DNA of 64,000 nucleotides, from the NCBI GenBank assembly GCA_965249555.1, contig OZ252243.1, positions 704,001 to 768,000 on the forward strand. The letters are read 5' to 3'. The translations under genes and the position numbers were made by a program. The notes beneath the pieces were generated by a model. The model ran no database searches, was not told the origin of the DNA, and saw only the letters and a program-made list of their open reading frames with translations. The stretch comes from Nitrosopumilus sp. (lineage in GTDB: Archaea; Thermoproteota; Nitrososphaeria; Nitrososphaerales; Nitrosopumilaceae). Of the stretch, positions 1 to 64,000 are shown in pieces; the first letter of the stretch is position 1, and every line of letters starts with the position of its first letter.

Positions 1-1703
1 GTAATTACAATTGATTGTTGGTCCGGTGTGTTGCCTGCCGCATCATCTGGCGCATCATACAATACGGTGTAGACTCCTATACTGCTGGTGTCAGGTGTAT
101 CACCAGAGGGTGTTGCCGTTTCAGAGTAATCTGGGTCATTATCAGTTACGGTGCCGCCTTGTTCTGTGTAGGTGTCAGTTGCAGTCAACTCTATTGTTGT
201 ATCAGATCCTGTTGGTGTGATTACTGGCGGCGTAACATCAGGTCCTACTGTTACAGTCTGAGTGATTGTTCTGCTTTGTTCATTGTTGTCAGTTACGGTG
301 TAAGTTACAGCATATTCTCCAGAAGCGTTGACATTGACTGTTTTGCCGCCAACTATACCAGGTGCAGTTCCTGAGATATCAAATGCATTGGCAATCATAC
401 CTTGGGTGTATGTTCCGCCAAATGGCACTGTAGTGGAATAGTCATCTGTGTTACCATCAACGTCAAAGGTTGGCGGTGTGGTATCAGATACGGTAATTAC
501 AATTGATTGTTGGTCCGGTGTGTTGCCTGCCGCATCATCTGGCGCATCATACAATACGGTGTAGACTCCTATACTACTGGTGTCAGGTGTATCACCAGAG
601 ACTGCTACTGTTCCAGGGTAGGCCGGGTCATTATCAGTTACGGTGCCGCCTTGTTCTGTGTAGGTGTCAGTTGCAGTCAACTCTATTGTTGTATCAGATC
701 CTGTTGGTGTGATTACTGGCGCTGTGGTGTCAAGTGTGATGAGTACTGCTGGTGATGGATCAGATGTGTTGACTCCATCAGATGCTCTTGCAGTAAATGA
801 GTTGCCACCCTCATCTAGTTCAACTCCTGCAAATGAGAAATTCCCCGAATCATCGGCAGTTGTCGTACCAGCTGGTGTCATCCCATTGAATAGTTGTATA
901 GTTGCTCCGGCCTCAGTTGAAGTACCATCAATTGTGATTGGTGTAGAGCCAACAGTTGCAGGTGGCGTGGTAATTGCAGGAACTGGTGGCGGTGTGGTAT
1001 CAGTTACTTTGTATGTTCTGGTTTTATCACCAGCCGGGTTTGTACCATCAGTTGAGGAATAAGTGATAGTGTAATCGCCTACTGTGCCAACATCAACAGT
1101 TCCAGATATGGTGATTGGAGAGCCATCATCAGTTGATACTCCATCAAGAAGTACCGGTGCAGGTGAGTCTAGTTCAAGGGTGATCTCTTCTGGAGTTACT
1201 GTGATTACTGGCGGCGTAACATCAGGTCCTACTGTTACAGTTTCAGTGATTGTTCTGCTTTGTTCATTGTTGTCAGTTACGGTGTAAGTTACAGCATATT
1301 CTCCAGAAGCGTTGACATTGACTGTTTTGCCGCCAACCATACCAGGTGCAGTTCCTGAGATATCAAATGCATTGGCAATCGTACCTTGGGCGTATGTTCC
1401 GCCAAATGGCACTGTAGTGGAATAGTCATCTGTGTTACCATCAACGTCAAAGGTTGGCGGTGTGGTATCAGATACGGTAATTACAATTGATTGTTGGTCC
1501 GGTGTGTTGCCTGCCGCATCATCTGGCGCATCATACAATACGGTGTAGACTCCTATACTGCTGGTGTCAGGTGTATCACCAGAGGGTGTTGCCGTTTCAG
1601 AGTAATCTGGGTCATTATCAGTTACGGTGCCGCCTTGTTCTGTGTAGGTGTCAGTTGCAGTCAACTCTATTGTTGTATCAGATCCTGTTGGTGTGATTAC
1701 TGG
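1..1703. repeat. Near-identical intragenic repeats encoding Ig-like domains
   Basis: 1-~227, 493-~719 and 1477-~1703 are near identical, and ~216-500 matches ~1200-1484 (492/984-bp spacing). Confidence 0.9.
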
Positions 1704-4700
1704 TTTTTCTGTATCATCAAGAGATGGGTTTTCAGTTGGTGCTGCAGGTGTAGTTACAATCAAATCCTCAGATGAAACGCTTGTCTGGGAAATGTCGTTA
1801 GTTGATGTGGCATAATATGTGTAGGATGTTGCAGGAGTCAGACCAGTTTCAGTGTATGATGTATCGCCGGTAGTTGTTAAGAGGATATCACCTCTATACA
1901 ATTTGTATTCATTGGCACCGTCCACTGCAGTCCATGTAATCTCAATGCTTGTCGGAGTGATTGCTCCTGCTCCAAGTGTAGGAGGTGCAGGTGGAGTCGT
2001 TATGGATTCTCTGCCAATCTCATCACCATCAAATGAGAGTGTGACATCGCCACGATAATTATACCCAACTGGCATCGTAGTAGGAGGTAACTGTACACCT
2101 ACTGCATCTTCTGCAATCTCAACAGTAGTGGTCTGATCAACATCATATCCAATTGTAAAGGTACCAGATGTTAATGGTACAAATGTTGCAGATGCATCAT
2201 CAAAACCTGGTGTGACACTAAAAGAGCCAGGTTCAATTGCAGGAACTGCTGGTGCCTTTGGAGTAGTTACTGTCAAATCATCAGATGGGTGACTTGTCTG
2301 GGAAGCATCGTTAGTTGATGTGGCATGATATGTGTAGGATGATTCAGGAGTCAAGGTCTCATCAGTGTAGGATGTATCGCTGGGAGTTGCTATAGAAATG
2401 TCATCTCTAAACAGCTCGTATCCTGTGGCACCAGGTTGTGCAGTCCATGTAATTACAACACTTGTCGGAGTAACTGCTCCTTGCACAAGTGCAGGTGGTG
2501 CAGGTCCAGTCTTTACAGATACACTGCCAATTATTTCACTATCAAATGAGAGGGTGACAGGGTTGTCATAATTATACCCAACTGGTACTGTAGTAGTTGA
2601 TGGCGTATTTACTGCATCGATGATAACAGAAACAGTCTGATCAGTACCATATCCAATTGTAAAGGTACCGGATTTTAATGGTGTAAAGGATGCAGATGCA
2701 TCATCAAAACCTGGTGTGACACTAAAAGAGTCTAGTTCAATTGCAGGTGCCTTTGGAGTAGTTACTGCTGTAAACACAGGCTCACCAATTATAGAAGAAG
2801 GAAAAAAGGATATACCAACTATGCCGATTCTTTCAGCATTGACTAATCTCTCAAAATGGTTAAAAGCAGGAGTAAAATCAGCAGTGGTAACACCTTGCGA
2901 TAATTGGAAAACAGATACTACTTCATCAACACCATCTTCAGTTATATAAAGTTCATAAGTGCCGTTAGAAGATTCTACATTACTCCAAGTTAATCGAATA
3001 TTACCATTAGGTAATAGTTCAGCTGTTAAAGATGGTAGTGAAGCAAATGATGTTGTTACAGGTGTTGTTATTGTAGGTACTGCTGCAAACACAAGCTCAC
3101 CAATTGTAGAAGAAGAAGGGGATATACCAACTATGCCGATTTTTTCAGCATTATTTACTCGGTCAAAAATAGGAATATCAAGATCCATATCATAGGAAGT
3201 AACGCCTGGCGATAATAGGAAATTAATTAGCGGTGTATCAACACTATCTTCAGTTATATAAAGTCCATAAACATCGTTAGGAGATTCTATATTACTCCAA
3301 GTTAATCTAATATAATTATCAGATAATCTTTCAGCTGTTAAAGATGGTAGTGAAGCAAATGATGTTGTTACAGGTGTTGTTATTGTAGGTACTGCTGCAA
3401 ACACAAGCTCACCAATTATTAGAGTATAAGAAGGGGATATACCAACTATGCCGATTCTTTGAGCATTGATTAATCTATCATAAAAGGGAGAAAGGGGAGT
3501 AACATCAGTAGTGGTAACACCTTGCGATAATATGAAAACAAGTAGTTTTTCATCAACATCATCTTCAGTTATATAAAGTTCATACATGCCGCTAGGAGAT
3601 TTTACGTTACTCCAAGTTAATCGAATATTACCATTAGGTAATAGTTCAGCTGTTAAAGATGGTAGTGAAACAAATGGTGTTGTTATTGTAGGTACTGCTG
3701 CAAACACAGGCTCACCAATTATAGAAAAAAGAAGGATATCCATACCAACTATGCCGATTCTTTCAGCATTATTTACTCGGTCAAAAATAAGAAGATCGGG
3801 AGTAATATCAAAGGTAGTGGCGCCGGGCGATAATGGGAAATTACCTAGCAATGTATCAACACCATTTTCAGTTATATAAAATGTATAAACATCGTTAGGA
3901 GATTCTACATTGCTCCAAGTTAATCTAATAGAATCGTCAGGTAATCTTTCAGCTGTTAAAGATGGTGGTAATGGAGGGGGTACTGCTGCAAACACAGGCT
4001 CACCAATTATAGAAGAAAGAAGGGACTCTTTACCAACTATGCCGATTCTTTCAGCATTATTTACTCGGTCAAAAATAAGAAGATCGGGAGTAATATCAAA
4101 GGTAGTAACACCAGGTGATAATGGGAAAGAATCTAGGCTTTTATCAACACCATCTTCAGTTATATAAAGTCCATAAACATTGTTAGGAGATTCTACATTG
4201 CTCCAAGTTAATCTAATAGAATCGTCAGGTAATCTTTCAGCTGTTAAAGATGGTAGTGGAACAAATGGTGTTGTTATTGTAGGTACTGCTGCAAACACAG
4301 GCTCACCAATTGTTATAGTAGACTCACTGGTCTCTTTGCCAACTAGGCCGATTCTTTCAGCATTGATTAATCTATCATAAAAGGGAGAAAGGGGAGTAAC
4401 AACAAATGTAGTAGCACCGGACAATAATATGAAATTAGATACTATTTCATCAACACCATCTTCAGTTAGATAAAGTCCATAAACATTGTTAGGAGATTCT
4501 ATATTGCTCCAAGTTAATCTAATAGAATCATCAGGTAATCTTTCAGCTGTTAAAGATGGTGGTGTTGTTGTTACAGGTGTTGCCATTGTAGGTACTGCAG
4601 TAAACACAGGCTCACCAATTATTGTAGAAGAAGAAGTGAGATAACCAACTATGCCGATTCTTTGAGCATTGACTAATCTCTCAAACTGGTTAAAAGCAGG

Positions 4701-4997
4701 AGTAAAATCAGTAGTGGTAACACCTTGTGATACTGGAGAAATAGTTACTATTTCATCAACACCATCTTCAGTTATATAAAATGTATAAACATTGTTAGGA
4801 GATTCTACATTACTCCAAGTTAATCGAATAGTACCATTAGGTAATAGTTCAGCTGTTAAAGATGGGTCGGGGTTAGTTTGAGCTTGAGCTTCTGCAACAC
4901 TTGCAAAGGTAAGTGATATGGTAAATAGTGCCACCAATACGAGGCAGAAAAATGGAAACTTGGTTGCTTGCAAAGGCAAGTTACATGACAGAGTCAC
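1..4997 (-). CDS. Giant secreted surface/adhesin-like protein (>=1665 aa, runs off the window): signal peptide, 7 FnIII-like ~100-aa repeats, FnIII domains and Ig-like (DUF5011/HYR-like) repeats
   Basis: Not in the ORF track because it has no stop within the window. Manual minus-strand translation from GTG 4997 gives ...FPFFCLVLVALFTISLTFASVAEAQ (signal peptide), then PSLTAE..IRLTWSN repeats, VITWTAQPGATGYELFRD..SYTDETLTPESSYTY (FnIII) and GVYTVLYDAPDDAAGN / DTTPPVIT (Ig-like). The same frame holds at positions 3-60. An upstream ATG at 5044 is out of frame across the poly-G tract. Confidence 0.85.
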   Translation of the reverse strand, partial: MTLSCNLPLQATKFPFFCLVLVALFTISLTFASVAEAQAQTNPDPSLTAELLPNGTIRLTWSNVESPNNVYTFYITEDGVDEIVTISPVSQGVTTTDFTPAFNQFERLVNAQRIGIVGYLTSSSTIIGEPVFTAVPTMATPVTTTPPSLTAERLPDDSIRLTWSNIESPNNVYGLYLTEDGVDEIVSNFILLSGATTFVVTPLSPFYDRLINAERIGLVGKETSESTITIGEPVFAAVPTITTPFVPLPSLTAERLPDDSIRLTWSNVESPNNVYGLYITEDGVDKSLDSFPLSPGVTTFDITPDLLIFDRVNNAERIGIVGKESLLSSIIGEPVFAAVPPPLPPSLTAERLPDDSIRLTWSNVESPNDVYTFYITENGVDTLLGNFPLSPGATTFDITPDLLIFDRVNNAERIGIVGMDILLFSIIGEPVFAAVPTITTPFVSLPSLTAELLPNGNIRLTWSNVKSPSGMYELYITEDDVDEKLLVFILSQGVTTTDVTPLSPFYDRLINAQRIGIVGISPSYTLIIGELVFAAVPTITTPVTTSFASLPSLTAERLSDNYIRLTWSNIESPNDVYGLYITEDSVDTPLINFLLSPGVTSYDMDLDIPIFDRVNNAEKIGIVGISPSSSTIGELVFAAVPTITTPVTTSFASLPSLTAELLPNGNIRLTWSNVESSNGTYELYITEDGVDEVVSVFQLSQGVTTADFTPAFNHFERLVNAERIGIVGISFFPSSIIGEPVFTAVTTPKAPAIELDSFSVTPGFDDASASFTPLKSGTFTIGYGTDQTVSVIIDAVNTPSTTTVPVGYNYDNPVTLSFDSEIIGSVSVKTGPAPPALVQGAVTPTSVVITWTAQPGATGYELFRDDISIATPSDTSYTDETLTPESSYTYHATSTNDASQTSHPSDDLTVTTPKAPAVPAIEPGSFSVTPGFDDASATFVPLTSGTFTIGYDVDQTTTVEIAEDAVGVQLPPTTMPVGYNYRGDVTLSFDGDEIGRESITTPPAPPTLGAGAITPTSIEITWTAVDGANEYKLYRGDILLTTTGDTSYTETGLTPATSYTYYATSTNDISQTSVSSEDLIVTTPAAPTENPSLDDTEKPVITPTGSDTTIELTATDTYTEQGGTVTDNDPDYSETATPSGDTPDTSSIGVYTVLYDAPDDAAGNTPDQQSIVITVSDTTPPTFDVDGNTDDYSTTVPFGGTYAQGTIANAFDISGTAPGMVGGKTVNVNASGEYAVTYTVTDNNEQSRTITETVTVGPDVTPPVITVTPEEITLELDSPAPVLLDGVSTDDGSPITISGTVDVGTVGDYTITYSSTDGTNPAGDKTRTYKVTDTTPPPVPAITTPPATVGSTPITIDGTSTEAGATIQLFNGMTPAGTTTADDSGNFSFAGVELDEGGNSFTARASDGVNTSDPSPAVLITLDTTAPVITPTGSDTTIELTATDTYTEQGGTVTDNDPAYPGTVAVSGDTPDTSSIGVYTVLYDAPDDAAGNTPDQQSIVITVSDTTPPTFDVDGNTDDYSTTVPFGGTYTQGMIANAFDISGTAPGIVGGKTVNVNASGEYAVTYTVTDNNEQSRTITQTVTVGPDVTPPVITPTGSDTTIELTATDTYTEQGGTVTDNDPDYSETATPSGDTPDTSSIGVYTVLYDAPDDAAGNTPDQQSIVI
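2760..4865. repeat. Seven ~300-bp tandem repeats encoding FnIII-like domains with variable segments
   Basis: The motif cagctgttaaagatgg recurs near 3020, 3332, 3647, 3950, 4239, 4544 and 4850, with recurring ctccaagttaat and ccaactatgccgattct blocks. Confidence 0.9.
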
Positions 4998-5008
4998 CCC
5001 CCCCCCCC
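4997..5008 (-). repeat. Poly-G(12) homopolymer in the 5' end of the giant surface gene; candidate phase-variation tract
   Basis: 12 C on the + strand. The ATG 5044 frame reads MKNIIHCVNAPPGGGG-stop; 10 or 13 G would join it to the long ORF. Confidence 0.75.
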
Positions 5009-5075
5009 GGGCGGGGCATTAACGCAGTGAATAATATTTTTCATATAATATTATAAATAATTTAATTTATATAGT

Positions 5076-5348
5076 TTAAAATATCTGTCTGTGTTGTCTT
5101 TTTTGCTTTTTCCATTCAATGGAATTTTTTGATGGCGGAGAGCGTGCATTCTCATAATATGACAGTCTTTTTTGCAGTTCCTTGTTTGATTCTATGAGAT
5201 TCTCTATGATTAATTTTAGTTGTTTTATCTCTGCTTGTAGCTGTATGATGATTTTCTCATGACCACAACCTGACATGTTTTATATGATGATTTAGTTGAT
5301 CTTAGATCTTTTTGTGTAATGATATTGATTTGTGCGTGAAGGTTGATA
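5076..5348 (-). mobile_element. Truncated IS66-family element (left end plus 5' fragment of the transposase); its terminal 5 bp lie at 6678-6682, beyond the IS110 insertion
   Basis: ORF 5076-5276 (MSGCGHEKIIIQLQ...) matches the N-terminus of 30044-31393, and 5277-5348 is the reverse complement of the IS66 left end at 29972-30043. Confidence 0.9.
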
Positions 5349-5355
5349 ACTATAT

Positions 5356-6471
5356 GTGAATACAAAAAGAAGGAATTCAGATAGCATAGGAAATGAATCT
5401 AATTCCAAGATTCGTAATTCATCGTATTCCAAGAAAAGTCCAAAGAAACAGATTAGGGGAAAAAAAGACAAGGGCATGTATGTTGGCATTGACTTGCACA
5501 AGAAATTTCTTCAAGTGGCAACAATGGATAATGACGGAAAGATATTACAAAACATAAAAGTTGAGAACACTCATGAATCAATCAGGAAACATTTTACAGA
5601 CATACCGATTCATGCAAACATTGTCATGGAATCATCATCAGTTTGGTATAACACGTATAGATTTCTTACAGATGAATTGGGATACAAAAACGTAATACTG
5701 TCAAACCCGTATCTTACAAAGGCAATAGCTGCATCAAAAAAGAAGACAGACAAGATTGATGCCAGGATACTGGCAGATCTTTTGCGCGGGGGATACATTG
5801 CAACATGTCATGTTCCAAACAAAAAGATAGTAAAACATCGCCAGCTGGTAAGATACAGAAAAAAACTCATTCAGTGGAGAACATCTCTCAAAAATTCTGT
5901 CCATGGAATTTTGTTGCAGGAGGGAATCAAGATACCAGGAGTCACGTTCACTGTAACATACAACAGAAGACTCACCTCCCTAGGTGACTATCGCATAGAC
6001 GGATTCGTACGACAGATAGACTATCTTAATCTGCAAATTGAAGATATTAATTCAAGAGTGTATGCTGCTGTAAATGCCAGTCCTGATGCCATGATAATAA
6101 AATCAATACCCGGAATTGGTGACTACTCGTCACTAGTTATCGCATCAGAAATTGCAAATATTGACAGATTCAACAACTCTCACAAGTTATGCGCATATGC
6201 AGGAGTCGTGCCATCAGTCAGAAACTCTGCAGACACGATACATCATGGCCGTATAACCAAAAGAGGAAGCATGACACTACGATGGGTCCTTATCCAATGC
6301 GTCCATTCTCATGCAATACATGCCAAGAACAGTGACATTACAAAATTTTACAATCGCATTAAAAAGAAGAGAGGCTCATCAAAGGCCGCAGTTGCCGCAT
6401 CATCAAAGATCCTGCGAGTGATTTACTGGATGCTAAAAGAGAGGAGAGAATTTGTACAGAATTACAGTTAG
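5356..6471 (+). CDS. IS110-family transposase/recombinase
   Basis: YVGIDLHK, VMESS and KTDKIDARILA (DEDD RuvC-like); SIPGIG and AYAGVVPSVRNSA (C-terminal Tnp domain with conserved Ser). Start is GTG 5356 or ATG 5476. Confidence 0.95.
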   Translation: MNTKRRNSDSIGNESNSKIRNSSYSKKSPKKQIRGKKDKGMYVGIDLHKKFLQVATMDNDGKILQNIKVENTHESIRKHFTDIPIHANIVMESSSVWYNTYRFLTDELGYKNVILSNPYLTKAIAASKKKTDKIDARILADLLRGGYIATCHVPNKKIVKHRQLVRYRKKLIQWRTSLKNSVHGILLQEGIKIPGVTFTVTYNRRLTSLGDYRIDGFVRQIDYLNLQIEDINSRVYAAVNASPDAMIIKSIPGIGDYSSLVIASEIANIDRFNNSHKLCAYAGVVPSVRNSADTIHHGRITKRGSMTLRWVLIQCVHSHAIHAKNSDITKFYNRIKKKRGSSKAAVAASSKILRVIYWMLKERREFVQNYS

Positions 6472-6640
6472 GACTGCAAGTCGCGTTTGGTATGTTGAGG
6501 GACAGGCCTCGGTTGATAACTGCGGATAGGTCCTAACGAAGGGATGAAGATAGCATTGAGGAAGAAGCCTCGTATGGATACATGTCCGTCATCTTTTGTT
6601 TGAAAGCATTCCCTAGCGAAAGCTATGCCTTGGGATGTAA
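6467..6640 (+). ncRNA. Putative bridge/seek RNA of the IS110 element
   Basis: Stems gttaggac/gtcctaac (6467-6474/6530-6537) and gaagggatga/tcatctttt each enclose a GAGG-N6-CCTC hairpin flanked by guide-like matches to the target and donor sites. A third hairpin tagc-GAAA-gcta follows. The structure is conserved in the copies at ~10950-11120 and 29781-29870. Confidence 0.75.
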
Positions 6641-6647
6641 AAAAGTA

Positions 6648-6662
6648 GGAAATGTATAAAAA
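6648..6662 (+). promoter_or_regulatory. Outward-facing archaeal BRE/TATA-like promoter in the IS110 right end
   Basis: ggaaatg-TATAAAAA (TATA at 6655-6662), with the TATA conserved in four right-end copies. In the excised circle the first T would sit 30 nt upstream of GTG 5356. Confidence 0.55.
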
Positions 6663-6682
6663 CAATTCACATGGATACATAC

Positions 6683-7062
6683 CTAATTTTTCCTTGTTCT
6701 CCTCAAAGACTATGTTGTCGTATTGGATTTTGTGTTTGTTTAGAAATTTCTCAACACCCTTGCTGTGTATGGGATTGTTGGTTACTATATCCACACCATC
6801 ATACATCTCTGATAGTATCCTTATCTTTTGTTCCAGCATCAGCTCTGTCGGCTCTAGCGTATCCCACTGCTCCCAGCACTGCGAATATCCCGCGTGCATC
6901 ATCATATGTCATGTTGAATTTTCTGTAAAAACCAAACTCGCTTATCTTGTTATATGACAGTTTCAAGTCGGAATATTTTGCAGAATAGTCCATGTTGAAT
7001 ATTGAGATCCATTTTTTTATCGTATTTGATAGTACACCATCAAAGTCTACGGCTATACTCAT
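6683..7062 (-). pseudogene. HAD-family 5'(3')-deoxyribonucleotidase-like gene, frameshifted and truncated by the IS66 insertion
   Basis: IAVDFDGVL motif in 6799-7062 continues in another frame (QCWEQWDTLEP...DIVTN...IVFEENKEKL) and is cut at the IS66 end at 6682. Confidence 0.7.
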
Positions 7063-7119
7063 GTTATTTGTTAGAATATTTTAAAAATTATTTGTAAAAA
7101 ATACTAAATATTTTTTAAA

Positions 7120-7920
7120 TTAACCAATACTAGACCTTATTTCTTGTATTTTTTCTTCTTGAAATTCGGGATGAATTATTGGGATTTTATTCATATTGAT
7201 ATACTCAATTGACTGTTTTGCGGTATTAGATAATTCATTCTCAGTTAGTTTGATGGTGCTAAATATCAATGGCTTGTTTCTTTTGTATTTTTCTGATTCT
7301 ATAAGAGCCTTCATTTCATATAAAAATAGTTTAAAACTTTCAAATAAACTACTTTCAGAAAAATTGAATATATCTATGGTATTTACCAATTCATCGTCAT
7401 TCATAAAAGCAAAATCACGTATTTGTGGAATTCCAGAAATTGTGTCTATTTCAAACTTTTCTTCACAAGTTTTTTCAGGAAATTTTAATTTTTGAATATG
7501 TTGTTTTAGTTTGGTTCGAATTTTTGTAACAGAGATGAATTCTTCCAAAATTTGTTTTTTATCAGGAACACTTATCATTTTATCAAATACTTGTTGCAAT
7601 GTAATGTCAATTTCTTTTGTATTTACTTTGATTGGTTCAGAATAAAATATACTGCCATGAAAAGAATCATGAAGTTGCCATAAATAATCGATGGACTCCA
7701 CTTGTAAGACTGGCTTATAATTCTCAAATGATCTTTCCAATCCATGGATTTTTTCAACTCCTAACCTTTTAAAAAATTCATCAAAATTTGCCATGTATTT
7801 ATTATGAATTTTTTTATTTTGTTTATCAAGTAATGATATTCCGATGTTTACAGGTTCAAATCGCACTATATCTGGAACATACTTTATTACTGAAAATTCG
7901 CACTCTGTCATATTTATCAC
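7120..7920 (-). CDS. DUF3037-domain protein
   Basis: N-terminal FSVIKYVPDIVRFEPVNIGI motif; overlaps the stop of the upstream HipA-like kinase. Confidence 0.8.
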   Translation of the reverse strand: MINMTECEFSVIKYVPDIVRFEPVNIGISLLDKQNKKIHNKYMANFDEFFKRLGVEKIHGLERSFENYKPVLQVESIDYLWQLHDSFHGSIFYSEPIKVNTKEIDITLQQVFDKMISVPDKKQILEEFISVTKIRTKLKQHIQKLKFPEKTCEEKFEIDTISGIPQIRDFAFMNDDELVNTIDIFNFSESSLFESFKLFLYEMKALIESEKYKRNKPLIFSTIKLTENELSNTAKQSIEYINMNKIPIIHPEFQEEKIQEIRSSIG

Positions 7921-8735
7921 GGTAATGATGGTAGTTTGTCTATATTAAGTCGTATGTGTTCATTTGCCATATCTTTTGTAAATTTTGTTAATAAAATCTC
8001 CACATTATTGATGTACTCTTCGTAACCGTTTCCCCAACTTGTAGGAATTTTTTTAATAATGTCTGGAATTATGTTTGCTAAATCAACAGTTCTATTAATT
8101 CCACGATCAAATAATCTAAATTTATCAATATGATCTACAACAAAATGCATTTGATGCAACGTTCGTTTCATTGCTCGCAATCCTCGAATGTCTGTTTTTA
8201 TATTGGGATTTCTCTGAAAAGCTAAATCATGATCAAACAAATAATAATCAACTTTATCAGTTAATATCTCATTCTCTAATAAACAAATATTATTATCATG
8301 TCTATCAAAATTCTCAATGTATTTATCAAAAATAATAAAATCAGGAATCTGTCTAAAATTTCCTATCATGTCTTTATCAATCATCTTTCCTTGTATTTTA
8401 TAGGAATTCACAGTTTCAAAAGGTTGAAGATAAACTTGAGCAAAGTGCTCACCAGAACAAAATTCAGATAATTTTTTATTACTGTCAATTAATTCTTGAG
8501 AAACATTTGCAATGACAGGTTCAAACATTGGTAATTCTAATTCTAAACCTATAAGATTACAAACTAATTCATTTATTCCAATTCTTGCATCATTATATTT
8601 ATTGAATTTTACCTGGTAAGATTCATTATCATCTCCTATCATCACTGTAGGGTGATTAAGACTGCCATACTGTTCGTTGTCTATAACCCACGACATATCC
8701 ACATGTTTAATTTCATAAGAATCGATAAAATTCAT
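7917..8735 (-). CDS. HipA-like (PI3/4-kinase-fold) Ser/Thr kinase
   Basis: YQVKF, INELVCNLIGLELELP, FDKYIENFDRHDNN and LFDHDLAF motifs. Likely start is ATG 8735; the track extends to 8834. Confidence 0.8.
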   Translation of the reverse strand: MNFIDSYEIKHVDMSWVIDNEQYGSLNHPTVMIGDDNESYQVKFNKYNDARIGINELVCNLIGLELELPMFEPVIANVSQELIDSNKKLSEFCSGEHFAQVYLQPFETVNSYKIQGKMIDKDMIGNFRQIPDFIIFDKYIENFDRHDNNICLLENEILTDKVDYYLFDHDLAFQRNPNIKTDIRGLRAMKRTLHQMHFVVDHIDKFRLFDRGINRTVDLANIIPDIIKKIPTSWGNGYEEYINNVEILLTKFTKDMANEHIRLNIDKLPSLP

Positions 8736-8836
8736 GTTATGATACGAATTTAAAAAATACAACAATATTAAATTTTGTTGGTTTTTTATCGAAAAAAGAT
8801 CGATTGGGTTTATTAAAAAATATTGAATTTGCAAAG

Positions 8837-9652
8837 TTACTGAAAGCCTTTTCTTGCCAAATAGTCTGCAACTATCTTTTGTGCATACTCTGCGGGCTCC
8901 ATGTCATTCTCTCTGGATATCTTGGATAACCCTTTGGCATGACTCTTGGATATCTTTAGTGACAGATTCTGTCTTGCCCTGAAAGAGTTTGCCAGCTTTT
9001 GAATATCAGAGTGCTCTGCATTTCCCAATTTTTCCAATGCATCAATGTATCTCTTTTTTTGGAAGGAATCATATTTTTTTATTCTCTCAACTATCTCTAT
9101 TGCCTTGTATGGGGCGGTGACTACCTTGCAGATTCTGATTGCATCCCGTTTGGATAGGACCTGGGGCACCATATCTCGTACCATATCTGGTACCACGGCA
9201 AATCCGAGATACTCCCTAAATGTTGCAGGTTTTATTCCCAATATCTGTGCAGCCTCGCTCTTTCCCATCTTTTCTGCCAAGAACTGGCACGATGCTACCA
9301 TCTCATTTGTAGTCATGTCCTTTCTGTGCATGTTCTCAATTATTGATGCCGCCTTTGCATCCTGTATGTTGCAGGAGCTGTTCTTGGATAGTATCAGTAC
9401 TGGAATGGTCTTTGAGCCAAGTCTTTTTAGCGCTGCAAGTCTTCTCTGGCCTGACATTAGCAGGTAGGAGTTGTTCCCATTCCTCTGAACCATTGGCGGG
9501 TTTTGCAGTCCTTCCTGTGCTATGGAGCGTGCAAGGGAGTCAATGTCGGTATTATCCAATGTCCTTGCCTGTGCCTCCTTCCATATTGTGATTGTATCGA
9601 TTGGAACTTCCTTTAACGAATAGGATATCGGGTTTTCTTTTATTTTCTGCAA
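8837..9652 (-). CDS. ParB/Spo0J-family protein
   Basis: LARSIAQEGLQNPPMV, LMSGQRRLAA and SIIENMHRKDM, followed by an HTH (EAAQILGIKP). Confidence 0.9.
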   Translation of the reverse strand: MQKIKENPISYSLKEVPIDTITIWKEAQARTLDNTDIDSLARSIAQEGLQNPPMVQRNGNNSYLLMSGQRRLAALKRLGSKTIPVLILSKNSSCNIQDAKAASIIENMHRKDMTTNEMVASCQFLAEKMGKSEAAQILGIKPATFREYLGFAVVPDMVRDMVPQVLSKRDAIRICKVVTAPYKAIEIVERIKKYDSFQKKRYIDALEKLGNAEHSDIQKLANSFRARQNLSLKISKSHAKGLSKISRENDMEPAEYAQKIVADYLARKGFQ

Positions 9653-9735
9653 TATTTATCTGTGAATATTTCTTCCTTGATATTGATAAATCTTTGTCTC
9701 TCTTGTCAGATTCAAATTATTTGATGTGTTGATAT

Positions 9736-10152
9736 TCACTTTCTTTTTTGATTGTATTTGCTATCTTTGCCAGTCAGAACATCCACATACTTGTGAACCC
9801 ATCTGTAATCAGGCAGGCAAAACCCGGATGTTTTTCCGGTCTTTGTAGTTTCTGACTTTTTCATCTGTTCATCAATGTCTTCTCTTAATTCTGTGAGATC
9901 TCTGCATTTTTTGATTTTTTCTTCCATAGATACAACCTCATCTGCATATGATATTTTCAAATTAATCAAATCCATATGTGCTGCTTTTAATTCTGTCTCA
10001 ATTTTGGATATGTTGTGTTGAATTTTTTGGTCTGAATCAGATGGTTGTAAGCTCTTTGCATGTGTGACTCTTCTTTTAATTTCACAAAACGCTACAATGA
10101 CCATCGGCATGAGCACTGTCTCAATCAGCAAAAATAAAATCTCTGACATCAT
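9736..10152 (-). CDS. Hypothetical membrane-anchored coiled-coil protein
   Basis: 138-aa ORF with an N-terminal hydrophobic helix followed by a charged helical region. Confidence 0.6.
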   Translation of the reverse strand: MMSEILFLLIETVLMPMVIVAFCEIKRRVTHAKSLQPSDSDQKIQHNISKIETELKAAHMDLINLKISYADEVVSMEEKIKKCRDLTELREDIDEQMKKSETTKTGKTSGFCLPDYRWVHKYVDVLTGKDSKYNQKRK

Positions 10153-10231
10153 ACATTACCAAATGACTGACAATTCCCATTGATGGGGTTGAAAGATCTC
10201 TCTTGCAGAAAGTCTTGACATTTTTCTGGCT

Positions 10232-10471
10232 TTATTCTGATAACCCATGATGATCAAAGACTCCCAACTTTGTTTCGGTCTCCCTATCTTTCCTAGCTCT
10301 TTCTCTAGAACCCATATAGCGAGCTTTGGTTCTTAATAGATGTCCACAACATGGACATCTTGCTCCCTCACATTTGATATACATCTCACATACTTTGCAA
10401 CGTTTCCGTCCACCATCATATCGTGTACCTTTTTCTGTTACCCTATATCTGATGCAAATTCCCTTACAAGC
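10232..10471 (-). pseudogene. Small Cys-rich zinc-finger protein whose start codon was removed at an IS110 fragment
   Basis: Manual translation: ACKGICIRY...GRKRCKVCEMYIKCEGARCPCCGHLLRTKAR...SE*. IS110 internal sequence begins immediately upstream. Confidence 0.65.
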
Positions 10472-11161
10472 TAGGTGACTATCGCATAGACGGATTCGTA
10501 CGACAGATAGACTATCTTAATCTGCAAATTGCAGTGATTAATTCAAGAGTGTATGCTGCTGTAAAGACCAGTCCTGATGCCATGATAATAAAATCAATAC
10601 CAGGAATTGGTGACTAATCACTAGTTATCGCATCAGAAATTGCAGATATTACCAGATTCAATGACTCTCACAAGTTATGCGCATATGCACGAGTCGTGCC
10701 ATCAGTCAGAAACTCTGCAGACACGATACACCATGGCAGCATAACCAAAAGAGGAAGCATGACACTACGATGGGTCCTTGTCCAATGCGTCCATTCTCAT
10801 GCAATACATGCCAAGAACAGTGACATTACAAAATTTTACAATCGCATTAAAAAGAAGAGAGGCTCATCAAAAGATGTAGTTGCCGCATCATCAAAGATCC
10901 TGCGAGTGATTTACTGGATGCTAAAAGAGAGAATTTGTACAGAATTACAGTTAGGACTGCAAGTCGCGTTTTGTATGTTGAGGGACAGGCCTCGGTTGAT
11001 AACTGCGGATAGGTCCTAACGAAGGGATGAAGATAGCAATTGAGGAATAAGCCTCGTATGGATACATGTCCGTCATCTTTTGATTGAAAGCATTCTCCAG
11101 CGAAGGCTATGCCTTGGGATGCAAAAAAGTGGGAAATGTATAAAAACAATTCACATGGATA
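10471..11161 (+). mobile_element. 5'-truncated, degenerate IS110 copy with an intact non-coding right end
   Basis: Matches 5980-6677 with small deletions and stops; ends ...attcacatggaTA followed by catac. Confidence 0.9.
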
Positions 11162-11167
11162 CATACA

Positions 11168-11401
11168 TTATTTTTCATTATTATAAAGATGGTCAAAAAA
11201 TTCATCACGTAAATTCATATCTTCAAGATCAGGTTTAAGCCTTGACCAAGGAATAACTTCTTGATCAATATCTAAAATTAATTCTTGATTGAAAGTTGTA
11301 TGATTTAAGATCATGATATTAGGAGTGCCTTTCCATTCACTAAAACCGATTCTTTGAAAAACTTTTCTTACAATGGATACACAATATTCATCACGATTCA
11401 T
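11168..11401 (-). CDS. Possible HicA-like toxin (divergent)
   Basis: 77 aa, directly downstream of a HicB-like gene; VRKVFQRIGFSEWKGTPNIMIL resembles the HicA pattern but lacks the GSH histidine. Confidence 0.45.
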   Translation of the reverse strand: MNRDEYCVSIVRKVFQRIGFSEWKGTPNIMILNHTTFNQELILDIDQEVIPWSRLKPDLEDMNLRDEFFDHLYNNEK

Positions 11402-11406
11402 TTTAA

Positions 11407-11610
11407 TTAACTCACATCTACAGTATTAATTGATTCTAATTGGCTTTTTAGTTCAGGGTGTTTCTCCATGTATAATTTTATAGCTTCTGGGATTTTCTTT
11501 GTTGCTTCTTCTCTTGTTTTGCCAAACACTCTAACAGGTCTCATTGATGGACAATATGCAATATATCCATCACTGCCTGCAAGCTGTTCAACTTTGTATG
11601 TTATCTGCAT
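11407..11610 (-). CDS. HicB-family antitoxin (short)
   Basis: GYIAYCPSM..VFGKTREEATKKIPEAIKLY is the HicB N-terminal motif. Confidence 0.8.
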   Translation of the reverse strand: MQITYKVEQLAGSDGYIAYCPSMRPVRVFGKTREEATKKIPEAIKLYMEKHPELKSQLESINTVDVS

Positions 11611-11746
11611 ATTTCTAACCTCATTTTACCTGATATATAGTTGGATAGTCTTGTTTAAAACTTTTCAGGCTCTGGTCAATCTAGGTGATCTAGTATAGTG
11701 GTCAGAAGTGTCAAATATGGATCTTATTCGAATTGAAAATTTGCGT

Positions 11747-11895
11747 TCAGCCCAATGTAGTCTGATTTTTTTCTGTCATTTCTCGATATTTTTCTAAAAG
11801 AAACTCTAGTCTTTCATCGTCTGATTCAAATGGCTCTTTCCTGTATAATCTATCAACTGCCCTATCTAATGATCTGTGTGCTATCATCAGACCCA
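11747..11895 (-). pseudogene. C-terminal relic of an MmeI-like type IIG/IIL restriction-methyltransferase
   Basis: Manual translation: LMIAHRSLDRAVDRLYRKEPFESDDERLEFLLEKYREMT; no upstream coding region. Confidence 0.6.
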
Positions 11896-12085
11896 AAAAA
11901 CTGAAAAATAGAAAAATAAACTAATCTCAAAAAGAATTACAGCAATATTTGGGCATGAAAAATTTCTGAAGATTGTAATCTTATGGTGTATTGTGTATCA
12001 AACCCACAGGTTTTATGATAAAAAGTGGTAGTACTTTAACTAATCAACTCTAAATAATATTCATATTTATTTTTAATTTAACTTC

Positions 12086-12439
12086 CTATGAAAGCATGTT
12101 TCTGATTGAACTAATTGCCATATCTAGTTTTTTTGAATTCAGTTGACCTATTCTCTTTACTGCTGAATTTTTTTGTAATGTAAAGATATTCGAAAATTTT
12201 ATTCTGCTCTTTTTTTCAAGTGTACCGTCTAGCATATCTATTACATTTATCAAAATAGAATTGTTTTTGTTGCTTAGATTTGATGTGATTCCACAGCAAA
12301 TAAAATCTAATGACTTTTTGTTATGAGAAATATTTGAAATAATCAAAACCGGACGTAATTTTGACATGTCAGTAAAAGGAAATGGTACGAGTATTATTTC
12401 ACCCCGTTCAAACTTTATTCCAGATTTCATCTTCTTCAT
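12086..12439 (-). CDS. PemK/MazF-family toxin
   Basis: RGEIILVPFPFTD..KLRPVLIISN..CCGITS; overlaps the antitoxin stop. Confidence 0.9.
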   Translation of the reverse strand: MKKMKSGIKFERGEIILVPFPFTDMSKLRPVLIISNISHNKKSLDFICCGITSNLSNKNNSILINVIDMLDGTLEKKSRIKFSNIFTLQKNSAVKRIGQLNSKKLDMAISSIRNMLS

Positions 12440-12668
12440 TATCCCACAATTTTTTTGCAGTTTCTTCAGATAGTTTCAACAAGTCTTTAAAATCATCTTC
12501 CATCTGTTTTTCCAAAGTTGTGGCCTTTTGAATCAAAATCTTCTTGTTTTTTGTTATAAGTATTAACCTGTCCCCCTTTTTTATTCCCAACAATATTTGA
12601 ATTTCACGAGGAATTGCAATTTGGCCTTTATCTGATACATTAACTACCTTTAGAGTGGTTTTACTCAT
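12408..12668 (-). CDS. AbrB/MazE/SpoVT-family antitoxin
   Basis: VSDKGQIAIPREIQILLGIKKGDRL, with C-terminal LWDNEEDEIWN; start likely ATG 12668. Confidence 0.9.
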   Translation of the reverse strand: MSKTTLKVVNVSDKGQIAIPREIQILLGIKKGDRLILITKNKKILIQKATTLEKQMEDDFKDLLKLSEETAKKLWDNEEDEIWNKV

Positions 12669-12776
12669 ATGAATAGTAAGAAATTTCTTACTTATAAACA
12701 ACTGGTTTGAGATACCATGAGATATTGTCAGTCTGCAAAAATAAAACTTATGTCAGTTATTATGCAATTAGACCTG

Positions 12777-13481
12777 ATGTCCAAAACAATAATCATTTCA
12801 GATATTCACAATGACTATCTCACAGCAGAAAAAATAATCAAAAAAGAAAATCCTGACAAAATTGTCTTTTTGGGAGATTATTTTGATGACTTTGATGATA
12901 CTGTCCATGATGCAGAAAATACGGCCAAATGGCTCAAAAAATCATCATTACAAAAGAGTAGAATCCATCTTATTGGAAATCATGATATTAGTTACATGAC
13001 TGATAATCCAAACATCAAATGTACAGGTTACACAACAGACAAGCACAGAATAATCAAAAAGCATCACATTACCTGGAGTAAATTACTGATACATTACTGG
13101 TTAGATAATAATTGGTTATGCACTCACGCAGGACTCACAAATGACTTTTTCAAGCAGCAAAAAATGCAAAAGTCAGATTCCATACAAAAAGTACTAGGAT
13201 TTTCAAAAAAGGATCTAGAAAAAATTGATGACAAGAATTATACCCATTCTTTCTTTCAGGCAGGATTTTTTCGCGGAGGCTCAAACATGGTTGGAGGTCC
13301 ATTGTGGTGTGATTATGATGAATTTGCAGATATTCCCAGAATTAATCAAATTTTTGGACATACAAAAGGTGATGTCATACGACACAAAAAAACAAAAAAT
13401 TCAGAGCATTATTGTATTGATACTGGACTAAAACACTATGCAGTTTACCAAGATAATAAGATGGAAATTAAGTCAATTTAA
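12777..13481 (+). CDS. Calcineurin-like metallophosphoesterase
   Basis: SDIH, GDYFD, GNHD, THAG and GHT motifs. Confidence 0.9.
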   Translation: MSKTIIISDIHNDYLTAEKIIKKENPDKIVFLGDYFDDFDDTVHDAENTAKWLKKSSLQKSRIHLIGNHDISYMTDNPNIKCTGYTTDKHRIIKKHHITWSKLLIHYWLDNNWLCTHAGLTNDFFKQQKMQKSDSIQKVLGFSKKDLEKIDDKNYTHSFFQAGFFRGGSNMVGGPLWCDYDEFADIPRINQIFGHTKGDVIRHKKTKNSEHYCIDTGLKHYAVYQDNKMEIKSI

Positions 13482-13731
13482 CCTATTATTTTTTCATGAA
13501 TAAATGATTTACAATCCCTAAATCATTCTATCACAAAATGACAATATTAAAACAAATAATTAATGCCAAAAACAAGAATTCATGTAGTTAGAACGAATTA
13601 CAATGTTATCATACAACATAATTATCAATCATAAAACAACAGATTCCATAGTTAGATCAAATCTAAAAATAGATAATAGTTGGCTCTGGTCAGTTTTTTT
13701 TTAAAGCAAGACACGTTACAATCATATCAAA

Positions 13732-15696
13732 TTATACAAGGTTTGCAAAAAACGAAAGGATGGCTTCTATAAAATTATCAAACCATGATTTTTCAGGTTT
13801 TGGCTCTACAGTTGGTTCCACTATAGCTCTGCATTGTCCATCTACTAGTTCAGTTCCAGAACCACAAAGCGGTTCTTTTGGCTCAGGCATATATTCTGGC
13901 TCTACTGTTGGCTCCACCATAGCTCTGCATTGTCCATCTACTAGTTCAGTTCCAGAACCACAAAGCGGTTCTTTTGGCTCAGGTATAGATTCTGGCTCTA
14001 CAGTTGGCGTTGGCTCATCAGAGGAAGTAACATCTGGTAAATGATCAGAAACACTAGATGATTTATCAGAAGGTTGATTTGAGGCCTCAGAGCATAACAC
14101 ACCACCACAAACTCTGGAGCTCATGGTACTGCCAGAGCCTCCGCCAGAACTTGTTTTAGCAGATTTTATCACTTTTGGACCAGCCTCAGAGGTCGGTACC
14201 ACTACACTATCAGAAGTTGTTGCATAGTTTGTTTGATCATTATTTTGAGAGTCTGAATAACATGCAGTATTTTTTTGAGTGTATCTAGCGGTGTCTTGTG
14301 GATTGATAATATCATTTAACAGCTCTGCCCGCGTACAATCAGATATCTCATTTAAGGTATTTTGTAAAAATACTCCCAACTCTGGACTATCACTTCTATA
14401 CCCAATGGTCAGTCCTTGCACACTATCACGATCGTCATATGTGAACTCATTTGATTTTACTAGTTCTACTCCAATAGTGGATGCATAGTAAGAGGCAATA
14501 GTAAAGTCAGATATAAACACATCAACATCATTATTTTCCAAGGCTCTTACTGCCTCTAAGGCATTTTCATATTCCACATAAGATACGTCTGGAAAATTCT
14601 CATCTAGTATTGTTTTATGTGCATAGTCACTAATTATTGCCACAGTATAATCTGCAAGGTTTTCAGATGTGACATCTAAATCATTAACAGTTACAAGGAC
14701 ATCCCCATCCAAAAACAAAACTGCATTTGTAAAGCTCATAAAGTTAGAACGTTCTGGTACATCAGATAACCAAAACATGACATCTGCATCTCTATTTTTA
14801 ACAGCATCTAATGCGACTGTAAAATTTGCTGGAACAACAAATACAAAACTAGCATCCGTAAGGGATTCAAATTGTTCAATATATTTTCCAGTAACACCAC
14901 CCACATCACCATTTGGTTTATACATTTCAAAAGGTTCGTAATTAGGATCTATTGCCACACGTATAGGAGTATCTACATCAAACGGTACTGTTGATTCCAA
15001 GGTGTAATCATCTTTGTATATGGTTCCATTGTATACTTGTATGCTAGTATTTTCAGAAAAGATTTCTGTAGTTGAATCCCTTACAACCAGACTGATAACA
15101 AAAGTATCAGTTGTTTTAGCATTAAGCAAAATACTGTCTGTGGGCTCTGTAAGGAGTGGCGGAATTACACTATGTAGTGCATCAGTGTTTTGTATGCTCC
15201 AGCGATATGACAAACCATTACTGTCTTCATACCCATGATTTGCCGCATCTAAAACAACTAAAACTGACTGGTCCCAGATTGCCTTGAATGAATCATCATC
15301 TATAAGACTAGTAGTAGATAGGTATTGCTTTAATTCATCATAGCTTGCATATTTTGATTGTATGATGCCATCTCCATTAGCTGAGACTAGCGTTGCTCCG
15401 TCATAGAAAAAATGATCAGTTCCTCCAGCAGTAGCATATGTAGAGGAATATTTTTGAACATCAATGCTTAGTGAATCACTGCTTGCCTGTATGATTAACG
15501 CTGTTTGATTAGAGGTAAGAATTTGTGTTGCACTAGGTGTTAAAGCATAGGTGCCAGTTTCTGGCTGATCTAATATTATAGAGAAATCATCAGTTCCTGT
15601 TGGGTGCTCTGCATATACAAGGTATAATGGAATGGACAATACAAGTAGGGGCATTAGAAAAAGTATACGATTAATGCTCAAGTTAATCATCTGCAC
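13732..15696 (-). CDS. Secreted protein with a family-3 (amino acid-type) substrate-binding domain and a Cys-motif/PE-rich C-terminal region
   Basis: Signal peptide; IRVAIDPNYEPFE...ALDAVKNRDADV...AVRALENNDVDVFI; CGSGTELVDGQC x2. Confidence 0.8.
   Translation of the reverse strand: MQMINLSINRILFLMPLLVLSIPLYLVYAEHPTGTDDFSIILDQPETGTYALTPSATQILTSNQTALIIQASSDSLSIDVQKYSSTYATAGGTDHFFYDGATLVSANGDGIIQSKYASYDELKQYLSTTSLIDDDSFKAIWDQSVLVVLDAANHGYEDSNGLSYRWSIQNTDALHSVIPPLLTEPTDSILLNAKTTDTFVISLVVRDSTTEIFSENTSIQVYNGTIYKDDYTLESTVPFDVDTPIRVAIDPNYEPFEMYKPNGDVGGVTGKYIEQFESLTDASFVFVVPANFTVALDAVKNRDADVMFWLSDVPERSNFMSFTNAVLFLDGDVLVTVNDLDVTSENLADYTVAIISDYAHKTILDENFPDVSYVEYENALEAVRALENNDVDVFISDFTIASYYASTIGVELVKSNEFTYDDRDSVQGLTIGYRSDSPELGVFLQNTLNEISDCTRAELLNDIINPQDTARYTQKNTACYSDSQNNDQTNYATTSDSVVVPTSEAGPKVIKSAKTSSGGGSGSTMSSRVCGGVLCSEASNQPSDKSSSVSDHLPDVTSSDEPTPTVEPESIPEPKEPLCGSGTELVDGQCRAMVEPTVEPEYMPEPKEPLCGSGTELVDGQCRAIVEPTVEPKPEKSWFDNFIEAILSFFANLV
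13800..14000. repeat. 96-bp intragenic tandem duplication (EPKEPLCGSGTELVDGQCRA.VEPTVEP)
   Basis: atagctctgcattgtccatc... occurs at 13823 and 13919. Confidence 0.85.
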
Positions 15697-18600
15697 ATAT
15701 TGCCTGATAAGCGATATTTTGAGTGACTAGTGTGTCGGGTGTTAGTAAAGACTCGGCATGCTCAAAGTTCATTCTATATTTTATTGTAATTGTTTCAAGG
15801 GGTGCCAGATTTTCTCCAAGTTCTTTCTTAGAGTCTAGACGCTCAAATGTACCTTCAATTAACACCTCAATTACTGGAGAATCTATTGGATTGCCTAAAG
15901 AGTCAGATGGAAATACAGATAGAATATCAATTGTTTTAACGCTGGTATTTGTGATAATCTGCTCTTTCACAGCAGATAGTAAAGAGTCAGCATCTGCTTT
16001 TCCAAAGTTGATAGCTGGGGATTCCAAGTTAATGCTGCAAGAGAGATCTGTTGAATCAAATCCTCCATCTGCATAATAAGTGCCAAGTCGCTCCCAACCT
16101 GTCTGTTTTATGCCCCATACTGCATAGTTGGCTGCTGCCAAGTCGCCAAATTCATCAAGGGATATATCACCTAGTGCACCATAATTTCTTTGCACTACAC
16201 CAGGTATACCGCTTGCAATGGAGTCAAGAGATGCATCTGTACCTGCTGCATCCACTGCAAGTCCTATTGCCCATATGGTATCATAAGAGGAATATGCATA
16301 AACATTAGGGGTATCATTTGGGAATTTAGACTGTAAATTGGTGTACAAACCAATATACTTTGGAGAGGCAGGGTCTGCATCAAATATACATGATGTAAAA
16401 TCAACATCAACTAGGAATTGCTTTATCTCCGGATCATCAACAAGACTGGAACTGAGTACTTGTGCATCAGAGCCTATCCAGGACACTGTACGTAAAGCAG
16501 GATATTGTAGTGATTCTCGTACAATGTGCTCCAACTCAAAACCGACATACAAAATTGCAATCTCATCACTGCCAAAAGATGATGCACTAACTGCATCAGC
16601 TAATCCACTAACTAAATCTGGGAACTGGCCTTGACATGTAATGTCGGATTTGTCAGCACAGAAAGCATAGGTTCTAGCAGTATCATCAACTGTGCCCCCA
16701 AGATCTGCAAATTTAGTACTAGTGGATTCTGCAAATCCAATACCAAATGGATCATCAATGTGTAATGGAATCAATTGTCTTTTGCCATCATCATACAATA
16801 AATTGGCAATGACAAGGCCATGTTGAAGATCACTGGGTGCTAGCCTGAATATATTATCTGCTACAGCAAGGGATGGAGCAGTAGAGCAACAGCTAACCAA
16901 GGATAGATCAGCACTTTGACCTTCAATGAGGTCTGTCTTTATCTTTTCTAATCCAGATGATATGGACGGACCAGAGATAAAAGAGATGCCATTATTATAA
17001 AGATCTTCAGCTTCAGCTAAAATCACATCAGGATTTACTTGGGAATCCCTAACGTCTATGGATAGGCGCCAGTCGGCATTGTTTTCTATCAAATATCCAT
17101 TAAAGTCTGATACTGCTACAAAGGTAGCATATTTCCTGTGGTCCCCTGCATCATCCTGCCTGCCAGTTTCTGGAACTATGGCACCAATACCAAATACGGT
17201 TTTATCAGTTCTCACCCAAGATGGATCTCCTGTATCAGATACACTAATTGTATAATAAGCATCAGGTGCATCTAAATCACCAAAAATATTTAGAGAGTAT
17301 TGCCCTAATGTACCATCATAAGAAGTGGCAGGATCATCCAAGTCACCTTTTATTAATGCAAAATCATCACTGTGTTTAGTTACCAGGTCGCCAAAAAGTT
17401 TCACACTATCATGTGCAGAGTTGTGATATGAATGATAATTTACACCAAATGGTTTTAATGCGTCTTGTAGTTCTAGTGAGAGAATATTTGACTCTATGCC
17501 AAATATGACAGAAGTAAAGCTTACCTTCCTAGCAAATTCTAATGCCTTACTATTCTCCAATATGGTAGGGTCATATCCAATGGCGCCAGATGTATACCAT
17601 TTTAGATTACCTAAGACACTATCAGCTTCAATATTATCAGCCAAACTAATAAAATGAGAATTCAATCCAATAAGCAATACTGCGATTTCTGCATCAGCAG
17701 GAGGATCTGTTCCAGCAGTTAGTGCAGTGTAAAATCCTTCCATATTTGCCACAGCTACTGAATAATCTTGCTCTTTTGTTAATGCCTGCACGTTAGTATT
17801 GTCAGGAAATGAATCACGATAATCTCTACCCCATTCATCGTCTGTGTAGAAGATTAAAAGTTCAGTCTTTCCATCAGTCGCTAAAATCTCTGTCAATGCA
17901 TTTTTTTCATTTGATAGATCTGGCACCAGTCTGTATATGTTATCTGTTACAGCAAGGGATGTAGCAACAGATGAAGGAGAAATTAAGATAGCATCAGTAG
18001 AATCAAAAAATGGCTTTGCTTGTGCAACACTGGAGCTAAAAGTTACTCCTGCAAAATATTTTATCTTCTCATCAATAACATATGGAGAGGCAAAGACAAA
18101 ACCATCATGCAAGACAAACCATGCACGTCTTGTTTGCTCCAAGCCAGTAACAGGGTCATCAATGGTGTAACTTACCCAAGTACCAGTACTACCAACAGAC
18201 TCTAATTCAGATAAAATCTCCTCAGGGCTCCTGTCAGGTGTACTTACATCTAAAGAATTAACACCAACTAAAGAAGGATATTTGGCATTTGCAACTATAT
18301 CAAGACTGGTACTATGAATTACAAATGGGTAAAACAACTCTGAATCAGAATCAAATGAACCAGTAATTCCTGCAAACTTGTCATCAGCAGAATTAGCATC
18401 ATATGTGGCAATTGCTGCATCAATTACCTCCACTAAGAGAGGCTTGTGACCTGCATCCCCAATAGGTGGGTTGTACCCTGCACCGATAATATGTCCAGAA
18501 GGCTCGTGTAATACAAGCAAAGAGCGCTTGATGCCATCAGTGCCAGTTACAGTATTATCAAAAGTATACTGCCACCACAACTCTGGAGCACCACTATCAA

Positions 18601-20854
18601 GTATATCATATGCAGAAGCAAAGTCCCTATCAGAATTACCTACCAAGTCATTAGCATTTTGGCCAACTAGATTATCATTAGTACCATGAGCTATAAGGAT
18701 GCCATCCTTATCTATAACAAATGGATAAGGGTCTATAGTAGTAGAATTATCTATTGAAAATGTTCCAGCATCAGCATCATAACCGGCTATGGCTATATCT
18801 ATAACCTCAATTAATGAAGAACGGTAAAAGTCATCATATGTATCAAAGTATAGTGCATTTAATGCAGGTAGTGTACCATTGCCGGTGTTTATAGTGTGCA
18901 GTTGTATGTCAGCATCATCAAAGTTTTGGGCAGCTAGTGCCATAGTTACTGCAAAGTCATCCTCATAAAAGAAATGATTGTCCAAATCAAGCAATACGCC
19001 CACATTAATTATATTGGAATCATCATCATATGTTATAACAAATGTATTATCAGGATAATATGTGCCAATTCGTACCCAGTTGCTGTCTTCTATACCAAAC
19101 ACTCCAAAGTTAGCGGCATCCAAGTCTCCAAATTCATCTAGTGTGACATCACCTAATGCACCATCATCATTATCATTTATTGCCTTCTCTAAATCCACTT
19201 GTCCATAAGTATAACCTACACCACCAGCTGCATCTATTGCCAGTCCTATTGCCCATATGCTGTCATATGCAGAATATACATACTTTAATGGAGTATCATC
19301 TGGAAATTCATTATCCAATGCTGTTTCTAATGATCTAAATCTTTCAGTGTCTGATTCAAACTCAAATGTGCATGACCTAAAATTTGTGTCAGTTAAAAAC
19401 TCTGCAATATCTTTGTTATCTACAAGCTCTGGTTTTTGTACATCAGCATCAGAACCTACCCATTGTACCAGCCTGAGTGCAGGATATTTCATAGCTTCTG
19501 CTATAAAGTCAGGTGAATGAAATCCGACATAGAGAACAAAAATTCTATCAGCACCATTTGATCTGATTTGTTCTAGTACTATATCATTTAGATCAGAGAC
19601 AAGATCTGTAAACTGACCATTACATGTACCATCATCTGGATCAGGACAATCTGCGTAGGATAATATGCCGTTACTAGCGTAAATTGCATCAGGATCAGTC
19701 TGTTCTTGATATATTGCAGTACCGCCTAGTCCCTCAAATGTCTCAACTGTACTATTAGCTAGTCCGCGGCCAAAGGGATCATTGACATAAACAGGGATTG
19801 CAACTGTCTTGCCTGAATTATACATTAGATTTGCAATGACTGGTCCATGCTTTGCATCACTTGGAACCAAACGATAAATGCTATCAACTACAGCAAGTTC
19901 AGGTGCAGTAGAAGACTGGCTGACTAAAGACAAATCAATAACTGGAGGTCCTTCAATGTATGTCTTTATAGCATCAACAGAAGCGGAACGTGCAGGTCCG
20001 GAGATAAATTGTATGCCCTCACCTATGAGGGATTGAGCTTCTACTAATGATGTAGCAGCATCAGAAGCCGTATCTCTAATGTCTAAAACAAGACGCCAGT
20101 CTGCACTTTTATCAGACAGATATGCGTTAAAATCTACAAGTGCCTTTTCTATTGCAAATTCTTCATGCTCTCCAAAGAATCCAAGTGAACCAGTTTGTGG
20201 AACCAAAACCCCAATGGTTACAGTGGTTTCTCTAGTTACAGTCTGCCTTACAACTTCCTCACTGTCAAATGACAGGACGGCATTGCCTACATAGGAATCC
20301 ACATAATCAAGTGCGATGACTACTCTGTCATCCAATATATCTGGTATAATAGTTCTAGTTCCGATCACTCCGTCCAACGTAACACTGTATGTGCCTAGAT
20401 TGCGGGGGTCAAATTCTACAAATACCTCATCAAGAGAAGGAACTACGTAAACATCAAAAGAGTTTGCCTCTATTGCCGTCTGGCCAGGTGCGTAAGTTAT
20501 TGTTGTGGCAGCAGAAGTAGTTGCAGTGACCTCGTTAGAATCTGCGCTTGTCCCAGTAGCATTTGTTGCCGTAATGGTATACTTGTAATTTGTTTCAGGT
20601 TCCAAGGAATCATCAGTGTATGATGTACCAGTAATGTCCGGTATCTCTAATGTCTCTGTGCCAACAATTCTGGTCAAAGTGTAAGTGCCGACATCATCCA
20701 CTGCACTCCAGAAAAGCGCTATACGTATGTCAGTGAATGATGCTAGTGTAAGTGCGGGAGTTTCAGGTGGAGCATCTTGAGCCTCTGCACTAGTAAATGA
20801 CATTGAGATTGCAAATACGGCAATCAATACTAATGGAAATAGTACCTTATTCAT
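15683..20854 (-). CDS. 1723-aa secreted multidomain protein: FnIII + three LivJ-like (type I) substrate-binding domains + two Cache-like domains
   Basis: Signal peptide; IGVLVPQTG/IGAIVPETG, STAPELAVVDSIYRLVPSD and AYDSIWAIGLA repeated; YPFVIDKDGILIAHG...WWQYTFDN.VTG and YPFVI...WVSYTIDDPVTG are Cache-like segments. Confidence 0.85.
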   Translation of the reverse strand: MNKVLFPLVLIAVFAISMSFTSAEAQDAPPETPALTLASFTDIRIALFWSAVDDVGTYTLTRIVGTETLEIPDITGTSYTDDSLEPETNYKYTITATNATGTSADSNEVTATTSAATTITYAPGQTAIEANSFDVYVVPSLDEVFVEFDPRNLGTYSVTLDGVIGTRTIIPDILDDRVVIALDYVDSYVGNAVLSFDSEEVVRQTVTRETTVTIGVLVPQTGSLGFFGEHEEFAIEKALVDFNAYLSDKSADWRLVLDIRDTASDAATSLVEAQSLIGEGIQFISGPARSASVDAIKTYIEGPPVIDLSLVSQSSTAPELAVVDSIYRLVPSDAKHGPVIANLMYNSGKTVAIPVYVNDPFGRGLANSTVETFEGLGGTAIYQEQTDPDAIYASNGILSYADCPDPDDGTCNGQFTDLVSDLNDIVLEQIRSNGADRIFVLYVGFHSPDFIAEAMKYPALRLVQWVGSDADVQKPELVDNKDIAEFLTDTNFRSCTFEFESDTERFRSLETALDNEFPDDTPLKYVYSAYDSIWAIGLAIDAAGGVGYTYGQVDLEKAINDNDDGALGDVTLDEFGDLDAANFGVFGIEDSNWVRIGTYYPDNTFVITYDDDSNIINVGVLLDLDNHFFYEDDFAVTMALAAQNFDDADIQLHTINTGNGTLPALNALYFDTYDDFYRSSLIEVIDIAIAGYDADAGTFSIDNSTTIDPYPFVIDKDGILIAHGTNDNLVGQNANDLVGNSDRDFASAYDILDSGAPELWWQYTFDNTVTGTDGIKRSLLVLHEPSGHIIGAGYNPPIGDAGHKPLLVEVIDAAIATYDANSADDKFAGITGSFDSDSELFYPFVIHSTSLDIVANAKYPSLVGVNSLDVSTPDRSPEEILSELESVGSTGTWVSYTIDDPVTGLEQTRRAWFVLHDGFVFASPYVIDEKIKYFAGVTFSSSVAQAKPFFDSTDAILISPSSVATSLAVTDNIYRLVPDLSNEKNALTEILATDGKTELLIFYTDDEWGRDYRDSFPDNTNVQALTKEQDYSVAVANMEGFYTALTAGTDPPADAEIAVLLIGLNSHFISLADNIEADSVLGNLKWYTSGAIGYDPTILENSKALEFARKVSFTSVIFGIESNILSLELQDALKPFGVNYHSYHNSAHDSVKLFGDLVTKHSDDFALIKGDLDDPATSYDGTLGQYSLNIFGDLDAPDAYYTISVSDTGDPSWVRTDKTVFGIGAIVPETGRQDDAGDHRKYATFVAVSDFNGYLIENNADWRLSIDVRDSQVNPDVILAEAEDLYNNGISFISGPSISSGLEKIKTDLIEGQSADLSLVSCCSTAPSLAVADNIFRLAPSDLQHGLVIANLLYDDGKRQLIPLHIDDPFGIGFAESTSTKFADLGGTVDDTARTYAFCADKSDITCQGQFPDLVSGLADAVSASSFGSDEIAILYVGFELEHIVRESLQYPALRTVSWIGSDAQVLSSSLVDDPEIKQFLVDVDFTSCIFDADPASPKYIGLYTNLQSKFPNDTPNVYAYSSYDTIWAIGLAVDAAGTDASLDSIASGIPGVVQRNYGALGDISLDEFGDLAAANYAVWGIKQTGWERLGTYYADGGFDSTDLSCSINLESPAINFGKADADSLLSAVKEQIITNTSVKTIDILSVFPSDSLGNPIDSPVIEVLIEGTFERLDSKKELGENLAPLETITIKYRMNFEHAESLLTPDTLVTQNIAYQAICADD

Positions 20855-20891
20855 GCTTTAGTAAAAAAAAGTGATATTATAAAGGTTAAGA

Positions 20892-20981
20892 GTAGATATA
20901 TCAAACACTTTAGATGTATCCATGTGAATTGTTTTTATACATTTCCCACTTTTTTACACCCCAAGGCATAGCCTTCGCTAG
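20892..20981 (-). mobile_element. IS110 right-end relic (20917-20981) joined to an IS66 right-end relic (20892-20916)
   Basis: The reverse complement reads tagcgaaggctatgccttgggg...gtataaaaacaattcacatggaTAcatctaaagtgtttgata. Confidence 0.8.
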
Positions 20982-21015
20982 CAGGTTGCCGAATGTCATT
21001 TATAATTTTGAGAAT

Positions 21016-21330
21016 TTAATTTTTATTTGATTCAATTAAAAATAGATTTTTCTCGAATCTGCCTCGTTTCTCTGCCTTTTCAAGTTGAATTTTACCAAAT
21101 TCTTTCAATGATGTGCCTCGTAGGTTTACAATTTTTTGAATGACTTCCACCATATCTGCAAGTTCTTCTACTGAACTACTTTCATGATATTCTTTCAACT
21201 CTTCATCCAGTTTTTTGTCTAGTTCTACTAGAAACTCTTCATCAGATAATGTTTTGATTTCACATGTTCTGCCATGTTCTTTGATGATTTCTGGAATCCT
21301 ATCTCTGATAGCTTTATGATATTTTGTCAA
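21016..21330 (-). CDS. MazG-like nucleoside triphosphate pyrophosphohydrolase (PRA-PH-like), copy 1
   Basis: YHKAIRDRIPEII..KLDEELKEY..EELADMVEV..KAEKRGRF. Confidence 0.85.
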   Translation of the reverse strand: MTKYHKAIRDRIPEIIKEHGRTCEIKTLSDEEFLVELDKKLDEELKEYHESSSVEELADMVEVIQKIVNLRGTSLKEFGKIQLEKAEKRGRFEKNLFLIESNKN

Positions 21331-21497
21331 ATTTTCTCCCCCAAAAAGAATCGTTTGTTTATAAAGATCATCCTGTGCAGGATCAAGTTAACACTTCTCT
21401 GAAATTACGACTTGGGGAATTTTGGAAAAAATTTAGATCACTCAAATTTAAATGTCAAAATTATAAACCAAGCTTCTATAACTTGACATAACCCAGA

Positions 21498-23621
21498 TTA
21501 CTGATTTGCAATCCAACCGTTTATTCTTATTGCATCTTCTTCTGGGTTGGACAATACAATATGTGAACCGGGTGCAATATTGCATGTGTTTGATTTCTTA
21601 TGCCAGGTCTTTTCATATTCTTCACATGTGTAATACGAGCCATCGTCAGATTCCATGAAACTTTTAACATCTGTCTCTGGTGGCAGTACAAAAATCATAA
21701 GACCATGACTCTTATTACTTGTAGAAAATGAATAGGATATATCCTCACTGCATATCTTCCAGTATACATACCATCCAGACTTTAGTACTTTATTTATTGT
21801 CCAGTCAATGTTGTCATAAACATTTTCGCAATATGATGATGAGGGAATACGTGGTGCAGGACTTGGAATATTGGGATTAGAGTTGCCTGAAGCAAATCTC
21901 TCTTTATCTTGGACATGATTGTTGGGGTTGAGCCATCCATCAGAACCATAAATTTTGGCGACTGCCTCAAGATTCAAGCTGGAAGGTGTCTTTGATTTTG
22001 AGTTTGACCTCTCACATGTTGGCACTCCATCTTCTACACTGCACATGAGATCACCTTTTTTGTTGAATGTATGACCAAGTCCGACTGCATGGATAAATTC
22101 ATGACCTGCTGTAGCTGCTACATCTGCATTTGTATAGGGCTTACCATGATGCGTTGAGCATACATGAGTTTGAATTGGTGTTGTGGCATCTGGATATGCT
22201 ACACCAGAATAATCTGCACATCCAGCATGATCATCATGTGTATCTAGATTTACAATAACGTCAGGCTTTGAATTAAAACTATACCCTGGCGCTACTACTT
22301 CAAAAGTTACATCCCAGTTTCCATCATATTTGTTCTCAAGCAAAGATTTCCACATTAGAATTCCCTCTTTGATTGGAATTATGTGCCCACTGACTTTCTT
22401 GTACGAGTCAGGATTTGGAACTATGGCAACATGTGGAGCCTTGTAAAAAGGCAAAGAATAAAACAATTCCATATACTCACTTCCTGTAGGAATGTAGTTT
22501 GGAGGAGTGGTTGGTAGGGAACCTGATATTCTCAATGGAATTGTGTTTGGGCATGCTCCACCAAATGATCTTGTGGGGTTTTTGTCACATGTTGTCAGCC
22601 TATACGAAAAATAGTTTCCCTCATATACGGCATACACATCTACAGTGCTGTCCTCATCTGCATAGTCTGCAAACCAGTTTGCAGAAAATCTTCCAAGACT
22701 ATCAACATAGCCTGTTGCAAGCAGATCATCACCAGTGAACAGGTCTTCATCTTTGATATACACTACCTTACCTTCTGTACTAGACCCATCAAGTGTTAGT
22801 GTTCCTGAAAATGTGATTACCTCACCGACTTTGGCGGTTCTTGGAAATGAATCCAAAATTATGCTACCGCCATGTTTTAGAACACTCATCTCTTGGTTAG
22901 ATGACCTGTCTCTTTTGTATTTTGAATCACCATCAAACACGGCATAAACATCAAAGTCTTTTTCTATTAATCCTGCACTTGCATTCCATGTAACTGAAAA
23001 ATATCCATTAGAGTCTGTTCTTTTGGAGCCCAGTCTTTGATCACGGGAGAATGGATCATCTTCTAAAATTTTTACAAGTTTATTGGCAAGTGGTTGTCCT
23101 CCAGATGTTAATTTGCCTGTAAATGTAATTGTATCTCCTGCATAAATTGAAGATGGTACCCTGTATAGTGTAATTTGTGTGGAATATTTTGTGGAACTAG
23201 ATGAGCTTGAAGAATGAGATGAGCCAGAATCATAAGATGAAACATTGACGTTGTATGTTGTACTGCGTGCCTTGCTGATATTTGATGTGCCATCATAAAC
23301 TGCATAAAAATCCCATGCTCCACTACTTCGTGGTTGTGCAGTCCACGTTCCTCCAAATTGTCCATTCTCATCTGTGGTGACAGTTCCAATTACTGTATCT
23401 CCTCCAAAGTCAACATCGTCTTTGATGTAAATTGTTGCGCCTGGAACAATATGTCCTGACGTTGTGCCAAGCTGGCCTGAGAAAGTTACTGTGCTTCCTG
23501 TTTTTATCTGAGATGGAATTGGATCAAGTTTTAAAACCCCGGTGTATGACTGGGCTTCAACAGTAATGATTGTAGATGTACTGATTATGCATGCTAGGAG
23601 CAGAAGATATCTGATAGACAT
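21498..23621 (-). CDS. Secreted metzincin (matrixin-like) metalloprotease with three N-terminal Ig-like repeats
   Basis: Signal peptide; 3x (ITFSG.L...I.DD...TD.NG.F...W.A...DVYAVYDG); HEFIHAVGLGH zinc motif with Met-turn DLMC. Confidence 0.85.
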   Translation of the reverse strand: MSIRYLLLLACIISTSTIITVEAQSYTGVLKLDPIPSQIKTGSTVTFSGQLGTTSGHIVPGATIYIKDDVDFGGDTVIGTVTTDENGQFGGTWTAQPRSSGAWDFYAVYDGTSNISKARSTTYNVNVSSYDSGSSHSSSSSSSTKYSTQITLYRVPSSIYAGDTITFTGKLTSGGQPLANKLVKILEDDPFSRDQRLGSKRTDSNGYFSVTWNASAGLIEKDFDVYAVFDGDSKYKRDRSSNQEMSVLKHGGSIILDSFPRTAKVGEVITFSGTLTLDGSSTEGKVVYIKDEDLFTGDDLLATGYVDSLGRFSANWFADYADEDSTVDVYAVYEGNYFSYRLTTCDKNPTRSFGGACPNTIPLRISGSLPTTPPNYIPTGSEYMELFYSLPFYKAPHVAIVPNPDSYKKVSGHIIPIKEGILMWKSLLENKYDGNWDVTFEVVAPGYSFNSKPDVIVNLDTHDDHAGCADYSGVAYPDATTPIQTHVCSTHHGKPYTNADVAATAGHEFIHAVGLGHTFNKKGDLMCSVEDGVPTCERSNSKSKTPSSLNLEAVAKIYGSDGWLNPNNHVQDKERFASGNSNPNIPSPAPRIPSSSYCENVYDNIDWTINKVLKSGWYVYWKICSEDISYSFSTSNKSHGLMIFVLPPETDVKSFMESDDGSYYTCEEYEKTWHKKSNTCNIAPGSHIVLSNPEEDAIRINGWIANQ

Positions 23622-24028
23622 CCATATTTTGGATCATGAGATATAATAAAAAAGATCTGCTTGTATCAACAAAGAATGATGAAAATTAATTCAAATAGTA
23701 GATAATTCCAATGTTTGATTTTAAATTTTTCTGACTTGGAATTTCTAGTCAATTGCGCACAAGATCTATTGTACAGCAATAAGTTGAGACCTGAATGGAC
23801 AGAACCCAGAAAAGATAAATCCTAATGCTTGTCTTTTCAAAATATTGAATTTTGATTATGCATCGGAGAAAGATTTTGAACAATTGTTCATCCAAATCAT
23901 AGATGTTAGTGCAAAAGATAGATGTCATTTAGAATCCTATTTTGTTCATCTAACTGATCTTCTACTGTCATTAGTGATACATTCCTTCAGAAAGTATTGA
24001 GCGTTTGTACTAATCATGGAAAGTTCTT

Positions 24029-24275
24029 CAGTTCCATGTATCCGTGTGACTTGCAGTCTTGTAGTGATTTTTGATAATTTGCTCAAAATTATCACCTAGT
24101 CGGTTTAGTGATTTGTCCAGACTTGCTATATTTGCAGAACATTTCAGATTCCTATTGATCAGTTTGTCAAGATATTTTTCTGGAGGCAATGCGCCAAGTT
24201 TTTTCATATTACAGTCTTTACAGGCTAGTGTGAGATTCCAAATGTTGTCTTCAGCAACATAATCAAATGGTAATG
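24029..24275 (-). pseudogene. C-terminal fragment of an HNH endonuclease paralogous to 35642-37048
   Basis: Manual translation PFDYVAEDNIWNLTLACKDCNMKKLGALP..LINRN..IKNHY aligns with PWSYIFADDAWNLVLACQDCNLKKSGSLP..IRNHY. Confidence 0.75.
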
Positions 24276-24381
24276 ACAGTTGCCGGATTAGGATGAACTC
24301 TTAGATCAATTCTTGATTTTTTACTATGTGTTTGATCAGCATAGTATGTTGCTACTTGTATTGATTTGCCTATTCCACCTT
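24276..24381. repeat. ~105-bp direct repeat, second copy at ~29675-29780
   Basis: gacagttgc.ggattaggatgaactcttagatcaattcttg...cctattccacctt is present at both loci. Confidence 0.85.
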
Positions 24382-24578
24382 TTTCTTTTGATATGATTCC
24401 AATCGCCTGTCTTTGTTTTCAAATCTGGTTTCATGAGGATATTTTTTACAGCATCACAAACCCCTCTAAACTCATTGGAATATACTGAACCTCGAGGACT
24501 GTCGTTTTGTAGAATTACACGAACTGACAATTTTCATGATTGTAATAATAGAATTCACATTCTAATTGTTAATTTTTA

Positions 24579-25241
24579 TCATATATCTGACCGTAACCTA
24601 TTTCCATTCTTGTCAAAATCCATTTTACAATACAACACACCATTCCCATCATATCTCTTCTGCCATTTCCTATTCCCATTCTCATGGTACTCTATTTCAT
24701 AATCTAATTTCCCATTATCATGATATCCTTTTTCCCATTTCCCATTCCCATGGTACTTTATTTCATAATTTAATTTCCCATTCTCATAATATCCTTTTTC
24801 CCATTTCCCATTCCCATTCTCTTGAAGCTCTGCTTCTAATTGCAATTGTCCATTCTCATAATATCCTTTACCCCATTTCCCATTCCCATTCTCATGGTAC
24901 TCTATTTCATAATCTAATTTCCCATTATCATAATATCCTTTTTTCCATTTCTTATTCCCATTCTCTTGAAGCTCTGCTTCTAATTGCAATTGTCCATTTT
25001 CATAATAGCCTTTACCCCATTTCCTATTCCCATTCTCATAGTACTCTATTTCATAATATAATTTCCCATTCTCATAATATCCTTTTTCCCATTTCCTATT
25101 CCCATTCTCATGGTACTCTATTTCATAATCTAATTTCCCATTATCATAATATCTTTTTTCCCATTTCCTATTCCCATTCTCTTGAAGCTCTGCTTCTAAT
25201 TTCAATTGTCCATTCTTATAATAGAGTTTTTTTCGTTTCAT
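24579..25241 (-). CDS. MORN-variant (YwqK-like) repeat protein; probably starts at ATG 25319 with an in-frame TAG at 25293-25295
   Basis: About nine 24-aa units YYENG.L..E.E..ENGN.KW.KG (72-bp repeats); the upstream in-frame sequence reads MGKLPYKE*HENGKLKGEIQYQEDGN. Confidence 0.8.
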   Translation of the reverse strand: MKRKKLYYKNGQLKLEAELQENGNRKWEKRYYDNGKLDYEIEYHENGNRKWEKGYYENGKLYYEIEYYENGNRKWGKGYYENGQLQLEAELQENGNKKWKKGYYDNGKLDYEIEYHENGNGKWGKGYYENGQLQLEAELQENGNGKWEKGYYENGKLNYEIKYHGNGKWEKGYHDNGKLDYEIEYHENGNRKWQKRYDGNGVLYCKMDFDKNGNRLRSDI

Positions 25242-25344
25242 ATTTCCATCCTCTTGATACTGTATTTCACCTTTTAATTTCCCATTTTCATGCTATTCTT
25301 TGTATGGTAGTTTTCCCATTATGTTTGATCCTATTAGTTTTTGA

Positions 25345-25405
25345 GTATGTATCAACCTTCACGCACAAATCAATATCATTACACAAAAAGATCCAAGATC
25401 AACTA
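25345..25405 (+). mobile_element. IS66 left-end relic
   Basis: gtatgtatcaaccttcacgcac...gatcaacta is near identical to 29967-30027. Confidence 0.85.
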
Positions 25406-26413
25406 ACTATATGTGAATACAAAAAGAAGGAATTCAGATAGCATAAAAAATGAACCCAGATCCAGGAGTCGTAATCCATCGTATTCCAAGAAAAGTCCAA
25501 AGAAACAGATTAGGGCAAAAAAAGACAAGGGCATGTATGTTGACATTGACTTGCACAAGGAATTTCTTCTAGCAACAATGGATAATGACAGAAAGATATT
25601 ACAAAACATAAAAGTTGAGAACACTCATAAATCAATCAAGAAACATTTTACAGACATACCAATATTGTCATGGAATCATCATCAGTCTGGTATGGCACGT
25701 ATAGATTTCTTACAGATGAATTAGGATACAAAAATGTTACACTCTCAAACCCGTATCTTACAAAGGCAATAGCTGCATCAAAAAAAACAGGCAAGATTGA
25801 TGCTATGATACTAGCCAGATCTTTTGCGCGGGGGATACATTGCAACATGCCATATTCCAAACAAAAAGATAGTAAAACATCGCCAGCTGGTAAGATACAG
25901 AAAAAAACTCGTTCAGTTTAGAATCTCTCTCAAAAATTCTGTTCATGGAATTTTGTTACAAGAGGGAATCAAGATACCCGGAGTCACGTTCACTGTAACA
26001 TACAACAGAAAACTCATGTTACTAGATGACTATCGCATAGATGGATTTGTACGACAGATAGACTATCCTAATCTGCAAATTGCAGAGATTAATTCAAGAG
26101 TGTATGCTGCTGTAAAGACCAGTCCTGATGCCATGATAATAAAATCAATGCCAGGAATTGGTGACTACTCGTCACTAGTTATCGCATCAGAAATTGCAAA
26201 TATTAACAGATTCAACAACTCTCACAAGTTATGCGCATATGCCGGAGTCGTGCTATCAGTTAGAAATTCTGCAGACACAATACACCATGGCAGTATAACC
26301 AAAAGGGGAAGCATGACACTACGATGGGTTCTTATCCAATGTGTTCATTCTCATGCAATACATGCCAAGAACAGTGACATTACAAAATTTTACAATCGCA
26401 TTAAAAAGAAGAG
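25406..26413 (+). pseudogene. Frameshifted, 3'-truncated IS110 transposase copy
   Basis: Begins actatatgtgaatac, as at 5349; split over ORFs 25413, 25670 and 25824; homology ends at aaaaagaagag (26413). Confidence 0.9.
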
Positions 26414-27738
26414 TACTAGAATTGACTGTACTAAAATGCATAATATTTATCTGTATAGGGATATTTGTAGTTGCCGTCTTCGTGAATTCTTTGAATGATG
26501 AAATTAACAATAATGTAACATTAGTTGTAGAAATTGGTGTCGGAATTATCATTGCAATTATTATTTATAATATTTCTCAAAAAAATGAATTAAAGATTAA
26601 AGAAATGATCGAGGATACATTCAGTATTATTAAAAAAAGAGATGATTTTAGAAAAAAACAAGAAACATATATGAAAAAAATACTTTTAGGCGGATTTATC
26701 AAGATAAAAAATTGTATAGATCAAATATTACATAATGCTAAATCATATGAAAAAGAAAAAGATGCATCTCAGAAGAAACGGTATACAAATGCCATAAAAG
26801 ATAATTGTAAACAAATTAAAGATATTGCTGAAAAAACCCTAGATAATCCAACTCTCATATCAAAAGATTGGTTGGAAGTAAGTAAGATAGATACACTCAA
26901 AACTCTATCATCCTTGTGTAAAAATAGTCCTTCTTTTGAGCATAATAATGTGAATGTTAATTTTTGTGAAAATATAGAAAAGATGATTGATCCTTGGATT
27001 GAAGATTATCGTCAAATATTAGAAAATAAGAGTAGGTCTGAAAAAGAGGTAATATCAATTTCTGAATCAGTGAGTGTACACCTGAAAGAGGATGAAAGCA
27101 GATTAAAAAGCACACCAATAGAATCGGAACCAAAATCTGTTGTGGATAAATTTCCCATTTCTGTTTCGTCGGATCGTACAGTGTATCCACTAGATAGTGT
27201 AATTCATGTACGGGTAAATCTTGGCAACATAATTAAGAAAGAAATCATAACTTATGAAATATTTAATTCAGACAGAGAGTTACTTTTATCACAAACACTC
27301 AATCCGTCTACTTGCAAAGAGTCAGAGTTGTCAAACGCCAATATTTTTCAAGCTGATTTTAAAATGAAAGGAGACAAATGGATAGTAGGAAATGAATATA
27401 TCGTCAGAGCCACTCACGCTGCTTCATATGCCGAAGATTCATTCACGATTGATCAAAGAATGCCTGTTATTCAATCAGATAAATCCGTATACACGATTGG
27501 TTCTGACATGATACTGACTGTGATTGATCCTGATGCAGATAAAGACAATCAAATAGCTGAATATGTTGGCAATAGAAATGATTCCAAATTAATCATTGAA
27601 TCCAAATATGATAAAATTGATGGCTATAAATTAAAAGAGACAGGTGATTCCACAGCAATATTTCAAGGAGTTGTTAGAATTTTGAGAATAAAAAAAGATG
27701 GAACAGTGATTACAAGAAATGTAGATGGAAAGATAATT

Positions 27739-28881
27739 GAGACATGGGCATAATCTATTCTAATTTTTAACCGATTTCTCAAATTATTCAAATAGAAAAA
27801 GCCAAGGATCTCAATCATGTTTTGTTCATTGGAATGATTACAAAACAAATAAAAATCCCTGACAAGATTCTATGTGAGTCATTTCTTATTAGTATTTTGT
27901 ATCTGGTTGGAACACTATATCTGTATGAGAATGCAGTGAGACGAGGACGGCCATATGTCTATTCAACTGTTCTGATGGTTCAGTTATTCATCATAAAGTC
28001 ATGGATGAGAATTCCAAGTAACAACACACTGCATTATTTTCTCTCAATCAAATGTACCAATGACAAATTACTCAAGGTTTGCAGACTAAACCAAATCCCT
28101 GACAGAAGGACAATTGACAGAAGATTTCAATGCTTGCCAATCAATGAAATTATTAACACTGTAGGAAATTTGTTTGTCTCAGAAGGATTGGTGAATAGTG
28201 AATCAGCATCAGTTGATAGTTCAATGCTAAAAGCTTCAGGTCCAGTATGGCACAAATCAGACATCAAAAAGAATCACCTACCAATTGCAGGAATTGACAC
28301 AAATGCCAGGTGGGGATTCTCCAAATCAAAGGGTTGGGTGTATGGATACAAACTACACATGAGTTGCAGTACGGGAAGACTAGTTGTTCCATTATCTGCA
28401 TGTGTAACTACTGCAAATGTCCATGATAGCAAGCCATATGAGAAATTGATTGGGTCACTTTCTGGATTGATGAATAACATACTGTGTGATCCGGCATATG
28501 ATGATTCCAAACTATACGAGTCAACTAAGAATAATGCCATGAGATTAATCTGTCCGGTCAAAAAATACCCGTCTACGCCGCCAGCCAGAATAAAGTTGAT
28601 AGGGTTTTACAATTCAGCAGTTGGTCGGAAATTATATTCTCAGAGAAAAATATCAATTGAACCACTCTTTGAAATAATCAAGGATACGTTTAACATTAGA
28701 ACAGTTCCGGTGAAAGGATTTGAGAACGTACAATCATTCGTGCTGATTTGTGTGCTGGTGTATCAGTTGGCAGTGTATTATAATTGTGTAATTGGAAGTG
28801 GGAATCCAAGGATTGTGAAAAGAATGCTTTGTTGTTAGAGAAGAGTCTTGGTTTTTTTGTAAATCATTATGCCCAAGTCTC
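27739..28881 (+). mobile_element. Intact DDE insertion sequence (IS982/IS5-like) with 16-bp TIRs and an 8-bp TSD
   Basis: TIRs gagacatgggcataat / attatgcccaagtctc (1 mismatch); TSD agataatt at 27731-27738 and 28882-28889. Confidence 0.9.
27822..28838 (+). CDS. DDE transposase (DDE_Tnp_1-like)
   Basis: VDSS, GWVYGYKLH, TANVHD, CDPAYD and RKISIEPLF motifs. Confidence 0.92.
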   Translation: MFIGMITKQIKIPDKILCESFLISILYLVGTLYLYENAVRRGRPYVYSTVLMVQLFIIKSWMRIPSNNTLHYFLSIKCTNDKLLKVCRLNQIPDRRTIDRRFQCLPINEIINTVGNLFVSEGLVNSESASVDSSMLKASGPVWHKSDIKKNHLPIAGIDTNARWGFSKSKGWVYGYKLHMSCSTGRLVVPLSACVTTANVHDSKPYEKLIGSLSGLMNNILCDPAYDDSKLYESTKNNAMRLICPVKKYPSTPPARIKLIGFYNSAVGRKLYSQRKISIEPLFEIIKDTFNIRTVPVKGFENVQSFVLICVLVYQLAVYYNCVIGSGNPRIVKRMLCC

Positions 28882-29473
28882 AGATAATTGATAAAATTCA
28901 GGGAAGTGAAATTAATGATGGATTTATTGGTGGGATGCCTGGAGATGAGTTGACAGCCATATACAAGAACAATACAGGTACAGCACGTCTTACATTCTTT
29001 ATTGCAAATTTTGGCGCAACTATAGAACTTGACCAAAAAATATACAGGCCTACAGATAAAGTATACATTACAATTGTCGCACCTGATTTTAATTTTAATT
29101 CTAATATGATTGACAAAATAGGAATAAATCCTGAAAGCATCATAAATATTTGTACTCGTAAAGACAAGATGGAGAGATATCAACTGGTTGAAACAGGTGT
29201 AGATACTGGAATTTTTACAGGTGAAATTCAATTGGGTAGGAACGTAGGCGAACAGATATCAAAAACAAACGGCATTGGACCTACTGATGGAGAATTAATG
29301 TGTGAAGATGATGATTTCATAGAGGTTTCATTTAATTTGTTTGGAGATGAGGAGGTTTTAGGAAGAGCTAAGATAAAATCTGTTGTGAATAAACCATGAC
29401 TTTGTAAAACCGCATCAAGGATTGAATAGAAAACACCTGCAGAAGCAACAAACATTGATCTTGATTTGGGTAC

Positions 29474-29704
29474 TGACAAATATTTGGATTTGGTCAAGCC
29501 GGAACTAAAGTCGATTTTGTAAACAATTTGGGAAAGAGAATCAAGAAAATTACAATAGTCAATGAGGAGGATGCCATCAAAGTTACACCTACAGGTTGGA
29601 TTGATAAGAAAATATGGCAAGAGATAAATGATATTTTGGGACTTTGCAAGTTTTGTTGGTTGTCAAATGGCAAGGACAGTTGCAGGATTAGGATGAACTC
29701 TTAG
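29474..29704 (+). pseudogene. Possible small frameshifted hypothetical gene
   Basis: Open stretch VDFVNNLGKRIKKITIVNEEDAIKVTPTGWIDKKIWQEINDIL...KDSCRIRMNS* with no in-frame start. Confidence 0.35.
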
Positions 29705-29780
29705 ATCAATTCTTGATTTTTTACTATGTGTTTGATCAGCGTAGTATATGCTACTTGTATTGATTTGCCTATTCCACCTT

Positions 29781-29936
29781 GAAGATAGCATTGAGGTTAA
29801 AGCCTCGTATGGATACATGTCCGTCATCTTTTGATTGAAAGCATTCCCTAGCGAAAGCTATGCCTTGAGATGCAAAAAAGTGGAAAATGTATAAAAACAA
29901 TTCACATGGATACATCTAAAGTGCTTGGATACATAC
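29781..29936 (+). mobile_element. IS110 right-end relic (donor loop to TA 29911-29912) joined to an IS66 right-end relic
   Basis: Matches 6546-6677, followed by catctaaagtgcttggatacatac, which resembles the IS66 right end at 31387-31408. Confidence 0.85.
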
Positions 29937-29966
29937 TAATGATCATGTTTATAAATTCATGAAAAA

Positions 29967-31408
29967 GTATGTATCAACCTTTACGCATGAATCAACACTA
30001 TTACACAAAAAGATCTAAGATCAACTAAATCATCATACAAAACATGTCAGGTTGTGGTCATGAGAAAATCATCATACAGCTACAAGAAGAGATAAAACAA
30101 CTACAAGCAGAGATAAAACAACTAAAACTAATCACAGGGAATCTCATAGAATCAAACAAGGAACTGCAAAAAAAGCTGTCATATTATGAGAATGCGCACT
30201 CTCCGCCATCAAAGAATTCCCTTGAATGGAGAAAGCAAAAAAGACAACACAGACAGCCAGGCAAATCAAGACGTGGTGGAATAGCAGGACACGTTGGCAA
30301 GACACAGAAATTCAGACCAACTAGCACCAAACACCACAGATCAGATGCATGTCCCAAATGCGGTAGTGAAAATATTCATCAAACCAAAACCTGCAAAAGG
30401 ATAATGGTTGAGATTCCTCCACCAACACCCTACGGTATAACTGAGCATGTTTTGAATCAATACATCTGCATGGACTGTTCTGATAATTTTCAAACCACGG
30501 GAAACCTTCCACTACATGGATGTTTTGATGGTTCAGTGATACGTGAGGTCGTCTCACTGTTCTCAAAGAGATTGCCATATGATACCATCAGAACCACACT
30601 CTATGAAAGATATGGATTAGAAATCAGCAATACAACCGTACAATCCATTCTTCGCAACGGTAGTGTGATGTTAGAGTCATTTTACAATACAATCCACAGC
30701 GAAATCGTGACTGAAAAGATTCTCGGAATCGATGAGACAGGATTTTCAATTGATGGAAATACTGGATGGATGTGGGTTGCAAGAAGCAAGACTAGTGCAC
30801 AGTATGCCTTGGAGTACAGCAGAGGTGCCAATGTTCTAAAAAAGTACTGGAAGAAATTCAAAGGAACCCTAGTGTCTGACGGATATGCTCCGTACAGGAC
30901 AGTATTTTGTGATAACACAAAGCAGAGATGCACTGCACACCTGCAGCGCGATGCCAAATATCTGGCAATAAAATCAAAAGACAAAAAGGCCAGGATTCTA
31001 TACGAGAAACTCTCAGATATGCTAGGTCATGCCAGGGTTTGGAGTGTAGGTAATCGTCATACAAAACGGCGGGAAACGTACAGGAATGATTTACTAAAAC
31101 AGCTGGACCGTATCATTGCACGATATTTGAAAGGTGATATGGAGATGGTTCAGTTTGGCAAGAAGCTAAAGACTGCAAGGAACAGCATGTTTACGTTTGT
31201 CATGGATGGCGATGTCCCGTCAACTAACAATGATGCAGAGAATTCCATTCGAAAGTGCGTGATGCAGAGGAATGTTCGCGGGCAGATGAAGAGTGATCAG
31301 GGCATGAGGATGATCTCAGTCTTTCTCACATGCTTTGAGACATGGAGAATAAGGGAATTGAACATGTTTTCTGAAATGGCAAAATACATCTAAGTGCTTA
31401 ATACATAC
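29967..31408 (+). mobile_element. Intact IS66-family element (single-ORF type)
   Basis: TIR gtatgtat/atacatac; 8-bp TSD atgaaaaa at 29959-29966 and 31409-31416. Confidence 0.92.
30044..31393 (+). CDS. IS66-family transposase (TnpC-like)
   Basis: Coiled coil, HSPPS, CPKCG/CMDC zinc ribbon, GIDETG, LVSDGYAPY, QRCTAHLQR and TNNDAENSIR. Confidence 0.95.
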   Translation: MSGCGHEKIIIQLQEEIKQLQAEIKQLKLITGNLIESNKELQKKLSYYENAHSPPSKNSLEWRKQKRQHRQPGKSRRGGIAGHVGKTQKFRPTSTKHHRSDACPKCGSENIHQTKTCKRIMVEIPPPTPYGITEHVLNQYICMDCSDNFQTTGNLPLHGCFDGSVIREVVSLFSKRLPYDTIRTTLYERYGLEISNTTVQSILRNGSVMLESFYNTIHSEIVTEKILGIDETGFSIDGNTGWMWVARSKTSAQYALEYSRGANVLKKYWKKFKGTLVSDGYAPYRTVFCDNTKQRCTAHLQRDAKYLAIKSKDKKARILYEKLSDMLGHARVWSVGNRHTKRRETYRNDLLKQLDRIIARYLKGDMEMVQFGKKLKTARNSMFTFVMDGDVPSTNNDAENSIRKCVMQRNVRGQMKSDQGMRMISVFLTCFETWRIRELNMFSEMAKYI

Positions 31409-31426
31409 ATGAAAAATGTGTTAAAT

Positions 31427-31615
31427 ATGGAAGATATTATAAAAACAGGTGAAAAAGCCCCTAAAAGTGGAAATTATGAATATGCAGGACATCCTGAGAA
31501 AAAGACAAGCTGTAGTCCAACTAATGAAGAGAAAATCATTCCACTTGAAAAAGGAGAAATAGCACCACCAATAAAATCATGTGAAGAACCAGCTTTATGG
31601 AAATTTAGAAATTAA
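31427..31615 (+). CDS. YjzC-like small protein
   Basis: KTGEKAPKSGNY...IPLEKGEIAPP...W pattern. Confidence 0.7.
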   Translation: MEDIIKTGEKAPKSGNYEYAGHPEKKTSCSPTNEEKIIPLEKGEIAPPIKSCEEPALWKFRN

Positions 31616-31692
31616 AAATAATTAATTTCCACAATATACTTTTTTTCTATAATTCATATCTAGGTTAAGTAAATTTGTTATGTGGTTTCCAC

Positions 31693-31710
31693 ATTCACAT
31701 GGATACATAC
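31693..31710 (+). mobile_element. Minimal IS110 right-end/IS66 TIR junction relic
   Basis: attcacatggaTAcatac is identical to 6665-6682. Confidence 0.6.
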
Positions 31711-31950
31711 TTATTTTAAATGATACTATTAATTTGGGACGATCTAATTATAATTCTTAACAATGTCATTTCAGGACTTAAGATTTTATGTGATTCGAAC
31801 ACGAGTAAGCTATCGGCAACTAGAAGATCAGGCATACAAGAAACAACTCAAAAACATATGAGCTTGCAGTTTCATACTGTCTGAAGTTCAACTGTTCAGT
31901 GCATCATCTATGAAAAATCTGCAACGCCGTACTGCCAATTATTTTCTAAC

Positions 31951-33960
31951 TTATGTAATGGTAGAAGAATTACATGTTTTTATCAAAATCTTCTTTACCA
32001 ATTCTACTGCTTTTTGAATATCGTCATTAGTTCGAATAGCAGATCTAAAGTCTCCAAGAGTATGGGTACCGATAGATGAAACATCTTTTACAAATGTGGA
32101 TTCAAATATTATTTGATCATCTTTTTTTGTATTATAAGCAAGATATACATAATTTTTTAATGCCTCTATAGTACACAACACCTTGTCATTATTTTCTGTA
32201 GATATTCTAAAACCTCCATATGTATTAGTCATGTAAAACTTTGTATCTGGACATTCTGAAGAAATTTTATCTTTCAAAGTATTCCATAGATCTATACATT
32301 CCTTTCCATCAAGATGATCTTCTTCAAGAATATCTGGCTCAGAAGTAGGTATTGTTTGTATTTCTGGACACTTCCATATTGCAAGGGCTTGTTTAGTAAG
32401 ATACTCTGTACGTTCTTGCATGGTTTGTTCATTCCATTTGTCATATTTGATTAAATCTCTAGTAATTATCACATTACTATTTTTGTACGTTTCACATTTC
32501 TTTGAAAATGATTTATTGCCAAGCTTTGCATTATAACCTGTAAATGTAAGATTCCCAATTTTGTCAATATATGATTCATGAATTTCTTTATGCTTGTCTC
32601 CAAGATCATTTTCCCATGAAGGGTTTAGAGTTTGAGGCATAATATGTTCTATTTCGAGAGTATTAGGATCAACCAATTCTTTAGTTCTATTGTGTTCTAG
32701 TCTAGCAAGTATGTATCTACACATGGTTCTATTGTTGTATAATAATACTTGTTTTAGTTTCTCTGCAAATATAACATCTGTATGGAATTTTCTATTTCCC
32801 GATCTGGATGTCAAAAAGTTCTCTATACTTTTTACATAATTCTTTTCATCTATCTTTGGGATCATCTCTGGAAAAACCTTGTTTCCACCTTTGGTTGTTT
32901 CACACACATAACTTCGGAGTAAATAACTGTCAACTAGTAATAGTATTTTTTCTACCTGCTCCTCATCAAGTATTTTAGCATAGTCTGCTAAAACTTTTAA
33001 CATAAAAGAAAAGGCTACATTAGTGTCTTGAGTGCGTATGAATCGAAGTACTTTATAGATTTTATCAGATTCATGTTTAGATAAGGTCAAGATTTCTGCA
33101 TAATATTTTGAATATTTATGCATGTTTTGAATTTCTTGTTCTCTGTCACGATTTTGCATATGGTCCTTAAAAAATTCATAGGTTTGTTTCTTTGATACTA
33201 TTTTACCTCTATGCATGATTAGATAATTTCTTAAAAATTCATCAAAATCATCCTGTAACTCGGATTCCATAGGTTTCCAATATTTTTCGTAGAGTTCCTT
33301 TTGTTTGGTTTTGTTATGAGACATTAACATGTAATTTTGTATCATATCTGTATCAGACAAATTAAGACCAGTAGAATTCATACTTTCAAAAATAGCTTGT
33401 ACGTTATTTTCGACATCAACCATAACGCTTACTATAGCAAGTTTGTTTATCCCCCTCCAAACCAAATCAATATTCAAATCATTTAGTTCAGTTTTAAAAT
33501 AGTTATAATTTACAGAGAGGTTGCTTGATTCTGCTATTTCATTGTCATCTAATATATTTCTCAAGATTAAATCATCATCATCTGTCAATATTAATTTGAA
33601 ACGTTTGTCACCATCATCATGTAGATTAAACAACAAGTTTTCAATTATACCTTGCAATTTTTCGTCAATACCAGATGAGCTTTTTAATGCTTTTAGCAAC
33701 AACAGCAAAGTTGTCAGTCTTTGTTGACCATCAATAACTTGATAAATATTTACATCTACTGCATCAGTCAATTCAGGTAGATAGGTAATTGTTCCTAGAA
33801 AATGCTTTGAATTTGTATTATCTTTGCCTATTTTTTTAATGTCACAAAGTAATTGCTTACAGTGTTTTTTCTGCCAATCGTATGTACGTTGATATATTGG
33901 TATATTGAATTGATTTCGCCCGTCTAAGAGGGCTATCAAGTTTATGTATCTTGCCTCCAT
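31951..33960 (-). CDS. GmrSD-family (DUF262 + DUF1524) modification-dependent restriction endonuclease
   Basis: IPIYQRTYDW, VIDGQQRLTT and FESMNSTG (DUF262); IEHIMPQ..IGNLT..N (DUF1524 HNH). Confidence 0.9.
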   Translation of the reverse strand: MEARYINLIALLDGRNQFNIPIYQRTYDWQKKHCKQLLCDIKKIGKDNTNSKHFLGTITYLPELTDAVDVNIYQVIDGQQRLTTLLLLLKALKSSSGIDEKLQGIIENLLFNLHDDGDKRFKLILTDDDDLILRNILDDNEIAESSNLSVNYNYFKTELNDLNIDLVWRGINKLAIVSVMVDVENNVQAIFESMNSTGLNLSDTDMIQNYMLMSHNKTKQKELYEKYWKPMESELQDDFDEFLRNYLIMHRGKIVSKKQTYEFFKDHMQNRDREQEIQNMHKYSKYYAEILTLSKHESDKIYKVLRFIRTQDTNVAFSFMLKVLADYAKILDEEQVEKILLLVDSYLLRSYVCETTKGGNKVFPEMIPKIDEKNYVKSIENFLTSRSGNRKFHTDVIFAEKLKQVLLYNNRTMCRYILARLEHNRTKELVDPNTLEIEHIMPQTLNPSWENDLGDKHKEIHESYIDKIGNLTFTGYNAKLGNKSFSKKCETYKNSNVIITRDLIKYDKWNEQTMQERTEYLTKQALAIWKCPEIQTIPTSEPDILEEDHLDGKECIDLWNTLKDKISSECPDTKFYMTNTYGGFRISTENNDKVLCTIEALKNYVYLAYNTKKDDQIIFESTFVKDVSSIGTHTLGDFRSAIRTNDDIQKAVELVKKILIKTCNSSTIT

Positions 33961-34448
33961 AGGTTATATTTTTTTGATGAGATTAAACATCTTTCTATTG
34001 ATCTTTAGACTATTGACAAATTATTTTCAATAATCTTCTTATTCTTTTTGTCATCAACTACAAATTTACAGATACTTTTAGTTTTGACTTTGCTTCTGCA
34101 CGTTGTTTTGATAAAGTGTGGAGCTGGACTCTACAAATCTCTTCTTTATTGGAGTATTGAGAATTCTATTTACCATGATTGGTAAATGTATAATTTATCA
34201 TAACACCAAGATTGTGATTTTTCACATTGCTTGTCACAGGCAATAATTCTAGGTGATTGGGTACCTACAGCCTCTAGATTATTGTGGAATATTTCATAAA
34301 AATAATGGATGGACTTTGTATCATTTGCAAAAACAATCCCTGATGAATCATTGTTAGTATAATTCCTAGAATCAAGATACGCCGAGAATCTTTCCTGTAC
34401 TTTTTATAAAAACAAGACTCTCTATATCATGAAAAGCAGGGACAAAAT

Positions 34449-34763
34449 TTAATTTTTATTTGATTCAATTAAAAATAGATTTTTCTCGAATCTGCCTCGT
34501 TTCTCTGCCTTTTCAAGTTGAATTTTATCAAATTCTTTCAATGATGTGCCTCGTAGGTTTACAATTTTTTGAATAACTTCCACCATATCTGCAAGTTCTT
34601 CTACTGAACTACTTTCATGATATTCTTTCAACTCTTCATCTAGTTTTTTGTCTAGTTCTACTAGAAACTCTTCATCAGATAATGTTTTGATTTCACATGT
34701 TCTGCCATGTTCTTTGATGATTTCTGGAATCCTATCTCTGATAGCTTTATGATATTTTGTCAA
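34449..34763 (-). CDS. MazG-like nucleoside triphosphate pyrophosphohydrolase, copy 2
   Basis: Differs from 21016-21330 at one residue (EFGK vs EFDK). Confidence 0.85.
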   Translation of the reverse strand: MTKYHKAIRDRIPEIIKEHGRTCEIKTLSDEEFLVELDKKLDEELKEYHESSSVEELADMVEVIQKIVNLRGTSLKEFDKIQLEKAEKRGRFEKNLFLIESNKN

Positions 34764-34889
34764 ATTTTCTCCCTCAAAAAAGAATCATTTGTTATGTGAA
34801 TCATTTGTTTATAAAGATCATCCTGTGCAGGATCAAATTTTTTGAGGTAAGGAGTTACTTTTCTTTAAATTACATTGTTTATGAGAAAG

Positions 34890-35230
34890 TACTAAATTTC
34901 AAATTTACATCTGAAAATTTAAAAAAATTAAAAGAATTTTATTTTTTAGATTGGAAAGAACTAGTTCATGAAATATCAGAATTAAATAAATTTGAACCTA
35001 AAGGACAAGATAATTGGCAAAAATATTTTAAAGATTTGATAGTGCTTAGAAATGCTGTACCGAATGAAATTAGTGATAATAAAAAAACTGTATGTACTGT
35101 TGCATATTCAAATGAACATGGTTTGATTAGAATTTATCCAGTACCACCAAATGCTCCTATGAAACGCTGGAACATAATTTCAATTCCTCTTGAACGTAAC
35201 AAACAGGATAGTAGAGATGAGAGTAAAGAG
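34890..35230 (+). pseudogene. Truncated hypothetical gene
   Basis: Protein-like segment LIVLRNAVPNEI..KTVCTVAY..LIRIYPVP..KRWNII..ERNKQDSRDES ends abruptly. Confidence 0.45.
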
Positions 35231-35334
35231 TTGCTACCATGTACAAGGGTTACACAGACTAACTCAAAGTGAGCGGAGAACAAAATACCACACAGATGGT
35301 AAATGGGAGCATTCCACTAGATCAGGCAACTTGA

Positions 35335-35582
35335 TCAGAAAGGAGGCGATGGTAAAGTACCATGATACACTTCAAAATAATGATCAAAGCCTCTAGTAGA
35401 GTTTAATTTCACAATTGGTTTCCCAAGCACAACTTCAAGCTTTGCAAGATATGCACAAGTCTCTGGCAGTTCAGCTCCTGTATCACAAAAGAAATATTCC
35501 ATATCGGCAACTTTGTCTCTCATGTATACTGCAAGTGCACTAGAATCTTTACTTCATGTATTCCACATACATGTCGTACCAT
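35335..35582 (-). pseudogene. Frameshifted N-terminal relic of a PAPS-reductase-family protein (SspD/DndC-like)
   Basis: MVRHVCGI / KDSSALAVYMRD..EYFFCDTGAELPET..L..LGKPI..L; the SGGKDS PP-loop is disrupted by a frameshift. Confidence 0.7.
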
Positions 35583-35641
35583 AGTCAGTATACTCTTTCA
35601 TCGTGATATAACCAAGCGTTAAAAATCGATTAACCTGAGCA

Positions 35642-37048
35642 TTATGGCATTTTAATAACATTGAATCCATACTCATTACAAGTCTCGTAATGATTGCGTA
35701 TCTCACGTTTCCATCCTAATCTTGTATCAATTAATTTAATGGAGTGATCCAAGAGTGGTATTTGATCTCTGTATTTTTTATTTCGATCTACCAGGCAGCC
35801 CTCCCAGCTCGGGTCTGGTAGGGAACCACTCTTTTTGAGGTTACAGTCCTGACATGCTAAAACTAAATTCCATGCATCATCTGCAAAGATATACGACCAC
35901 GGCACAAAGTGATCCACATGTATGTAACCTGTCTCAAGCCTGTCACCACAATAAAAACAATGATTTGTATGTGTCAGATATGCATCACGGTATTTGCTCA
36001 AGGATCTTCTCTGAGGATCTTCTTGTTCTATCTTTGCTATTAGGTTGGGTAATGAACCGTTTATTTTTTCTAAGAATTTGGCCCACTCTGCAAGAACTGC
36101 CAACGAAAGTAAACTGTTATTGTCTTTGAAGAATCTAAATGCTTCGGGGTAAAGAGTTATCTTTTTTGCAGCATCATCATAGTCATAAAACACCTTCGTT
36201 AGATTTGAATATCTGCCTTCCACTATCTTTTGAAATCTTGGCACAACAAGTGATGTCTTTGATTTTTCATTACCAAAAACAGTCTTTAGGATGGTACGTT
36301 TGGCAAGACTCTTCTGTTCCTCATCAACAAGATCAAAATCAGCTGGCACAGAATCATTAAACACATCACGTATTGCTTGTATGACTTTGGGTGTACTTTT
36401 AATCTTAAAATCTTGTTTAATTTTGAATTTACATTCTTGATGCCAGTAATATTTCAGGAATTTGTCTGCAAGGTATTCGTATGGTATTACTCTATGTGCG
36501 TCATTCTCATCGTATGATGTTTCTTTACAATATTCTAACAGGGCACGAGCTAGGGCAAACTTGTATGTGTTGTCTTTACGTCCATTTCTAAGTATTGACA
36601 CAAATATTTTTTTTGGATCATTTTGATCCACACTGTCAGGCAGTACACTCTTCTTTGATTTGTCTAAACTTACTGTGGGTTTCTGGAATGTCTGATTTGT
36701 ATCTGTCAGTCTAATTATGCCCGTGCGTTTTGGTCTGTTCCAATCTACGATGATTTTTTTCTTTCTTAGTTTACTAATTTCCTGATCTATAATATTGTAA
36801 AAATCAGCTGATGTTCTTTGAGGCCCCCAGTATTTTGGGCTAAGCTGCAGTTCTTGGGCAAGATTTTCTATCAAATCCATTCGATTATGCCAAACAGGCA
36901 TGTTTTCATACTTGCTTTGTGATTGATCATTTGGAATTGATTTGTGCTTTTTTTCCTTCATCTCTGCAATGGTTATGCCCGGTTGACTCAGAGAATATTT
37001 TAGAAATTCTGGAATATACTTGCGAAATTGGTTAATGGATGTAGACAT
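35642..37048 (-). CDS. HNH endonuclease with a long N-terminal domain
   Basis: NTYKFALARAL; CFYCG..HVDHFVPWS..WNLVLACQDCNLKK. Confidence 0.88.
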   Translation of the reverse strand: MSTSINQFRKYIPEFLKYSLSQPGITIAEMKEKKHKSIPNDQSQSKYENMPVWHNRMDLIENLAQELQLSPKYWGPQRTSADFYNIIDQEISKLRKKKIIVDWNRPKRTGIIRLTDTNQTFQKPTVSLDKSKKSVLPDSVDQNDPKKIFVSILRNGRKDNTYKFALARALLEYCKETSYDENDAHRVIPYEYLADKFLKYYWHQECKFKIKQDFKIKSTPKVIQAIRDVFNDSVPADFDLVDEEQKSLAKRTILKTVFGNEKSKTSLVVPRFQKIVEGRYSNLTKVFYDYDDAAKKITLYPEAFRFFKDNNSLLSLAVLAEWAKFLEKINGSLPNLIAKIEQEDPQRRSLSKYRDAYLTHTNHCFYCGDRLETGYIHVDHFVPWSYIFADDAWNLVLACQDCNLKKSGSLPDPSWEGCLVDRNKKYRDQIPLLDHSIKLIDTRLGWKREIRNHYETCNEYGFNVIKMP

Positions 37049-37558
37049 GTCTAATTCTCACCAAATTTTTTCAACATTATGTTTAATTGAATCGCATATT
37101 AAAAATTATCAGATAAGATATTTGATTGCAAATTAATATCACTTGACAATCGTAAAAAACTAGACAAACATTCTGACGAATTTTTAGAAAAGATGTTATC
37201 TTTAATTAAAGAGGAAGTTAAAGAATTATAGTTAGTACACTTGCATCTTAGAGACATTTCCTGAATTTTCTTGATTTCAAGAAAGTGTTACGTTAGAGAC
37301 ATGGAATTATACGCCTGTTTTAGGATTCTGACAGTCCGGATCACCAAAATTGTACAGGTCATATTTTTAGAAATTCCGATTGGCAGTATTCAAGAATTTT
37401 TTATATCACTTTTGAGCAGAGGTTTTTTCAAGGGGTCGGGCAATCCTGAGATCCATGTTTGTCACTTTTGAGCACTGATTAGAATTTGTTACTAGAATAG
37501 ACCAACTGCCAGAAAGTATAATCTAAACAACTTAATAGGATAATTTCAAAAGTGGATC

Positions 37559-38023
37559 ATGCCATTAAATGTCGGGGATACTGCTCCAGACTTTGAACTT
37601 CCAGATACGGAATTGAAGTTGCGGACTTTGGACGAGTTCAAAGGGGGCAAAATTGTATTGTCATTTATCGTAGCTGCAAGCTCTCCTGTTTGTGAAGCTG
37701 AGCTGTGTACATTTAGAGACTCTTGGCAAGAGATCTCAGATCTTGGTGCAAAGATAGTATCAATTAGTAATGACGGTCCATTTGCAAACAAGGCATTTGC
37801 AGAAAAACACCACTTTAATTTTCCGTTATTGGGGGATTATAACAGCAAGACAATTCGCGATTATGACATATTGATGAAGGATTTGCTTCACATCAAGGAC
37901 TATAATGCCGCAAAACGTTCCGTATTCATTATAATGGAGGACGGAAAGATTGGTTACAGATGGGTTTCAGAGGATCCATTAAAGGAACCAAACTATGAAG
38001 AGATCAAAAGTTTCTTGAAATAA
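37559..38023 (+). CDS. Peroxiredoxin (AhpC/TSA/BCP-like)
   Basis: VGDTAPDFELPD, SPVCEAELC, FPLLGD and KRSVFII. Confidence 0.9.
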   Translation: MPLNVGDTAPDFELPDTELKLRTLDEFKGGKIVLSFIVAASSPVCEAELCTFRDSWQEISDLGAKIVSISNDGPFANKAFAEKHHFNFPLLGDYNSKTIRDYDILMKDLLHIKDYNAAKRSVFIIMEDGKIGYRWVSEDPLKEPNYEEIKSFLK

Positions 38024-38027
38024 GATT

Positions 38028-38540
38028 TTATTCTATCTCTGCAATTACGTCGCCTTTGGCAACGGTTCCAGCTTTTTTTACTTTGATTGATTTTATGACA
38101 CCGTCTTTGTGTGCCTTGATGGCAACTTGCATCTTCATAGACTCCAAAGTACAAACAACATCTCCCTTCTTTACAGAATCACCGTCTGCAACTGAAACAG
38201 ATACAACCTTTCCGGGAATCTGGCTTTTCAAGGCTAATTGTGCATCACCGGTACCGCCTCTGCCGGTATTTTTGTAAACAATTTCATCAAAGTGGGAATT
38301 AATGTTTAGAGTGATTGGGACATTATCAATTACAAGATTCATTTCATTTGTGGATTGTTCAAGATATTTTGCTCGGTGATACTTTTGGTCTAAAATAAAC
38401 TCAACTCCTTTTGAACTCATATTGATAATTTTTAATGCATGCTCGTTGTCGTTAATCCTAATTACATATTCATTATTACCAAGATTTTCTGTTATCCTTC
38501 CTTCAAATGATTTTTCAATGTCTGGTATCTTATAATCCAT
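38028..38540 (-). CDS. accB: Biotin carboxyl carrier subunit of acetyl-/propionyl-CoA carboxylase
   Basis: LESMKMQ biotinylation motif; last gene of the carboxylase operon. Confidence 0.92.
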   Translation of the reverse strand: MDYKIPDIEKSFEGRITENLGNNEYVIRINDNEHALKIINMSSKGVEFILDQKYHRAKYLEQSTNEMNLVIDNVPITLNINSHFDEIVYKNTGRGGTGDAQLALKSQIPGKVVSVSVADGDSVKKGDVVCTLESMKMQVAIKAHKDGVIKSIKVKKAGTVAKGDVIAEIE

Positions 38541-38546
38541 AATTCA

Positions 38547-40034
38547 TCAATCCAATTTGTTCTTCCAATTGGAATTACTGCTAGCATTATTTTGTACACG
38601 GCTCTTAAAGTATTCAGAGTGAATTATTGCAGCAGCCAAGGCTGCCTCACTCTTCTCTTCTTTTTCTTTCTTAAGATCTTCAGTCAGTCTATCAATCATA
38701 TTGTGACGCTTGAGAAAATCGGTGGACAGTTCTCCATTTTTGTACTCATCGGAATTTAGAATTGTTTTGTATAGAGGAATTGATGTCTCCACTCCCTGAA
38801 TGTAAAAGTCATTTAGCGCTGAGAGCATTCTGGTCCTAGACTCTTCAAATGTTTGACCCCATGTACAGAGTTTTGCCATAAGTGAGTCATAAAATGGAGA
38901 GACTGCGCATCCCGGATATAGATAAGTGTCACATCTAACGCTTGGTCCTGCGGGAATTGTAACATCGGGAATGGGGCCAGTAGAGGGGGCAAAGTCCAAG
39001 AACGTGTCTTCTGCATTGATTCTGCATTCTATTGCATATCCATTCATTTTGAGATCACTTTGTTTGAATGGTAATGCTTCACCATTTGCAATATCTATTT
39101 GCAATTTGACCAAATCCAGTCCAGATACAAGTTCTGTAATTGGGTGCTCTACTTGTAATCTTGCATTGATTTCAATGAAATAGAACTCCCCATCGTCTGC
39201 CCTTAGAAATTCAGCAGTTCCCAAGTTAGTATAGCCAACTGCATCAGCTGCTTTACAAACCAATTCACCTATACGGTTTCTTGTTTCCTCATCAACAATA
39301 GGTGACGGTGTTTGCTCAATTAGTTTTTGATTTCGCCTTTGAATCGAGCATTCTCGCTCAAAGATATGTACTGCATTACCATGAGTGTCTCTAGCCATTT
39401 GAAATTCAATGTGCCGCGTCTTTTCAAGGAATTTTTCTACAAGAATGGCAGATTTTCCTACTGATGCCATTGATTCTCCGGTAACAGATTCATAGCCATC
39501 GCGTAACTCTTTATCATTAGTTACTATTCTAATTCCACGACCACCGCCGCCATATACTGACTTTAGCATTACAGGATAACCAATGTCATTTGCAATTTTT
39601 TCTGCATCAGCAGCATCTTTTACAAGACCGGGACTTCCAGGTACGGTTGGAACTTTGGCCTTTAACATTGCATCCTTGCATTTCATCTTGTCACCACAGA
39701 GATCCATTGAATCTGCAGTTGGGCCGATGAAATTAATTTTATTTTTTTCACACAACCGTGCAAAGTCATCATTTTCAGAAAGAAAACCATAACCCGGATG
39801 AACGGCATCTGCACCAGAAGATAACATGACTTCAAGAATTTTTTCTTGGTTAAGATATGATTTGGTAGGAGTTGCCTCTCCAATGTGATATGCTTCGGTG
39901 GCTTGCTTTACGTGCAAGGAATTATAATCTTCATCAGAATAGACTGCAACGGATTTGATTCCAAGTGCCTTACATGTCCTAATTACACGTAAAGCAATCT
40001 CTCCCCTGTTTGCGACAAGTATTTTTTCGATCAT
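38547..40034 (-). CDS. accC: Biotin carboxylase subunit of acetyl-/propionyl-CoA carboxylase (3HP/4HB cycle)
   Basis: LVANRGEIA, HPGYGFLSEN, GGGGRG, ERECSIQRRNQK and RLQVEH. Confidence 0.96.
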   Translation of the reverse strand: MIEKILVANRGEIALRVIRTCKALGIKSVAVYSDEDYNSLHVKQATEAYHIGEATPTKSYLNQEKILEVMLSSGADAVHPGYGFLSENDDFARLCEKNKINFIGPTADSMDLCGDKMKCKDAMLKAKVPTVPGSPGLVKDAADAEKIANDIGYPVMLKSVYGGGGRGIRIVTNDKELRDGYESVTGESMASVGKSAILVEKFLEKTRHIEFQMARDTHGNAVHIFERECSIQRRNQKLIEQTPSPIVDEETRNRIGELVCKAADAVGYTNLGTAEFLRADDGEFYFIEINARLQVEHPITELVSGLDLVKLQIDIANGEALPFKQSDLKMNGYAIECRINAEDTFLDFAPSTGPIPDVTIPAGPSVRCDTYLYPGCAVSPFYDSLMAKLCTWGQTFEESRTRMLSALNDFYIQGVETSIPLYKTILNSDEYKNGELSTDFLKRHNMIDRLTEDLKKEKEEKSEAALAAAIIHSEYFKSRVQNNASSNSNWKNKLD

Positions 40035-40040
40035 TTCAAA

Positions 40041-41588
40041 TCACAGATTGATGTTTCCGTGTTTTCTGGGTAGTTGTTTCTCTCTCTTGTTTTCAAGCAT
40101 CTCTAGTGCTTTGATTAGCATGGGTCTTGTTTCGGCAGGATCAATTACATTATCAACTGTTCCATGAGATGCTGCAACGTAAGGATTTTCAAATTTTTCT
40201 GCAAATTCATCAATTAGCTCTTTTTTAAGAGACTCGGGGTCTTCAGATTTTGCAAGTTCCTTTCTATACATGATTTTTACGGCTGCCTCTCCACCCAAAA
40301 CAGCACATCTTGCAGTAGGCCATGCATAGTTGATGTCAGTTCTAAGATTCTTACTTCCCATTGCAATGTATGCGCCGCCATATGCTTTGCCAATGACTAG
40401 GGTGATTCTTGGAACAGTAGCTTCACAGAATGCATAGAGCAGTTTACTTCCATGTCTAATTATTCCATTGTGTTCTTGATTGGAGCCAGGCATGTAACCG
40501 GGAGTGTCAACCAGAGTGACAAGAGGTATGTTAAATGAATCACAGAACCTAATGAAACGTGCTGCCTTGTTTGATGAATCAATATCAAGCGCACCAGCAA
40601 GGTGCATAGGATTGTTTGCAACAAATCCAACAACTCTGCCATTCATTCGTCCATAGCCAACCACAATATTTGGTGCAAACAATTCATGCACTTCAAAGAA
40701 TTCATGATTGTCAACTATAGAGTTGATGATATCCTTCATGTCATAGGGTTGCAGGGGATTTTCCGGAATTATATTGATCAGATTGTGATCTAATCTATTT
40801 GGATCATCATCAGTTGCAGTTTTAGGTGGCTCTTCAGTATTATTTTGCGGAAGATATGAGAGTAATTTTTTGACGTAATCCATGCACTCGTATTCATTTT
40901 CTGCAACAAAATGTGCAACCCCACTCTTTGCACCATGGGTAATTGCACCGCCAAGGTCTTCAAATGAAATTTCTTCGCCCAATACAGTCTTGACCACATC
41001 AGGTCCTGTGACAAACATGGTTCCTATCTTGTCAACCATAATTACAAAGTCAGTCATTGCTGGAGAGTATACGGCACCGCCAGCAGAAGGGCCAATGCTT
41101 GCGGTAATTTGTGGAATTACTCCAGAAGCTAATTGATTGTAATAGAAGATATCTGCAAATCCATCAAGACTCATTATTCCCTCTTGGATTCTGGCACCGC
41201 CAGAATCCATTATTCCAATAATTGGGCATCCGGTTTTGAGTGCATGCTCTGTAAGTTTTGTAATTTTTTGAGCTCCCATCCTACTCAGTGTTCCACCAAG
41301 TACAGTAAAGTCATAAGCAAAGACAAAGATCTGTCTGCCATTTGCTGTCCCATATCCACAAACTACGCCATCTGTAAAGAATTTCTTCTTCTGCATGTCA
41401 TATTCATGATAGTGGTGCGTGGTTAACGGATCAATCTCAGTAAAGGTACCCTCATCAAGCAAAAGATTGATTCTTTCACGGGCAGTTAGTTTTCCCTTAT
41501 CATGTTGAGCCTTGATTCTATCCTGGCCCCCTCCCTGTAATGCCGTGTTATTCTTTTTAGTATATTCTTCAATCTTTTCAGAATGCAT
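40041..41588 (-). CDS. pccB: Carboxyltransferase subunit of acetyl-/propionyl-CoA carboxylase
   Basis: GKLTARERI, DSGGARIQEG, GPSAGGAVYSPA and KAYGGAY; ends KHGNINL. Confidence 0.93.
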   Translation of the reverse strand: MHSEKIEEYTKKNNTALQGGGQDRIKAQHDKGKLTARERINLLLDEGTFTEIDPLTTHHYHEYDMQKKKFFTDGVVCGYGTANGRQIFVFAYDFTVLGGTLSRMGAQKITKLTEHALKTGCPIIGIMDSGGARIQEGIMSLDGFADIFYYNQLASGVIPQITASIGPSAGGAVYSPAMTDFVIMVDKIGTMFVTGPDVVKTVLGEEISFEDLGGAITHGAKSGVAHFVAENEYECMDYVKKLLSYLPQNNTEEPPKTATDDDPNRLDHNLINIIPENPLQPYDMKDIINSIVDNHEFFEVHELFAPNIVVGYGRMNGRVVGFVANNPMHLAGALDIDSSNKAARFIRFCDSFNIPLVTLVDTPGYMPGSNQEHNGIIRHGSKLLYAFCEATVPRITLVIGKAYGGAYIAMGSKNLRTDINYAWPTARCAVLGGEAAVKIMYRKELAKSEDPESLKKELIDEFAEKFENPYVAASHGTVDNVIDPAETRPMLIKALEMLENKREKQLPRKHGNINL

Positions 41589-41690
41589 AACAGTGATCTA
41601 AAGCAAGAGGTTTTCCTATATTAATTTAATTTGACAACAGAGACATTGTCAAATTTTTACAAAAATTCAGGTATTGTCCATTTTGGAAAT

Positions 41691-42002
41691 TCAAGAGTTG
41701 AGAATTATGAATTTCTTTTTGACTGATTTCTGGTAAGAGTCAAAAGCATCTTTCTCCTCGCTACACTTCTTACAGATACATAGTTGAGATACGTTTGGAA
41801 TATCACAATTTTCCTGAAATTCACATTGTGAACAGCCAGCAGATGCACCACATACTGCGCATTGCAATTCATTGGTTTGAGCACATTTTTCATGTTTTAC
41901 ACCCAATCCTTTTGCCCATAATCCAATTTCATTGACCTTGATTTTTTCATTGCACACTATACAGGTCCCCGGAAACTTCATAGGGATTTTTCTCCAGCTC
42001 AT
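41691..42002 (-). CDS. Cys-rich hypothetical protein
   Basis: Multiple CxxC motifs; overlaps the rfcL stop. Confidence 0.75.
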   Translation of the reverse strand: MSWRKIPMKFPGTCIVCNEKIKVNEIGLWAKGLGVKHEKCAQTNELQCAVCGASAGCSQCEFQENCDIPNVSQLCICKKCSEEKDAFDSYQKSVKKKFIILNS

Positions 42003-43168
42003 TGGATTAGTTCGATCTCCTTGTCTATAACATCGCCAAAAGTTTCTTCCATGTCTAATTCAAGAGTCTTATTTTTAATGCAAAATAAGACATAAGGCAG
42101 ACAAAGTGCCACAAAAGTACTGGATGACATGTGTAGTTTTTTTGCCATGACATGTGACAATGACTTTATTTTTTTGCCATCCCAACGAATTCTGTTAAGT
42201 AATGGCCATGAAAGATTGTATTGAGAATACCTGATTCTGTCATCATTTTGATACAATTCCACCAAAGTATCATTGAGATATCGTAAGAGTCTCCAATTCT
42301 GGGTTTTCATAATCTTGCCATAAAGCATATCAGCATTTGAAATTACTTGCAGGTATTTTGCAAGTGTTATATTATCTAGATCACTTGTGATGATACTGGA
42401 ATAAAATGCATTGATCTTCTCTCGCGGATCAATTTGCATAGAATATAAAACGCCTCTGGCTTCCTCAATTGAATTTGCCTTAAAGAATGCATTTACCCCA
42501 TCTTCAACATTAACACTTTCAAAAGACGTTTCAGTCTGAGGATTAAATCCAGTCACTAAAGACTGAGTCAAATTGATCATTGAGCGGATATCTCCATGTG
42601 ATTTGCCAATTACCTTGATCAGAGAGCCAGGACTTAGTTTTGCACCTTCTTTTTTCAGAATGTTTTCAAGATAGACCCTCAAAAGACGAGGAGGAATTCT
42701 TTTGAAGCGTATTGTTTTAACCACTTTTTTGATGCCTTTCATTTTATCTGATGCATCATCGTTTGCAGCAAGGATGATGGGTACTGTAGGTTCTTTTAGA
42801 ATGTCAACAAGTGCCGCTGCGCCACCATAATCACCACGACCATGAATGCCATCCACCTCGTCAACAAATATCATAGGTGTTCCCAAAACACTCACATTAC
42901 CTAAGACAGGTGTAAGAATTTCATTGATTCTGGACTTGCTTCGTGCATCACTAGCATTAAGCCCAATCATGTCATATCCAAATTGTTTTGCAACAAGATA
43001 GGCTATTGTGGTTTTTCCAATTCCAGGCGGTCCAACTAAAAGAAGGGGTTTTGTTCCTTTCTTCCATTTTGCAAACCATTCCATGATAGCGGCACGGGGT
43101 TCTTCGTTTCCTATCATATCAGAAATAATCTGAGGCCGATGTTTTTCAGACCACATCAATTTTATCAC
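41999..43168 (-). CDS. rfcL: Replication factor C large subunit
   Basis: WSEKHRP, GPPGIGKTT, LNASDAR, DEVDG and GDIRS. Confidence 0.9.
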   Translation of the reverse strand: MIKLMWSEKHRPQIISDMIGNEEPRAAIMEWFAKWKKGTKPLLLVGPPGIGKTTIAYLVAKQFGYDMIGLNASDARSKSRINEILTPVLGNVSVLGTPMIFVDEVDGIHGRGDYGGAAALVDILKEPTVPIILAANDDASDKMKGIKKVVKTIRFKRIPPRLLRVYLENILKKEGAKLSPGSLIKVIGKSHGDIRSMINLTQSLVTGFNPQTETSFESVNVEDGVNAFFKANSIEEARGVLYSMQIDPREKINAFYSSIITSDLDNITLAKYLQVISNADMLYGKIMKTQNWRLLRYLNDTLVELYQNDDRIRYSQYNLSWPLLNRIRWDGKKIKSLSHVMAKKLHMSSSTFVALCLPYVLFCIKNKTLELDMEETFGDVIDKEIELIQ

Positions 43169-44280
43169 TTTGGAAGTTTGGATTCAAACTCGGACCATCT
43201 GTTGGCTTTTTGTAATTTATTATACCAATACTGGTTATAATGCTCTACAGTCAAAAACAAAAATTCCAGAAATTCTCTGTGTGAGAATCCATCAGGTAAC
43301 AGTTCCAGGGTAAGACGGGCATCCTGCAAAAACAGATTACTCTTTTCCAAAGTAATTTCAAATCCTTTCTTCACATCATTTGCTAACAGTGAATAGTAGA
43401 GTGGCCAAGAAGGTATCTTTACAAATCCATTTTTAATCGAGTCCTCAATTTCATTTCCACAGCCAACACCTTCTGCAGCTCTTGCCATACCCAAATAGAA
43501 AATTTCACCTAATGGTCGTTCTGCCAAAGCCATGTTTTTACCTGCAGTGCCCATTACTGCTCGATATTTTTTGTAAGATAGGGTCATTTCTTCTTCAGTA
43601 ATTTCAGTAGGTCTTGATTTTAATTTTTCATCAAGATATTGTCCTATTCTTGCATCTTTGAATCCCTCTTCAAATTCTTTTAGTACTTGTTCACCACCCT
43701 TTGAAATTTTATCACGAGCCAATTTCAAGATGTATGGGTTCATTAGTTTGTAATCATCAAGAAATTCCAAGTCTTCATCTCTATCTACAATTCTGTCCAT
43801 TGGCTCACTGAGATCTATTGCTAAGATATGTCCCTCAACCACATCCTGTTTTAATTGAGGATCATCTCTTCCAGCATAATCTGCCGCAGCGTCAAACAAT
43901 CCATTGAAAACAGGAAAGGTCATTTTTACAAAATTTGAGTTTAAAATTCCAAGTACCCGGTCTTTTAGTACATCAGGACTCTCTAACTTTGATTTTATAG
44001 GCTCAATTTCTGTTGCATTCAGTATTATTTCAGTAGAGCCCACTTCATCACCGAATGCCTGCTGAGTAGAATTTGGGTTAGTATCAGATTTTATTTCATT
44101 AAGAAGGCCTTGTGCAAATCTTTCGGCAAAATTTGGAAATTCATTTTCCGTCTCTTCTTTATACTTTTTAAATAACTTGTAACCTTTTGATTTGAACAAG
44201 CCCTGTTTGATAATTTGTTTACCAGGTTTTGTGCTCATCAAAGCTTCTTTACTTACAACAGATTGATCTTTGCCACTCAC
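43165..44280 (-). CDS. Conserved hypothetical protein
   Basis: 371-aa ORF coupled to rfcL. Confidence 0.8.
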   Translation of the reverse strand: MSGKDQSVVSKEALMSTKPGKQIIKQGLFKSKGYKLFKKYKEETENEFPNFAERFAQGLLNEIKSDTNPNSTQQAFGDEVGSTEIILNATEIEPIKSKLESPDVLKDRVLGILNSNFVKMTFPVFNGLFDAAADYAGRDDPQLKQDVVEGHILAIDLSEPMDRIVDRDEDLEFLDDYKLMNPYILKLARDKISKGGEQVLKEFEEGFKDARIGQYLDEKLKSRPTEITEEEMTLSYKKYRAVMGTAGKNMALAERPLGEIFYLGMARAAEGVGCGNEIEDSIKNGFVKIPSWPLYYSLLANDVKKGFEITLEKSNLFLQDARLTLELLPDGFSHREFLEFLFLTVEHYNQYWYNKLQKANRWSEFESKLPK

Positions 44281-44353
44281 AAACGTAAATTTCTTTGTTG
44301 TTATTTATGCTTTCAAGACAAATGTTTACTTCACTTAAATTACGAAAATCTAA

Positions 44354-45163
44354 ATGTTCAGCATGGAAGTAATAGAGATCCTTCGGGAAGCTTCAAATAG
44401 AATTTATAAAAATGTAAAAGATCTTGCAGGTACTGAGCAAGCTGCAGGGGATTTTGGCAGAGGGGCAGGAGGGGACATTTCACGAAACATAGACATTGTT
44501 GCTGAAAAAACAGTTTTAGATTATCTCAAAGAGATTGATTTTGAATGTACTGTTTTAGGTGAAGAATGTGGAAGAGTTGAATTGTCAGATAATTCTAAAG
44601 GATATATCATTATGGATGCAATAGATGGGTCTGCTAATGCAGTACGTGGCGTTCCTTTCTTCTGCAGTTCATTGGCATTTGCAACTGAGAACAAACTTAG
44701 TTCAGTTACAGATGCAGTTATTACAAATCTGACAAACGGGGAGATGTATTGGGCTTTGAAAAACAAAGGCGCATTTTTCAATGAGGAGCAGATCAAAGTG
44801 CATAACAGTGATCCAATATACAAAATAGTCGGCATCAACACGTCTGGGGCATCAGTGGATTTGATGAGACGATTACATCCAATATTTGAAAACCACAATC
44901 ACACAAGACATTTTGGTGCAAATGCCCTAGAAATGGCACTGTTTGCGAGAGGATTGATGGATGTCTTTATTGATTTGAGGGATAAGATCAGAATTCAGGA
45001 TATTGCTGCAGGGTATCTAATTGTTAAAGAGGCAGGCGGGTTACTATTAGATGCAGATTTGAACCCACTTGATGCTGACCTAAGTTATGATACAAGAGTT
45101 TCCTTTATTGCCGCTGCAAACCAGAAAATTCTGGATGAAATAGTATCGCAGATCAATCAGTGA
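44354..45163 (+). CDS. Inositol monophosphatase/fructose-1,6-bisphosphatase family protein
   Basis: GEE, DAIDGSAN and DIAAGYLIVKEAGG motifs. Confidence 0.92.
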   Translation: MFSMEVIEILREASNRIYKNVKDLAGTEQAAGDFGRGAGGDISRNIDIVAEKTVLDYLKEIDFECTVLGEECGRVELSDNSKGYIIMDAIDGSANAVRGVPFFCSSLAFATENKLSSVTDAVITNLTNGEMYWALKNKGAFFNEEQIKVHNSDPIYKIVGINTSGASVDLMRRLHPIFENHNHTRHFGANALEMALFARGLMDVFIDLRDKIRIQDIAAGYLIVKEAGGLLLDADLNPLDADLSYDTRVSFIAAANQKILDEIVSQINQ

Positions 45164-45295
45164 ACAAATTACAATGGAAGATTAAATTTTCACAAGTGAT
45201 TTTATAGTTTTTCATACTTGAGAACAATAATCAAGTTTTGAGAATGAAAATATAAAAGAAATATTTTTATTTATAATAGGGGAAAAACTTCTTGT

Positions 45296-46138
45296 ATGGT
45301 TTCTGAGATGAAGGCAAAGGTCACTTATATGGAAATGCTAAAAGAAGATCTTGTAATTATACGACTAGTTCCAGAAAATGGAATGCCAGAATACAGAACT
45401 GGTCAATTTCTAACTATCGGCCTTCCAATACCAGCAGAAAAAAAGGTGGTTAGAAGGGCATATTCACTTGCATCCCATGCAGGAAATAGGGATTATTTTG
45501 AATTTGTAATTAGATGGGTAAGAAAACCGCTTCCAGGCCGTGTTACAACCGAATTATTTTATCTAAGTGTTGGTGATGAGGTATCACTAGGATATCCTAC
45601 GGGAGCCGCATTACAAATTAGTGAAAGGCTACCTAGCGGAAAAAAAGACGACAGGAGAGTTATTTGCGTTGGTGGCGGAACAGGATTGGCACCATTTATT
45701 GCATTTGCACACCATTTCCATGATACTAATGACAAAAGAGAGTTGATTATTTTACACGGGGCAAGTTACATTGATGAATTGAGTTACAAGCGACTCTTGA
45801 CAGATTTCGAAAATGAAAGTGAAAGAAGAGGAAGAGATCAATGGAACTTTAGATATAGGGCAGCCATAAGTAGACCAAAAGAATTCTACAACAGATCTTG
45901 GTCCGGCCATATAGGCAGAGTAGAATCATTTTTCAAGCCTGATAAAAAAACCGGATTATCACCAGTAGATGAGATGGTAGGAGAAGAGATAACACCAGAG
46001 AACACCATAGTGTACATTTGCGGTTATCAAGGTACAATTGATGGGGTAATTGAGTCTCTTGGTTCAAAAGGTTTTGTTACTGAACACGAGAAAAATCCAG
46101 ATGGAAGCTTTGGAATAAAGTTTGAATCTTACGGATAA
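45296..46138 (+). CDS. Ferredoxin-NADP+ reductase-like protein, paralog 1
   Basis: RRAYS, GGGTGLAPF and YICG; ends ESYG. Confidence 0.88.
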   Translation: MVSEMKAKVTYMEMLKEDLVIIRLVPENGMPEYRTGQFLTIGLPIPAEKKVVRRAYSLASHAGNRDYFEFVIRWVRKPLPGRVTTELFYLSVGDEVSLGYPTGAALQISERLPSGKKDDRRVICVGGGTGLAPFIAFAHHFHDTNDKRELIILHGASYIDELSYKRLLTDFENESERRGRDQWNFRYRAAISRPKEFYNRSWSGHIGRVESFFKPDKKTGLSPVDEMVGEEITPENTIVYICGYQGTIDGVIESLGSKGFVTEHEKNPDGSFGIKFESYG

Positions 46139-46252
46139 GAGCGATTTTTCAAAAAAATAATTACAAAGTTTTGTTTGTAGAATTTAAAAAATCGGTTTTT
46201 AGCAGATGCGGCATACCTGTGGATTTTTATATTGTAGTATTTTTTCTAAAGT

Positions 46253-46420
46253 ATGGCAAAACTCAAGTGTGCAGATTATGGATTTGAGTGTGATTTTGTA
46301 GCAGACGGGGAGATGGAAAAAGTAATCGATAATTTTAGAAAACATACTGATGAGGAACACGGAATAGACTATTCCAAGGAAGCAGTAATGCAGTTTCTCT
46401 TAAGAAAACAAGGCACATAG
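46253..46420 (+). CDS. DUF1059-like small metal-binding protein
   Basis: Manual translation MAKLKCADYGFECDFVADG...FRKHTDEEHG (55 aa, below the track cut-off). Confidence 0.8.
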   Translation: MAKLKCADYGFECDFVADGEMEKVIDNFRKHTDEEHGIDYSKEAVMQFLLRKQGT

Positions 46421-46426
46421 AAAAAA

Positions 46427-47503
46427 TTAAGCATCCAATCTCTTCATTGTTACAGATAAGATAGGAACTTCTTTTGCAATAATTTTTTCAACTGCAGGGA
46501 CGATTCCGACTCTGGTTTTAACACTATCTTCATAAATTTCGTGAACTTGATCTCTAAACAATAGTTTGATTCCGGGAAGTTTAGTAATTCCTTCATCAAC
46601 AGTTCTAGGATCTGACAGATCTAAAATCAGCGTACCTTTTTTCTTTTCTTCCATCACCAAATGGATTCTATCATATGTGATTAAGAAATAATCACATGTT
46701 GTTGCAACAAAGATCACATCATATTTATCAAAACCAGACAAAATTTCATTAAACTCAACAGGGTTTCCCCCCAAAAGTGTCGTAAATCCAGTTGCACGTT
46801 CAATTTCCCTACTTGTTACATCAAAGTTGATGTCTTTGGTATTCAGAGTTTTGGCAACCATAGCGGCTAGCTCACCAGTGCCAATAAGTAACACTTTTTT
46901 CTTGGCATCAAGTCCTGTTTTTTCATCTACCAATTTTACTGCAACATCACCAAGAGAAAATACGTCTTTTGAAATTCCAGTGGTATCTCGCATTCTTGTG
47001 GCTAGTCTAATTACGCTTTCAAATAATTTATTAAGAATTTTGCCAGATACGCCCGCACTCTTTGCTTTGGCTAATGATAACACTATTTCATCAAACACTT
47101 TTTGTTTTCCCACAACAGGGGAATCTAGTCCGGATGCTAAACGTAATAGATGAAGATACACATCATCGCCTTTGTATACTTCGAGAGTTTGATCAAAATG
47201 ATCAATGTCAATCTGTTCCAATGAAGATAATGGTATCCAGGTATCTTTGATTTGATTTAACACAAGAGTTTTTCCTTCAGCTCTTCGTGCATCAGGGGAA
47301 TCAGAAGTTTCAACATTGCTTACTAAAAAGATTTCAACCCTACTTGCTGTTTGAATGATGATGCATTCATCAACCCCAGAGATTTTTTTGAATTCTTCGG
47401 ATGCTGCAAGTACATCTTTGAAAGTATACTTTGCTAATGCATGTAGAGGAACATTTTTGAAAGTGACTCTTGCATTCATAACATCAAAGTGTACCTGACT
47501 CAT
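46427..47503 (-). CDS. Glutamyl-tRNA reductase (HemA)-like protein lacking the catalytic Cys
   Basis: HLLRLASGLDS, LIGTGE and ILDLSDPR are present, but TASRVE replaces TCNRxE. Confidence 0.8.
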   Translation of the reverse strand: MSQVHFDVMNARVTFKNVPLHALAKYTFKDVLAASEEFKKISGVDECIIIQTASRVEIFLVSNVETSDSPDARRAEGKTLVLNQIKDTWIPLSSLEQIDIDHFDQTLEVYKGDDVYLHLLRLASGLDSPVVGKQKVFDEIVLSLAKAKSAGVSGKILNKLFESVIRLATRMRDTTGISKDVFSLGDVAVKLVDEKTGLDAKKKVLLIGTGELAAMVAKTLNTKDINFDVTSREIERATGFTTLLGGNPVEFNEILSGFDKYDVIFVATTCDYFLITYDRIHLVMEEKKKGTLILDLSDPRTVDEGITKLPGIKLLFRDQVHEIYEDSVKTRVGIVPAVEKIIAKEVPILSVTMKRLDA

Positions 47504-47513
47504 ATCATCACCA

Positions 47514-48251
47514 TTAAGATTTTAGCTTGTCTCGTCCACCTTTAGCAGTTCGGAAAACATTCATTCCGATATAGAAATTTTCATGTAATGATTCCAAGTA
47601 AGTAATGTCATTTTTGGCGTTTTTGATTTGTTGTGCAGTGGATTCGGGATCATTTTTTAATTTTCCAAGTCTTTGTTTTGATTCCTCTAAAAATTTATCA
47701 ACTGCGTGTTCATAGTTTGAAACACCGGCAAACTCTGGACTAAGAACATGTTCAGGAATATAAGCAGGGGTTGTATCTTGAAACAACTCAGCTTTTCTTG
47801 TTATAGATTCCTGTTCTTCTGCTGAAAGAATTGGTCGTGGGAATCGATCTTTTTTATCTAACCAAAATTCTGGTTCACCCATCTCTCGTCTAAAGATTTC
47901 CTCACCTTGTCTCTTGAAGGTGTAATCAGGGCCTTTTGCTGCATCTGCTTTTACTTCATCAGCAATTGCTTTGTATTCTGCTTCTGCTGCTGCTTCAGCT
48001 TTTTCTTTTGCAGCGGCTGCTTTTGCAACAGCTTTGTTTGCCGCAATCTCTGCTTTTTCAGCTGCTTTTGCTGCTGCATCTGCCTTACTTGTTGCATCAA
48101 CTGCAGATTTTACTTCTTTTTCAGATTTAGTTTTTGCAGTTTTATCGGTAGATGGTTTATCGGTAGATGGTTTATCGGTAGATGGTTTATCTGATGCTGA
48201 ATCTTTTGTAGGTTTTGCTTCTACTTTAGGATCTTTGTCCTCAGACATCAA
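47514..48251 (-). CDS. Hypothetical protein with a low-complexity Ala/Lys-rich N-terminus
   Basis: DKPST x3 (15-bp tandem repeat at 48141-48191) and an A/K/E-rich helix. Confidence 0.75.
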   Translation of the reverse strand: MMSEDKDPKVEAKPTKDSASDKPSTDKPSTDKPSTDKTAKTKSEKEVKSAVDATSKADAAAKAAEKAEIAANKAVAKAAAAKEKAEAAAEAEYKAIADEVKADAAKGPDYTFKRQGEEIFRREMGEPEFWLDKKDRFPRPILSAEEQESITRKAELFQDTTPAYIPEHVLSPEFAGVSNYEHAVDKFLEESKQRLGKLKNDPESTAQQIKNAKNDITYLESLHENFYIGMNVFRTAKGGRDKLKS

Positions 48252-48382
48252 AATTTACTAAAGTTGCCTGAATTTTAAGATTCTTGTATAAAAAATCATT
48301 AATCATTTCTTTTTAGCATATACAAATGTCGTTCTGATCGGTTGTAAAACGATTTTCCGCTAACCAAATTTTGTAAAAATTA

Positions 48383-48460
48383 TGGCGCCCTCGGCGGGAT
48401 TTGAACACGCGTCTCAGCCGTGACAGGGCCGAATTCTAGACCGGGCTATACTACAAGGGC
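48383..48460 (-). tRNA. tRNA-Asp(GTC)
   Basis: Reverse complement GCCCTTG...CGGCC-CTGTCAC-GGCTG...TTCAAAT...CGAGGGC-G-CCA. Confidence 0.93.
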
Positions 48461-48556
48461 ACAAATACTTTGAATCAAAATGCTAGATTAAAAGTTTCTG
48501 TCACAACAAAATCTTTTGTAAAAGACTAAATTATACACGTAAAGTATTTTTCATAA

Positions 48557-48630
48557 GGGTCTATGGCGCAGCCAGGTAGCGCACCGGACTTTTAATCCGG
48601 TTGTCAAGGGTCCGAATCCCTTTAGACCCG
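48557..48630 (+). tRNA. tRNA-Lys(TTT)
   Basis: GGGTCTA...CCGGA-CTTTTAA-TCCGG...TAGACCC-G cloverleaf. Confidence 0.93.
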
Positions 48631-48673
48631 CCTCTTTTTGTTTACAAATAAAGACCCACCTGCCACTAATTAC

Positions 48674-48890
48674 ATGGATATCACAGTAGAGGACAGAAAG
48701 TATATACTCTAACTTTGTTGAATCAATCAAAAGTAATAAAACTAGACGAGGATATCAACGAGACCTACAGCAGTTTCTAGAGAAGATACCTGATAATTTT
48801 TTCATGCAATATCTGGATGAAAAATCAAAGTCACGTAATACAAAAGATCTTTCAGAGTCTTTAGCTATGAAAAAAACATTATCTCATATC
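48674..48890 (+). pseudogene. Possible N-terminal relic of a tyrosine integrase next to tRNA-Lys
   Basis: Frameshifted segment SIYSNFVESIKSNKTRRGYQRDLQQFLEKIPD resembles integrase N-terminal (SAM-like) domains; it starts ~45 bp after the tRNA 3' end. Confidence 0.4.
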
Positions 48891-49069
48891 TAAATTGTGC
48901 ATCAAGAAGATTTCAGAAAAATCAGCGTTATGAATACTTGCTAAAAATCTGACGAATAATAGCGTAAGATTCGTTTTCAGTTACAACAAATCCATCACCA
49001 ACAATAAAAGACTTGAGTCTTAATTTTTCCATAGATTATATTATATAAAAGCATCATAAAAGTATTTTC

Positions 49070-49558
49070 ATGACTAGACATGGAGTTTTAAAAGAACGAA
49101 TCATAGAAATAGTTAGTCAATTCTTTCCATGTCAAGAAAAAGAATTTGGCAATACAATGATAGAATTTTCAATTATTGTGAATCCATTTGCTACGGATTT
49201 ATTCAGTTTTGCTATTGAGAAATTTAAAAATGTGGATATCATTAGAGTAACATGTATAATTGTGGCTACCCAAAAAGTTCAACAATCTTTAAAAAAACTA
49301 TCTAAAGAAGATATGAAGAACACAATGAGGGAATTTGATAAAATATATCATGAACAATTCAAAACAGAATATCAATTCACAAAAGACTATACATCAATTC
49401 AAAATACAAAGTTTTTTCTTAGTCAAAATTTATCATATCAGTTTTTATTGGATTTGCTTTTTTGGAATGTCGCACTTGTAAAAAAGGTTGGAAAAATTTT
49501 TAATGCCATGGATACAGGAATAAAATCTCCAGAAATAGACCCAAATAATTCTATGTAG
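49070..49558 (+). CDS. Hypothetical protein (AT-rich)
   Basis: 162-aa ORF with an upstream TATA-like ttatataaa. Confidence 0.6.
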   Translation: MTRHGVLKERIIEIVSQFFPCQEKEFGNTMIEFSIIVNPFATDLFSFAIEKFKNVDIIRVTCIIVATQKVQQSLKKLSKEDMKNTMREFDKIYHEQFKTEYQFTKDYTSIQNTKFFLSQNLSYQFLLDLLFWNVALVKKVGKIFNAMDTGIKSPEIDPNNSM

Positions 49559-49667
49559 AAATAATGTCTAATATTTTTTGGAACGAATTGCTGAATGTTC
49601 ATGCAAGCCCAAAATAGTCAGCAAAAACGTTTAATCCCTCTAGACTCGCTGCTCTTCTTTAATTTAG

Positions 49668-51128
49668 TTATTGGATTATTTCTTTAACTTGTTTTTCCAA
49701 GTTTTCAATAGATGAATTGATTTTATTTTCTCTTTGTAACACATCAGATCTGTATTGATTAATTTTTTGAGTTCTGTCAGAGATCATTCTTTTTTGCTCA
49801 TCATATCCAGAGGATCCAAACGAAGTTCTATCCTTAAGAGAAGAAACAACAGTTGTGGAAGAAATAATTTTCGAGACAATTTCAGGATCAACTGTAGTAC
49901 CTATTACGGATTTTTTAATTTCAGACAAAGTTAGTTTTGAAACAGGTTTTTTTGAATTATGAGCCAATTGAACTAAAATTCCTGAAATCTTATGAGTAAC
50001 TCTAAACGGAATTCCTTCCTGAACTAATTTTTCAGCAATATCAAGTGCAATAAGATTACTTGACTCTGTTACTTTTTTCATCTGTTCTTCATTCACTTTC
50101 AAGGTTAGAAGCATTGATTTTAAAATTATCAATGCACCAATAGAAATTTTCGATGTTGCCCAAATGGATGATTTTATTTGTTGTAAATCACGTCCATAAC
50201 CAGATGCCAGACCTTTGATGGTTGTTAGGATTGCAGTCAGGTTTCCAATAACTTCAGCAGTCTTACCTCTTGTTAGTTCTAAAACATCTGGATTTTTCTT
50301 TTGAGGCATTACACTTGAGGGAGACGTAAATTCATCAGCAAGTTCAATAAAAGAAAACTCAGATGTGGACCAAAGGATAAAATCTTCAGATATTCTACTT
50401 AGGTTAGTCATCAAAATTGAAATCATTGCGACATATTCTGCTACAAAATCACGCGTACTTGTTGCGTCAATTGAGTTCTCAACAAGATCATCAAAACCCA
50501 ACATCTCTGCGGTGCTATGCCTATCAATTGGGATACTTGTTCCTCCAACAGGTCCTGCGCCAAGTGGACTTTGATTTACTCTCTCAAAGGTTCCATAAAG
50601 TCGTTGAAAATCTCTGGACAAAGCATCGGCATGTGCCAAAAGATAATGAGAAAACAGACCAGCTTGAGCTTGCTGAAGATGAGTGTATAGTGGCATGATA
50701 GTTTTTTGGTGATTTTTAGCCACAGAAACAAGAGCTTCGATTGAATCCAAAAGGCAATTGCAAATGATGTTGATATCATCTCTAATCTTCATTCGAATAT
50801 CCAAAGCAACTTGATCATTACGTGACCTTGCAGTATGCATCTTTCCCCCACTTGCCATTCCGGCCTTTTTGATGATTAGTGATTCAATTAATTCATGAAT
50901 ATCTTCTGCATCTGATGATGCGTCAAATTTTTCTTTTTTCAAATTCTCTAATGCCGACAAGATCTTTTTTGCATCGTTTTTTGTTATGATATTTTTTTGA
51001 TATAACATCAAAGTGTGAGCTTTGCTTCCAAGTATATCATAGAGTGCGATTTCAGAATCATCATTTACTGATGAAACGTAATCTAAAGTGATATCACTCA
51101 GATCATTACCAAGACGGGAGCGATACAT
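49668..51128 (-). CDS. argH: Argininosuccinate lyase
   Basis: HTARSRNDQ, MPLYTHLQQAQ and SSVMPQKKNPD. Confidence 0.96.
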   Translation of the reverse strand: MYRSRLGNDLSDITLDYVSSVNDDSEIALYDILGSKAHTLMLYQKNIITKNDAKKILSALENLKKEKFDASSDAEDIHELIESLIIKKAGMASGGKMHTARSRNDQVALDIRMKIRDDINIICNCLLDSIEALVSVAKNHQKTIMPLYTHLQQAQAGLFSHYLLAHADALSRDFQRLYGTFERVNQSPLGAGPVGGTSIPIDRHSTAEMLGFDDLVENSIDATSTRDFVAEYVAMISILMTNLSRISEDFILWSTSEFSFIELADEFTSPSSVMPQKKNPDVLELTRGKTAEVIGNLTAILTTIKGLASGYGRDLQQIKSSIWATSKISIGALIILKSMLLTLKVNEEQMKKVTESSNLIALDIAEKLVQEGIPFRVTHKISGILVQLAHNSKKPVSKLTLSEIKKSVIGTTVDPEIVSKIISSTTVVSSLKDRTSFGSSGYDEQKRMISDRTQKINQYRSDVLQRENKINSSIENLEKQVKEIIQ

Positions 51129-51346
51129 TACCTAAGATTCTGATACTGGTAAATTTATGTGATCTGTTCAAAATGTTGGTAACTAGTGATATACGAATTT
51201 TATCCAAGATTTTTCCATGTATTAATTTTGAGTTCTGTTGGGTTATCAGATGATGAATTCAAAGTGATGTGAAATCACGATCTTATTCGGATTCAAAAAT
51301 TACAAGGTATATTGAAAATCAAACAATGTTCAGTAAAGCCCCTTTA

Positions 51347-51644
51347 TCTGAATACATCACAATATCTTCCAAATCTGAGATGATTCAGTTTGAAGGAAAC
51401 GAGCTAGTCGGAAGTGGTCAGATGGACATATAATACTGATTCTGAACTGTCTTGCTTTAATGTGCAAGAGGACAACTCCTCGGTGTACAGTCTAGAGTAT
51501 ATGTGAAGGATTATTCGCAATATAAAACGAGTAAGCAAGAACGTCAATATGGAATATGGAACACAGACATCAATTCATCTTTTGTTTGAGATGAAGCCAA
51601 AGGCTAAATCTGAATATTATCTTGCATCAAGAGTAAAAAATTAA
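51347..51644 (+). pseudogene. Decayed PCNA (sliding clamp) C-terminal half
   Basis: Manual translation with one frameshift and one stop: SEYITISSKSEMIQFEG..SVYSLEYM*RIIRNI..VNMEYGTQTSIHLLFEM..KSEYYLASRVKN*. Confidence 0.7.
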
Positions 51645-51653
51645 GATTAAATA

Positions 51654-52238
51654 TTACTTTGATGGATTTTTACTTTGTAAATGTTGTGAAATTAATTCCT
51701 TTAACTCTCTTTTATAATTCTCACGTCCAATGAATTTCTTTGTCTTGCCACGCTTGATTAATTTCTGCTTTTCTTGTTCTAACAATCCTAGTTCTTCTAA
51801 TTGATTTCTTTTCCATATCAAAGCACGATATATTGCCATAGGAACATTCTCTGATATGTCTTTTTTTCTAAATTCTTTTGCAAAAATCATAAGTTCTCGT
51901 AGATATGATTCAGAGAGAGCAAAATCACGTTGCAATGCGTTGGCATAGTTGGTAATATGAAATATGTTACGGGTATTGTTGTGAAATTTGCGTAACATTT
52001 CTCCCAATTGCCAGGATGTTACACGTGGTAAGTTCTGCCGTTTCTTCTGTATATTTCCACCGTAAAACAGTTCTTCGGCTTTTTTTACTAAATCAAAATA
52101 GTCCTTTTCAAGTTTTTTGATCTTTTTTCGCGTATCTTCTCTCATTGTGAAATAATATGTAGAGTCCAGCATTACACCTTTTTTTGTATCTCCGCTAGGA
52201 GATGTAACCTGAATTATCTTTACGGGTATTTTTTCCAT
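51654..52238 (-). CDS. Hypothetical protein, weakly DUF1016-N-like helical domain
   Basis: WQLGEML..ALQRDFALSESYLRELMIFAKEF; starts 2 bp after the ATPase stop. Confidence 0.65.
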   Translation of the reverse strand: MEKIPVKIIQVTSPSGDTKKGVMLDSTYYFTMREDTRKKIKKLEKDYFDLVKKAEELFYGGNIQKKRQNLPRVTSWQLGEMLRKFHNNTRNIFHITNYANALQRDFALSESYLRELMIFAKEFRKKDISENVPMAIYRALIWKRNQLEELGLLEQEKQKLIKRGKTKKFIGRENYKRELKELISQHLQSKNPSK

Positions 52239-52240
52239 AA

Positions 52241-53761
52241 TTAGTCATATGTCGAATGTAAAAGATCTCTTGTTTTGTCAAACGCCATGTTTGCGTCCCA
52301 ATTCTCAGCATCAACTTGATAACGCACTAACGCCTCTATTACGATTCTGTATTTGTGGAATTCGGCAATGTATGTGCCATTAATTTTCTTGTAGAATGGG
52401 TGTCCAATATTGATAATTACGGCTTTGTCCTTTTCGCTTACATACGCTTCCATCTTTTCAGTTTCATCGTGCTCGATTTCACTTATGCTAATTCCACGTG
52501 TATTTCGAATTTTTATTTTGCCTTGTCCATCACCCTTGGGATCTAATATGATGCCTGTACCCTGCTCCTGTCCAAAAATTGTTGGATTGTCAGTACCTTT
52601 TCCTCCGCCTGATTCCTGAGATCCAGGTGTTTCTGAAATTGGTTTATCGCCATCTTTGTCAGAACCAATAGTTTCTCTGGGTCTTTTGGCAAGAAATGGA
52701 TTCAGATCTTTGAATTCGTTTGATTGTAGCATAGTATTTAATTTATCAGTTAATTTTTCTAGTTCTACATTTTTGGTGGCATCTTTCACCCTGTCTTTGT
52801 ATAATCCTTGTTCTTTAATAAAATCCCAGAACTTGTTTCTTATTTTGTTTCTGATTTTTGTCACATTTCTATTTTTTTCAAAACCCTCTTTGCTTTTAAG
52901 TACAAAACTTGCCATAAATGTCACATCTGCGTAACAAAAAATTCTTGCCCCAAAGTTATTTTTTATGCTTAACACTGTGTCTATTTTTTCATTTTCTATT
53001 CTCTTGCCATGCACTGTATATATTATGTTCTGAAAATCATCATCAAGTTCTTCATCGGATATATAAAAAAATATTTTTATTTTTTGGGAATGTATAGTGG
53101 TGCTTTTAGAAAAATGTTTTACTTTGCTTGGAAATTTTGGTTCTAATATTGTTCCGTTGATTTTAATAGTAAATAATTTTGTAATTATGGCATAATTCCA
53201 CCAAAAGTGAATGATTTTTTCTATATCTTTTTGTAGTTCTTGATATTGTTCAGATGCCAATTTACAGATGAATGTTGTTCCATCTTCATGTGGAAATTTT
53301 CTCAAATCGACAATATCTGAAATTAAATATTTTTTATTAGTAACATATTGTGCTCCTTGATCTGTCCATTTCCATTTTGTTACAAGTTTTTTTGATTTGC
53401 CTGTAATTGTTATTATCTCTGCGTTTTTATGTGATGGAAGAAATATTTTTGCTCCTATTCCTACAAATCCTATATTATCTCCAACTGTTTTTGATGATTC
53501 AAACAATGTTTGATATTTTTTGTCGAAAAACTTTTCTGGAATTGGTTCAGAATTGTTATGAAATATTATGTATTTGTCACTACCATATATTCTAAAATTA
53601 ATGTCTACGGTTGGATTTTTTGTATTATGTTCTGTGAATGCATCCTGTGCATTTGCAATAATTTCTTGAATCATAGTGATGTGAGCAGGATATTTGTATG
53701 ATTTTAACTCCATTTCCAAGGCACGTTTGGAGTTGACATGCATGGACTTCCATTCAATCAT
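52241..53761 (-). CDS. GHKL (MORC/Hsp90-like) ATPase
   Basis: IQEIIANAQDA, IGFVGIGAK and GTTF; C-terminal VIINIGHPFY. Confidence 0.8.
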   Translation of the reverse strand: MIEWKSMHVNSKRALEMELKSYKYPAHITMIQEIIANAQDAFTEHNTKNPTVDINFRIYGSDKYIIFHNNSEPIPEKFFDKKYQTLFESSKTVGDNIGFVGIGAKIFLPSHKNAEIITITGKSKKLVTKWKWTDQGAQYVTNKKYLISDIVDLRKFPHEDGTTFICKLASEQYQELQKDIEKIIHFWWNYAIITKLFTIKINGTILEPKFPSKVKHFSKSTTIHSQKIKIFFYISDEELDDDFQNIIYTVHGKRIENEKIDTVLSIKNNFGARIFCYADVTFMASFVLKSKEGFEKNRNVTKIRNKIRNKFWDFIKEQGLYKDRVKDATKNVELEKLTDKLNTMLQSNEFKDLNPFLAKRPRETIGSDKDGDKPISETPGSQESGGGKGTDNPTIFGQEQGTGIILDPKGDGQGKIKIRNTRGISISEIEHDETEKMEAYVSEKDKAVIINIGHPFYKKINGTYIAEFHKYRIVIEALVRYQVDAENWDANMAFDKTRDLLHSTYD

Positions 53762-53896
53762 GACATAACTAAATCCGCCTCGTATTTTTAAATATGTAAA
53801 TCATATAAAAATTACTTTTGCCAACCATTTGCATTATGTCAAATCTACTGTGAAGGTTCTAAAATGATTATATATAGCATCAACGCTTTTGCCCAC

Positions 53897-54220
53897 ATGA
53901 GCCAAGATATCAAATTAATGCGAGTGAAAATATTTGACGAGTTATCAAAGATTGTGGATCCAGAAATTAACACATCAATTGTTGATTTAGAATTAATTGA
54001 TGAGGTCGATATCAATGACAGTAATGTGAAAGTTGATCTGCATCTTACTAGTCCATTCTGTCCAGCAGTATTTGGTTTTAAGATTTGTCAAGATGTTCAT
54101 GACAATCTTTTGAAGGTAGATGGAGTGGATGATGTCAAGGTAAATGTTTCAAATCACTTTATGGCAGAACAGATCAACAATCAGGTAAACAACAGCCCAA
54201 ATCCAAAAAAACTAGGTTAA
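53897..54220 (+). CDS. DUF59/MIP18 Fe-S cluster assembly protein
   Basis: IVDPEINTSIVDLELI..LTSPFCP. Confidence 0.9.
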   Translation: MSQDIKLMRVKIFDELSKIVDPEINTSIVDLELIDEVDINDSNVKVDLHLTSPFCPAVFGFKICQDVHDNLLKVDGVDDVKVNVSNHFMAEQINNQVNNSPNPKKLG

Positions 54221-54969
54221 CTTTTAAAACCTAGCATATATCCTCGAAGTAGTTGTATTCCCATTGCAGGATCAACTCCTTTTGGACATACCTGACTGCA
54301 GGACCCAGCAAAGTGACATCTCCATATGCCATGAGATTCATCAATCATCTTGAGTCTGGAATCTTTTCCCTTATCTCTACTATCAGCAACATATCGATAT
54401 GCCTGAGCTAATGCTTGTGGGCCAACAAACGAAGAGTCTGTCGCCATTGTAGGACATGCGGCATTGCACAAACCACATTTGATACAATTGGCAAATTGGA
54501 TGTATTGTTCTACTTCTTTAGGAGATTGCAAAAATTCTTTTTCATCGGATTCTATCTCAGTGTCATCTCGAATCAGATACGGCTTGATTTTACGATGAGT
54601 GTCAAACAATCTCTCAAACTTTACTGCCAAATCACGAATAATTGGAAAGTTGCTCATAGGTTCAACTGTAACAACATTGGAATCAAGCTCACTAATTTTT
54701 GTAAAACATGCAAGTCTAGGTTTTCCGTTAATCATCATTCCGCATGAGCCACATGTAGCTTGTCGACAAGAATAACGAACTGCCACTGAGTGATCAAAGT
54801 ATTGTTTGACCTCAAGAATTGCCTCAAGAACGGTAGTCCATTTCTCATATGAAACATTAAATTCCATAAATCCGCTTGCATCATCATATTCAGGATTGTA
54901 TCTTGAAATTCGAAGCGTAACTGACTTTGATGTCGCTTGTTTGTCTGCAACACCAGATACCTGTGCCAT
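54217..54969 (-). CDS. sdhB: Succinate dehydrogenase iron-sulfur subunit
   Basis: SCRQATCGSC, CIKCGLCNAACP and CHFAGSCSQVCP. Confidence 0.95.
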   Translation of the reverse strand: MAQVSGVADKQATSKSVTLRISRYNPEYDDASGFMEFNVSYEKWTTVLEAILEVKQYFDHSVAVRYSCRQATCGSCGMMINGKPRLACFTKISELDSNVVTVEPMSNFPIIRDLAVKFERLFDTHRKIKPYLIRDDTEIESDEKEFLQSPKEVEQYIQFANCIKCGLCNAACPTMATDSSFVGPQALAQAYRYVADSRDKGKDSRLKMIDESHGIWRCHFAGSCSQVCPKGVDPAMGIQLLRGYMLGFKS

Positions 54970-54972
54970 CTT

Positions 54973-55329
54973 CTAGACCATCCCCATGTTAACCATAATG
55001 ATAGTCCTTGAGCCATATGCTATTAATCCAACCATTGCTGCAAGGCAACCATAAGAGACGGCTTTTTCGTAAGTTCTTCCTTGTTTTAACTCCAATAAAA
55101 TAACTCGCAGTCCATTAAACCCATGGACTGAAATCAACACCAGGATTAACTCCAACATTACAGCATATGGAATGAATTTGTAGTTGGCAATGACACTCTC
55201 ATATTCCAAAGATTCTGCAAATCCCTGCGTAAGACGCATCAAAATGTGAACTGCCACTAGTGCCACTGCTGCAATGGCAGTTCCGTAGTGAATCTTCATG
55301 ATTGTACTTTCTCTCATCTTATTCACCAA
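54973..55329 (-). CDS. sdhD: Succinate dehydrogenase membrane anchor
   Basis: Three TM helices, HGFNGLRVIL, operon position. Confidence 0.85.
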   Translation of the reverse strand: MVNKMRESTIMKIHYGTAIAAVALVAVHILMRLTQGFAESLEYESVIANYKFIPYAVMLELILVLISVHGFNGLRVILLELKQGRTYEKAVSYGCLAAMVGLIAYGSRTIIMVNMGMV

Positions 55330-55750
55330 ACATTACCGCTAGCCCATACATCATTGCAACTGCTGCAAGAACAATTGCAGAGTAGATGCCTATCTTGTGT
55401 CTGTAGTTTTGTGATGCCGGATCATATGGATAATCAGGCCTGGCAGGTTTTCCCACACCAACCCCTCCATGTCCCAACATCACTCTAACTCCATTAACAG
55501 TATGAAATACACACATTCCAATTACAATTGCCAAAATAGCATGACCTTCAGTAGTTGCTGTCATTTCCATCAGTTCATCCCATCCAACTCGTCCTCTCAG
55601 GATATTACTTGTTTCATAGATATGGGCGATAAAATATGCTAACAGTCCCAATCCACTCAGTCGCATCAACAGATATGCAACTCGTTCTATCCCATAGCGA
55701 CGAGGGTTGATCATTCCTCTAATGCCTTCTTTGTTTTCGTCCCGAGTCAT
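55319..55750 (-). CDS. sdhC: Succinate dehydrogenase cytochrome b subunit
   Basis: RLSGLGL..HI, FHTVNGVR, operon position. Confidence 0.88.
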   Translation of the reverse strand: MTRDENKEGIRGMINPRRYGIERVAYLLMRLSGLGLLAYFIAHIYETSNILRGRVGWDELMEMTATTEGHAILAIVIGMCVFHTVNGVRVMLGHGGVGVGKPARPDYPYDPASQNYRHKIGIYSAIVLAAVAMMYGLAVMFGE

Positions 55751-57463
55751 CTAATATTTTCTCTCCACTGGCTGGTACTTTGTAATTGTGACTGGATGTG
55801 TTTTCATGATTGGCTCATCTGGATCATAGTAAGCAAGTGTATGATGTAAGAAGTTTGTATCATCACGTTTAGTATGATCTGTTCTAGCATGTGCGCCACG
55901 AGATTCTTTTCGATTAATTGCGCCAATCAACACAATCTCTGCCACTCTGAACATAGAATCAAGTTCCATGACATTTGAAAAGTTGGTATTGTACTCTTTT
56001 GCTTTGTCATCAACATGTTTCCAGGCTTGCACTTTTAGTTCACGAATCTTTTTGAGACCTGCAACTAGATCAGTTTCATTTCTGTAGACATATGCCTTTT
56101 CATTCATGGTATCAGTAAGTTGCTGTCTAATTTCATATGGATTTACATTACCATTTCCTCGAAAAATCCCATCATAGATTCTTTTTTCTTCTGCCACAAC
56201 CAAGTGATGGGGCCAAGGAATTGATGGAACGCCCTTTTGGATATACTCTGCTGCCAATTCTCCCGTAATTTTACCCCAGACGATGCATTCTGAGGTGGAA
56301 TTTGCGCCTAGTCTGTTTGAGCCATGAACGCTATTACATGCAGCCTCACCTGCAGCCCAAACTCCCAGCATCTCTGTTGCACCTTGAATATCAGTATGAA
56401 GTCCACCCATCATATAATGGCAGACAGGTCTAATGTCAAGTAATTCTTTGGCAGGATCAGCACCAGAAAATTTGATGGAGATCTCTCTAATTCCGCCTAA
56501 CTTCTCTTTGATTTTTTCATCTCCAATATGTCTCAAATCAAGCTTCATACAATCAACTCCAGTTTCATGTTTGAATCCTCGGCCTTCTTTAATTTCTGTC
56601 ATTATTGATCTTGATACGATATCACGTGGAGCTAATTCCATTTTGCTTTCAGCATAATTCTTCATAAATCGTTCACCTTTGTTGTTAAGCAGGTATGCAC
56701 CTTCGCCGCGTGCACCCTCTGTGATCAAAATTCCAGATGGTAAAATTCCTGTTGGATGGAATTGTACAAACTCCATGTCTTTTAGTGCCAAGCCGGCACG
56801 AAATCCCATATCCAAACCATCTGGAGTTGATGACAATGCATAGGTTGAAAAACTGTACAATCTTCCAGCGCCGCCAGTTGCAATGATAAGGGCTTTGCCT
56901 TTGATTGTGTAAAATGTACCAGAAGACAGTTCTATTGCAGTAAGTCCCATGAATCGTCTTCCATCGTGAACTATTGATGTTGCAAACCATTCGTTAAGAT
57001 ATTCTATATTTTCATATTTCTGACATGTGTCATACAATGTCTGCATTTCAAAAAAGCCAACCTTATCGGATGCATAAGTTGCTCTTGGAAAACTATAACC
57101 GCCAAAGTTTCTTTGATCAATCCTGCCATCATCTTTTCTGGACCATGGCATTCCCCAGTGTTCCAACTGATAGATTTCTTTTGGCGCTTCCACACAAAGT
57201 TTTTCAGCAACATCTTGGTCTGCAAGAAAGTCACTTCCTTTGACAGTGTCATAAATATGGGATTCAATGGTATCACCTCCGTCTTCACAAATTACTGCTG
57301 CAGTTCCCCCTTCTGCAGATACAGAATGAGAACGCATTACTTGTAATTTTGAAACAATGCCGATTTTGAGATTTGGTCCCTTTTTTGCAGCCGCTATTGC
57401 AGCCCTCAAGCCAGCAAGGCCAGAACCGCAAATTATCAAATCAAATTCTATAGAATCTACCAT
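55751..57463 (-). CDS. sdhA: Succinate dehydrogenase flavoprotein subunit
   Basis: GSGLAG, RSHSVSAEGG, QFHPTG, HGSNRLGANS and ESRGAH. Confidence 0.96.
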   Translation of the reverse strand: MVDSIEFDLIICGSGLAGLRAAIAAAKKGPNLKIGIVSKLQVMRSHSVSAEGGTAAVICEDGGDTIESHIYDTVKGSDFLADQDVAEKLCVEAPKEIYQLEHWGMPWSRKDDGRIDQRNFGGYSFPRATYASDKVGFFEMQTLYDTCQKYENIEYLNEWFATSIVHDGRRFMGLTAIELSSGTFYTIKGKALIIATGGAGRLYSFSTYALSSTPDGLDMGFRAGLALKDMEFVQFHPTGILPSGILITEGARGEGAYLLNNKGERFMKNYAESKMELAPRDIVSRSIMTEIKEGRGFKHETGVDCMKLDLRHIGDEKIKEKLGGIREISIKFSGADPAKELLDIRPVCHYMMGGLHTDIQGATEMLGVWAAGEAACNSVHGSNRLGANSTSECIVWGKITGELAAEYIQKGVPSIPWPHHLVVAEEKRIYDGIFRGNGNVNPYEIRQQLTDTMNEKAYVYRNETDLVAGLKKIRELKVQAWKHVDDKAKEYNTNFSNVMELDSMFRVAEIVLIGAINRKESRGAHARTDHTKRDDTNFLHHTLAYYDPDEPIMKTHPVTITKYQPVERKY

Positions 57464-57537
57464 TTTTCAGACAAACTTGCTTTGAGTGGGATAAATATGT
57501 AGTAATTGGCAGGCATGATCCCAAAATATTAAAATAT

Positions 57538-57561
57538 ATCACTAGTGATATCACTAGTGAT
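57538..57561. promoter_or_regulatory. Perfect 24-bp palindrome overlapping the PadR start; likely operator
   Basis: atcactagtgatatcactagtgat, i.e. two tandem self-complementary 12-mers. Confidence 0.65.
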
Positions 57562-58069
57562 GATTTCTGAATGGCTTCAGAGAGTAGGAAGTTCAATTCC
57601 CAGGGGATTTTCAAGATATTTCATCTTAGAACTATTGAAAAAGAAAACACGTACTGGAAAAGAGATCATCGATTATGCAGTTGAACAAAGTAATGGGATT
57701 TGGAAACCATCTCCAGGATTGATATATCCATTGCTAGGCAGATTACTAGATGAAGGACTAATTGAGGAGAGTAAAGATGGAAGATACCAATTAACAAAGA
57801 AAGGAAAGGAAACAGCAGAGGATGTGGATAAGATAAATGATATTGTTAGAAAACAATTAGAGGTTTTGTTTAGACTCAGCAATGTGGGAAAATTTGTTGC
57901 TATGGATCTATTAGAAAAGATTTCAGCAATGGGATCTATCCTTAGTTCAAATTTTGCCCATATGACTGATGAAGAGACCAAGAAATACAAGCATTTTCTT
58001 GAATCAGAATTAAAGAAAATTCAAGGAAAAGAAGTAAAGAAAAAAGGCAAGGAAATTAAGATCGAATAG
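57560..58069 (+). CDS. PadR-family transcriptional regulator
   Basis: ILELL..TGKEII..WKPSPGLIYPLLGRLLDEGLI..YQLTKKG. Confidence 0.9.
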   Translation: MISEWLQRVGSSIPRGFSRYFILELLKKKTRTGKEIIDYAVEQSNGIWKPSPGLIYPLLGRLLDEGLIEESKDGRYQLTKKGKETAEDVDKINDIVRKQLEVLFRLSNVGKFVAMDLLEKISAMGSILSSNFAHMTDEETKKYKHFLESELKKIQGKEVKKKGKEIKIE

Positions 58070-58172
58070 TAATGGAAAAATTATTTGGATAGTTTAAGAA
58101 CCAAATAATATCTATGAAATGATATTGGATAATTTTTGAAAGTCATAAATAATTCAGGGAAAGAACACAATT

Positions 58173-59039
58173 ATGAAAAATTTGAGAAGCATGTTAAAAT
58201 CAAAAAAACCACTTGTTATTCCAGGAGTTTATGATGCATTAGGAGCAAAAATTGCCCAAAAAGTTGGATTTGATGCAATGTTTCAAACGGGTTATGGAAC
58301 ATCTGCAACTCTATTTGGAATGCCAGACTATGGATTTATTGGAGCTGCAGAAACAGTGGATAATGCAAGACGCATATGCAGAGCAGTTTCAGTACCTGTA
58401 ATTGTAGATTCAGATACAGGATATGGAAATGCTTTGAGTGTATGGAAGATAGTAAAGGAATTAGAATCAGCAGGGGCGGCAGGGATTTTTCTTGAAGATC
58501 AAAGATGGCCTAAAAGATGTGGACACATGCAAGGAAAAGAGGTGATTTCACAAGCGGAATACACTGAAAAATTATCAGCGGCACTTGATGCAAGAGAGAG
58601 TAAAGATTTCATAATTGTTGCAAGAACAGATGCAAGAGCTACTGAGGGATTAGATGCAGCCATTGAACGTGGAAAACAAAACAAGAGAACAGGGGCAAAT
58701 GCTGTATTTGTAGAAGCGCCAAGATCATTAGATGAGATGAAAAGAATTGGAAAGGAGATCAATGCGCCATTAGTTGCAAACATGATTGAAGGGGGAGCTA
58801 CGCCATTGAGTTCAGCTGAAACATTAAGCAAGATGGGATTTAAAATAATTCTTTATCCACTGTCTGTTTTGTATGCCAACACATTTGCAACCATGAATAT
58901 TCTAAAAGAGCTAAAGAAATCAGGCAACACCGCAAAATACAAACAAAAAGTTGTGAGTTTTGATCAGTTTAATGACTTGGTTGAACTTCCAAAATTCAGA
59001 AAGATGGAAGAGAAATTCAAATCTTCAAAAAGAGCATAA
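58173..59039 (+). CDS. Isocitrate lyase/PEP mutase family protein (methylisocitrate lyase-like)
   Basis: DSDTGYG, LEDQRWPKRCGH and ARTDA. Confidence 0.88.
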   Translation: MKNLRSMLKSKKPLVIPGVYDALGAKIAQKVGFDAMFQTGYGTSATLFGMPDYGFIGAAETVDNARRICRAVSVPVIVDSDTGYGNALSVWKIVKELESAGAAGIFLEDQRWPKRCGHMQGKEVISQAEYTEKLSAALDARESKDFIIVARTDARATEGLDAAIERGKQNKRTGANAVFVEAPRSLDEMKRIGKEINAPLVANMIEGGATPLSSAETLSKMGFKIILYPLSVLYANTFATMNILKELKKSGNTAKYKQKVVSFDQFNDLVELPKFRKMEEKFKSSKRA

Positions 59040-59065
59040 AAGAAAAAATTTCAAGTAAAGCGCAG

Positions 59066-59542
59066 TTATCCTGTGTTTCTCTTTACTTCAATTTCTATCG
59101 TTGAAACGTTTCTGGTTCTACCGTCTTGTGACTCTAATGCTTCTGAGCCAATTTTAATTTCTCCAATAGTGTATCCTGCACTTTCTGTTTTTCGTGCAAT
59201 GATTTGAGATACATCTACAGCACGACCAATGCTCATTCCTCTAGCTTTGATGTGGACGGCTGGTAAGTTTGCCAATTGAATTAGCGAGGATGTTACATAT
59301 GCCATCAATGGCTTCTTACCAATGAATATGGTATCCCTGGTACCTGAAGATTCTCTGGGTTTTGAATTCTGTGTGTTTTCTGTATTTTCTCTAGGTGCAG
59401 AATTCTCTGTGTTTTCTGTATTTTCTCTAGGTGCAGAATTCTCTGTGTTTTCTGTATTTTCTCTAGGTGCAGAATTCTCTGTGTTTTCCGGAGTTTCTTT
59501 AGATTCAGAAGACTGTGTGTTTTCTGTCGACATAGCATTCAA
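59066..59542 (-). CDS. Alba-family DNA/RNA-binding protein with a repetitive N-terminal extension
   Basis: IFIGKKPLMAYV..IKARGMSIGRAVDV..RNVSTIEI. Confidence 0.9.
   Translation of the reverse strand: MNAMSTENTQSSESKETPENTENSAPRENTENTENSAPRENTENTENSAPRENTENTQNSKPRESSGTRDTIFIGKKPLMAYVTSSLIQLANLPAVHIKARGMSIGRAVDVSQIIARKTESAGYTIGEIKIGSEALESQDGRTRNVSTIEIEVKRNTG
59373..59488. repeat. 36-bp tandem repeat x3 plus a partial copy (ENTENTENSAPR)
   Basis: gtgttttctgtattttctctaggtgcagaattctct at 59373, 59409 and 59445. Confidence 0.92.
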
Positions 59543-59645
59543 CCACTTGAGGATAATTTAAGTTAAGAGTTTTTTGTGAATTTGACGAAAAAATTTTAAA
59601 AAATTTCAACCATTATTAACTAGAAAGGAGTAATTTCCTCAGAAC

Positions 59646-60185
59646 TTGGAAGATATTTCAAAAGTTTTAGAATCAGGAAGTTGTGAAGAAAAAATCAAAA
59701 TTTTAGAAACTCTAGAGTGTACAGAAAACCCAGAAATTTTAGAAAGGATAATTTTGAAATTGGATGATGATGATATTCAAGTTAGAGGAGAGGCGTTTAG
59801 CTCTCTTGTATTAAACGAAAATAAAATATCAAATTTTTTAATTAAAAGTTTGAATTCTGCAAGCAAAAACATCAGGGGTTTTGCATCATTGGTACTGGCA
59901 AACAGAAATGAAATAACTGCAATTCCAGAAATTATAAAGCTTGCAAAAGATGAGCACTCTATGGTCAGAGCATGCGCAATTGGAGCACTAGGGTATCTCA
60001 AAGCTCAAGAAGCTAGAGAAATTTTTCTTGAATCTTTGTCAGATTCTAATTTGGAAGTAAGAAAAAGTGCGCTTCAGGCAGTTATTGATCTAAATATCAC
60101 AGTTTCAGAAAATAAGATGAATGAAATTAGTAGAGAAGAAGATCCTGAGATAAAAAAACTGCTTTTGCTATTGAAAAAGAAATAG
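59646..60185 (+). CDS. HEAT-repeat protein
   Basis: Repeated L.D....VR..A...L motifs. Confidence 0.85.
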   Translation: MEDISKVLESGSCEEKIKILETLECTENPEILERIILKLDDDDIQVRGEAFSSLVLNENKISNFLIKSLNSASKNIRGFASLVLANRNEITAIPEIIKLAKDEHSMVRACAIGALGYLKAQEAREIFLESLSDSNLEVRKSALQAVIDLNITVSENKMNEISREEDPEIKKLLLLLKKK

Positions 60186-60259
60186 TGGACCGGAAGGGAT
60201 TTGAACCCTCGATCCGATGCATGCCATGCACCTATCCTACCGGACTAGACGACCGGCCC
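60186..60259 (-). tRNA. tRNA-Ala(GGC)
   Basis: Reverse complement GGGCCGG...GGTGC-ATGGCAT-GCATC...TTCAAAT...CCGGTCC-A, with the G3:U70 pair. Confidence 0.92.
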
Positions 60260-60383
60260 AATAATCAGAATTCTGATCGAATAATATTTTTCAAATTGGT
60301 TATTAACGTTTAGCGGTCGGTGAAATTTAGTATGAAACTAACACAAAAGATATTTAACCATAATTAATCATGATTGAATCGTT

Positions 60384-61229
60384 ATGGTGGTAGATAACAA
60401 AGCAACTGTCACATATGTTCAATTATTAAAAGAAGATCTTGTAATTATCAGACTAGTTCCAAAAGATGTTCCAGTTCCAGATTTCAGAGCTGGTCAATTC
60501 ATCACATTGGGATTACCAAATCCTGTAGAAGGTGGAAAAATCGTTAGACGGGCATATTCAATTGCATCTCATCCAGAAAATAAAGAGTACATTGAGCTTG
60601 TAATTAGATGGGTTAGAAAACCGCTCCCAGGCAGATTAACTACACAGTTATTTAATCTAAAAGAAGGAGACGAGATTCTCTGGTTGAAACCTACAGGTAA
60701 AGCACTAGACGTTAATGAAGAACTTCCAAACGGGGAAAAAGATAACAGAAGGATTATTTGCATAGGTGGAGGTACAGGTCTTGCACCATTTGTCAGTTTT
60801 GCACAGCACTTTCATGATACTGAGGACAAGCGGGAAATCATAGTTTTACAAGGTGCCAGCTACGTTGATGAGTTAAGTTACAAAGATTTGCTAACCTCGC
60901 TTGAAGACGAGAGTATTGCAAAAGGCAAGGACAAGTGGAACTTTAAGTACAGAGCTGCAATCAGCAGACCTCAAGAATGGTTCAACAGATCATGGGGAGG
61001 TCAAATTGGAAGAGTTGAAACATTCCTAAGACCTAGAGAGGATGGAATGTCACCACTAGAAGAACTAGTTGGCGATAAAATCACCAAAGACAATACCATA
61101 TTCTATGTTTGTGGTTGGCAGGGAACAATAGATGGCGTAATGGATTTCTTAAAACCAAAAGGTTTTGTCACAGAACATGACAAACGCAAAGACGGAAGCT
61201 TTGAACTCAAATACGAGTCATACGGATAG
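60384..61229 (+). CDS. Ferredoxin-NADP+ reductase-like protein, paralog 2
   Basis: Same motifs as 45296-46138. Confidence 0.88.
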   Translation: MVVDNKATVTYVQLLKEDLVIIRLVPKDVPVPDFRAGQFITLGLPNPVEGGKIVRRAYSIASHPENKEYIELVIRWVRKPLPGRLTTQLFNLKEGDEILWLKPTGKALDVNEELPNGEKDNRRIICIGGGTGLAPFVSFAQHFHDTEDKREIIVLQGASYVDELSYKDLLTSLEDESIAKGKDKWNFKYRAAISRPQEWFNRSWGGQIGRVETFLRPREDGMSPLEELVGDKITKDNTIFYVCGWQGTIDGVMDFLKPKGFVTEHDKRKDGSFELKYESYG

Positions 61230-61280
61230 AATTATCAAAAAATCAATCATTGAAATATGAGATTTGTCCATGAATTATAA

Positions 61281-61883
61281 TTGATTACTGCACTATACCT
61301 TGCGCATCTAAATCCAGTGACAAACGCGCATGTTGAAATTATTTCAGAGTTGAAAAAAGAGGCCGATATCGTCAAAGTCATGCCGGTAGTTTTCAAAGAT
61401 GAGAATAGAGAGATAAACAGTAAAAGCTTTCCTTTTAATTTTGAAACCAGAAAGAAGATGCTCATGTCAGTTTTTGAAGACTCGATTCAAATTACAGATG
61501 ATTATGCATTTTTTGCTCCATTTAAAAAATACCTGCCACCTTTAATTAGATCAAGGTCATGGAAATTAAAAAAACAAATTCTTCGCGGAGTGGAGGGTGA
61601 CTTTTTTTCCTATACAGGAGACAAAGCCGAAGGCTATATGCTAAAAATGTACAGGCTAAAACCAAAGTTGGGGGAAAGGAAGTCACTTTCTGCATCATCA
61701 GTTAAAGAAAAATTGTTTGATGCCGCGCTTGGAAAAGAGACAACGTGGAAAGAAGACGTCCCAGAAAGCATAGTCAAAATAATAGAAGAAGAGTGGGCTA
61801 TAGTAGAGAAATTTGCAAACATGGAAGATAAAACTACCAGAGTTGTAGGAATGAAATTTCCTAAAGAAGGATATTCGAAATAA
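61281..61883 (+). CDS. Nucleotidyltransferase (cytidylyl/NMN-adenylyltransferase-like)
   Basis: HLNPVTNAH (HxGH-like), PFNFETRKKM and LSASSVK. Confidence 0.7.
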   Translation: MITALYLAHLNPVTNAHVEIISELKKEADIVKVMPVVFKDENREINSKSFPFNFETRKKMLMSVFEDSIQITDDYAFFAPFKKYLPPLIRSRSWKLKKQILRGVEGDFFSYTGDKAEGYMLKMYRLKPKLGERKSLSASSVKEKLFDAALGKETTWKEDVPESIVKIIEEEWAIVEKFANMEDKTTRVVGMKFPKEGYSK

Positions 61884-61917
61884 ATAGAGATTAATACACA
61901 GTCAGTAAGAATTTTCT

Positions 61918-62835
61918 ATGAAACTCCCGCTTTCAAAATATGTCTGGTTTGATGGAAAGTATGTTCTCACAGAAAATGCTCAGGTTCCAATTACTACTCA
62001 TGCGATTCATTACGGAACATCAATCTTTGAGGGGATAAGGGCATATTGGAATGGAGGGAATCTCCATATCTTTAGACTAGACGAACATGTAAAGCGATTT
62101 AGAAGATCAGGACAGTTTTACAACATCTCACTTAATTTCTCTGATAAGATAATCACGGATGCAATTATTGGAATCTGTAAAAAAAATAAAATTAAAAAAT
62201 CATGTTACATCAGACCATTTTATTTTATAGGTGATTATGGAATAAGTCTACATGTAACTGAAAAAGCCCCAACAAGCGTTGCAATTTTCACATTTCCTTT
62301 TGGAAATTTGTTTGATAAAAATGGAATTTCAGCCGGGGTTGTCTCTTGGAGAAAATTCTCAGACACGTCCACTCCTTCACAAGCAAAAATGGGTGGAAAT
62401 TATCTAAATTCCATCATTGCAACACAGGAAGCAAAAAGAAACGGTGTTGATGAAGCAATTTTGCTTGATCACAATGGGAATGTTAGTGAAGCGCCAGGAG
62501 AAAATATCTTCATCGTAAGAAATGGGCAATTAATAACACCATCACTAGCGTCATCAGCACTTGAAGGAATTACTCGCGATGCAGTAATCAAAATTGCAAA
62601 AGATTTGGATATTGACGTTGCTGAAAGAGACATTGCAAGAAGCGAGCTGGTTATCTCGGATGAAATTTTTCTGACAGGAACAGCAGCTGAGATCACCCCC
62701 ATAATATCAATGGATTCAAAAAAGATAGGCAATGGCAAACCGGGAGACATGACAAAGAAGATGATGCAAGAGTATACAGACATAGTAATGAACAAAAATG
62801 ATAACTATTCTCATTGGTTAACTGTGGTGTATTAG
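61918..62835 (+). CDS. ilvE: Branched-chain amino acid aminotransferase
   Basis: HYGTSIFEGIRAY, AKMGGNY, EAPGENIF, LEGITR and TGTAAEI. Confidence 0.95.
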   Translation: MKLPLSKYVWFDGKYVLTENAQVPITTHAIHYGTSIFEGIRAYWNGGNLHIFRLDEHVKRFRRSGQFYNISLNFSDKIITDAIIGICKKNKIKKSCYIRPFYFIGDYGISLHVTEKAPTSVAIFTFPFGNLFDKNGISAGVVSWRKFSDTSTPSQAKMGGNYLNSIIATQEAKRNGVDEAILLDHNGNVSEAPGENIFIVRNGQLITPSLASSALEGITRDAVIKIAKDLDIDVAERDIARSELVISDEIFLTGTAAEITPIISMDSKKIGNGKPGDMTKKMMQEYTDIVMNKNDNYSHWLTVVY

Positions 62836-63771
62836 ATGAAAATTGTTCAAATTGGAACCGGTGGATGGGGCAAAAATCACACCAGGATTTTATCTCAACT
62901 AGATGTGCTTGTAGCTGTTTGTGATGCAGATTCTCAAAAAAGCAAAGAGTACGGAGAAAAATACTCTGTAAATCATTATGAATCATTAGATGAACTACTA
63001 AGCTCAGAAGAGTTTGATGGGGCATTTGTAGTAACACCCACATCAACTCACACAGAAATTGCAACAAAATTGTTGGAGGCAAAAAAACATGTTTTTGTGG
63101 AAAAGCCAATGACGTACAAATCTGAAGACGGCGAAAAACTCTCCAGACTTGCAGAGAAAAATAAAGTAGCTCTTACATGCGGATACATTGAGAGATTTAA
63201 TCCTGCAGTAGATGTTGTAAAAAAATTTGTCAAAGAAAAGAGATTTGGGGATTTAGTAATGCTAGAATTTCACCGTGAGAATAGAATGCCCCTTCATATC
63301 AAAGATGTTGGAATTATTTATGACACTTCAGTACACGACATTGATACTGCAAATTGGTTGTTTGATGATATGCCACATGTGGTATTTGCAAGAGCAGGTA
63401 AAATTAAACACGAACACGAGGATTTTGCAAGCATCATGCTAGGATACAAAGATGACAAAGTTGCAATCATTTCATCAAACTGGATTACGCCAAAAAAAGT
63501 CAGAAGGTTCAATGCTGTATGTACAGATGCCATAATTTCATCGGATTTTATCACTCAGGAAATTATTGTGGAGAAGAGCGATGAATCAGAAACCGTACAA
63601 AACGAAAAACAAGAGCCGTTACTATTAGAAATTCAGAGTTTTCTTGGAGCAATTGAAGGTAAGAACGAACAGGTTGTAAAATCACAAGAAGCAGTCAACG
63701 TTACAAAGATTGCAGAAGCTGCACTTTTATCTAGTCAAAAAGGAGTACCAATCTATCTGGATCTAAAATGA
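62836..63771 (+). CDS. Gfo/Idh/MocA-family oxidoreductase
   Basis: GTGGWG, VEKP, GYIERFNP and HDID. Confidence 0.92.
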   Translation: MKIVQIGTGGWGKNHTRILSQLDVLVAVCDADSQKSKEYGEKYSVNHYESLDELLSSEEFDGAFVVTPTSTHTEIATKLLEAKKHVFVEKPMTYKSEDGEKLSRLAEKNKVALTCGYIERFNPAVDVVKKFVKEKRFGDLVMLEFHRENRMPLHIKDVGIIYDTSVHDIDTANWLFDDMPHVVFARAGKIKHEHEDFASIMLGYKDDKVAIISSNWITPKKVRRFNAVCTDAIISSDFITQEIIVEKSDESETVQNEKQEPLLLEIQSFLGAIEGKNEQVVKSQEAVNVTKIAEAALLSSQKGVPIYLDLK

Positions 63772-64000
63772 ACAAAACAATGATGAATATTTTGGCATGC
63801 CCTATAGACAAGAACCATCCTCTGGAACTATTTGAAATTAAAGAGAAAGACAGTATTGTCTCCGAGGGAGCACTGTTCTGCTCAAAATGTTCCAGATTTT
63901 ATCCGATTATTGAAGAGATTCCAATAATGCTTCCCGATGAATTAAGAGACAAAAAACAAGAATTGGAATTTCTAAAAAACAACAGAGATGAATTGCCTGA
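63768..64000 (+). CDS. Trm112-family protein (partial, runs off the window)
   Basis: MNKTMMNILACPIDK..LFCSKCSRFYPIIEEIPIMLPDELRD. Confidence 0.85.
   Translation, partial: MNKTMMNILACPIDKNHPLELFEIKEKDSIVSEGALFCSKCSRFYPIIEEIPIMLPDELRDKKQELEFLKNNRDELP

Follow-up and report, generated by a model that had tools for sequence, protein, structure and literature searches.

An IS110-family element at the tip of an IS66 remnant in Nitrosopumilus, with a predicted RNA whose two loops match target and donor

How does an archaeal insertion sequence come to lie exactly within the terminal repeat of another transposon, and does it carry the instructions for reaching that site? We address this question for a locus of Nitrosopumilus sp. 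(GCA_965249555.1, a genome of 2.2 Mb), in a window of 64,000 nucleotides, the whole stretch of DNA analysed, which corresponds to positions 704,001-768,000 of the forward strand of contig OZ252243.1. An initial annotation had proposed here an archaeal, RNA-guided IS110 element aimed at the ends of IS66. Its archaeal source is borne out by the SSU and LSU archaeal models, which match the genome, and the coordinates it gave are correct throughout, including the stem 6467-6474/6530-6537 and the motifs gtatgt (6490-6495) and ggttgata (6511-6518). Our observations are of the anatomy of the element, the conserved fold of its RNA region, the way in which both loops covary with flanks and ends, and a census of insertion sites. 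On these grounds we consider it highly probable that the element is an intact and probably mobile IS110 element of the IS1111 type, the DEDD/serine recombinase of which is guided by an RNA of ~130 nt with two modules that read the target and the donor. The class of mechanism (seekRNA/bridge RNA) and the targeting of transposon tips (IS4321/IS5075) are already known in bacteria. A literature search on IS110 with IS66 in Thaumarchaeota found no paper, though archaeal bridge RNAs may be listed in the supplements to the 2024 surveys, and a search joining IS66 and bridge RNA found nothing related.

The recombinase gene lies at 5476-6471 on the forward strand and encodes 331 amino acids; its frame could be extended to a GTG at 5356, and the ATG at 5476 is backed by relatives that align from residue 1. 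Pfam, NCBIfam and alignment to IS621 agree in placing the element in the IS110 family, whose model is named for an RNA-guided transposase, as had been proposed: the protein matches PF01548 (3.9e-25, 88.9 bits) and PF02371 (1.7e-21, 76.8 bits), scores 225.6 bits against the equivalog NF033542, 'IS110 family RNA-guided transposase' (cut-off 140), and aligns to IS621 (8wt6) with E = 1.5e-13. It has the N-terminal RuvC-like DEDD domain and the C-terminal Tnp domain of this family. The catalytic residues of IS621 are given as D11, E60, D102, D105 and S241 (PMC11208158), and in the alignment the GID, mES, kTDkiDA and PsvrnS motifs of the recombinase face their IS621 counterparts, including the DEDD residues and the serine. 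The serine of the G--P----S motif is followed by A, not G, giving SA where the seekRNA elements have SG or TG. An intact reading frame is present in three of the nine full-length copies in the genome, the window copy being one of the three.

The element itself occupies 5349-6675 on the forward strand and has a TA at either side (5347-5348 and 6676-6677); throughout the genome this core dinucleotide ends 21 of 21 left flanks and starts 27 of 29 right flanks. The left junction reads ggttga-TA (5341-5348), then actatatg, and the right junction catgga-TA, then catac (6678-6682). The two ends, ACTATATG... and ...CACATGGA, do not form inverted repeats and the duplication is limited to the TA core, both features being those of the IS110 family, while 8-bp subterminal inverted repeats lie 5 bp inside the left end (ATGTGAAT, 5354-5361) and 3 bp inside the right end (ATTCACAT, 6665-6672). 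The same non-coding left end (5349-5475, 127 bp) is found in 21 genomic copies and in related lineages. The right end (6472-6675) is longer, at 204 bp, and its remaining part beyond the RNA modules described below (6588-6675) holds a further conserved stem region and is conserved across all copies.

What the element has entered is an IS66-family remnant at 5085-5348 on the reverse strand, which scores 86.7% over 285 bp in a blastn comparison with a reference IS66 at 29967-31409. The remnant corresponds to reference positions 290-6, that is, to a left end that lacks the five bases of its extreme tip and is truncated at 5085, and the open reading frame at 5076-5276 is a 66-aa N-terminal fragment of the IS66 transposase. 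The reference element is assigned to IS66 by Pfam (DDE_Tnp_IS66, PF03050, 4.8e-42) and NCBIfam (IS66, NF033517, 224.6 bits, cut-off 180), has the 8-bp duplication ATGAAAAA at both sides and the tips GTATGTATCAACC and GCTTAATACATAC, and consists of a single ORF; the classical IS66 family has three. Because the left flank is IS66 positions 290-6 reversed, the five bases after the right TA complete the IS66 terminus: CATAC (6678-6682) is, on the reverse strand, GTATG, the five terminal bases of the left inverted repeat of IS66, which the insertion has separated from the rest. Removal of the element restores GTATG-TA-TCAACC, the left tip of the remnant, and the joined flanks recreate the terminus GTATGTATCAACC as it stands at 25345 and 29967, just as the initial annotation had it; these two matches compare with 0.07 expected, and one of 100 shuffles gave at least two. 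The contigs of four DNA runs over 4900-7100 break at repeats and none spans the element, neither an empty site nor a circle junction specific to this locus being seen in them. One joint, from 5775 to 6584, occurs among these contigs (one contig, short side 28).

Downstream of the recombinase gene lies a structured RNA region of ~130 nt (6467-6600), the first stem of which overlaps the stop codon. An RNAalifold consensus with pair counts, drawn from 18 lineages of Nitrosopumilaceae genomes (45-86% protein identity), resolves two predicted modules on the forward strand. Module 1 (6467-6537), predicted to bind the target, is formed by helices P1 (6467-6472/6532-6537) and P2 (6481-6485/6521-6525) and the hairpin P3 (6496-6500/6507-6511); module 2 (6542-6587), predicted to bind the donor, by helix P4 (6542-6546/6583-6587) and the hairpin P5 (6557-6561/6568-6572). 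GAGG-N6-CCTC hairpins occur in both modules (6497-6510 and 6558-6571). Across the 18 lineages, 98.9% of 467 cells pair in the consensus fold and both-sided changes are found in 10 of 26 pairs, a figure reached by none of 500 shuffles and compared with at most 2 in slid controls; in P5 alone, three of the five pairs show compensatory changes. Conserved G-U pairs occur on the + strand only and so fix this as the strand of the RNA. The window RNA folded alone gives z = -1.28, with 25 of 200 shuffles folding as well (other strand, z = -0.86), and an Rfam scan of 5000-7000 returned four unrelated sub-threshold hits, none of them over the RNA, though Rfam 15 may lack such a model. Taken across lineages, the comparison strongly supports both the predicted fold and the guide matches described below.

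Could the matches nevertheless act as DNA, the non-coding region being a protein-bound mimic of target and donor with no RNA involved? Some rearrangement junctions do fall inside the donor-loop DNA, for instance at 2221507, where an IS66 right tip is joined at a shared GATACAT. The conserved G-U pairs and the compensatory changes in five helices indicate, on the contrary, a folded + strand RNA, and the homologous IS621 and ISEc11 use RNA by experiment (PMC11208160, PMC11187229); a DNA mimic is thus very improbable. On the RNA reading, which we prefer, the two modules stand in tandem, and in each of them a GAGG...CCTC hairpin would close an internal loop.

In the first of these loops, the 5' strand (TTTGGTATGT, 6486-6495, forward strand) has seven contiguous matches to the right flank of its own copy, with GGTATGT (6489-6495) as the complement of A-CATAC-C in the top strand at the right junction. 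The 3' strand (6512-6520, forward strand), together with G6511, reads GGTTGA-TA-AC, which is the left flank, the core and the first bases of the left end (left junction, 5341-5351), and it matches the left-target bases at 6/6. Compared with the IS66 terminus, the window loop agrees at 8/8 bases on one side and at seven contiguous bases on the other. In the proposed mechanism, top-strand DNA on the right-hand side of the TA crossover point would be bound by the 5' strand. The 3' strand repeats the top-strand sequence of the left-hand side, six target bases and the TA, and so would pair with the bottom strand. Module 1 of the window copy would then spell GGTTGA-TA-CATACC, which corresponds to the tip of the left inverted repeat of IS66 and one base beyond it; this is exactly where the element is found. 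A reading of the window guide in the register of the OZ242186 lineage, with CA as the core, was rejected on the TA at both junctions and the TA at a fixed position of the 3' strand.

The correspondence of guide and flank extends to the other lineages. The 5' strands, each compared with its own right junction, give a summed run of 98 against 47.6 ± 5.3 when permuted (n = 17; 0/20,000), lineages L105, L095 and L079 being left out because their target or guide duplicated one in the set. For the 3' strands and their own left flanks the score is 55/78 against a permuted 22.9 ± 4.5 (n = 13; 0/20,000), in a test that takes the conserved motif TA-A[ACT]-stem as its anchor and comprises the 13 lineages (12 loci and the window) with a left end that is readable and not nested. 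This test replaced an earlier and weaker permutation in a fixed 6+2 frame (37 against 21.1 ± 4.0; 3/20,000), which left out L105, L036, L071, L065 and L095 along with lineages lacking a readable left end. Measured from the hairpin, the 5' guide is displaced by 0-2 bases from lineage to lineage, which is not obviously compatible with a rigid ribonucleoprotein.

Within the genome, the census covers 21 left junctions, 29 right ends, 20 copies for the RNA region and nine full-length copies, and the cells of these comparisons are non-independent because the copies are related. The initial annotation held the guides to be invariant between copies. That is wrong, and the variation of the guides with their flanks is the main evidence; the one further copy in the window with loop 1 still present departs at 6489 alone, next to but not within the gtatgt motif. 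Among the 20 copies, 23.8% of target-loop cells differ as compared with 4.4% in the rest of the RNA region (approximately fivefold), with 10 distinct 5' strands and 8 distinct 3' strands, and the own-flank score is 118 against a permuted 84.3 ± 6.3 (0/20,000), the variable target columns following the right flank of their own copy. The three copies with an intact reading frame have 7, 10 and 8 contiguous right-flank matches, within the group with at least 7, and two of them have the best left-target matches of the nine full-length copies (6/6 and 5/6), the third having 3/6. Individual cases include copy 282100-283432, whose guide matches the right flank at 10/10 and the left at 5/6 bases, copy 533292, with 10 right-flank matches, and copy 193196, with 8, in which a G-to-A change in the guide fits CATAT. 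In six of the nine full-length copies the 3' strand matches the left flank poorly (1-3 of 6 bases). Overall, these comparisons support a predicted target-binding role for loop 1.

The same comparisons decide whether CATAC is part of the target at all, since it might be the right end of the element itself, the restoration of the IS66 tip being coincidental and the insertion preference merely xxTGATA. It is true that TACATAC occurs in 16 of 29 right ends whatever lies beyond, and that three full-length copies (237-1553, 533292-534613 and 1213504-1214839) have CATAC to the right and a non-IS66 flank to the left. However, 11 of the 27 right flanks that start with TA continue otherwise (CAATC, CATAT, CATGC, CATCT, ATCTT and others), in step with the guide that each copy carries; the five bases found after the element are precisely those missing from the IS66 remnant at 5085-5348; and GGTATGT reaches one base past CATAC into unique flank, this base covarying (C, A or T) in 9 of 11 copies of the CATA[CT] type. 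Such an explanation is already contradicted by the data and we would be most surprised if it were correct.

We turn from the target to the donor. The 5' strand of the second loop (AAGATAGCAT, 6547-6556, forward strand) includes atag (6550-6553), and the 3' strand (TATGGATACA, 6573-6582, forward strand) includes atggata (6574-6580), in which ATGGA-TA is the right end plus the core; the next bases, CA(T), are the first of the right target. The claim that loop 2 matches the element's own junction holds in part: ATAGC is complementary to GCTAT, the left end in 8 of 21 genomic cases, but the window copy begins ACTAT and has one mismatch to its own donor loop. Between lineages, ATAG goes with CTAT left ends and ATGG with CCAT left ends, and AT[G/A]GATA fits the CAT[G/A]GA of the right end in all 16 lineages in which both could be read. 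Among the 20 genomic copies the donor loop is constant, with 0 of 380 cells differing. These patterns support a predicted donor-binding role for loop 2, and module 2 would read the joined ends of the element, its 3' strand as right end plus TA and its 5' strand as the complement of the left end. Two similar 3' modules with target and donor loops had been proposed at the outset, and the conserved fold and the covariation of the loops with flanks and ends bear this out. The family would re-aim itself by changing module 1 alone.

The layout of the element suggests membership of the IS1111 type, an assignment made from the position of the RNA, the repeats, the guide order and the length of 331 aa. 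Siddiquee et al. 2024 (PMC11187229) describe the IS1111-type seekRNA elements ISEc11, ISKpn4 and ISPa11, with transposases of 330-350 aa and a guide order in which the top-strand complement leads; IS1111 subterminal inverted repeats are given as 7-17 bp (PMC11208160). In the present element the subterminal repeats are of 8 bp, the right end is the longer and has the structured RNA downstream of the gene, and GGTATGT (6489-6495) precedes GGTTGATA (6511-6518). It has in common with those elements a DEDD transposase of ~330-350 aa, a long non-coding region 3' of the gene and subterminal inverted repeats, and with their seekRNAs two short matches to the target's top and bottom strands that overlap at the insertion point, the top-complementary one being 5' (PMC11187229). 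Natural redirection through the target-matching bases alone is likewise described for ISEc11 versus ISXne4 (PMC11187229). Unlike the seekRNA elements, this one has an archaeal host, an IS66-tip target, an RNA of two tandem stem-loop modules, both with an internal loop and a GAGG/CCTC hairpin that closes it, and many redirections among paralogous copies within one genome.

The bridge RNA of IS621 (Durrant et al. 2024, PMC11208160; Hiraizumi et al. 2024, PMC11208158) similarly has target and donor loops, with one strand for each DNA strand around a 2-nt core, though it lies upstream of the gene, within the left end, and IS621 has a CT core, whereas here the RNA is downstream and the core is TA. 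The guide strands run a few bases past the core into the other partner, recalling the handshake guides of IS621; there the handshake bases adjoin the top-pairing strands, whereas in our element the other strand reads through (TA-ACT being the left end and TA-CAT the right target), and the read-through bases are supported in only some lineages. The IS110-family element ISPpu9 of Pseudomonas putida has the downstream small RNA Ssr9, extra stand-alone ssr9 copies and a REP target (PMC12288879), and shares with our element an RNA gene 3' of the transposase and RNA copies without the full element; in Nitrosopumilus the RNA-bearing partial copies are seven truncations with diversified guides. By homology to IS621 and ISEc11, we infer that the RNA is the agent, that a circular intermediate forms and that the strand-exchange chemistry is of the same kind.

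How far, then, is IS66 the partner of this family? IS66 makes up ~2% of the genome, with 26 near-full copies, and 12 of the 21 left junctions of the IS110 element lie in IS66-derived ends at five positions (11 by BLAST and one diverged case by eye). The annotated aim at IS66 ends stands for the window guide and for the majority of left junctions; it does not extend to the other 9 of 21, which lie outside IS66, and an association with IS66 ends is seen in only 2 of ~12 related lineages. Judged from these insertion sites, IS66 targeting is real and not universal. The left IS66 terminus is occupied by the window copy only and the equivalent right terminus by two truncated copies, the remaining IS66-associated copies occupying three other positions. 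In a second genome, a lineage lies within IS66-derived MITEs, at least 11 of its 14 loci (11 of the 12 inspected) being 10 bases from an IS66-type tip, and its guides, GCTTGC-TA and the complement of TGATTCATA, fit that site. The 8-bp duplication that an IS66 transposition leaves behind was found around composites of IS66 tip (31 nt), element and CATAC in neither of the two cases with both outer flanks, which gives no support to the hitch-hiking on IS66 that the initial annotation proposed as an alternative to disabling it. Seven RNA-bearing 3' halves start at element position 826; they are truncation products beside another repeat and their guides are diversified. A chimeric second subfamily was rejected as an account of these fragments, their common upstream sequence being only 77-215 bp long and the end of another inserted repeat. 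In other lineages the targets are short, unrelated motifs or a sibling IS110, entered at its left end.

The bacterial elements IS4321 and IS5075, of the IS110/IS1111 family, reportedly have as their specific target the terminal inverted repeat of Tn21-type transposons of the Tn3 family, and the element described here resembles them in targeting the terminal inverted repeat of another transposon. Theirs is a bacterial, Tn3-family association at one fixed site, whereas here the partner is IS66, at several positions and with several guide variants.

Does this amount to a selected niche? An RNA-guided element with drifting guides might leave more survivors wherever a variant happens to match multicopy sequence, IS66 and its mini-derivatives simply being the commonest repeats and insertions there harmless to the host. 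The nine left junctions outside IS66, the non-IS66 aim of two of the three intact copies, the restriction of IS66-type tips to 2 of ~12 related lineages, the use by other lineages of unrelated motifs or a sibling IS110 left end, and the 46 intact IS66 left tips with a perfect 13-base site and no element are all as drift would have it. Against it, at least four guide variants each fit another IS66-end position (the terminus, left-end position ~61 by way of GTCAAC-TA with AAATCAT, the mini-MITE centre and the right subterminal site), the lineage of the other genome is written for yet another IS66-type tip position, and to converge so often on a single partner points to something beyond drift. 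Survivorship and niche selection predict much the same pattern, and drift alone is a possible explanation that we consider somewhat unlikely. Returning to the guided element, several of the variants in this genome are written against other IS66-end positions and IS66-derived mini-elements and others against unrelated sites. We offer only tentatively the broader suggestion of a bridge-RNA guild in Nitrosopumilaceae that parasitises mobile DNA, in which truncated copies reduced to the RNA and the right end would serve the few intact recombinases as a library of trans guides and IS66 would be restrained or ridden.

The finding extends the documented RNA anatomy of the IS110 family to the ammonia-oxidising archaea of the Nitrosopumilaceae, in a compact system of a 331-aa recombinase and an RNA of ~130 nt. 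It provides a clean natural example of bridge/seek-RNA reprogramming, with a target loop diversified and a donor loop frozen within one 2.2-Mb archaeal genome, and the flanks of the intact copies still match their own guides. As an archaeal counterpart of bacterial IS4321/IS5075 in Tn21, with IS66 tips, IS66-derived MITEs and sibling IS110 left ends as its partners, it makes transposon conflict in archaea directly testable. If the guild reading is true, in which guides are repeatedly rewritten against IS66 tips, IS66-derived miniature elements and sibling IS110 left ends, these elements would constitute a natural RNA-programmed anti-transposon layer in archaea.

Judged from its sequence and that of its relatives, the element at window 5349-6675 is very probably an RNA-guided insertion sequence of the IS110 family with a target and a donor loop. 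Its recombinase (ATG at 5476, ending at 6471; 331 amino acids) contains both IS110 domains and scores 225.6 bits against the NCBIfam model 'IS110 family RNA-guided transposase' (cut-off 140). In an alignment to the IS621 recombinase of known structure (E = 1.5e-13), its acidic residues and its serine are preserved. The left and right ends measure 127 bp and 204 bp, TA dinucleotides lie at both sides, there are no terminal inverted repeats, and 8-bp subterminal inverted repeats are found at 5354-5361 (ATGTGAAT) and 6665-6672 (ATTCACAT). In these respects it matches the IS1111 branch of IS110 as described in two reports (PMC11187229; PMC11208160). The genome is a single 2.23-Mb contig whose SSU and LSU rRNAs are archaeal, and relatives of the recombinase (45-86% identity) are encoded at 76 loci from Nitrosopumilus, Cenarchaeum or Nitrosopumilaceae.

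The two modules that the initial annotation described in the 3' non-coding region are recovered in a single-sequence fold, although this fold is no better than those of shuffled sequences (z = -1.28), and an Rfam scan of the element region gave no RNA-family match. We aligned the RNA region from 18 lineages to obtain a consensus fold and pair counts. The consensus comprises five main helices (six as counted in the pair statistics), all on the + strand: P1 (6467-6472/6532-6537), which overlaps the stop codon of the recombinase gene, P2 (6481-6485/6521-6525), the hairpin P3 (6496-6500/6507-6511), P4 (6542-6546/6583-6587) and the hairpin P5 (6557-6561/6568-6572). Standard pairs occupy 98.9% of 467 cells and two-sided changes occur at 10 of the 26 pairs, neither value being reached in 500 shuffles; when partners were slid by 1-3 columns as a control, at most two pairs retained two-sided changes. 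Several conserved pairs are G-U, which would be A-C on the opposite strand, and the folded molecule is therefore the + strand, in the same sense as the gene. This covariation argues that the predicted RNA structure downstream of the recombinase gene is real.

Between lineages the stems are conserved but loop 1, the internal loop bounded by P2 and P3, is hypervariable on both strands. In reverse complement, the 5' strand of a lineage fits the right flank of that lineage's element, with summed longest runs of 98 against 47.6 +/- 5.3 for permuted junctions (17 lineages; 0 of 20,000 permutations) and nine contiguous matched bases at L033, L050 and L102, three loci of related elements from other Nitrosopumilaceae genomes. 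The 3' strand is laid out as six bases, TA, A[ACT] and the P2 stem, and in its six bases 55 of 78 positions are identical to the left flank of the same lineage, where permutation gives 22.9 +/- 4.5 (13 lineages; again 0 of 20,000). Relative to P3, the 5' strand is offset by 0-2 bases from one lineage to another, while the loop keeps a constant length. Loop 1 is, on these comparisons, the predicted target-binding loop. As in the IS1111-type seekRNAs (PMC11187229), the match complementary to the top strand comes first and the two matches overlap where the element is inserted.

The corresponding strands of the 3' module, loop 2 (6542-6587), face the element itself. The 3' strand reads AT[G/A]GA-TA, and its variable base agrees with the right end CAT[G/A]GA in 16 of 16 lineages, a count that leaves out L045 (a one-base deletion) and L089 (right end unread); L095, outside the alignment, has one mismatch here. 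The 5' strand is ATAG in lineages with an [A/G]CTAT left end and ATGG in those with ACCAT, with single-base exceptions at L073 and L083, and loop 2 is the putative donor-binding loop. The match of 'atag' to the element's own ends, as initially proposed, holds in so far as it is part of ATAGC, the complement of GCTAT, which is the form of 8 of the genome's 21 left ends; the window copy itself reads ACTAT and so mismatches at one base. In both loops the 3' strand continues past the TA core, loop 1 with TA-ACT, the first bases of the left end, and loop 2 with TA-CAT, the first bases of the right target. This read-through recalls the handshake guides reported for the IS621 bridge RNA (PMC11208158), yet it lies on the other strand and is found in some lineages only: ACC accompanies ACCAT at L078 and L105 and TGT accompanies the right target at L067, L078 and L105, with mismatches at L073, L084 and L102. 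We infer that the read-through bases may be handshake-like guides.

The initial description of the insertion site agrees exactly with the sequence. The left junction, ggttga-TA (5341-5348), is followed by actatatgtgaat, and the right junction, cacatgga-TA (ending at 6677), by catac (6678-6682). By BLAST against a reference IS66 copy, the 264 bp to the left of the element (5085-5348) correspond to IS66-family positions 290-6 in reverse orientation, a 5' remnant truncated at 5085; because the left flank has this identity, the five bases past the element are the outer tip that the left repeat of this remnant lacks, and taking out the element with one TA does recreate the terminus GTATGTATCAACC. 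The reference copy (window 29967-31409) encodes a 449-aa protein (Pfam DDE_Tnp_IS66, 4.8e-42; NCBIfam IS66, 224.6 bits, cut-off 180), is flanked by the 8-bp duplication ATGAAAAA and has the tips GTATGTATCAACC... and ...GCTTAATACATAC. The loop 1 strands of the window copy, GGTTGA-TA (6/6 left-target bases) and A-CATAC-C (seven contiguous bases), specify the left tip of IS66 and, beyond it, a single base of unique flank. Contigs from four DNA sequencing runs, aligned over 4900-7100, end within these repeats, and none spans the element.

BLAST of the genome found 44 pieces of the element (42 with a second search tool); nine copies are full-length, and 21 left and 29 right ends are present; 20 copies retain the whole RNA region. 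Among these, which are related so that their cells are not independent, 23.8% of cells differ in the target-loop strands and 4.4% in the rest of the region, against 0 of 380 in the donor-loop strands. The claim that the guides are invariant between copies was wrong: loop 1 has 10 distinct 5' and 8 distinct 3' strands, which track their own flanks, the 5' strands scoring 118 against their own right flanks and 84.3 +/- 6.3 against those of other copies (0 of 20,000). The oversight is understandable, since the only further copy in the window to retain loop 1 differs at 6489 alone. In the copy at 282100-283432 the guide is the complement of ACAATCATAA and the flank is ACAATCATAA, its 3' strand GTTTTT-TA adjoining a left flank GATTTT-TA; the copy at 533292-534613 matches ACATACAAAA at 10/10 bases; and at 193196-194530 a G-to-A change in the guide accompanies CATAT instead of CATAC. 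Of the nine full-length copies, just three have retained the 331-aa ORF: the window copy and those at 282100-283432 and 193196-194530. All three have at least seven contiguous right-flank matches, and the first two have the best left-target matches (6/6 and 5/6; the third has 3/6). This fits the published requirement that, for an IS1111-type element to be mobile, the donor copy must have flanks matching its RNA (PMC11187229). In six of the nine the left flank fits the 3' strand poorly (1-3 of 6 bases).

Partial copies also carry guides. Window 10471-11166 holds the 3'-terminal 700 bp of one more copy (element positions 640-1342), with guide variant TTTTGTATGT and right flank TACATACATT. Seven 3' halves start at element position 826-827 (genome-contig positions 57115, 1558715, 1584120, 1661095, 1839073, 2075544 and 2219668) and keep the RNA and right end, with differing guides and flanks; six of them follow one end (...GATTTCGTATGGG) of a different repeat, whose other end is CGTTATACGAAATC... 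and which has an apparent 3-bp duplication, AGA.

IS66-derived sequence holds 12 of the 21 left junctions (11 by BLAST, one diverged case by eye): one at the left terminus (the window copy), two at the equivalent right terminus (GCTTGA-TA), one about 20 bases inside the right end (AAAA-TA-CATCT), one at left-end position 61 (ATCAAC-TA; the second window copy, 25404) and seven after base 31 of the left repeat. Position 61 is matched by the guide GTCAAC-TA with AAATCAT. The complement of ACATCTAA suits both the right subterminal site and the middle of the mini-element, and GGTCAA-TA corresponds to AATCAA-TA. This mini-element, 54 bp long and made up of both IS66 tips (genome position 506620), explains why junctions take the form AATCAA-TA / element / TA-CATCTAAAGTGCTTGATACATAC; a right-hand example is at window 29915. 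The seven 'base-31' composites have terminus-type guides and CATAC on the right, and lack an 8-bp duplication in the two cases where this is checkable; they could reflect recombinase-mediated deletion across IS66 or insertion into mini-elements, and do not demonstrate hitch-hiking on IS66.

Within the window, right-end fragments at 29780-29939 and 20914-20981 are followed by TA-CATCTAAAGTGCTTGGATACATAC, the right part of an IS66-derived mini-element, directly upstream of the complete IS66 at 29967. The second copy (25345-26413; 92% identical) is truncated at element position 1031, has a broken ORF and sits at ATCAAC-TA/ACTATATG in the left end of an IS66 of which no more than the initial 62 bp are present.

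In a lineage from another genome (record OZ250170; 76% protein identity) the guides are GCTTGC-TA and the complement of TGATTCATA, and T(T)GATTCATAC lies directly right of the element at 11 of 12 loci examined (14 in the lineage). Nine of the 11 are inside an IS66-type miniature element of ~83 bp and two, L050 and L053, inside a full IS66 right end, the insertion point being 10 bases from the tip at all 11. None of the other lineages' flanks adjoins an IS66-type tip; some target short unrelated motifs, and for the lineage of L078 and L105 the target is a sibling IS110's left end (AACTA-TA-TGTGAATAAG). Two lineages thus show genuine, repeated targeting of IS66 ends, which does not extend to the family as a whole. 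The 13-mer GTATGTATCAACC occurs twice more in the window (0.07 expected) and as 46 intact left tips genome-wide, these 46 perfect sites carrying no element; IS66 makes up ~2% of the genome, with 26 near-full copies. We place lower confidence in IS66 ends being a selected niche, and not a by-product of abundance, than in the RNA-guided mechanism.

At contig positions 529440 and 2122030 an IS66 is inserted into the element's RNA region, once in the loop 1 3' strand and once in the loop 2 5' strand, so the two families interrupt each other. A third insertion sequence of ~1.1 kb (inverted repeats AGCGA[CA]GA..AAAGTTCGTGAAC; contig positions 1247806-1248899, 536552 and 2071100) occupies ATGTAT/ATACAT sites, two of them within the IS110 element and the third at the same TA in an IS66 tip. 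In other genomes, the sibling left ends entered at L078 and L105 read AACTA-TA-TGTGAAT, L063 has an ~83-bp miniature element with IS66-type tips inside the IS110 donor loop region, and at L065 and L071 nested remnants of left ends (ACTAT-AACCAT-AACCATATGTG) accompany a sibling-type RNA region, which suggests recombinant elements. The window also contains a series of ~300-bp direct repeats at 3400-4900 that hold short open frames (for example the recurring ...LLQVNLIESSGNLSAVKDG...) and, after them, a C/G homopolymer tract near 4997-5015; repetitive ORFs overlapping on both strands at 24566-25441, among them a minus-strand ORF (24579-25241) made of YYENGKL...ENGNRKWEKG repeats; and, between the truncated copy and the mini-element, a 338-aa ORF (27822-28838) that looks like another transposase.

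A bacterial IS1111-family pair, IS4321/IS5075, reportedly targets the inverted repeats of another transposon. The mechanism class of bridge RNAs and seekRNAs has been known since 2024 (PMC11208160, PMC11187229), natural re-direction between related insertion sequences is described for ISEc11 and ISXne4 (PMC11187229), and 662 archaeal IS110 homologues have been catalogued (10.1101/2024.06.21.599552). What is new here is the archaeal RNA anatomy, the partner, namely IS66 tips and the miniature elements derived from IS66, and the density of guide diversification within one genome.

Follow-up and report, generated by a model that had tools for sequence, protein, structure and literature searches.

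A candidate two-base handshake in the predicted bridge (seek) RNA of an archaeal IS110-family element with the IS1111 layout

The window analyzed here is a stretch of 64,000 nucleotides (64 kb) of a Nitrosopumilus sp. genome (contig OZ252243.1, positions 704,001 to 768,000 of the forward strand), and it contains an intact copy of an IS110-family element of the IS1111 layout, with a candidate RNA gene 3′ of the transposase (Table 1). It was found that the product of the transposase (recombinase) ORF matched PF01548 (3.9e-25) and PF02371 (1.7e-21) above the Pfam cut-offs, and that it aligned to the recombinases of IS621 (8wt6_A, E 1.5e-13) and ISCro4 (9t56_A) with the D, E, D, D and S columns retained. 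The catalytic residues of the IS621 recombinase are four acidic residues and a serine (PMC11208158), and the five conserved residues aligned onto D11, E60, D102, D105 and S241 of IS621; the chain numbering of 8wt6_A is 2 above the paper numbering used here, an offset inferred from the landing of all five residues on the right positions. The same five residues were invariant in four homologues, down to 41% identity. The protein has the N-terminal RuvC-like DEDD domain and the C-terminal Tnp domain with a catalytic serine that characterize the IS110 family. The family-conserved N terminus begins at the ATG at 5476, three copies in the genome have a stop-free frame of 373 aa, and the nearest relatives of the element were found in Nitrosopumilus assemblies.

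The non-coding DNA from the stop codon (6471) to the right end (6677) measures about 205 nt, and the left end is short, with at most 8 nt 5′ of the ORF, or 128 nt 5′ of the conserved ATG. A long non-coding right end that carries the RNA gene, together with a short left end, is the layout described for the IS1111 group (PMC11208160). Sub-terminal inverted repeats of 8 bp (extent by eye) are also present, within the 7-17 bp of that group, and a 7-base word of the right end, when reverse-complemented, matched the left end at 7/7 positions. The segment between the left end and the conserved ATG (5362-5475) is open in frame, giving a basic 40-aa extension from the GTG at 5356, and contains short nucleotide blocks kept down to the 41% relatives (by eye); it may be a peptide or a leader. 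An A/T-rich, outward-facing TATA-like box lies at 6655-6662, about 22 nt inside the right end, and similar boxes are likewise placed in relatives (by eye). A junction promoter is known for the IS110 family, and this box is a candidate archaeal counterpart that could, in the circular form, drive the transposase gene across the junction.

Partial copies of the element were found elsewhere in the window, at 10471-11182, 20914-20981 (- strand), 25404-26413 and 29780-29915. To the left of the intact copy, three ORFs at 3910-4644 (+ strand) have in common a repeated peptide of about 25 residues, in a repeat of about 300 bp. To the right, at 6684-7062 (- strand), there is a 5′-nucleotidase-like gene (PF06941, 24.1 bits, just below the 24.8 cut-off) that appears to be split across two overlapping frames, the downstream one of which runs into the insertion.

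The ends of the element were defined by comparison of copies. The genome is a single contig of 2.23 Mb with 54 matches to the element, which were taken with their flanks, and 21 left and 30 right ends were aligned. The T at 5347 and 6676 was the sole base found at both junctions of every copy. The base 5′ of this invariant T at the left junctions was A in 17 copies, T in 3 and C in 1, and the base 3′ of it varied at the right junctions, where ACA followed the T in 22 of 30 ends (hand count). In the window copy, both donor and target have TA at the crossover, the core taken for granted in the preliminary description. The alternative assignment of the core as AT (5346-5347) was rejected because donor and target disagree at the first of these bases in most lineages.

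The flanks left of 5347 and right of 6677 are contiguous in about 46 uninterrupted copies of the target in the genome (a hand count of the exact matches among 51 sites with up to two substitutions), and the junctions had thus been assigned correctly in the preliminary description of this DNA. An intact copy of the flanking repeat encodes a 329-aa DDE_Tnp_IS66 protein (E 4.4e-42), and therefore the element lies in the terminal inverted repeat of an IS66-type element; the target repeat extends over 5200-5348 and 6678-6683 of the window. Some members of the IS1111 group sit in Tn21's terminal inverted repeats, at a fixed position, and the element described here is likewise in the terminal repeat of another mobile element, although the host in this case is of the IS66 family. 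The contigs of four runs on 4900-7100 broke at repeat boundaries, with none bridging, and no circles or empty sites were seen in them; one joint of 5775 to 6584, in one contig of one run, is recorded here without interpretation. A query for sequencing runs of this sequence listed none of RNA.

Table 1. Features of the window copy of the element, its flanks and its predicted RNA (window coordinates).
Feature	Position	Strand	Basis and remarks
Left target flank: five bases and target-specific base x (5346)	5341..5346	+	End of an IS66-family terminal repeat; copied at 6511-6516
Left copy of the shared TA core	5347..5348	+	Comparison of left and right ends; the base preceding T goes with the target rather than the donor
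Element left end	5349..5361	+	AC (5349-5350) matched by the target-loop candidate handshake; inverted repeat 5354-5361
Transposase/recombinase ORF	5356..6471	+	371 aa from GTG 5356; Pfam and structure-sequence alignment
Predicted bridge (seek) RNA core	6478..6602	+	Target-binding loop, then donor-binding loop; alignment of 12 lineages
Target-loop 5′ strand	6489..6495	+	Complementary to right flank 6677-6683, 7/7; varies among copies and follows the flank
Target-loop apical hairpin	6497..6510	+	Stem 6497-6500 with 6507-6510
Target-loop 3′ strand	6511..6518	+	Left-target guide 6511-6515, target-specific base 6516, core TA 6517-6518
Target-loop candidate handshake dinucleotide AC	6519..6520	+	Same as left end 5349-5350; differs from 6678-6679 (CA) of the target
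Target-loop basal stem, 3′ half	6521..6525	+	Pairs with 6481-6485 (by eye); 6521 closes the stem in a G.U pair with 6485 and does not serve as guide
Donor-loop basal stem, 5′ half	6542..6546	+	Pairs with 6583-6587; alignment column pairs 79-127 to 83-123
Donor-loop 5′ strand	6547..6556	+	6550-6553 complementary to left-end 5350-5353
Donor-loop apical hairpin	6558..6571	+	Column pairs 96-112 to 100-108, three with two-sided changes
Donor-loop 3′ strand	6572..6580	+	Right-end guide 6574-6577, same as 6671-6674; donor-specific base 6578; core TA 6579-6580
Donor-loop candidate handshake dinucleotide CA	6581..6582	+	Same as right target flank 6678-6679; differs from left end 5349-5350 (AC)
Donor-loop basal stem, 3′ half	6583..6587	+	6583 is the final base of the 10-nt identity
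Element right end	6665..6677	+	Inverted repeat 6665-6672, terminal bases 6673-6675, right core TA 6676-6677
Right target flank	6678..6683	+	Last bases of the IS66-type terminal repeat

One RNA architecture was common to 20 copies of the element in this genome and to relatives from other genomes. In the prediction, each of the two loops (target-binding, 6486-6521; donor-binding, 6547-6582) is internal, with a basal stem on one side of it and a conserved apical hairpin on the other, and a conserved linker joins the two loops. This arrangement was kept in 12 lineages, down to 41% protein identity, and in the alignment of these lineages 6 of the 15 pairs predicted for the donor-loop stem and both hairpins keep pairing through two-sided changes. 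For three column pairs of the donor-loop basal stem, the commonest pair was present in 9 to 11 of the 12 sequences, and the column pair that holds 6583 was G.U in seven, A-U in four and U-U in one. The target-loop basal stem, where the 12-lineage alignment is one column out of register, was read by eye, and two-sided changes were seen in three lineages (L034, L052 and L141; L and G numbers are our labels). The single-sequence fold of 6472-6665 was no stabler than shuffles (z -0.18), and the loops were instead defined from the 12-lineage alignment. A scan of 5000-7000 against Rfam 15 gave no match up to E = 1; Rfam may have no model of an IS1111-type RNA.

The loops match both the flanks of the target and the ends of the element, as in bridge (seek) RNAs, and the guides co-vary with the flanks across lineages. 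The 3′ strand of the target loop matched the left flank and core at 8/8 positions, and the donor loop matched the right end and core at 7/8 and the left end at four positions. In another copy, in L004, the target-loop 5′ strand matched its own flank at 10/10 positions, and the donor-loop 5′ strand changes jointly with the left end in L071, L073, L079 and L034 (by eye). In the target-loop 5′ strand (6489-6496 and its relatives), the register between the hairpin and the first paired base shifts by one base either way, and by up to two, so that the strand covers the T in some lineages and not in others. The DNA that encodes the donor-loop 3′ strand resembles the right end; the element in L035 (G036), from another genome, is truncated at precisely this place, which is also the exact start of two fragments of this genome (G000:C1:536552 and 2221507). 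Truncation at this place suggests recombination at a pseudo-site, as judged from these sequences.

Two identities between the RNA and the junctions, which had been given in the preliminary description, were read directly and are exact: 6511-6521 is the same as 5341-5351 at 11/11 bases, and 6574-6583 is the same as 6671-6680 at 10/10 bases. The 11-mer occurs 3 times in the window, relative to 0.08 expected, and the 10-mer 8 times, relative to 0.26 expected; none of 100 shuffles reached these numbers in either case. The surplus matches belong to the partial copies of the element elsewhere in the window. The order of each 3′ strand is a guide that matches its own DNA, one base specific to its own DNA, the shared TA, and two bases that match the DNA of the partner. 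Only these two bases per loop distinguish donor from target: the A before each dinucleotide and the T after it (6521, 6583) are common to both. The two dinucleotides of the window copy are crossed, giving 0/4 pairs with cognate DNA and 4/4 with partner DNA, as expected of handshake guides, that is, two core-adjacent bases in the 3′ strand that are complementary to non-cognate and not to cognate DNA.

Co-variation of these bases with the flanks was evaluated on right junctions and donor loops sampled from this genome together with 10 related genomes, 80 genome-contig loci and 80 metagenome loci, from which 29 guide/flank classes were curated by hand, with one row per class. Of the 16 rows from this genome three were kept, and the 13 that were dropped consisted of 10 full matches and three partial ones (L010, L019 and L022). 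Among the relatives, the duplicates of L065 were dropped (L064, L066 to L069 and L104; L064, L104 and L067 match less well), as were L061, L063 and L070. In the donor loop, the three bases that follow the invariant T agreed with the right flank in 27, 19 and 19 of the 29 classes, in that order, relative to permutation means of 16.3, 10.0 and 10.2, and at most 0.0006 of the shuffles reached the observed numbers, although these figures overstate independence because the lineages are related. When 62 right junctions were parsed by machine, with no curation and with false hits retained, the corresponding numbers were 44, 35 and 42, relative to 28.5, 19.1 and 24.5, and the fourth base matched in 30, relative to 25.5. 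The pairing of the target-loop 5′ strand in distant lineages covers positions -2 to +2 about the first flank base, and therefore the bases after the T in the right flank belong to the target and not to the element.

These results bear on the length of the proposed handshake. In the preliminary description, handshake-like pairing by a guide of about 3 nt had been put forward, with co-variation of the 3 nt after TA in homologous elements as the check. In the donor loop, the first two of these bases did co-vary with the flank (19/29 each, as given above), but the third, which is the fourth base after the invariant T, matched in 14/29 classes relative to 14.3 by permutation, and it belongs to the basal stem. 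Therefore, the handshake is better described as 2 nt, and the idea of handshake-like pairing itself is supported in part by the sequence logic and by the donor-loop co-variation in homologues.

The numbers of pairs that the two loops would form after and before exchange, counted over three bases each, were 6 and 2 in the window copy, L004 and L071, 5 and 3 in L062 and L036, 4 and 2 in L073, 5 and 1 in L034, 4 and 4 in L065, 3 and 3 in L033, and 3 and 5 in L079. Thus, of the 10 lineages parsed by machine, seven pair more with the DNA of the partner than with their own, two are equal and one is reversed. These counts were obtained with a constrained regular expression and a coordinate parser, L075 and L084 were read by hand, and the junction rows of partial copies, which are without a true left end, were ignored. 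The match of the handshake dinucleotide was 0/2 in four lineages (G018/L033, L073, L082 and L086) and in a variant class of this genome (the copy in L020). Seven classes, from this genome and its 85% relatives, share one donor loop, and the flank differs at the second base after the T in five of the seven; re-aiming of the target loop therefore did not carry the donor-loop handshake along. The target-loop side is nearly invariant, with AAC in both the RNA and the left end, and is barely testable because the left end hardly varies; co-variation was seen in one lineage (L034) and partially in another (L084, by eye).

The left end of the element reads AGC in 7 of the 21 left ends of this genome, which is one mismatch to the handshake. 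These copies (G000:C1 at 94803, 1239984, 1247674, 1854327, 2071119, 2194383 and 2210591) are all joined to the first 28 nt of an oppositely oriented IS66-type terminal repeat, and the donor-loop 5′ strand pairs one base better with the AGC variant. It was also observed that in most full-length copies the match to the target-loop guide is confined to the right flank (for example, the G000 copies in L002, L005 and L006, and L070-L072); the left flank with x and T matched at 3/6 positions in L002, L005 and L006 and at 2/6 in L070-L072, with little beyond x and T. Such insertions look like natural "half-match" insertions, a term taken from a 2026 preprint.

It could be that a conserved scaffold and a conserved element end agree by accident, with the bases after TA binding protein or shaping the loop and having no role in pairing. 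The near-invariance of both the target-loop bases and the left end across lineages is in keeping with such an accident, as is the fact that the donor-loop bases stayed fixed while targets changed in the closest clade, and the final T of each identity is indeed scaffold. However, the donor-loop bases vary among lineages and track the flank, which lies outside of the element; AC and CA are crossed exactly, an outcome with a chance of about 0.4% for four free bases at equal base frequencies; and L034 alters the target-loop bases and the left end jointly. We consider an accidental agreement of this kind improbable.

Handshake pairing was defined in IS621 of Escherichia coli (IS110 group). In IS621 the handshake guides are two core-adjacent bases in the 3′ strand of each loop that pair with non-cognate DNA after exchange (PMC11208158, PMC13626964); the pairing modulates insertion and excision, and a role in the bias between them has been published (PMC13626964). 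Handshake pairing tunes the efficiency of IS621 and is not essential (PMC11208158, PMC13626964), and the exceptions to a strict rule that were found here fit this property. The handshake concept and its conservation among IS110 orthologues have likewise been published (PMC11208158; PMC13626964). The element in the window is like IS621 in having a DEDD and serine recombinase, a single RNA in which the target loop precedes the donor loop, 5′ and 3′ guide strands in each loop, and a 3′ strand in which a 2-nt core is followed by two bases that match non-cognate DNA. If the - strand is taken as the top strand of IS621, the layout maps base for base: the invariant T is position 9, beside the top-strand cut, the second core base is position 8, and the two crossed bases are positions 7 and 6, which are the handshake positions of IS621.

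The differences from IS621 are as follows. Protein similarity is low (E 1.5e-13, as above). The RNA gene is downstream of the recombinase gene here and upstream in IS621, and the reading is mirrored, in that the 3′ strand reads from the left flank into the left end here, whereas it reads from the right flank into the right end in IS621. The core is TA (with T alone invariant) rather than CT, the base that flanks the T opposite the A is specified independently for donor and target, and in the window copy the 5′ strand of the target loop stops at the core or short of it. The number of handshake pairs rises on exchange from 1 to 3 in IS621, compared to 0 to 4 in the window copy.

We propose, with a probability of about 0.8, that the region is the guide part of an IS1111-layout bridge (seek) RNA with a 2-nt handshake beside a 2-nt core, as a mirror image of IS621. 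The 5′ strand of either loop complements the + strand right of the crossover, and the 3′ strand, being identical to the + strand left of the crossover, is expected to pair with the - strand. By analogy with IS621, the four handshake bases would be unpaired before strand exchange (0/4 match their own DNA), all four would pair after exchange of the - strand (4/4) and so may draw insertion forward, and the integrated junctions would be a locked and poorly excising substrate. A role of the handshake bases in setting insertion versus excision in this element is likewise carried over from IS621 by analogy.

The same complementarity could have the opposite consequence: the 3′ strands might read the integrated junctions to start excision (copy-out), so that pairing promotes leaving and not lock-in. 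One integrated junction is reproduced without a break in each 3′ strand, as such a role would have it, and copy-out or single-strand pathways of IS110 elements are proposed in preprints (bioRxiv 10.1101/2025.10.25.684509, 10.64898/2026.08.31.748434). In IS621, however, this natural configuration reduces excision and increases insertion (PMC13626964), and the genome, with its more than 20 copies and its many targets that are uninterrupted, fits a bias to insertion. A start of excision by these strands is therefore given a smaller chance still than accidental agreement with a scaffold, and pairing that favors insertion is the reading that we retain.

The extent of sequence shared by donor and target was evaluated across the lineages. 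Of 25 distinct full-length copies, 24 have the same base before the T in the target-loop 3′ strand as at the left junction (hand count). The base before the T (5346 and 6675 in the window, 6516 and 6578 in the RNA) is written separately in each loop and differs between donor and target in seven lineages, and therefore only the T is always shared. Where the base after the T differs between donor and target, it is usually cross-matched, as a handshake base would be; this is so in L034, L036 and L084 but not in L065 or L107. That the shared stretch is a longer core of four or five bases required in both donor and target is scarcely credible: four bases are indeed common around the crossover (5345-5348, 6674-6677), plus the T after the dinucleotide, but in the window copy donor and target have different dinucleotides, the base before the T differs in the seven lineages above and the base after it in several, and so this idea is already contradicted by the sequence.

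If a single T is all that must be shared, every junction has the sequence expected from a cut in the - strand alone, right beside the T, and its exchange, and the variant expected from a second, 2-nt staggered exchange was not found in the seven-copy family (L064-L069, L104), the one family in which it could be tested. Within that family, from a related genome, the right junctions of L064 and L104 have one extra T at the crossover compared to L065, L066, L068 and L069. It may be that this archaeal clade needs a single shared T, with almost no constraint on the core, and that the junctions record a single-strand (copy-and-paste) transfer, a proposal that we regard as tentative and rather doubtful.

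Among known systems the element also resembles ISEc11, ISKpn4, ISPa11 and ISPst6, the seekRNA elements of the IS1111 group, in the non-coding region downstream of the transposase gene and in the sub-terminal inverted repeats; those elements are bacterial, whereas the element in the window is archaeal. As in these seekRNAs, the top-strand match is 5′ of the bottom-strand match and the matches overlap at the insertion point (PMC11187229). The guide order of IS1111-type seekRNAs has been reported as reversed (PMC11187229), and in the available part of that account target matches only are described, the donor loop and the handshake being unnamed there. In the part available of a review (PMC13604230), the handshake is mentioned for IS621 only, and among the main texts searched none was found to apply handshake guides to seekRNA elements or others of the IS1111 type.

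In its present form the finding is a confirmation of known biology, in a member of the family that is new, archaeal and mirror-imaged, and it raises no new question. Handshake guides had been defined on one bacterial element of the IS110 group, and their apparent presence here suggests that fewer pairs before exchange and more pairs after it are general to RNA-guided DEDD recombinases rather than peculiar to IS621. The sharing of T only and the matches to the right flank only bear on off-target behavior and on freedom of aiming, and the crossed dinucleotides give a programming rule for IS1111-type systems.

Follow-up and report, generated by a model that had tools for sequence, protein, structure and literature searches.

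An IS1111-like element of the IS110 family at IS66 ends in a Nitrosopumilus genome, and the guide RNA predicted for it

Introduction

In a 64,000-nt stretch of a Nitrosopumilus genome (hereafter the window), complete and broken copies of an IS110-family element lie repeatedly beside the ends of an IS66-family element, which raises the question of what brings the one to the ends of the other. The preliminary description of this DNA placed seven of seven IS110 junctions in IS66 ends; for internal sites that matched the present guide poorly, it proposed relaxed targeting, older guide variants or rearrangement between nested units. Here, we compare the junctions, the non-coding region of the element and its copies throughout the genome.

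Results

The inserted element and its target

The complete IS110 copy (Table 1) is flanked by a TA at 5347-5348 and has TA as its own last nucleotides (6676-6677). Its subterminal repeats, ATGTGAAT and ATTCACAT, are 8 bp long, the terminal extensions measuring 7 nt at the left end (TAACTAT, TA being counted on this side) and 3 nt at the right (GGA). In Pfam, the transposase shows the N-terminal DEDD/RuvC-like domain DEDD_Tnp_IS110 (PF01548, 3.9e-25) and the C-terminal domain Transposase_20 (PF02371, 1.7e-21), and it matches the NCBIfam model NF033542, 'IS110 family RNA-guided transposase', with 225.6 bits against a cut-off of 140. As expected of the IS110 family, there is no target duplication, and TA serves as the core dinucleotide, present at each junction and a single time in the empty site. 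The subterminal inverted repeats with 7- and 3-nt extensions and the long non-coding region downstream of the gene (206 nt, versus 127 nt before the ATG start codon at 5476) are those of IS1111 elements. In the parts of the published accounts available to us, subterminal repeats are usually 11-13 bp in IS1111 elements (PMC11187229), within a range of 7-17 bp (PMC11208160) that covers the 8 bp found here, and the 331 aa of the transposase lie within the 330-350 aa quoted for IS1111 (PMC11187229). By its domains and ends, this repeated element belongs to the IS110 family and is IS1111-like.

Throughout the genome, the open frame is kept in three of nine full-length copies. The copies are SNP mosaics (123 informative columns), and in several of them the left and right flanks do not form one contiguous target. 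The IS110 copies are mosaic and most are decayed; therefore, rearrangement has also contributed, which upholds in general the earlier suggestion of rearrangement among nested units.

The intact IS66 transposase matches DDE_Tnp_IS66 (PF03050, 4.8e-42) in Pfam and NF033517 in NCBIfam (224.6 bits versus 180), while its zf-IS66 match (PF13005, E 1.6e-4) reaches 22.5 bits, under the curated cut-off of 27.3. The element is enclosed by the 8-bp duplication ATGAAAAA (29959-29966 and 31409-31416) and both its tips are unoccupied; perfect 8-bp target duplications surround 22 of 27 intact IS66 copies. The ends read GTATGTATC... and ...GAT[A/T]CATAC, and no tnpA/tnpB-like accessory frames were found in the element. 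Judged by its transposase and duplication, the target is an IS66-family element, and presumably it resembles the single-ORF ISBst12 group.

Forty-six uninterrupted IS66 left tips read ...GGTTGATACATAC, with the exact GGTTGA-TA-CATAC site and a single TA, and only one left tip in 47 is occupied. Upstream of the complete IS110 copy stands ...AAGGTTGA-TA, from the minus-strand IS66 left-end relic, and the CATAC on the other side of the copy completes this IS66 end, which is otherwise 5 nt short. Since the uninterrupted tips contain the exact site, the insertion was of IS110 into an IS66 end and not the other way round. At the right tips, the TA needed by the main guide has been lost in 16 of 34 cases.

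Table 1. Positions in the window of IS110 and IS66 features and of the predicted guide RNA loops
Feature	Position	Strand	Basis or remark
IS66 left-end relic (about IS66 positions 6-297)	5085..5348	-	86.7% identity, query 13-297; left flank score 80
Complete IS110-family (IS1111-like) element	5349..6677	+	1329 bp; open frame 373 aa
Transposase gene, 331 aa from ATG	5476..6471	+	Pfam and NCBIfam; frame open from 5356
Target-binding stem-loop of predicted bridge/seekRNA	6469..6535	+	Complementarity and covariation
Donor-binding stem-loop of predicted bridge/seekRNA	6542..6587	+	Complementarity and covariation
CATAC, last 5 nt of split IS66 left end	6678..6682	+	Compared with uninterrupted left tips
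IS110 3' fragment (query 643-1340), guide loops kept	10471..11161	+	Then CATAC 11162-11166, then unrelated DNA
IS110 right-end remnant, 65 nt	20917..20981	-	Flank from 20916 downwards: degenerate IS66 right end from CATCTAAAGTG
First 61 bp of IS66 left end, ending ...GATCAAC-TA	25345..25405	+	Score 75
IS110 5' fragment (query 10-1034), guide region lost	25406..26413	+	BLAST
IS110 right-end fragment, 133 nt, begins within donor loop	29780..29912	+	BLAST
Last 24 nt of older-type IS66 right end (CATCTAAAGTGCTTGGATACATAC)	29913..29936	+	Score 34
Intact IS66-family element (1442 bp) with one transposase of 449 aa (30044-31393)	29967..31408	+	Profile search
IS110 right-end remnant, 13 nt (31693-31705), then CATAC 31706-31710	31693..31710	+	Sequence reading, BLAST

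Junctions in the window and in the genome

Sequence reading and genome-wide BLAST confirmed the coordinates of all seven IS110 junctions, each at a TA. Their assignment to IS66 ends can be demonstrated for five, namely both junctions of the complete copy, 25406, 20917 (minus strand) and 29912. The 61 bp of IS66 left end reported before 25406 are indeed present, and the IS66 right-end sequence said to adjoin 29912 and 20917 is recognisable at both. The sequence following 29912 belongs to a variant, CATCTAAAGTGC, that also occurs at other IS66 relics. The minus-strand end at 20917 is followed by CATCTAAAGTGTTTGAT..., and this degenerate flank agrees with the IS66 end at 16 of the first 17 nt by eye, with an alignment score of 25, just below the 95% null of 26. 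The assignment fails for 11161 and 31705, where the CATAC taken for an IS66 tip is accompanied by no further IS66 sequence. The guide of the fragment ending at 11161 predicts CATACAAAA, and the actual flank, CATACATTA, matches it at 7/9 positions. For the 13-nt remnant, an exact 12-mer is expected by chance about 0.5 times per genome; for the 12-mer extended by the additional A and by CATAC, the expectation is about 2e-4.

Genome-wide, TA precedes all 21 IS110 left ends and closes 29 of 31 right ends. CATAC follows 18 of the 31 right ends, as against 0.10% of all genomic TA sites (341/332,112), and is thus above chance. Six full-length copies end in TA/CATAC, three of them with a left flank that is not IS66. 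Wherever the left flank is a known IS66 tip (window 5349; genome 502029 and 1345524; 3/3), orientation and position are the same, with IS110 inserted 5 nt from the tip and its left end towards the interior of IS66. Another left junction, at genome 1950017, occupies the -23 site of the IS66 right end in full IS66-type context. No single guide accounts for a set of seven IS110 left ends that begin with G and are found at IS66 position 31. The left-flank logo of the insertions is only Y-Y-R-A-TA, and the right flanks CATAT, CATGC and CATCT have CAT in common.

A predicted guide RNA behind the transposase gene

The 5' strand of the target loop (6486-6497) is complementary to the right flank of the complete copy, and the 3' strand (6510-6520) equals the left flank followed by TA and AC, an IS1111-type order in which the top-strand complement stands 5' of the bottom-strand match; the loop as a whole matches GGTTGA-TA-CATAC(C). 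Likewise, the 5' strand of the donor loop (6547-6556) is complementary to the left end of the element, and its 3' strand (6573-6582) equals the right end followed by TA and CA.

The structure is borne out by covariation in an alignment of 20 non-coding regions from 45-88%-identical relatives: of its 25 pairs, six show compensatory changes and 97.6% of cells are paired, whereas only 28-42% pair in a control in which the 3' partners were shifted by 1-3 columns. In the donor loop, lineages with ACTAT/AUAGC stand against others with ACCAT/AUGGU. Across the 20 regions, TA is invariant in both loops and the scaffold is conserved, while the loop strands are hypervariable. A single-sequence fold of the region is unremarkable (z -1.04), and Rfam holds no family for the predicted IS110 guide RNA. 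The region would thus encode an RNA with a target and a donor loop complementary to flanks and ends, in agreement with the architecture of the IS621 and IS1111 RNAs as set out in the portions of PMC11208160 and PMC11187229 at hand. Such an RNA would be produced and would guide the enzyme, and a circular intermediate may be formed; in the assembled contigs, the sole data examined, no end-to-end joint of IS110 ends was seen.

Guides compared with flanks

When the loop strands of 21 copies are each compared with the right flank of the same copy, 114 of 189 positions agree with the prediction (mean of 20,000 permutations 98.7, p 0.001), and in the CATA class, positions 5-9 match at 36/55 versus 31.1 (p 0.004), p-values that overstate the evidence because the copies are related. 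On the left, the match is not above permutation (26/60 versus 24.7, p 0.36). The comparison of each copy's guide with the flank logo, suggested beforehand together with BLAST of both ends, therefore succeeds on the right but not on the left, and relaxed targeting finds support on the left side only. The guide register relative to TA shifts by 0-2 nt between classes. In ten of the 21 copies, guide and right flank agree at no more than 5/9 positions, and the best fit is that of the three copies with an intact frame; the left and right matches are 6/6 and 8/9 positions for the window copy, 5/6 and 9/9 for that at 282101, and 3/6 and 7/9 for that at 193199. The 282101 variant has six uninterrupted paralogous targets in another, unrelated repeat family.

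Two further guides bear on the internal sites. That of the copy with its right end at genome 1213508 predicts CATCTAAAA, and the flanks at 20916 and 29913 read CATCTAAAG (8/9). The copy ending at 1584633 has a guide for TCAAC-TA-AATCATT, a sequence that fits IS66 position 59 with one mismatch in 29 IS66 copies, the two halves of the guide fitting the two sides of one contiguous site; this is exactly the junction site at 25406. Both guides support the proposal of older guide variants, and the copies that carry variant guides are not located at the sites which those guides predict.

Relatives in other genomes

In another Nitrosopumilus genome, the guide of a 76%-identical relative is predicted to direct it to another position in IS66-type ends. 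In the MAG OZ250170, the loop of the relative, an independent lineage, is the complement of TGATTCATA, and among the copies listed, 8/9 are followed by (T)TGAT[T/A]CATAC and 8/9 sit 9-10 nt from the tip. Three copies of this relative stand directly behind an IS66-type transposase gene, and other lineages have entirely different pairs of guide and flank.

Discussion

We propose, with a probability of roughly 0.8, that the element's own bridge/seekRNA guides its insertion into IS66 ends, and that variant guides and later shuffling made the relics. An RNA with two internal loops would be encoded directly behind the DEDD transposase gene, its target loop pairing with both sides of TA and its donor loop matching the two ends of the element around the same TA. 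Recombination at TA would then insert IS110 into the inverted repeat of IS66, 5 nt from its tip, and the dozens of identical IS66 targets would account for the complete window copy and the frequent TA/CATAC junctions. Within the genome, the guide loops have diversified, and variants would address two further TA sites, one lying 61 bp inward of the left IS66 tip and the other 22-23 bp inward of the right tip, while one variant would address the unrelated repeat family. The internal-site junctions of the window would be relics of insertions by such variants; other insertions, deletions and gene conversion between copies would afterwards have truncated and reshuffled these relics. Guided homing to IS66 ends would thus explain an island littered with IS110 pieces beside them.

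It is possible, though doubtful, that the junctions at 20917, 25406 and 29912 are instead secondary products, formed by recombination or deletion between IS66-nested IS110 copies or by a recombinase aberrantly joining an IS110 end to a new flank. The mosaic copies fit such an origin, as do two short remnants elsewhere that begin exactly at an internal TATGGA-TA/CATGTCC, a look-alike of a right junction, and two IS66 mini-forms, of 54 and 36 bp, that join the same breakpoints. Moreover, the IS66 ends at 25345 and 29936 lack the matching 8-bp duplication of most intact copies, and no copy at the internal sites retains a matching guide. All three junctions are nevertheless precise, with an intact IS110 end and TA, and the genome holds matching guide variants; the contiguous site fitted by both guide halves of the 1584633 copy and the junction at 1950017 also argue for guided insertion. 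That one relaxed guide made all junctions, at any ...A-TA-CAT... site with mismatches tolerated and with IS66 ends being simply numerous, we regard as quite unlikely. The weak left-flank match, a left logo that would suit G-U wobble pairing and the shared CAT agree with it, but the 25406 site is unlike the primary guide (0/6 on the left by eye), the 282101 right flank, CAATCATAA, follows its own changed guide at 9/9, and guide and flank covary (p 0.001) and are paired wholly differently in other lineages.

Recognition of the IS66 inverted repeats by the transposase protein alone, the non-coding complementarity having other causes, seems very improbable in view of the covariation of guide and flank within the genome and between lineages, the hypervariable loop strands on a conserved scaffold, and the experiments on IS621, ISEc11, ISPa11 and ISKpn4 in the published parts to which we had access (PMC11208160, PMC11187229). 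To the idea that CATAC or CATCT is part of IS110 itself, so that the IS66 link is just a shared end motif, we give next to no probability. Some of the 18 right ends with CATAC are distant from any IS66, and the IS110 right end plus CATAC has 11 nt in common with an older IS66 right-tip variant. However, CATAC does not belong to IS110, because other sequence follows 13/31 right ends, and it is the sequence for which the predicted 3' guide RNA of the element codes; the right ends of relatives continue with ATTACA, AATTTT, GATTCATAC and others, and in the window copy CATAC fills out the split IS66 end. The possibility, raised in the preliminary description as an objection, is refuted by these observations.

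The insertion described here is comparable to that of IS4321/IS5075 in Tn21 ends; those, too, are IS1111-type elements with subterminal repeats, and they occupy a fixed site in a fixed orientation within the terminal inverted repeat of a second mobile element. It differs in its archaeal host, in the single-ORF IS66-family target, in the insertion point 5 nt from the tip, in a subterminal repeat of only 8 bp and in the several guide variants per genome, which would address three TA sites in IS66 ends. As IS621 is described in the sections of Durrant et al. 2024 available to us (PMC11208160), its bridge RNA also has two internal loops, target and donor, with one strand of each matching the left side and the other complementary to the right, and its DEDD recombinase also has a Transposase_20 C-terminal domain. 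In contrast to IS621, the present RNA lies 3' of the gene (the IS1111 arrangement) and not 5', the core is TA and not CT, and the right-target guide is as long as 9 nt, its register shifting by 0-2 nt between lineages; moreover, IS621 was studied by experiment, whereas the present system is predicted from sequence. The seekRNAs of ISEc11, ISPa11 and ISKpn4, in what we have of Siddiquee et al. 2024 (PMC11187229), share the downstream non-coding region and the repeated-sequence targets. ISEc11 and ISXne4 offer in the same source a parallel of natural reprogramming, close relatives differing in two guide stretches and in the target; here, unlike there, the reprogrammed variants coexist in one genome, most of them aimed at the same victim element.

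More speculatively, and in our opinion unlikely, IS110 could be a parasite specialised on IS66, maintaining a set of guide variants that tile the IS66 ends, the two elements shaping each other in an arms race driven by reprogramming of a bridge RNA. The TA-less right tips would then be one effect of this mutual shaping, the relative in another genome would have been re-aimed at the TA-less tip variant, 4-5 nt further in, and one IS66 copy would have left a nest by transposition, 5 nt of IS110 now forming its tip; recombination mediated by IS110 between sites in the two IS66 ends may also create miniature IS66 forms.

In conclusion, the behaviour is of a known kind, in a new host, an ammonia-oxidising archaeon, and on a new target, IS66, with no new mechanism. 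The locus would provide a clean natural archaeal example of bridge/seekRNA-guided insertion, in which a single genome of 2.2 Mb contains several reprogrammed guides and, for comparison, many target sites that are still empty. Its testable pairs of guide and target, the TA core and the apparent tolerance of wobble on the left side may be useful for the study and engineering of bridge recombinases.

IS110 junctions of the window and their relation to IS66 ends

The genome consists of one contig of 2.23 Mb with 34.4% G+C (the window being G000:C1:704001-768000), and a search with the transposase identified Nitrosopumilus MAGs as the nearest named relatives. The complete IS110-family element of the window (the window copy, IS1111-like) and the intact, single-ORF IS66-family element were compared with this genome by BLAST, which returned 45 and 48 pieces, respectively. 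For the IS110 element, 21 left and 30 right ends were compared, together with a 13-nt remnant (31693-31705) found with the terminal 12-mer.

Set beside every other end in the genome, the seven junctions listed in the preliminary description proved correct in both position and letters. All seven lie at a TA; genome-wide, TA precedes 21/21 left ends and stands at the finish of 29 of the 31 right ends. The further claim that all seven lie in IS66 ends held for five of them, whose flanks align to IS66 ends; at 11161 and 31705, CATAC is followed by unrelated DNA, and because only these five letters are present, neither junction can be assigned to IS66.

Features of the IS110 and IS66 elements in the window (window coordinates)
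Feature	Position	Description
Complete IS110-family element	5349-6677	Frame with DEDD_Tnp_IS110 and Transposase_20; passes NCBIfam 'IS110 family RNA-guided transposase'
Loop I (predicted)	6469-6535	Two target stretches flanking a small hairpin
Loop II (predicted)	6542-6587	AAGAUAGCAU and UAUGGAUACA flanking its own hairpin
Intact IS66-family element	29967-31408	With 8-bp duplication
Junction	5349	Flank is an inverted IS66 left end without its last 5 nt (alignment to IS66 ends)
Junction	6677	Followed by CATAC, the missing 5 nt of that split IS66 left end
Junction	25406	Preceded by the outermost 61 bp of an IS66 left end
Junction	29912	Followed by the terminal 24 nt of an IS66 right end of older type
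Junction	20917 (-)	Flank is a degenerate version of the 24 nt of IS66 right end found at 29912

We considered the possibility that CATAC or CATCT is part of the IS110 end itself, and rejected it, since the genome-wide comparison of ends, the relatives and the empty IS66 tips all speak against it. Specifically, CATAC follows 18/31 right ends, while the other 13 are followed by different pentamers (CATCT and ATCTT twice each, CATAT, CATGC, CAATC and six more). In relatives from other genomes, quite different letters stand after the conserved right end. Uninterrupted IS66 left tips (n=46) read ...AAGGTTGATACATAC, and therefore insertion of the window copy interrupted an IS66 end, with TA on one side and CATAC on the other. 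TA sites followed by CATAC number 341 of 332,112 in the genome, and their enrichment at IS110 right ends is far over chance. Nevertheless, a right end followed by CATAC need not lie in an IS66 tip: among the six full-length copies ending TA/CATAC (the slash marks the junction), IS66 lies on the left in three and not in the other three.

A predicted guide RNA downstream of the transposase gene

Starting from 76 transposase-related loci in Nitrosopumilaceae MAGs (45-88% identity), the non-coding regions of 20 relatives could be aligned with a conserved scaffold, on which RNAalifold predicted two stem-loops directly behind the stop codon. The consensus comprises 25 pairs, with 97.6% of cells paired and compensatory changes in 6 pairs; when the 3' partners were slid by 1-3 columns, only 28-42% were paired. 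Folded as a single sequence, the non-coding region gave a z of -1.04, and an Rfam scan of 5200-6800 with E up to 5 returned two spurious hits only and no matching family.

The TA is invariant in both loops. In Loop II, UAUGGAUACA is identical to the right end of the element with TA added, and AAGAUAGCAU is complementary to the left end, with which it covaries: lineages with ACCAT carry AUGGU and those with ACTAT carry AUAGC. According to PMC11208160, the left guides of a bridge RNA pair with the bottom strand and the right guides with the top strand, core included, a logic that the predicted RNA of the window copy would follow. The arrangement, with the non-coding region downstream and the top-strand complement first, is that of IS1111 according to PMC11187229, and the same holds for the extensions of 7 nt and 3 nt (TA counted on the left) beside the 8-bp subterminal repeats.

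When the 225 nt upstream of all right ends were aligned, the scaffold proved constant and was interrupted by two short stretches that are hypervariable. In the window copy, the first of them (6486-6497) is complementary, in reverse, to the right flank (predicting CATACCAAA, the flank being CATACCTAA), and the second (6510-6520) is identical to the left junction, GGTTGA-TA-AC. In the 21 copies whose loop could be read, the right flank was predicted by the first stretch of the same copy at 114/189 positions against a permuted mean of 98.7 (20,000 flank permutations, p 0.001), and at positions 5-9 of the CATA class (beyond IS66) 36/55 matched against 31.1 (p 0.004), both p-values being generous because the copies are related. 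The left stretch compared with its own left flank gave 26/60 against 24.7 under permutation of flanks, which is not significant. The best fit is found in the three full-length copies with an open frame. The copy at genome 282101-283430 is the clearest example: both of its stretches differ from those of the window copy and match its own flanks at 9/9 and 5/6; its target lies in an unrelated repeat family and has six uninterrupted paralogues. The CATAC/IS66 association is probably caused by the predicted guide RNA of the element itself.

Guide variants and rearrangement at the internal IS66 sites

As the preliminary description had noted, the internal IS66 sites fit the guide of the window copy poorly (by eye, 5/9 for CATCTAAAG and 0/6 for the left flank at 25406). 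Its suggestion that guide variants were the source is supported by fitting loops in other copies of the genome. The flank predicted from the copy with its right end at genome 1213508 is CATCTAAAA (8/9), and that from two more copies is CATCTAACA. In the copy ending at 1584633 both stretches are changed and jointly predict TCAAC-TA-AATCATT. In 29 IS66 copies this prediction fits position 59 with a single mismatch, precisely where the 25406 junction lies. At genome 1950017, a left junction lies at the TA 22-23 bp from the IS66 right tip, in full IS66-type context. Each of the three kinds of IS66 site in the window therefore had a guide variant to match. Two points speak against a simple account: the variant-bearing copies are located elsewhere than their predicted sites, and the guide region has been lost from the window relics.

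Rearrangement, also proposed, finds support as a contributor in the SNP pattern of the IS110 copies, which are mosaic throughout (123 informative columns). Guide loops can therefore pass from copy to copy by gene conversion, and flanks can be swapped by homologous recombination. SNP haplotypes did not single out hybrid copies, every copy being a mosaic with no assignable parentage. In addition, the two IS66 ends at 25345 (left) and 29936 (right) do not derive from one insertion, because they share no 8-bp duplication. In conclusion, the present picture was made by both guide variants and later rearrangement.

Related elements in other lineages

In MAG OZ250170, a 76% identical relative carries loop stretches that read the complement of TGATTCATA and CTTGC-TA, and 8 of the 9 copies listed are followed by (T)TGAT[T/A]CATAC and then variable DNA (one copy otherwise); an IS66-type transposase gene immediately precedes three copies. 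Guide and flanks together thus indicate that IS66-type ends are the target of this element too, though at a distance of 9-10 nt from the tip. It is guided to the GATTCATAC form of the IS66 right tip. Within the window's own genome, right tips (n=34) read GATTCATAC in 16 cases, GATACATAC in 11 and AATACATAC in 5, so that the 16 are without the TA used by IS110. Three other lineages show other guide/flank pairs (ATTACA, AATTTTGG, GCAATTT) and no IS66 link. At the DNA level, IS110 matches were found in 5/41 genomes including the window's own; the best among relatives (G015, 81%) targets a different, non-IS66 site.

Occupancy, mobility and unusual copies

Perfect left-tip targets are empty in 46 cases and occupied in one. 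IS66 is young and active-looking (open frame in 25/27 copies, identity ~97%, 8-bp duplication in 22/27 intact copies), and IS110 is mostly decayed (open frame in 3/9 full-length copies, identity 90-97%). This would fit an IS66 burst after most IS110 activity. When public-run contigs X1, X3, X4 and X5 were compared with 4900-7100, neither an end-to-end joint of an IS110 circle nor a bridging contig was found; the contigs were short repeat-collapsed pieces and loose ends of other copies, with an internal 808-nt skip in one.

Two IS66 copies (genome 527977-529439 and 2120587-2122036) are inserted without duplication in IS110 non-coding regions, in or beside the guide loops, and nesting therefore occurs both ways. 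A further IS66 copy (G000:C1:1608209-1609688), with a perfect 8-bp duplication, ends ...AATA+ACTAT instead of ...AATA+CATAC, and ACTAT is also how the IS110 left end begins; apparently an IS66 whose tip carried an IS110 transposed and cut 5 nt into the latter.

At seven different places (genome 94800, 1239981, 1247677, 1854324, 2071122, 2194380 and 2210594), an IS110 left end comes after exactly 31 bp of IS66 left end, and only these left ends begin with G, the base pairing perfectly with the donor loop. The two copies among them that are complete end TA/CATAC, and the unit is not flanked by a duplication. The genome also has one 36-bp form that is empty and one mini IS66 of 54 bp, neither with an 8-bp duplication. 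Movement of [31 bp IS66 left end + IS110 + CATAC] as a unit by the IS66 transposase was unsupported (8-bp duplication in 0/2 testable units).

At genome 536552 and 2221507, IS110 right-end remnants of ~100 nt start exactly at the donor-loop internal TATGGA-TA/CATGTCC, a right-junction mimic, and may be aberrant excision products. Seven IS110 fragments genome-wide share one 5' truncation point (query position 829/830).

The window also holds a 1665-aa frame (3-4997, minus strand) running off its start and made of ~300-nt and 492-nt repeats, and an array of eight 72-nt repeats (24588-25373) just ahead of the IS66 remnant at 25345. A 300-bp segment, whose 104-aa frame belongs to no known family, occurs twice (21013-21312 and 34446-34745, 99% identity), one copy adjoining the IS110 remnant 20917-20981. 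Other island genes (7120-9652, 12086-12701, 27822-28838, 31951-33960, 35642-37048) encode DUF3037, a HipA-like kinase, ParB-N proteins, a MazE/MazF pair, an IS5/IS982-like DDE transposase, a GmrSD-type restriction enzyme and an HNH protein.

Significance

The preliminary observation is largely right and its interpretation partly so. Among the papers listed by a literature search, none was seen to describe IS66 ends as a target of IS110-family elements. The mechanism predicted here, bridge/seekRNA-guided recombination, is already known; what is new is the archaeal host, the IS66 target, the TA core and the presence of several guide classes together in one genome.
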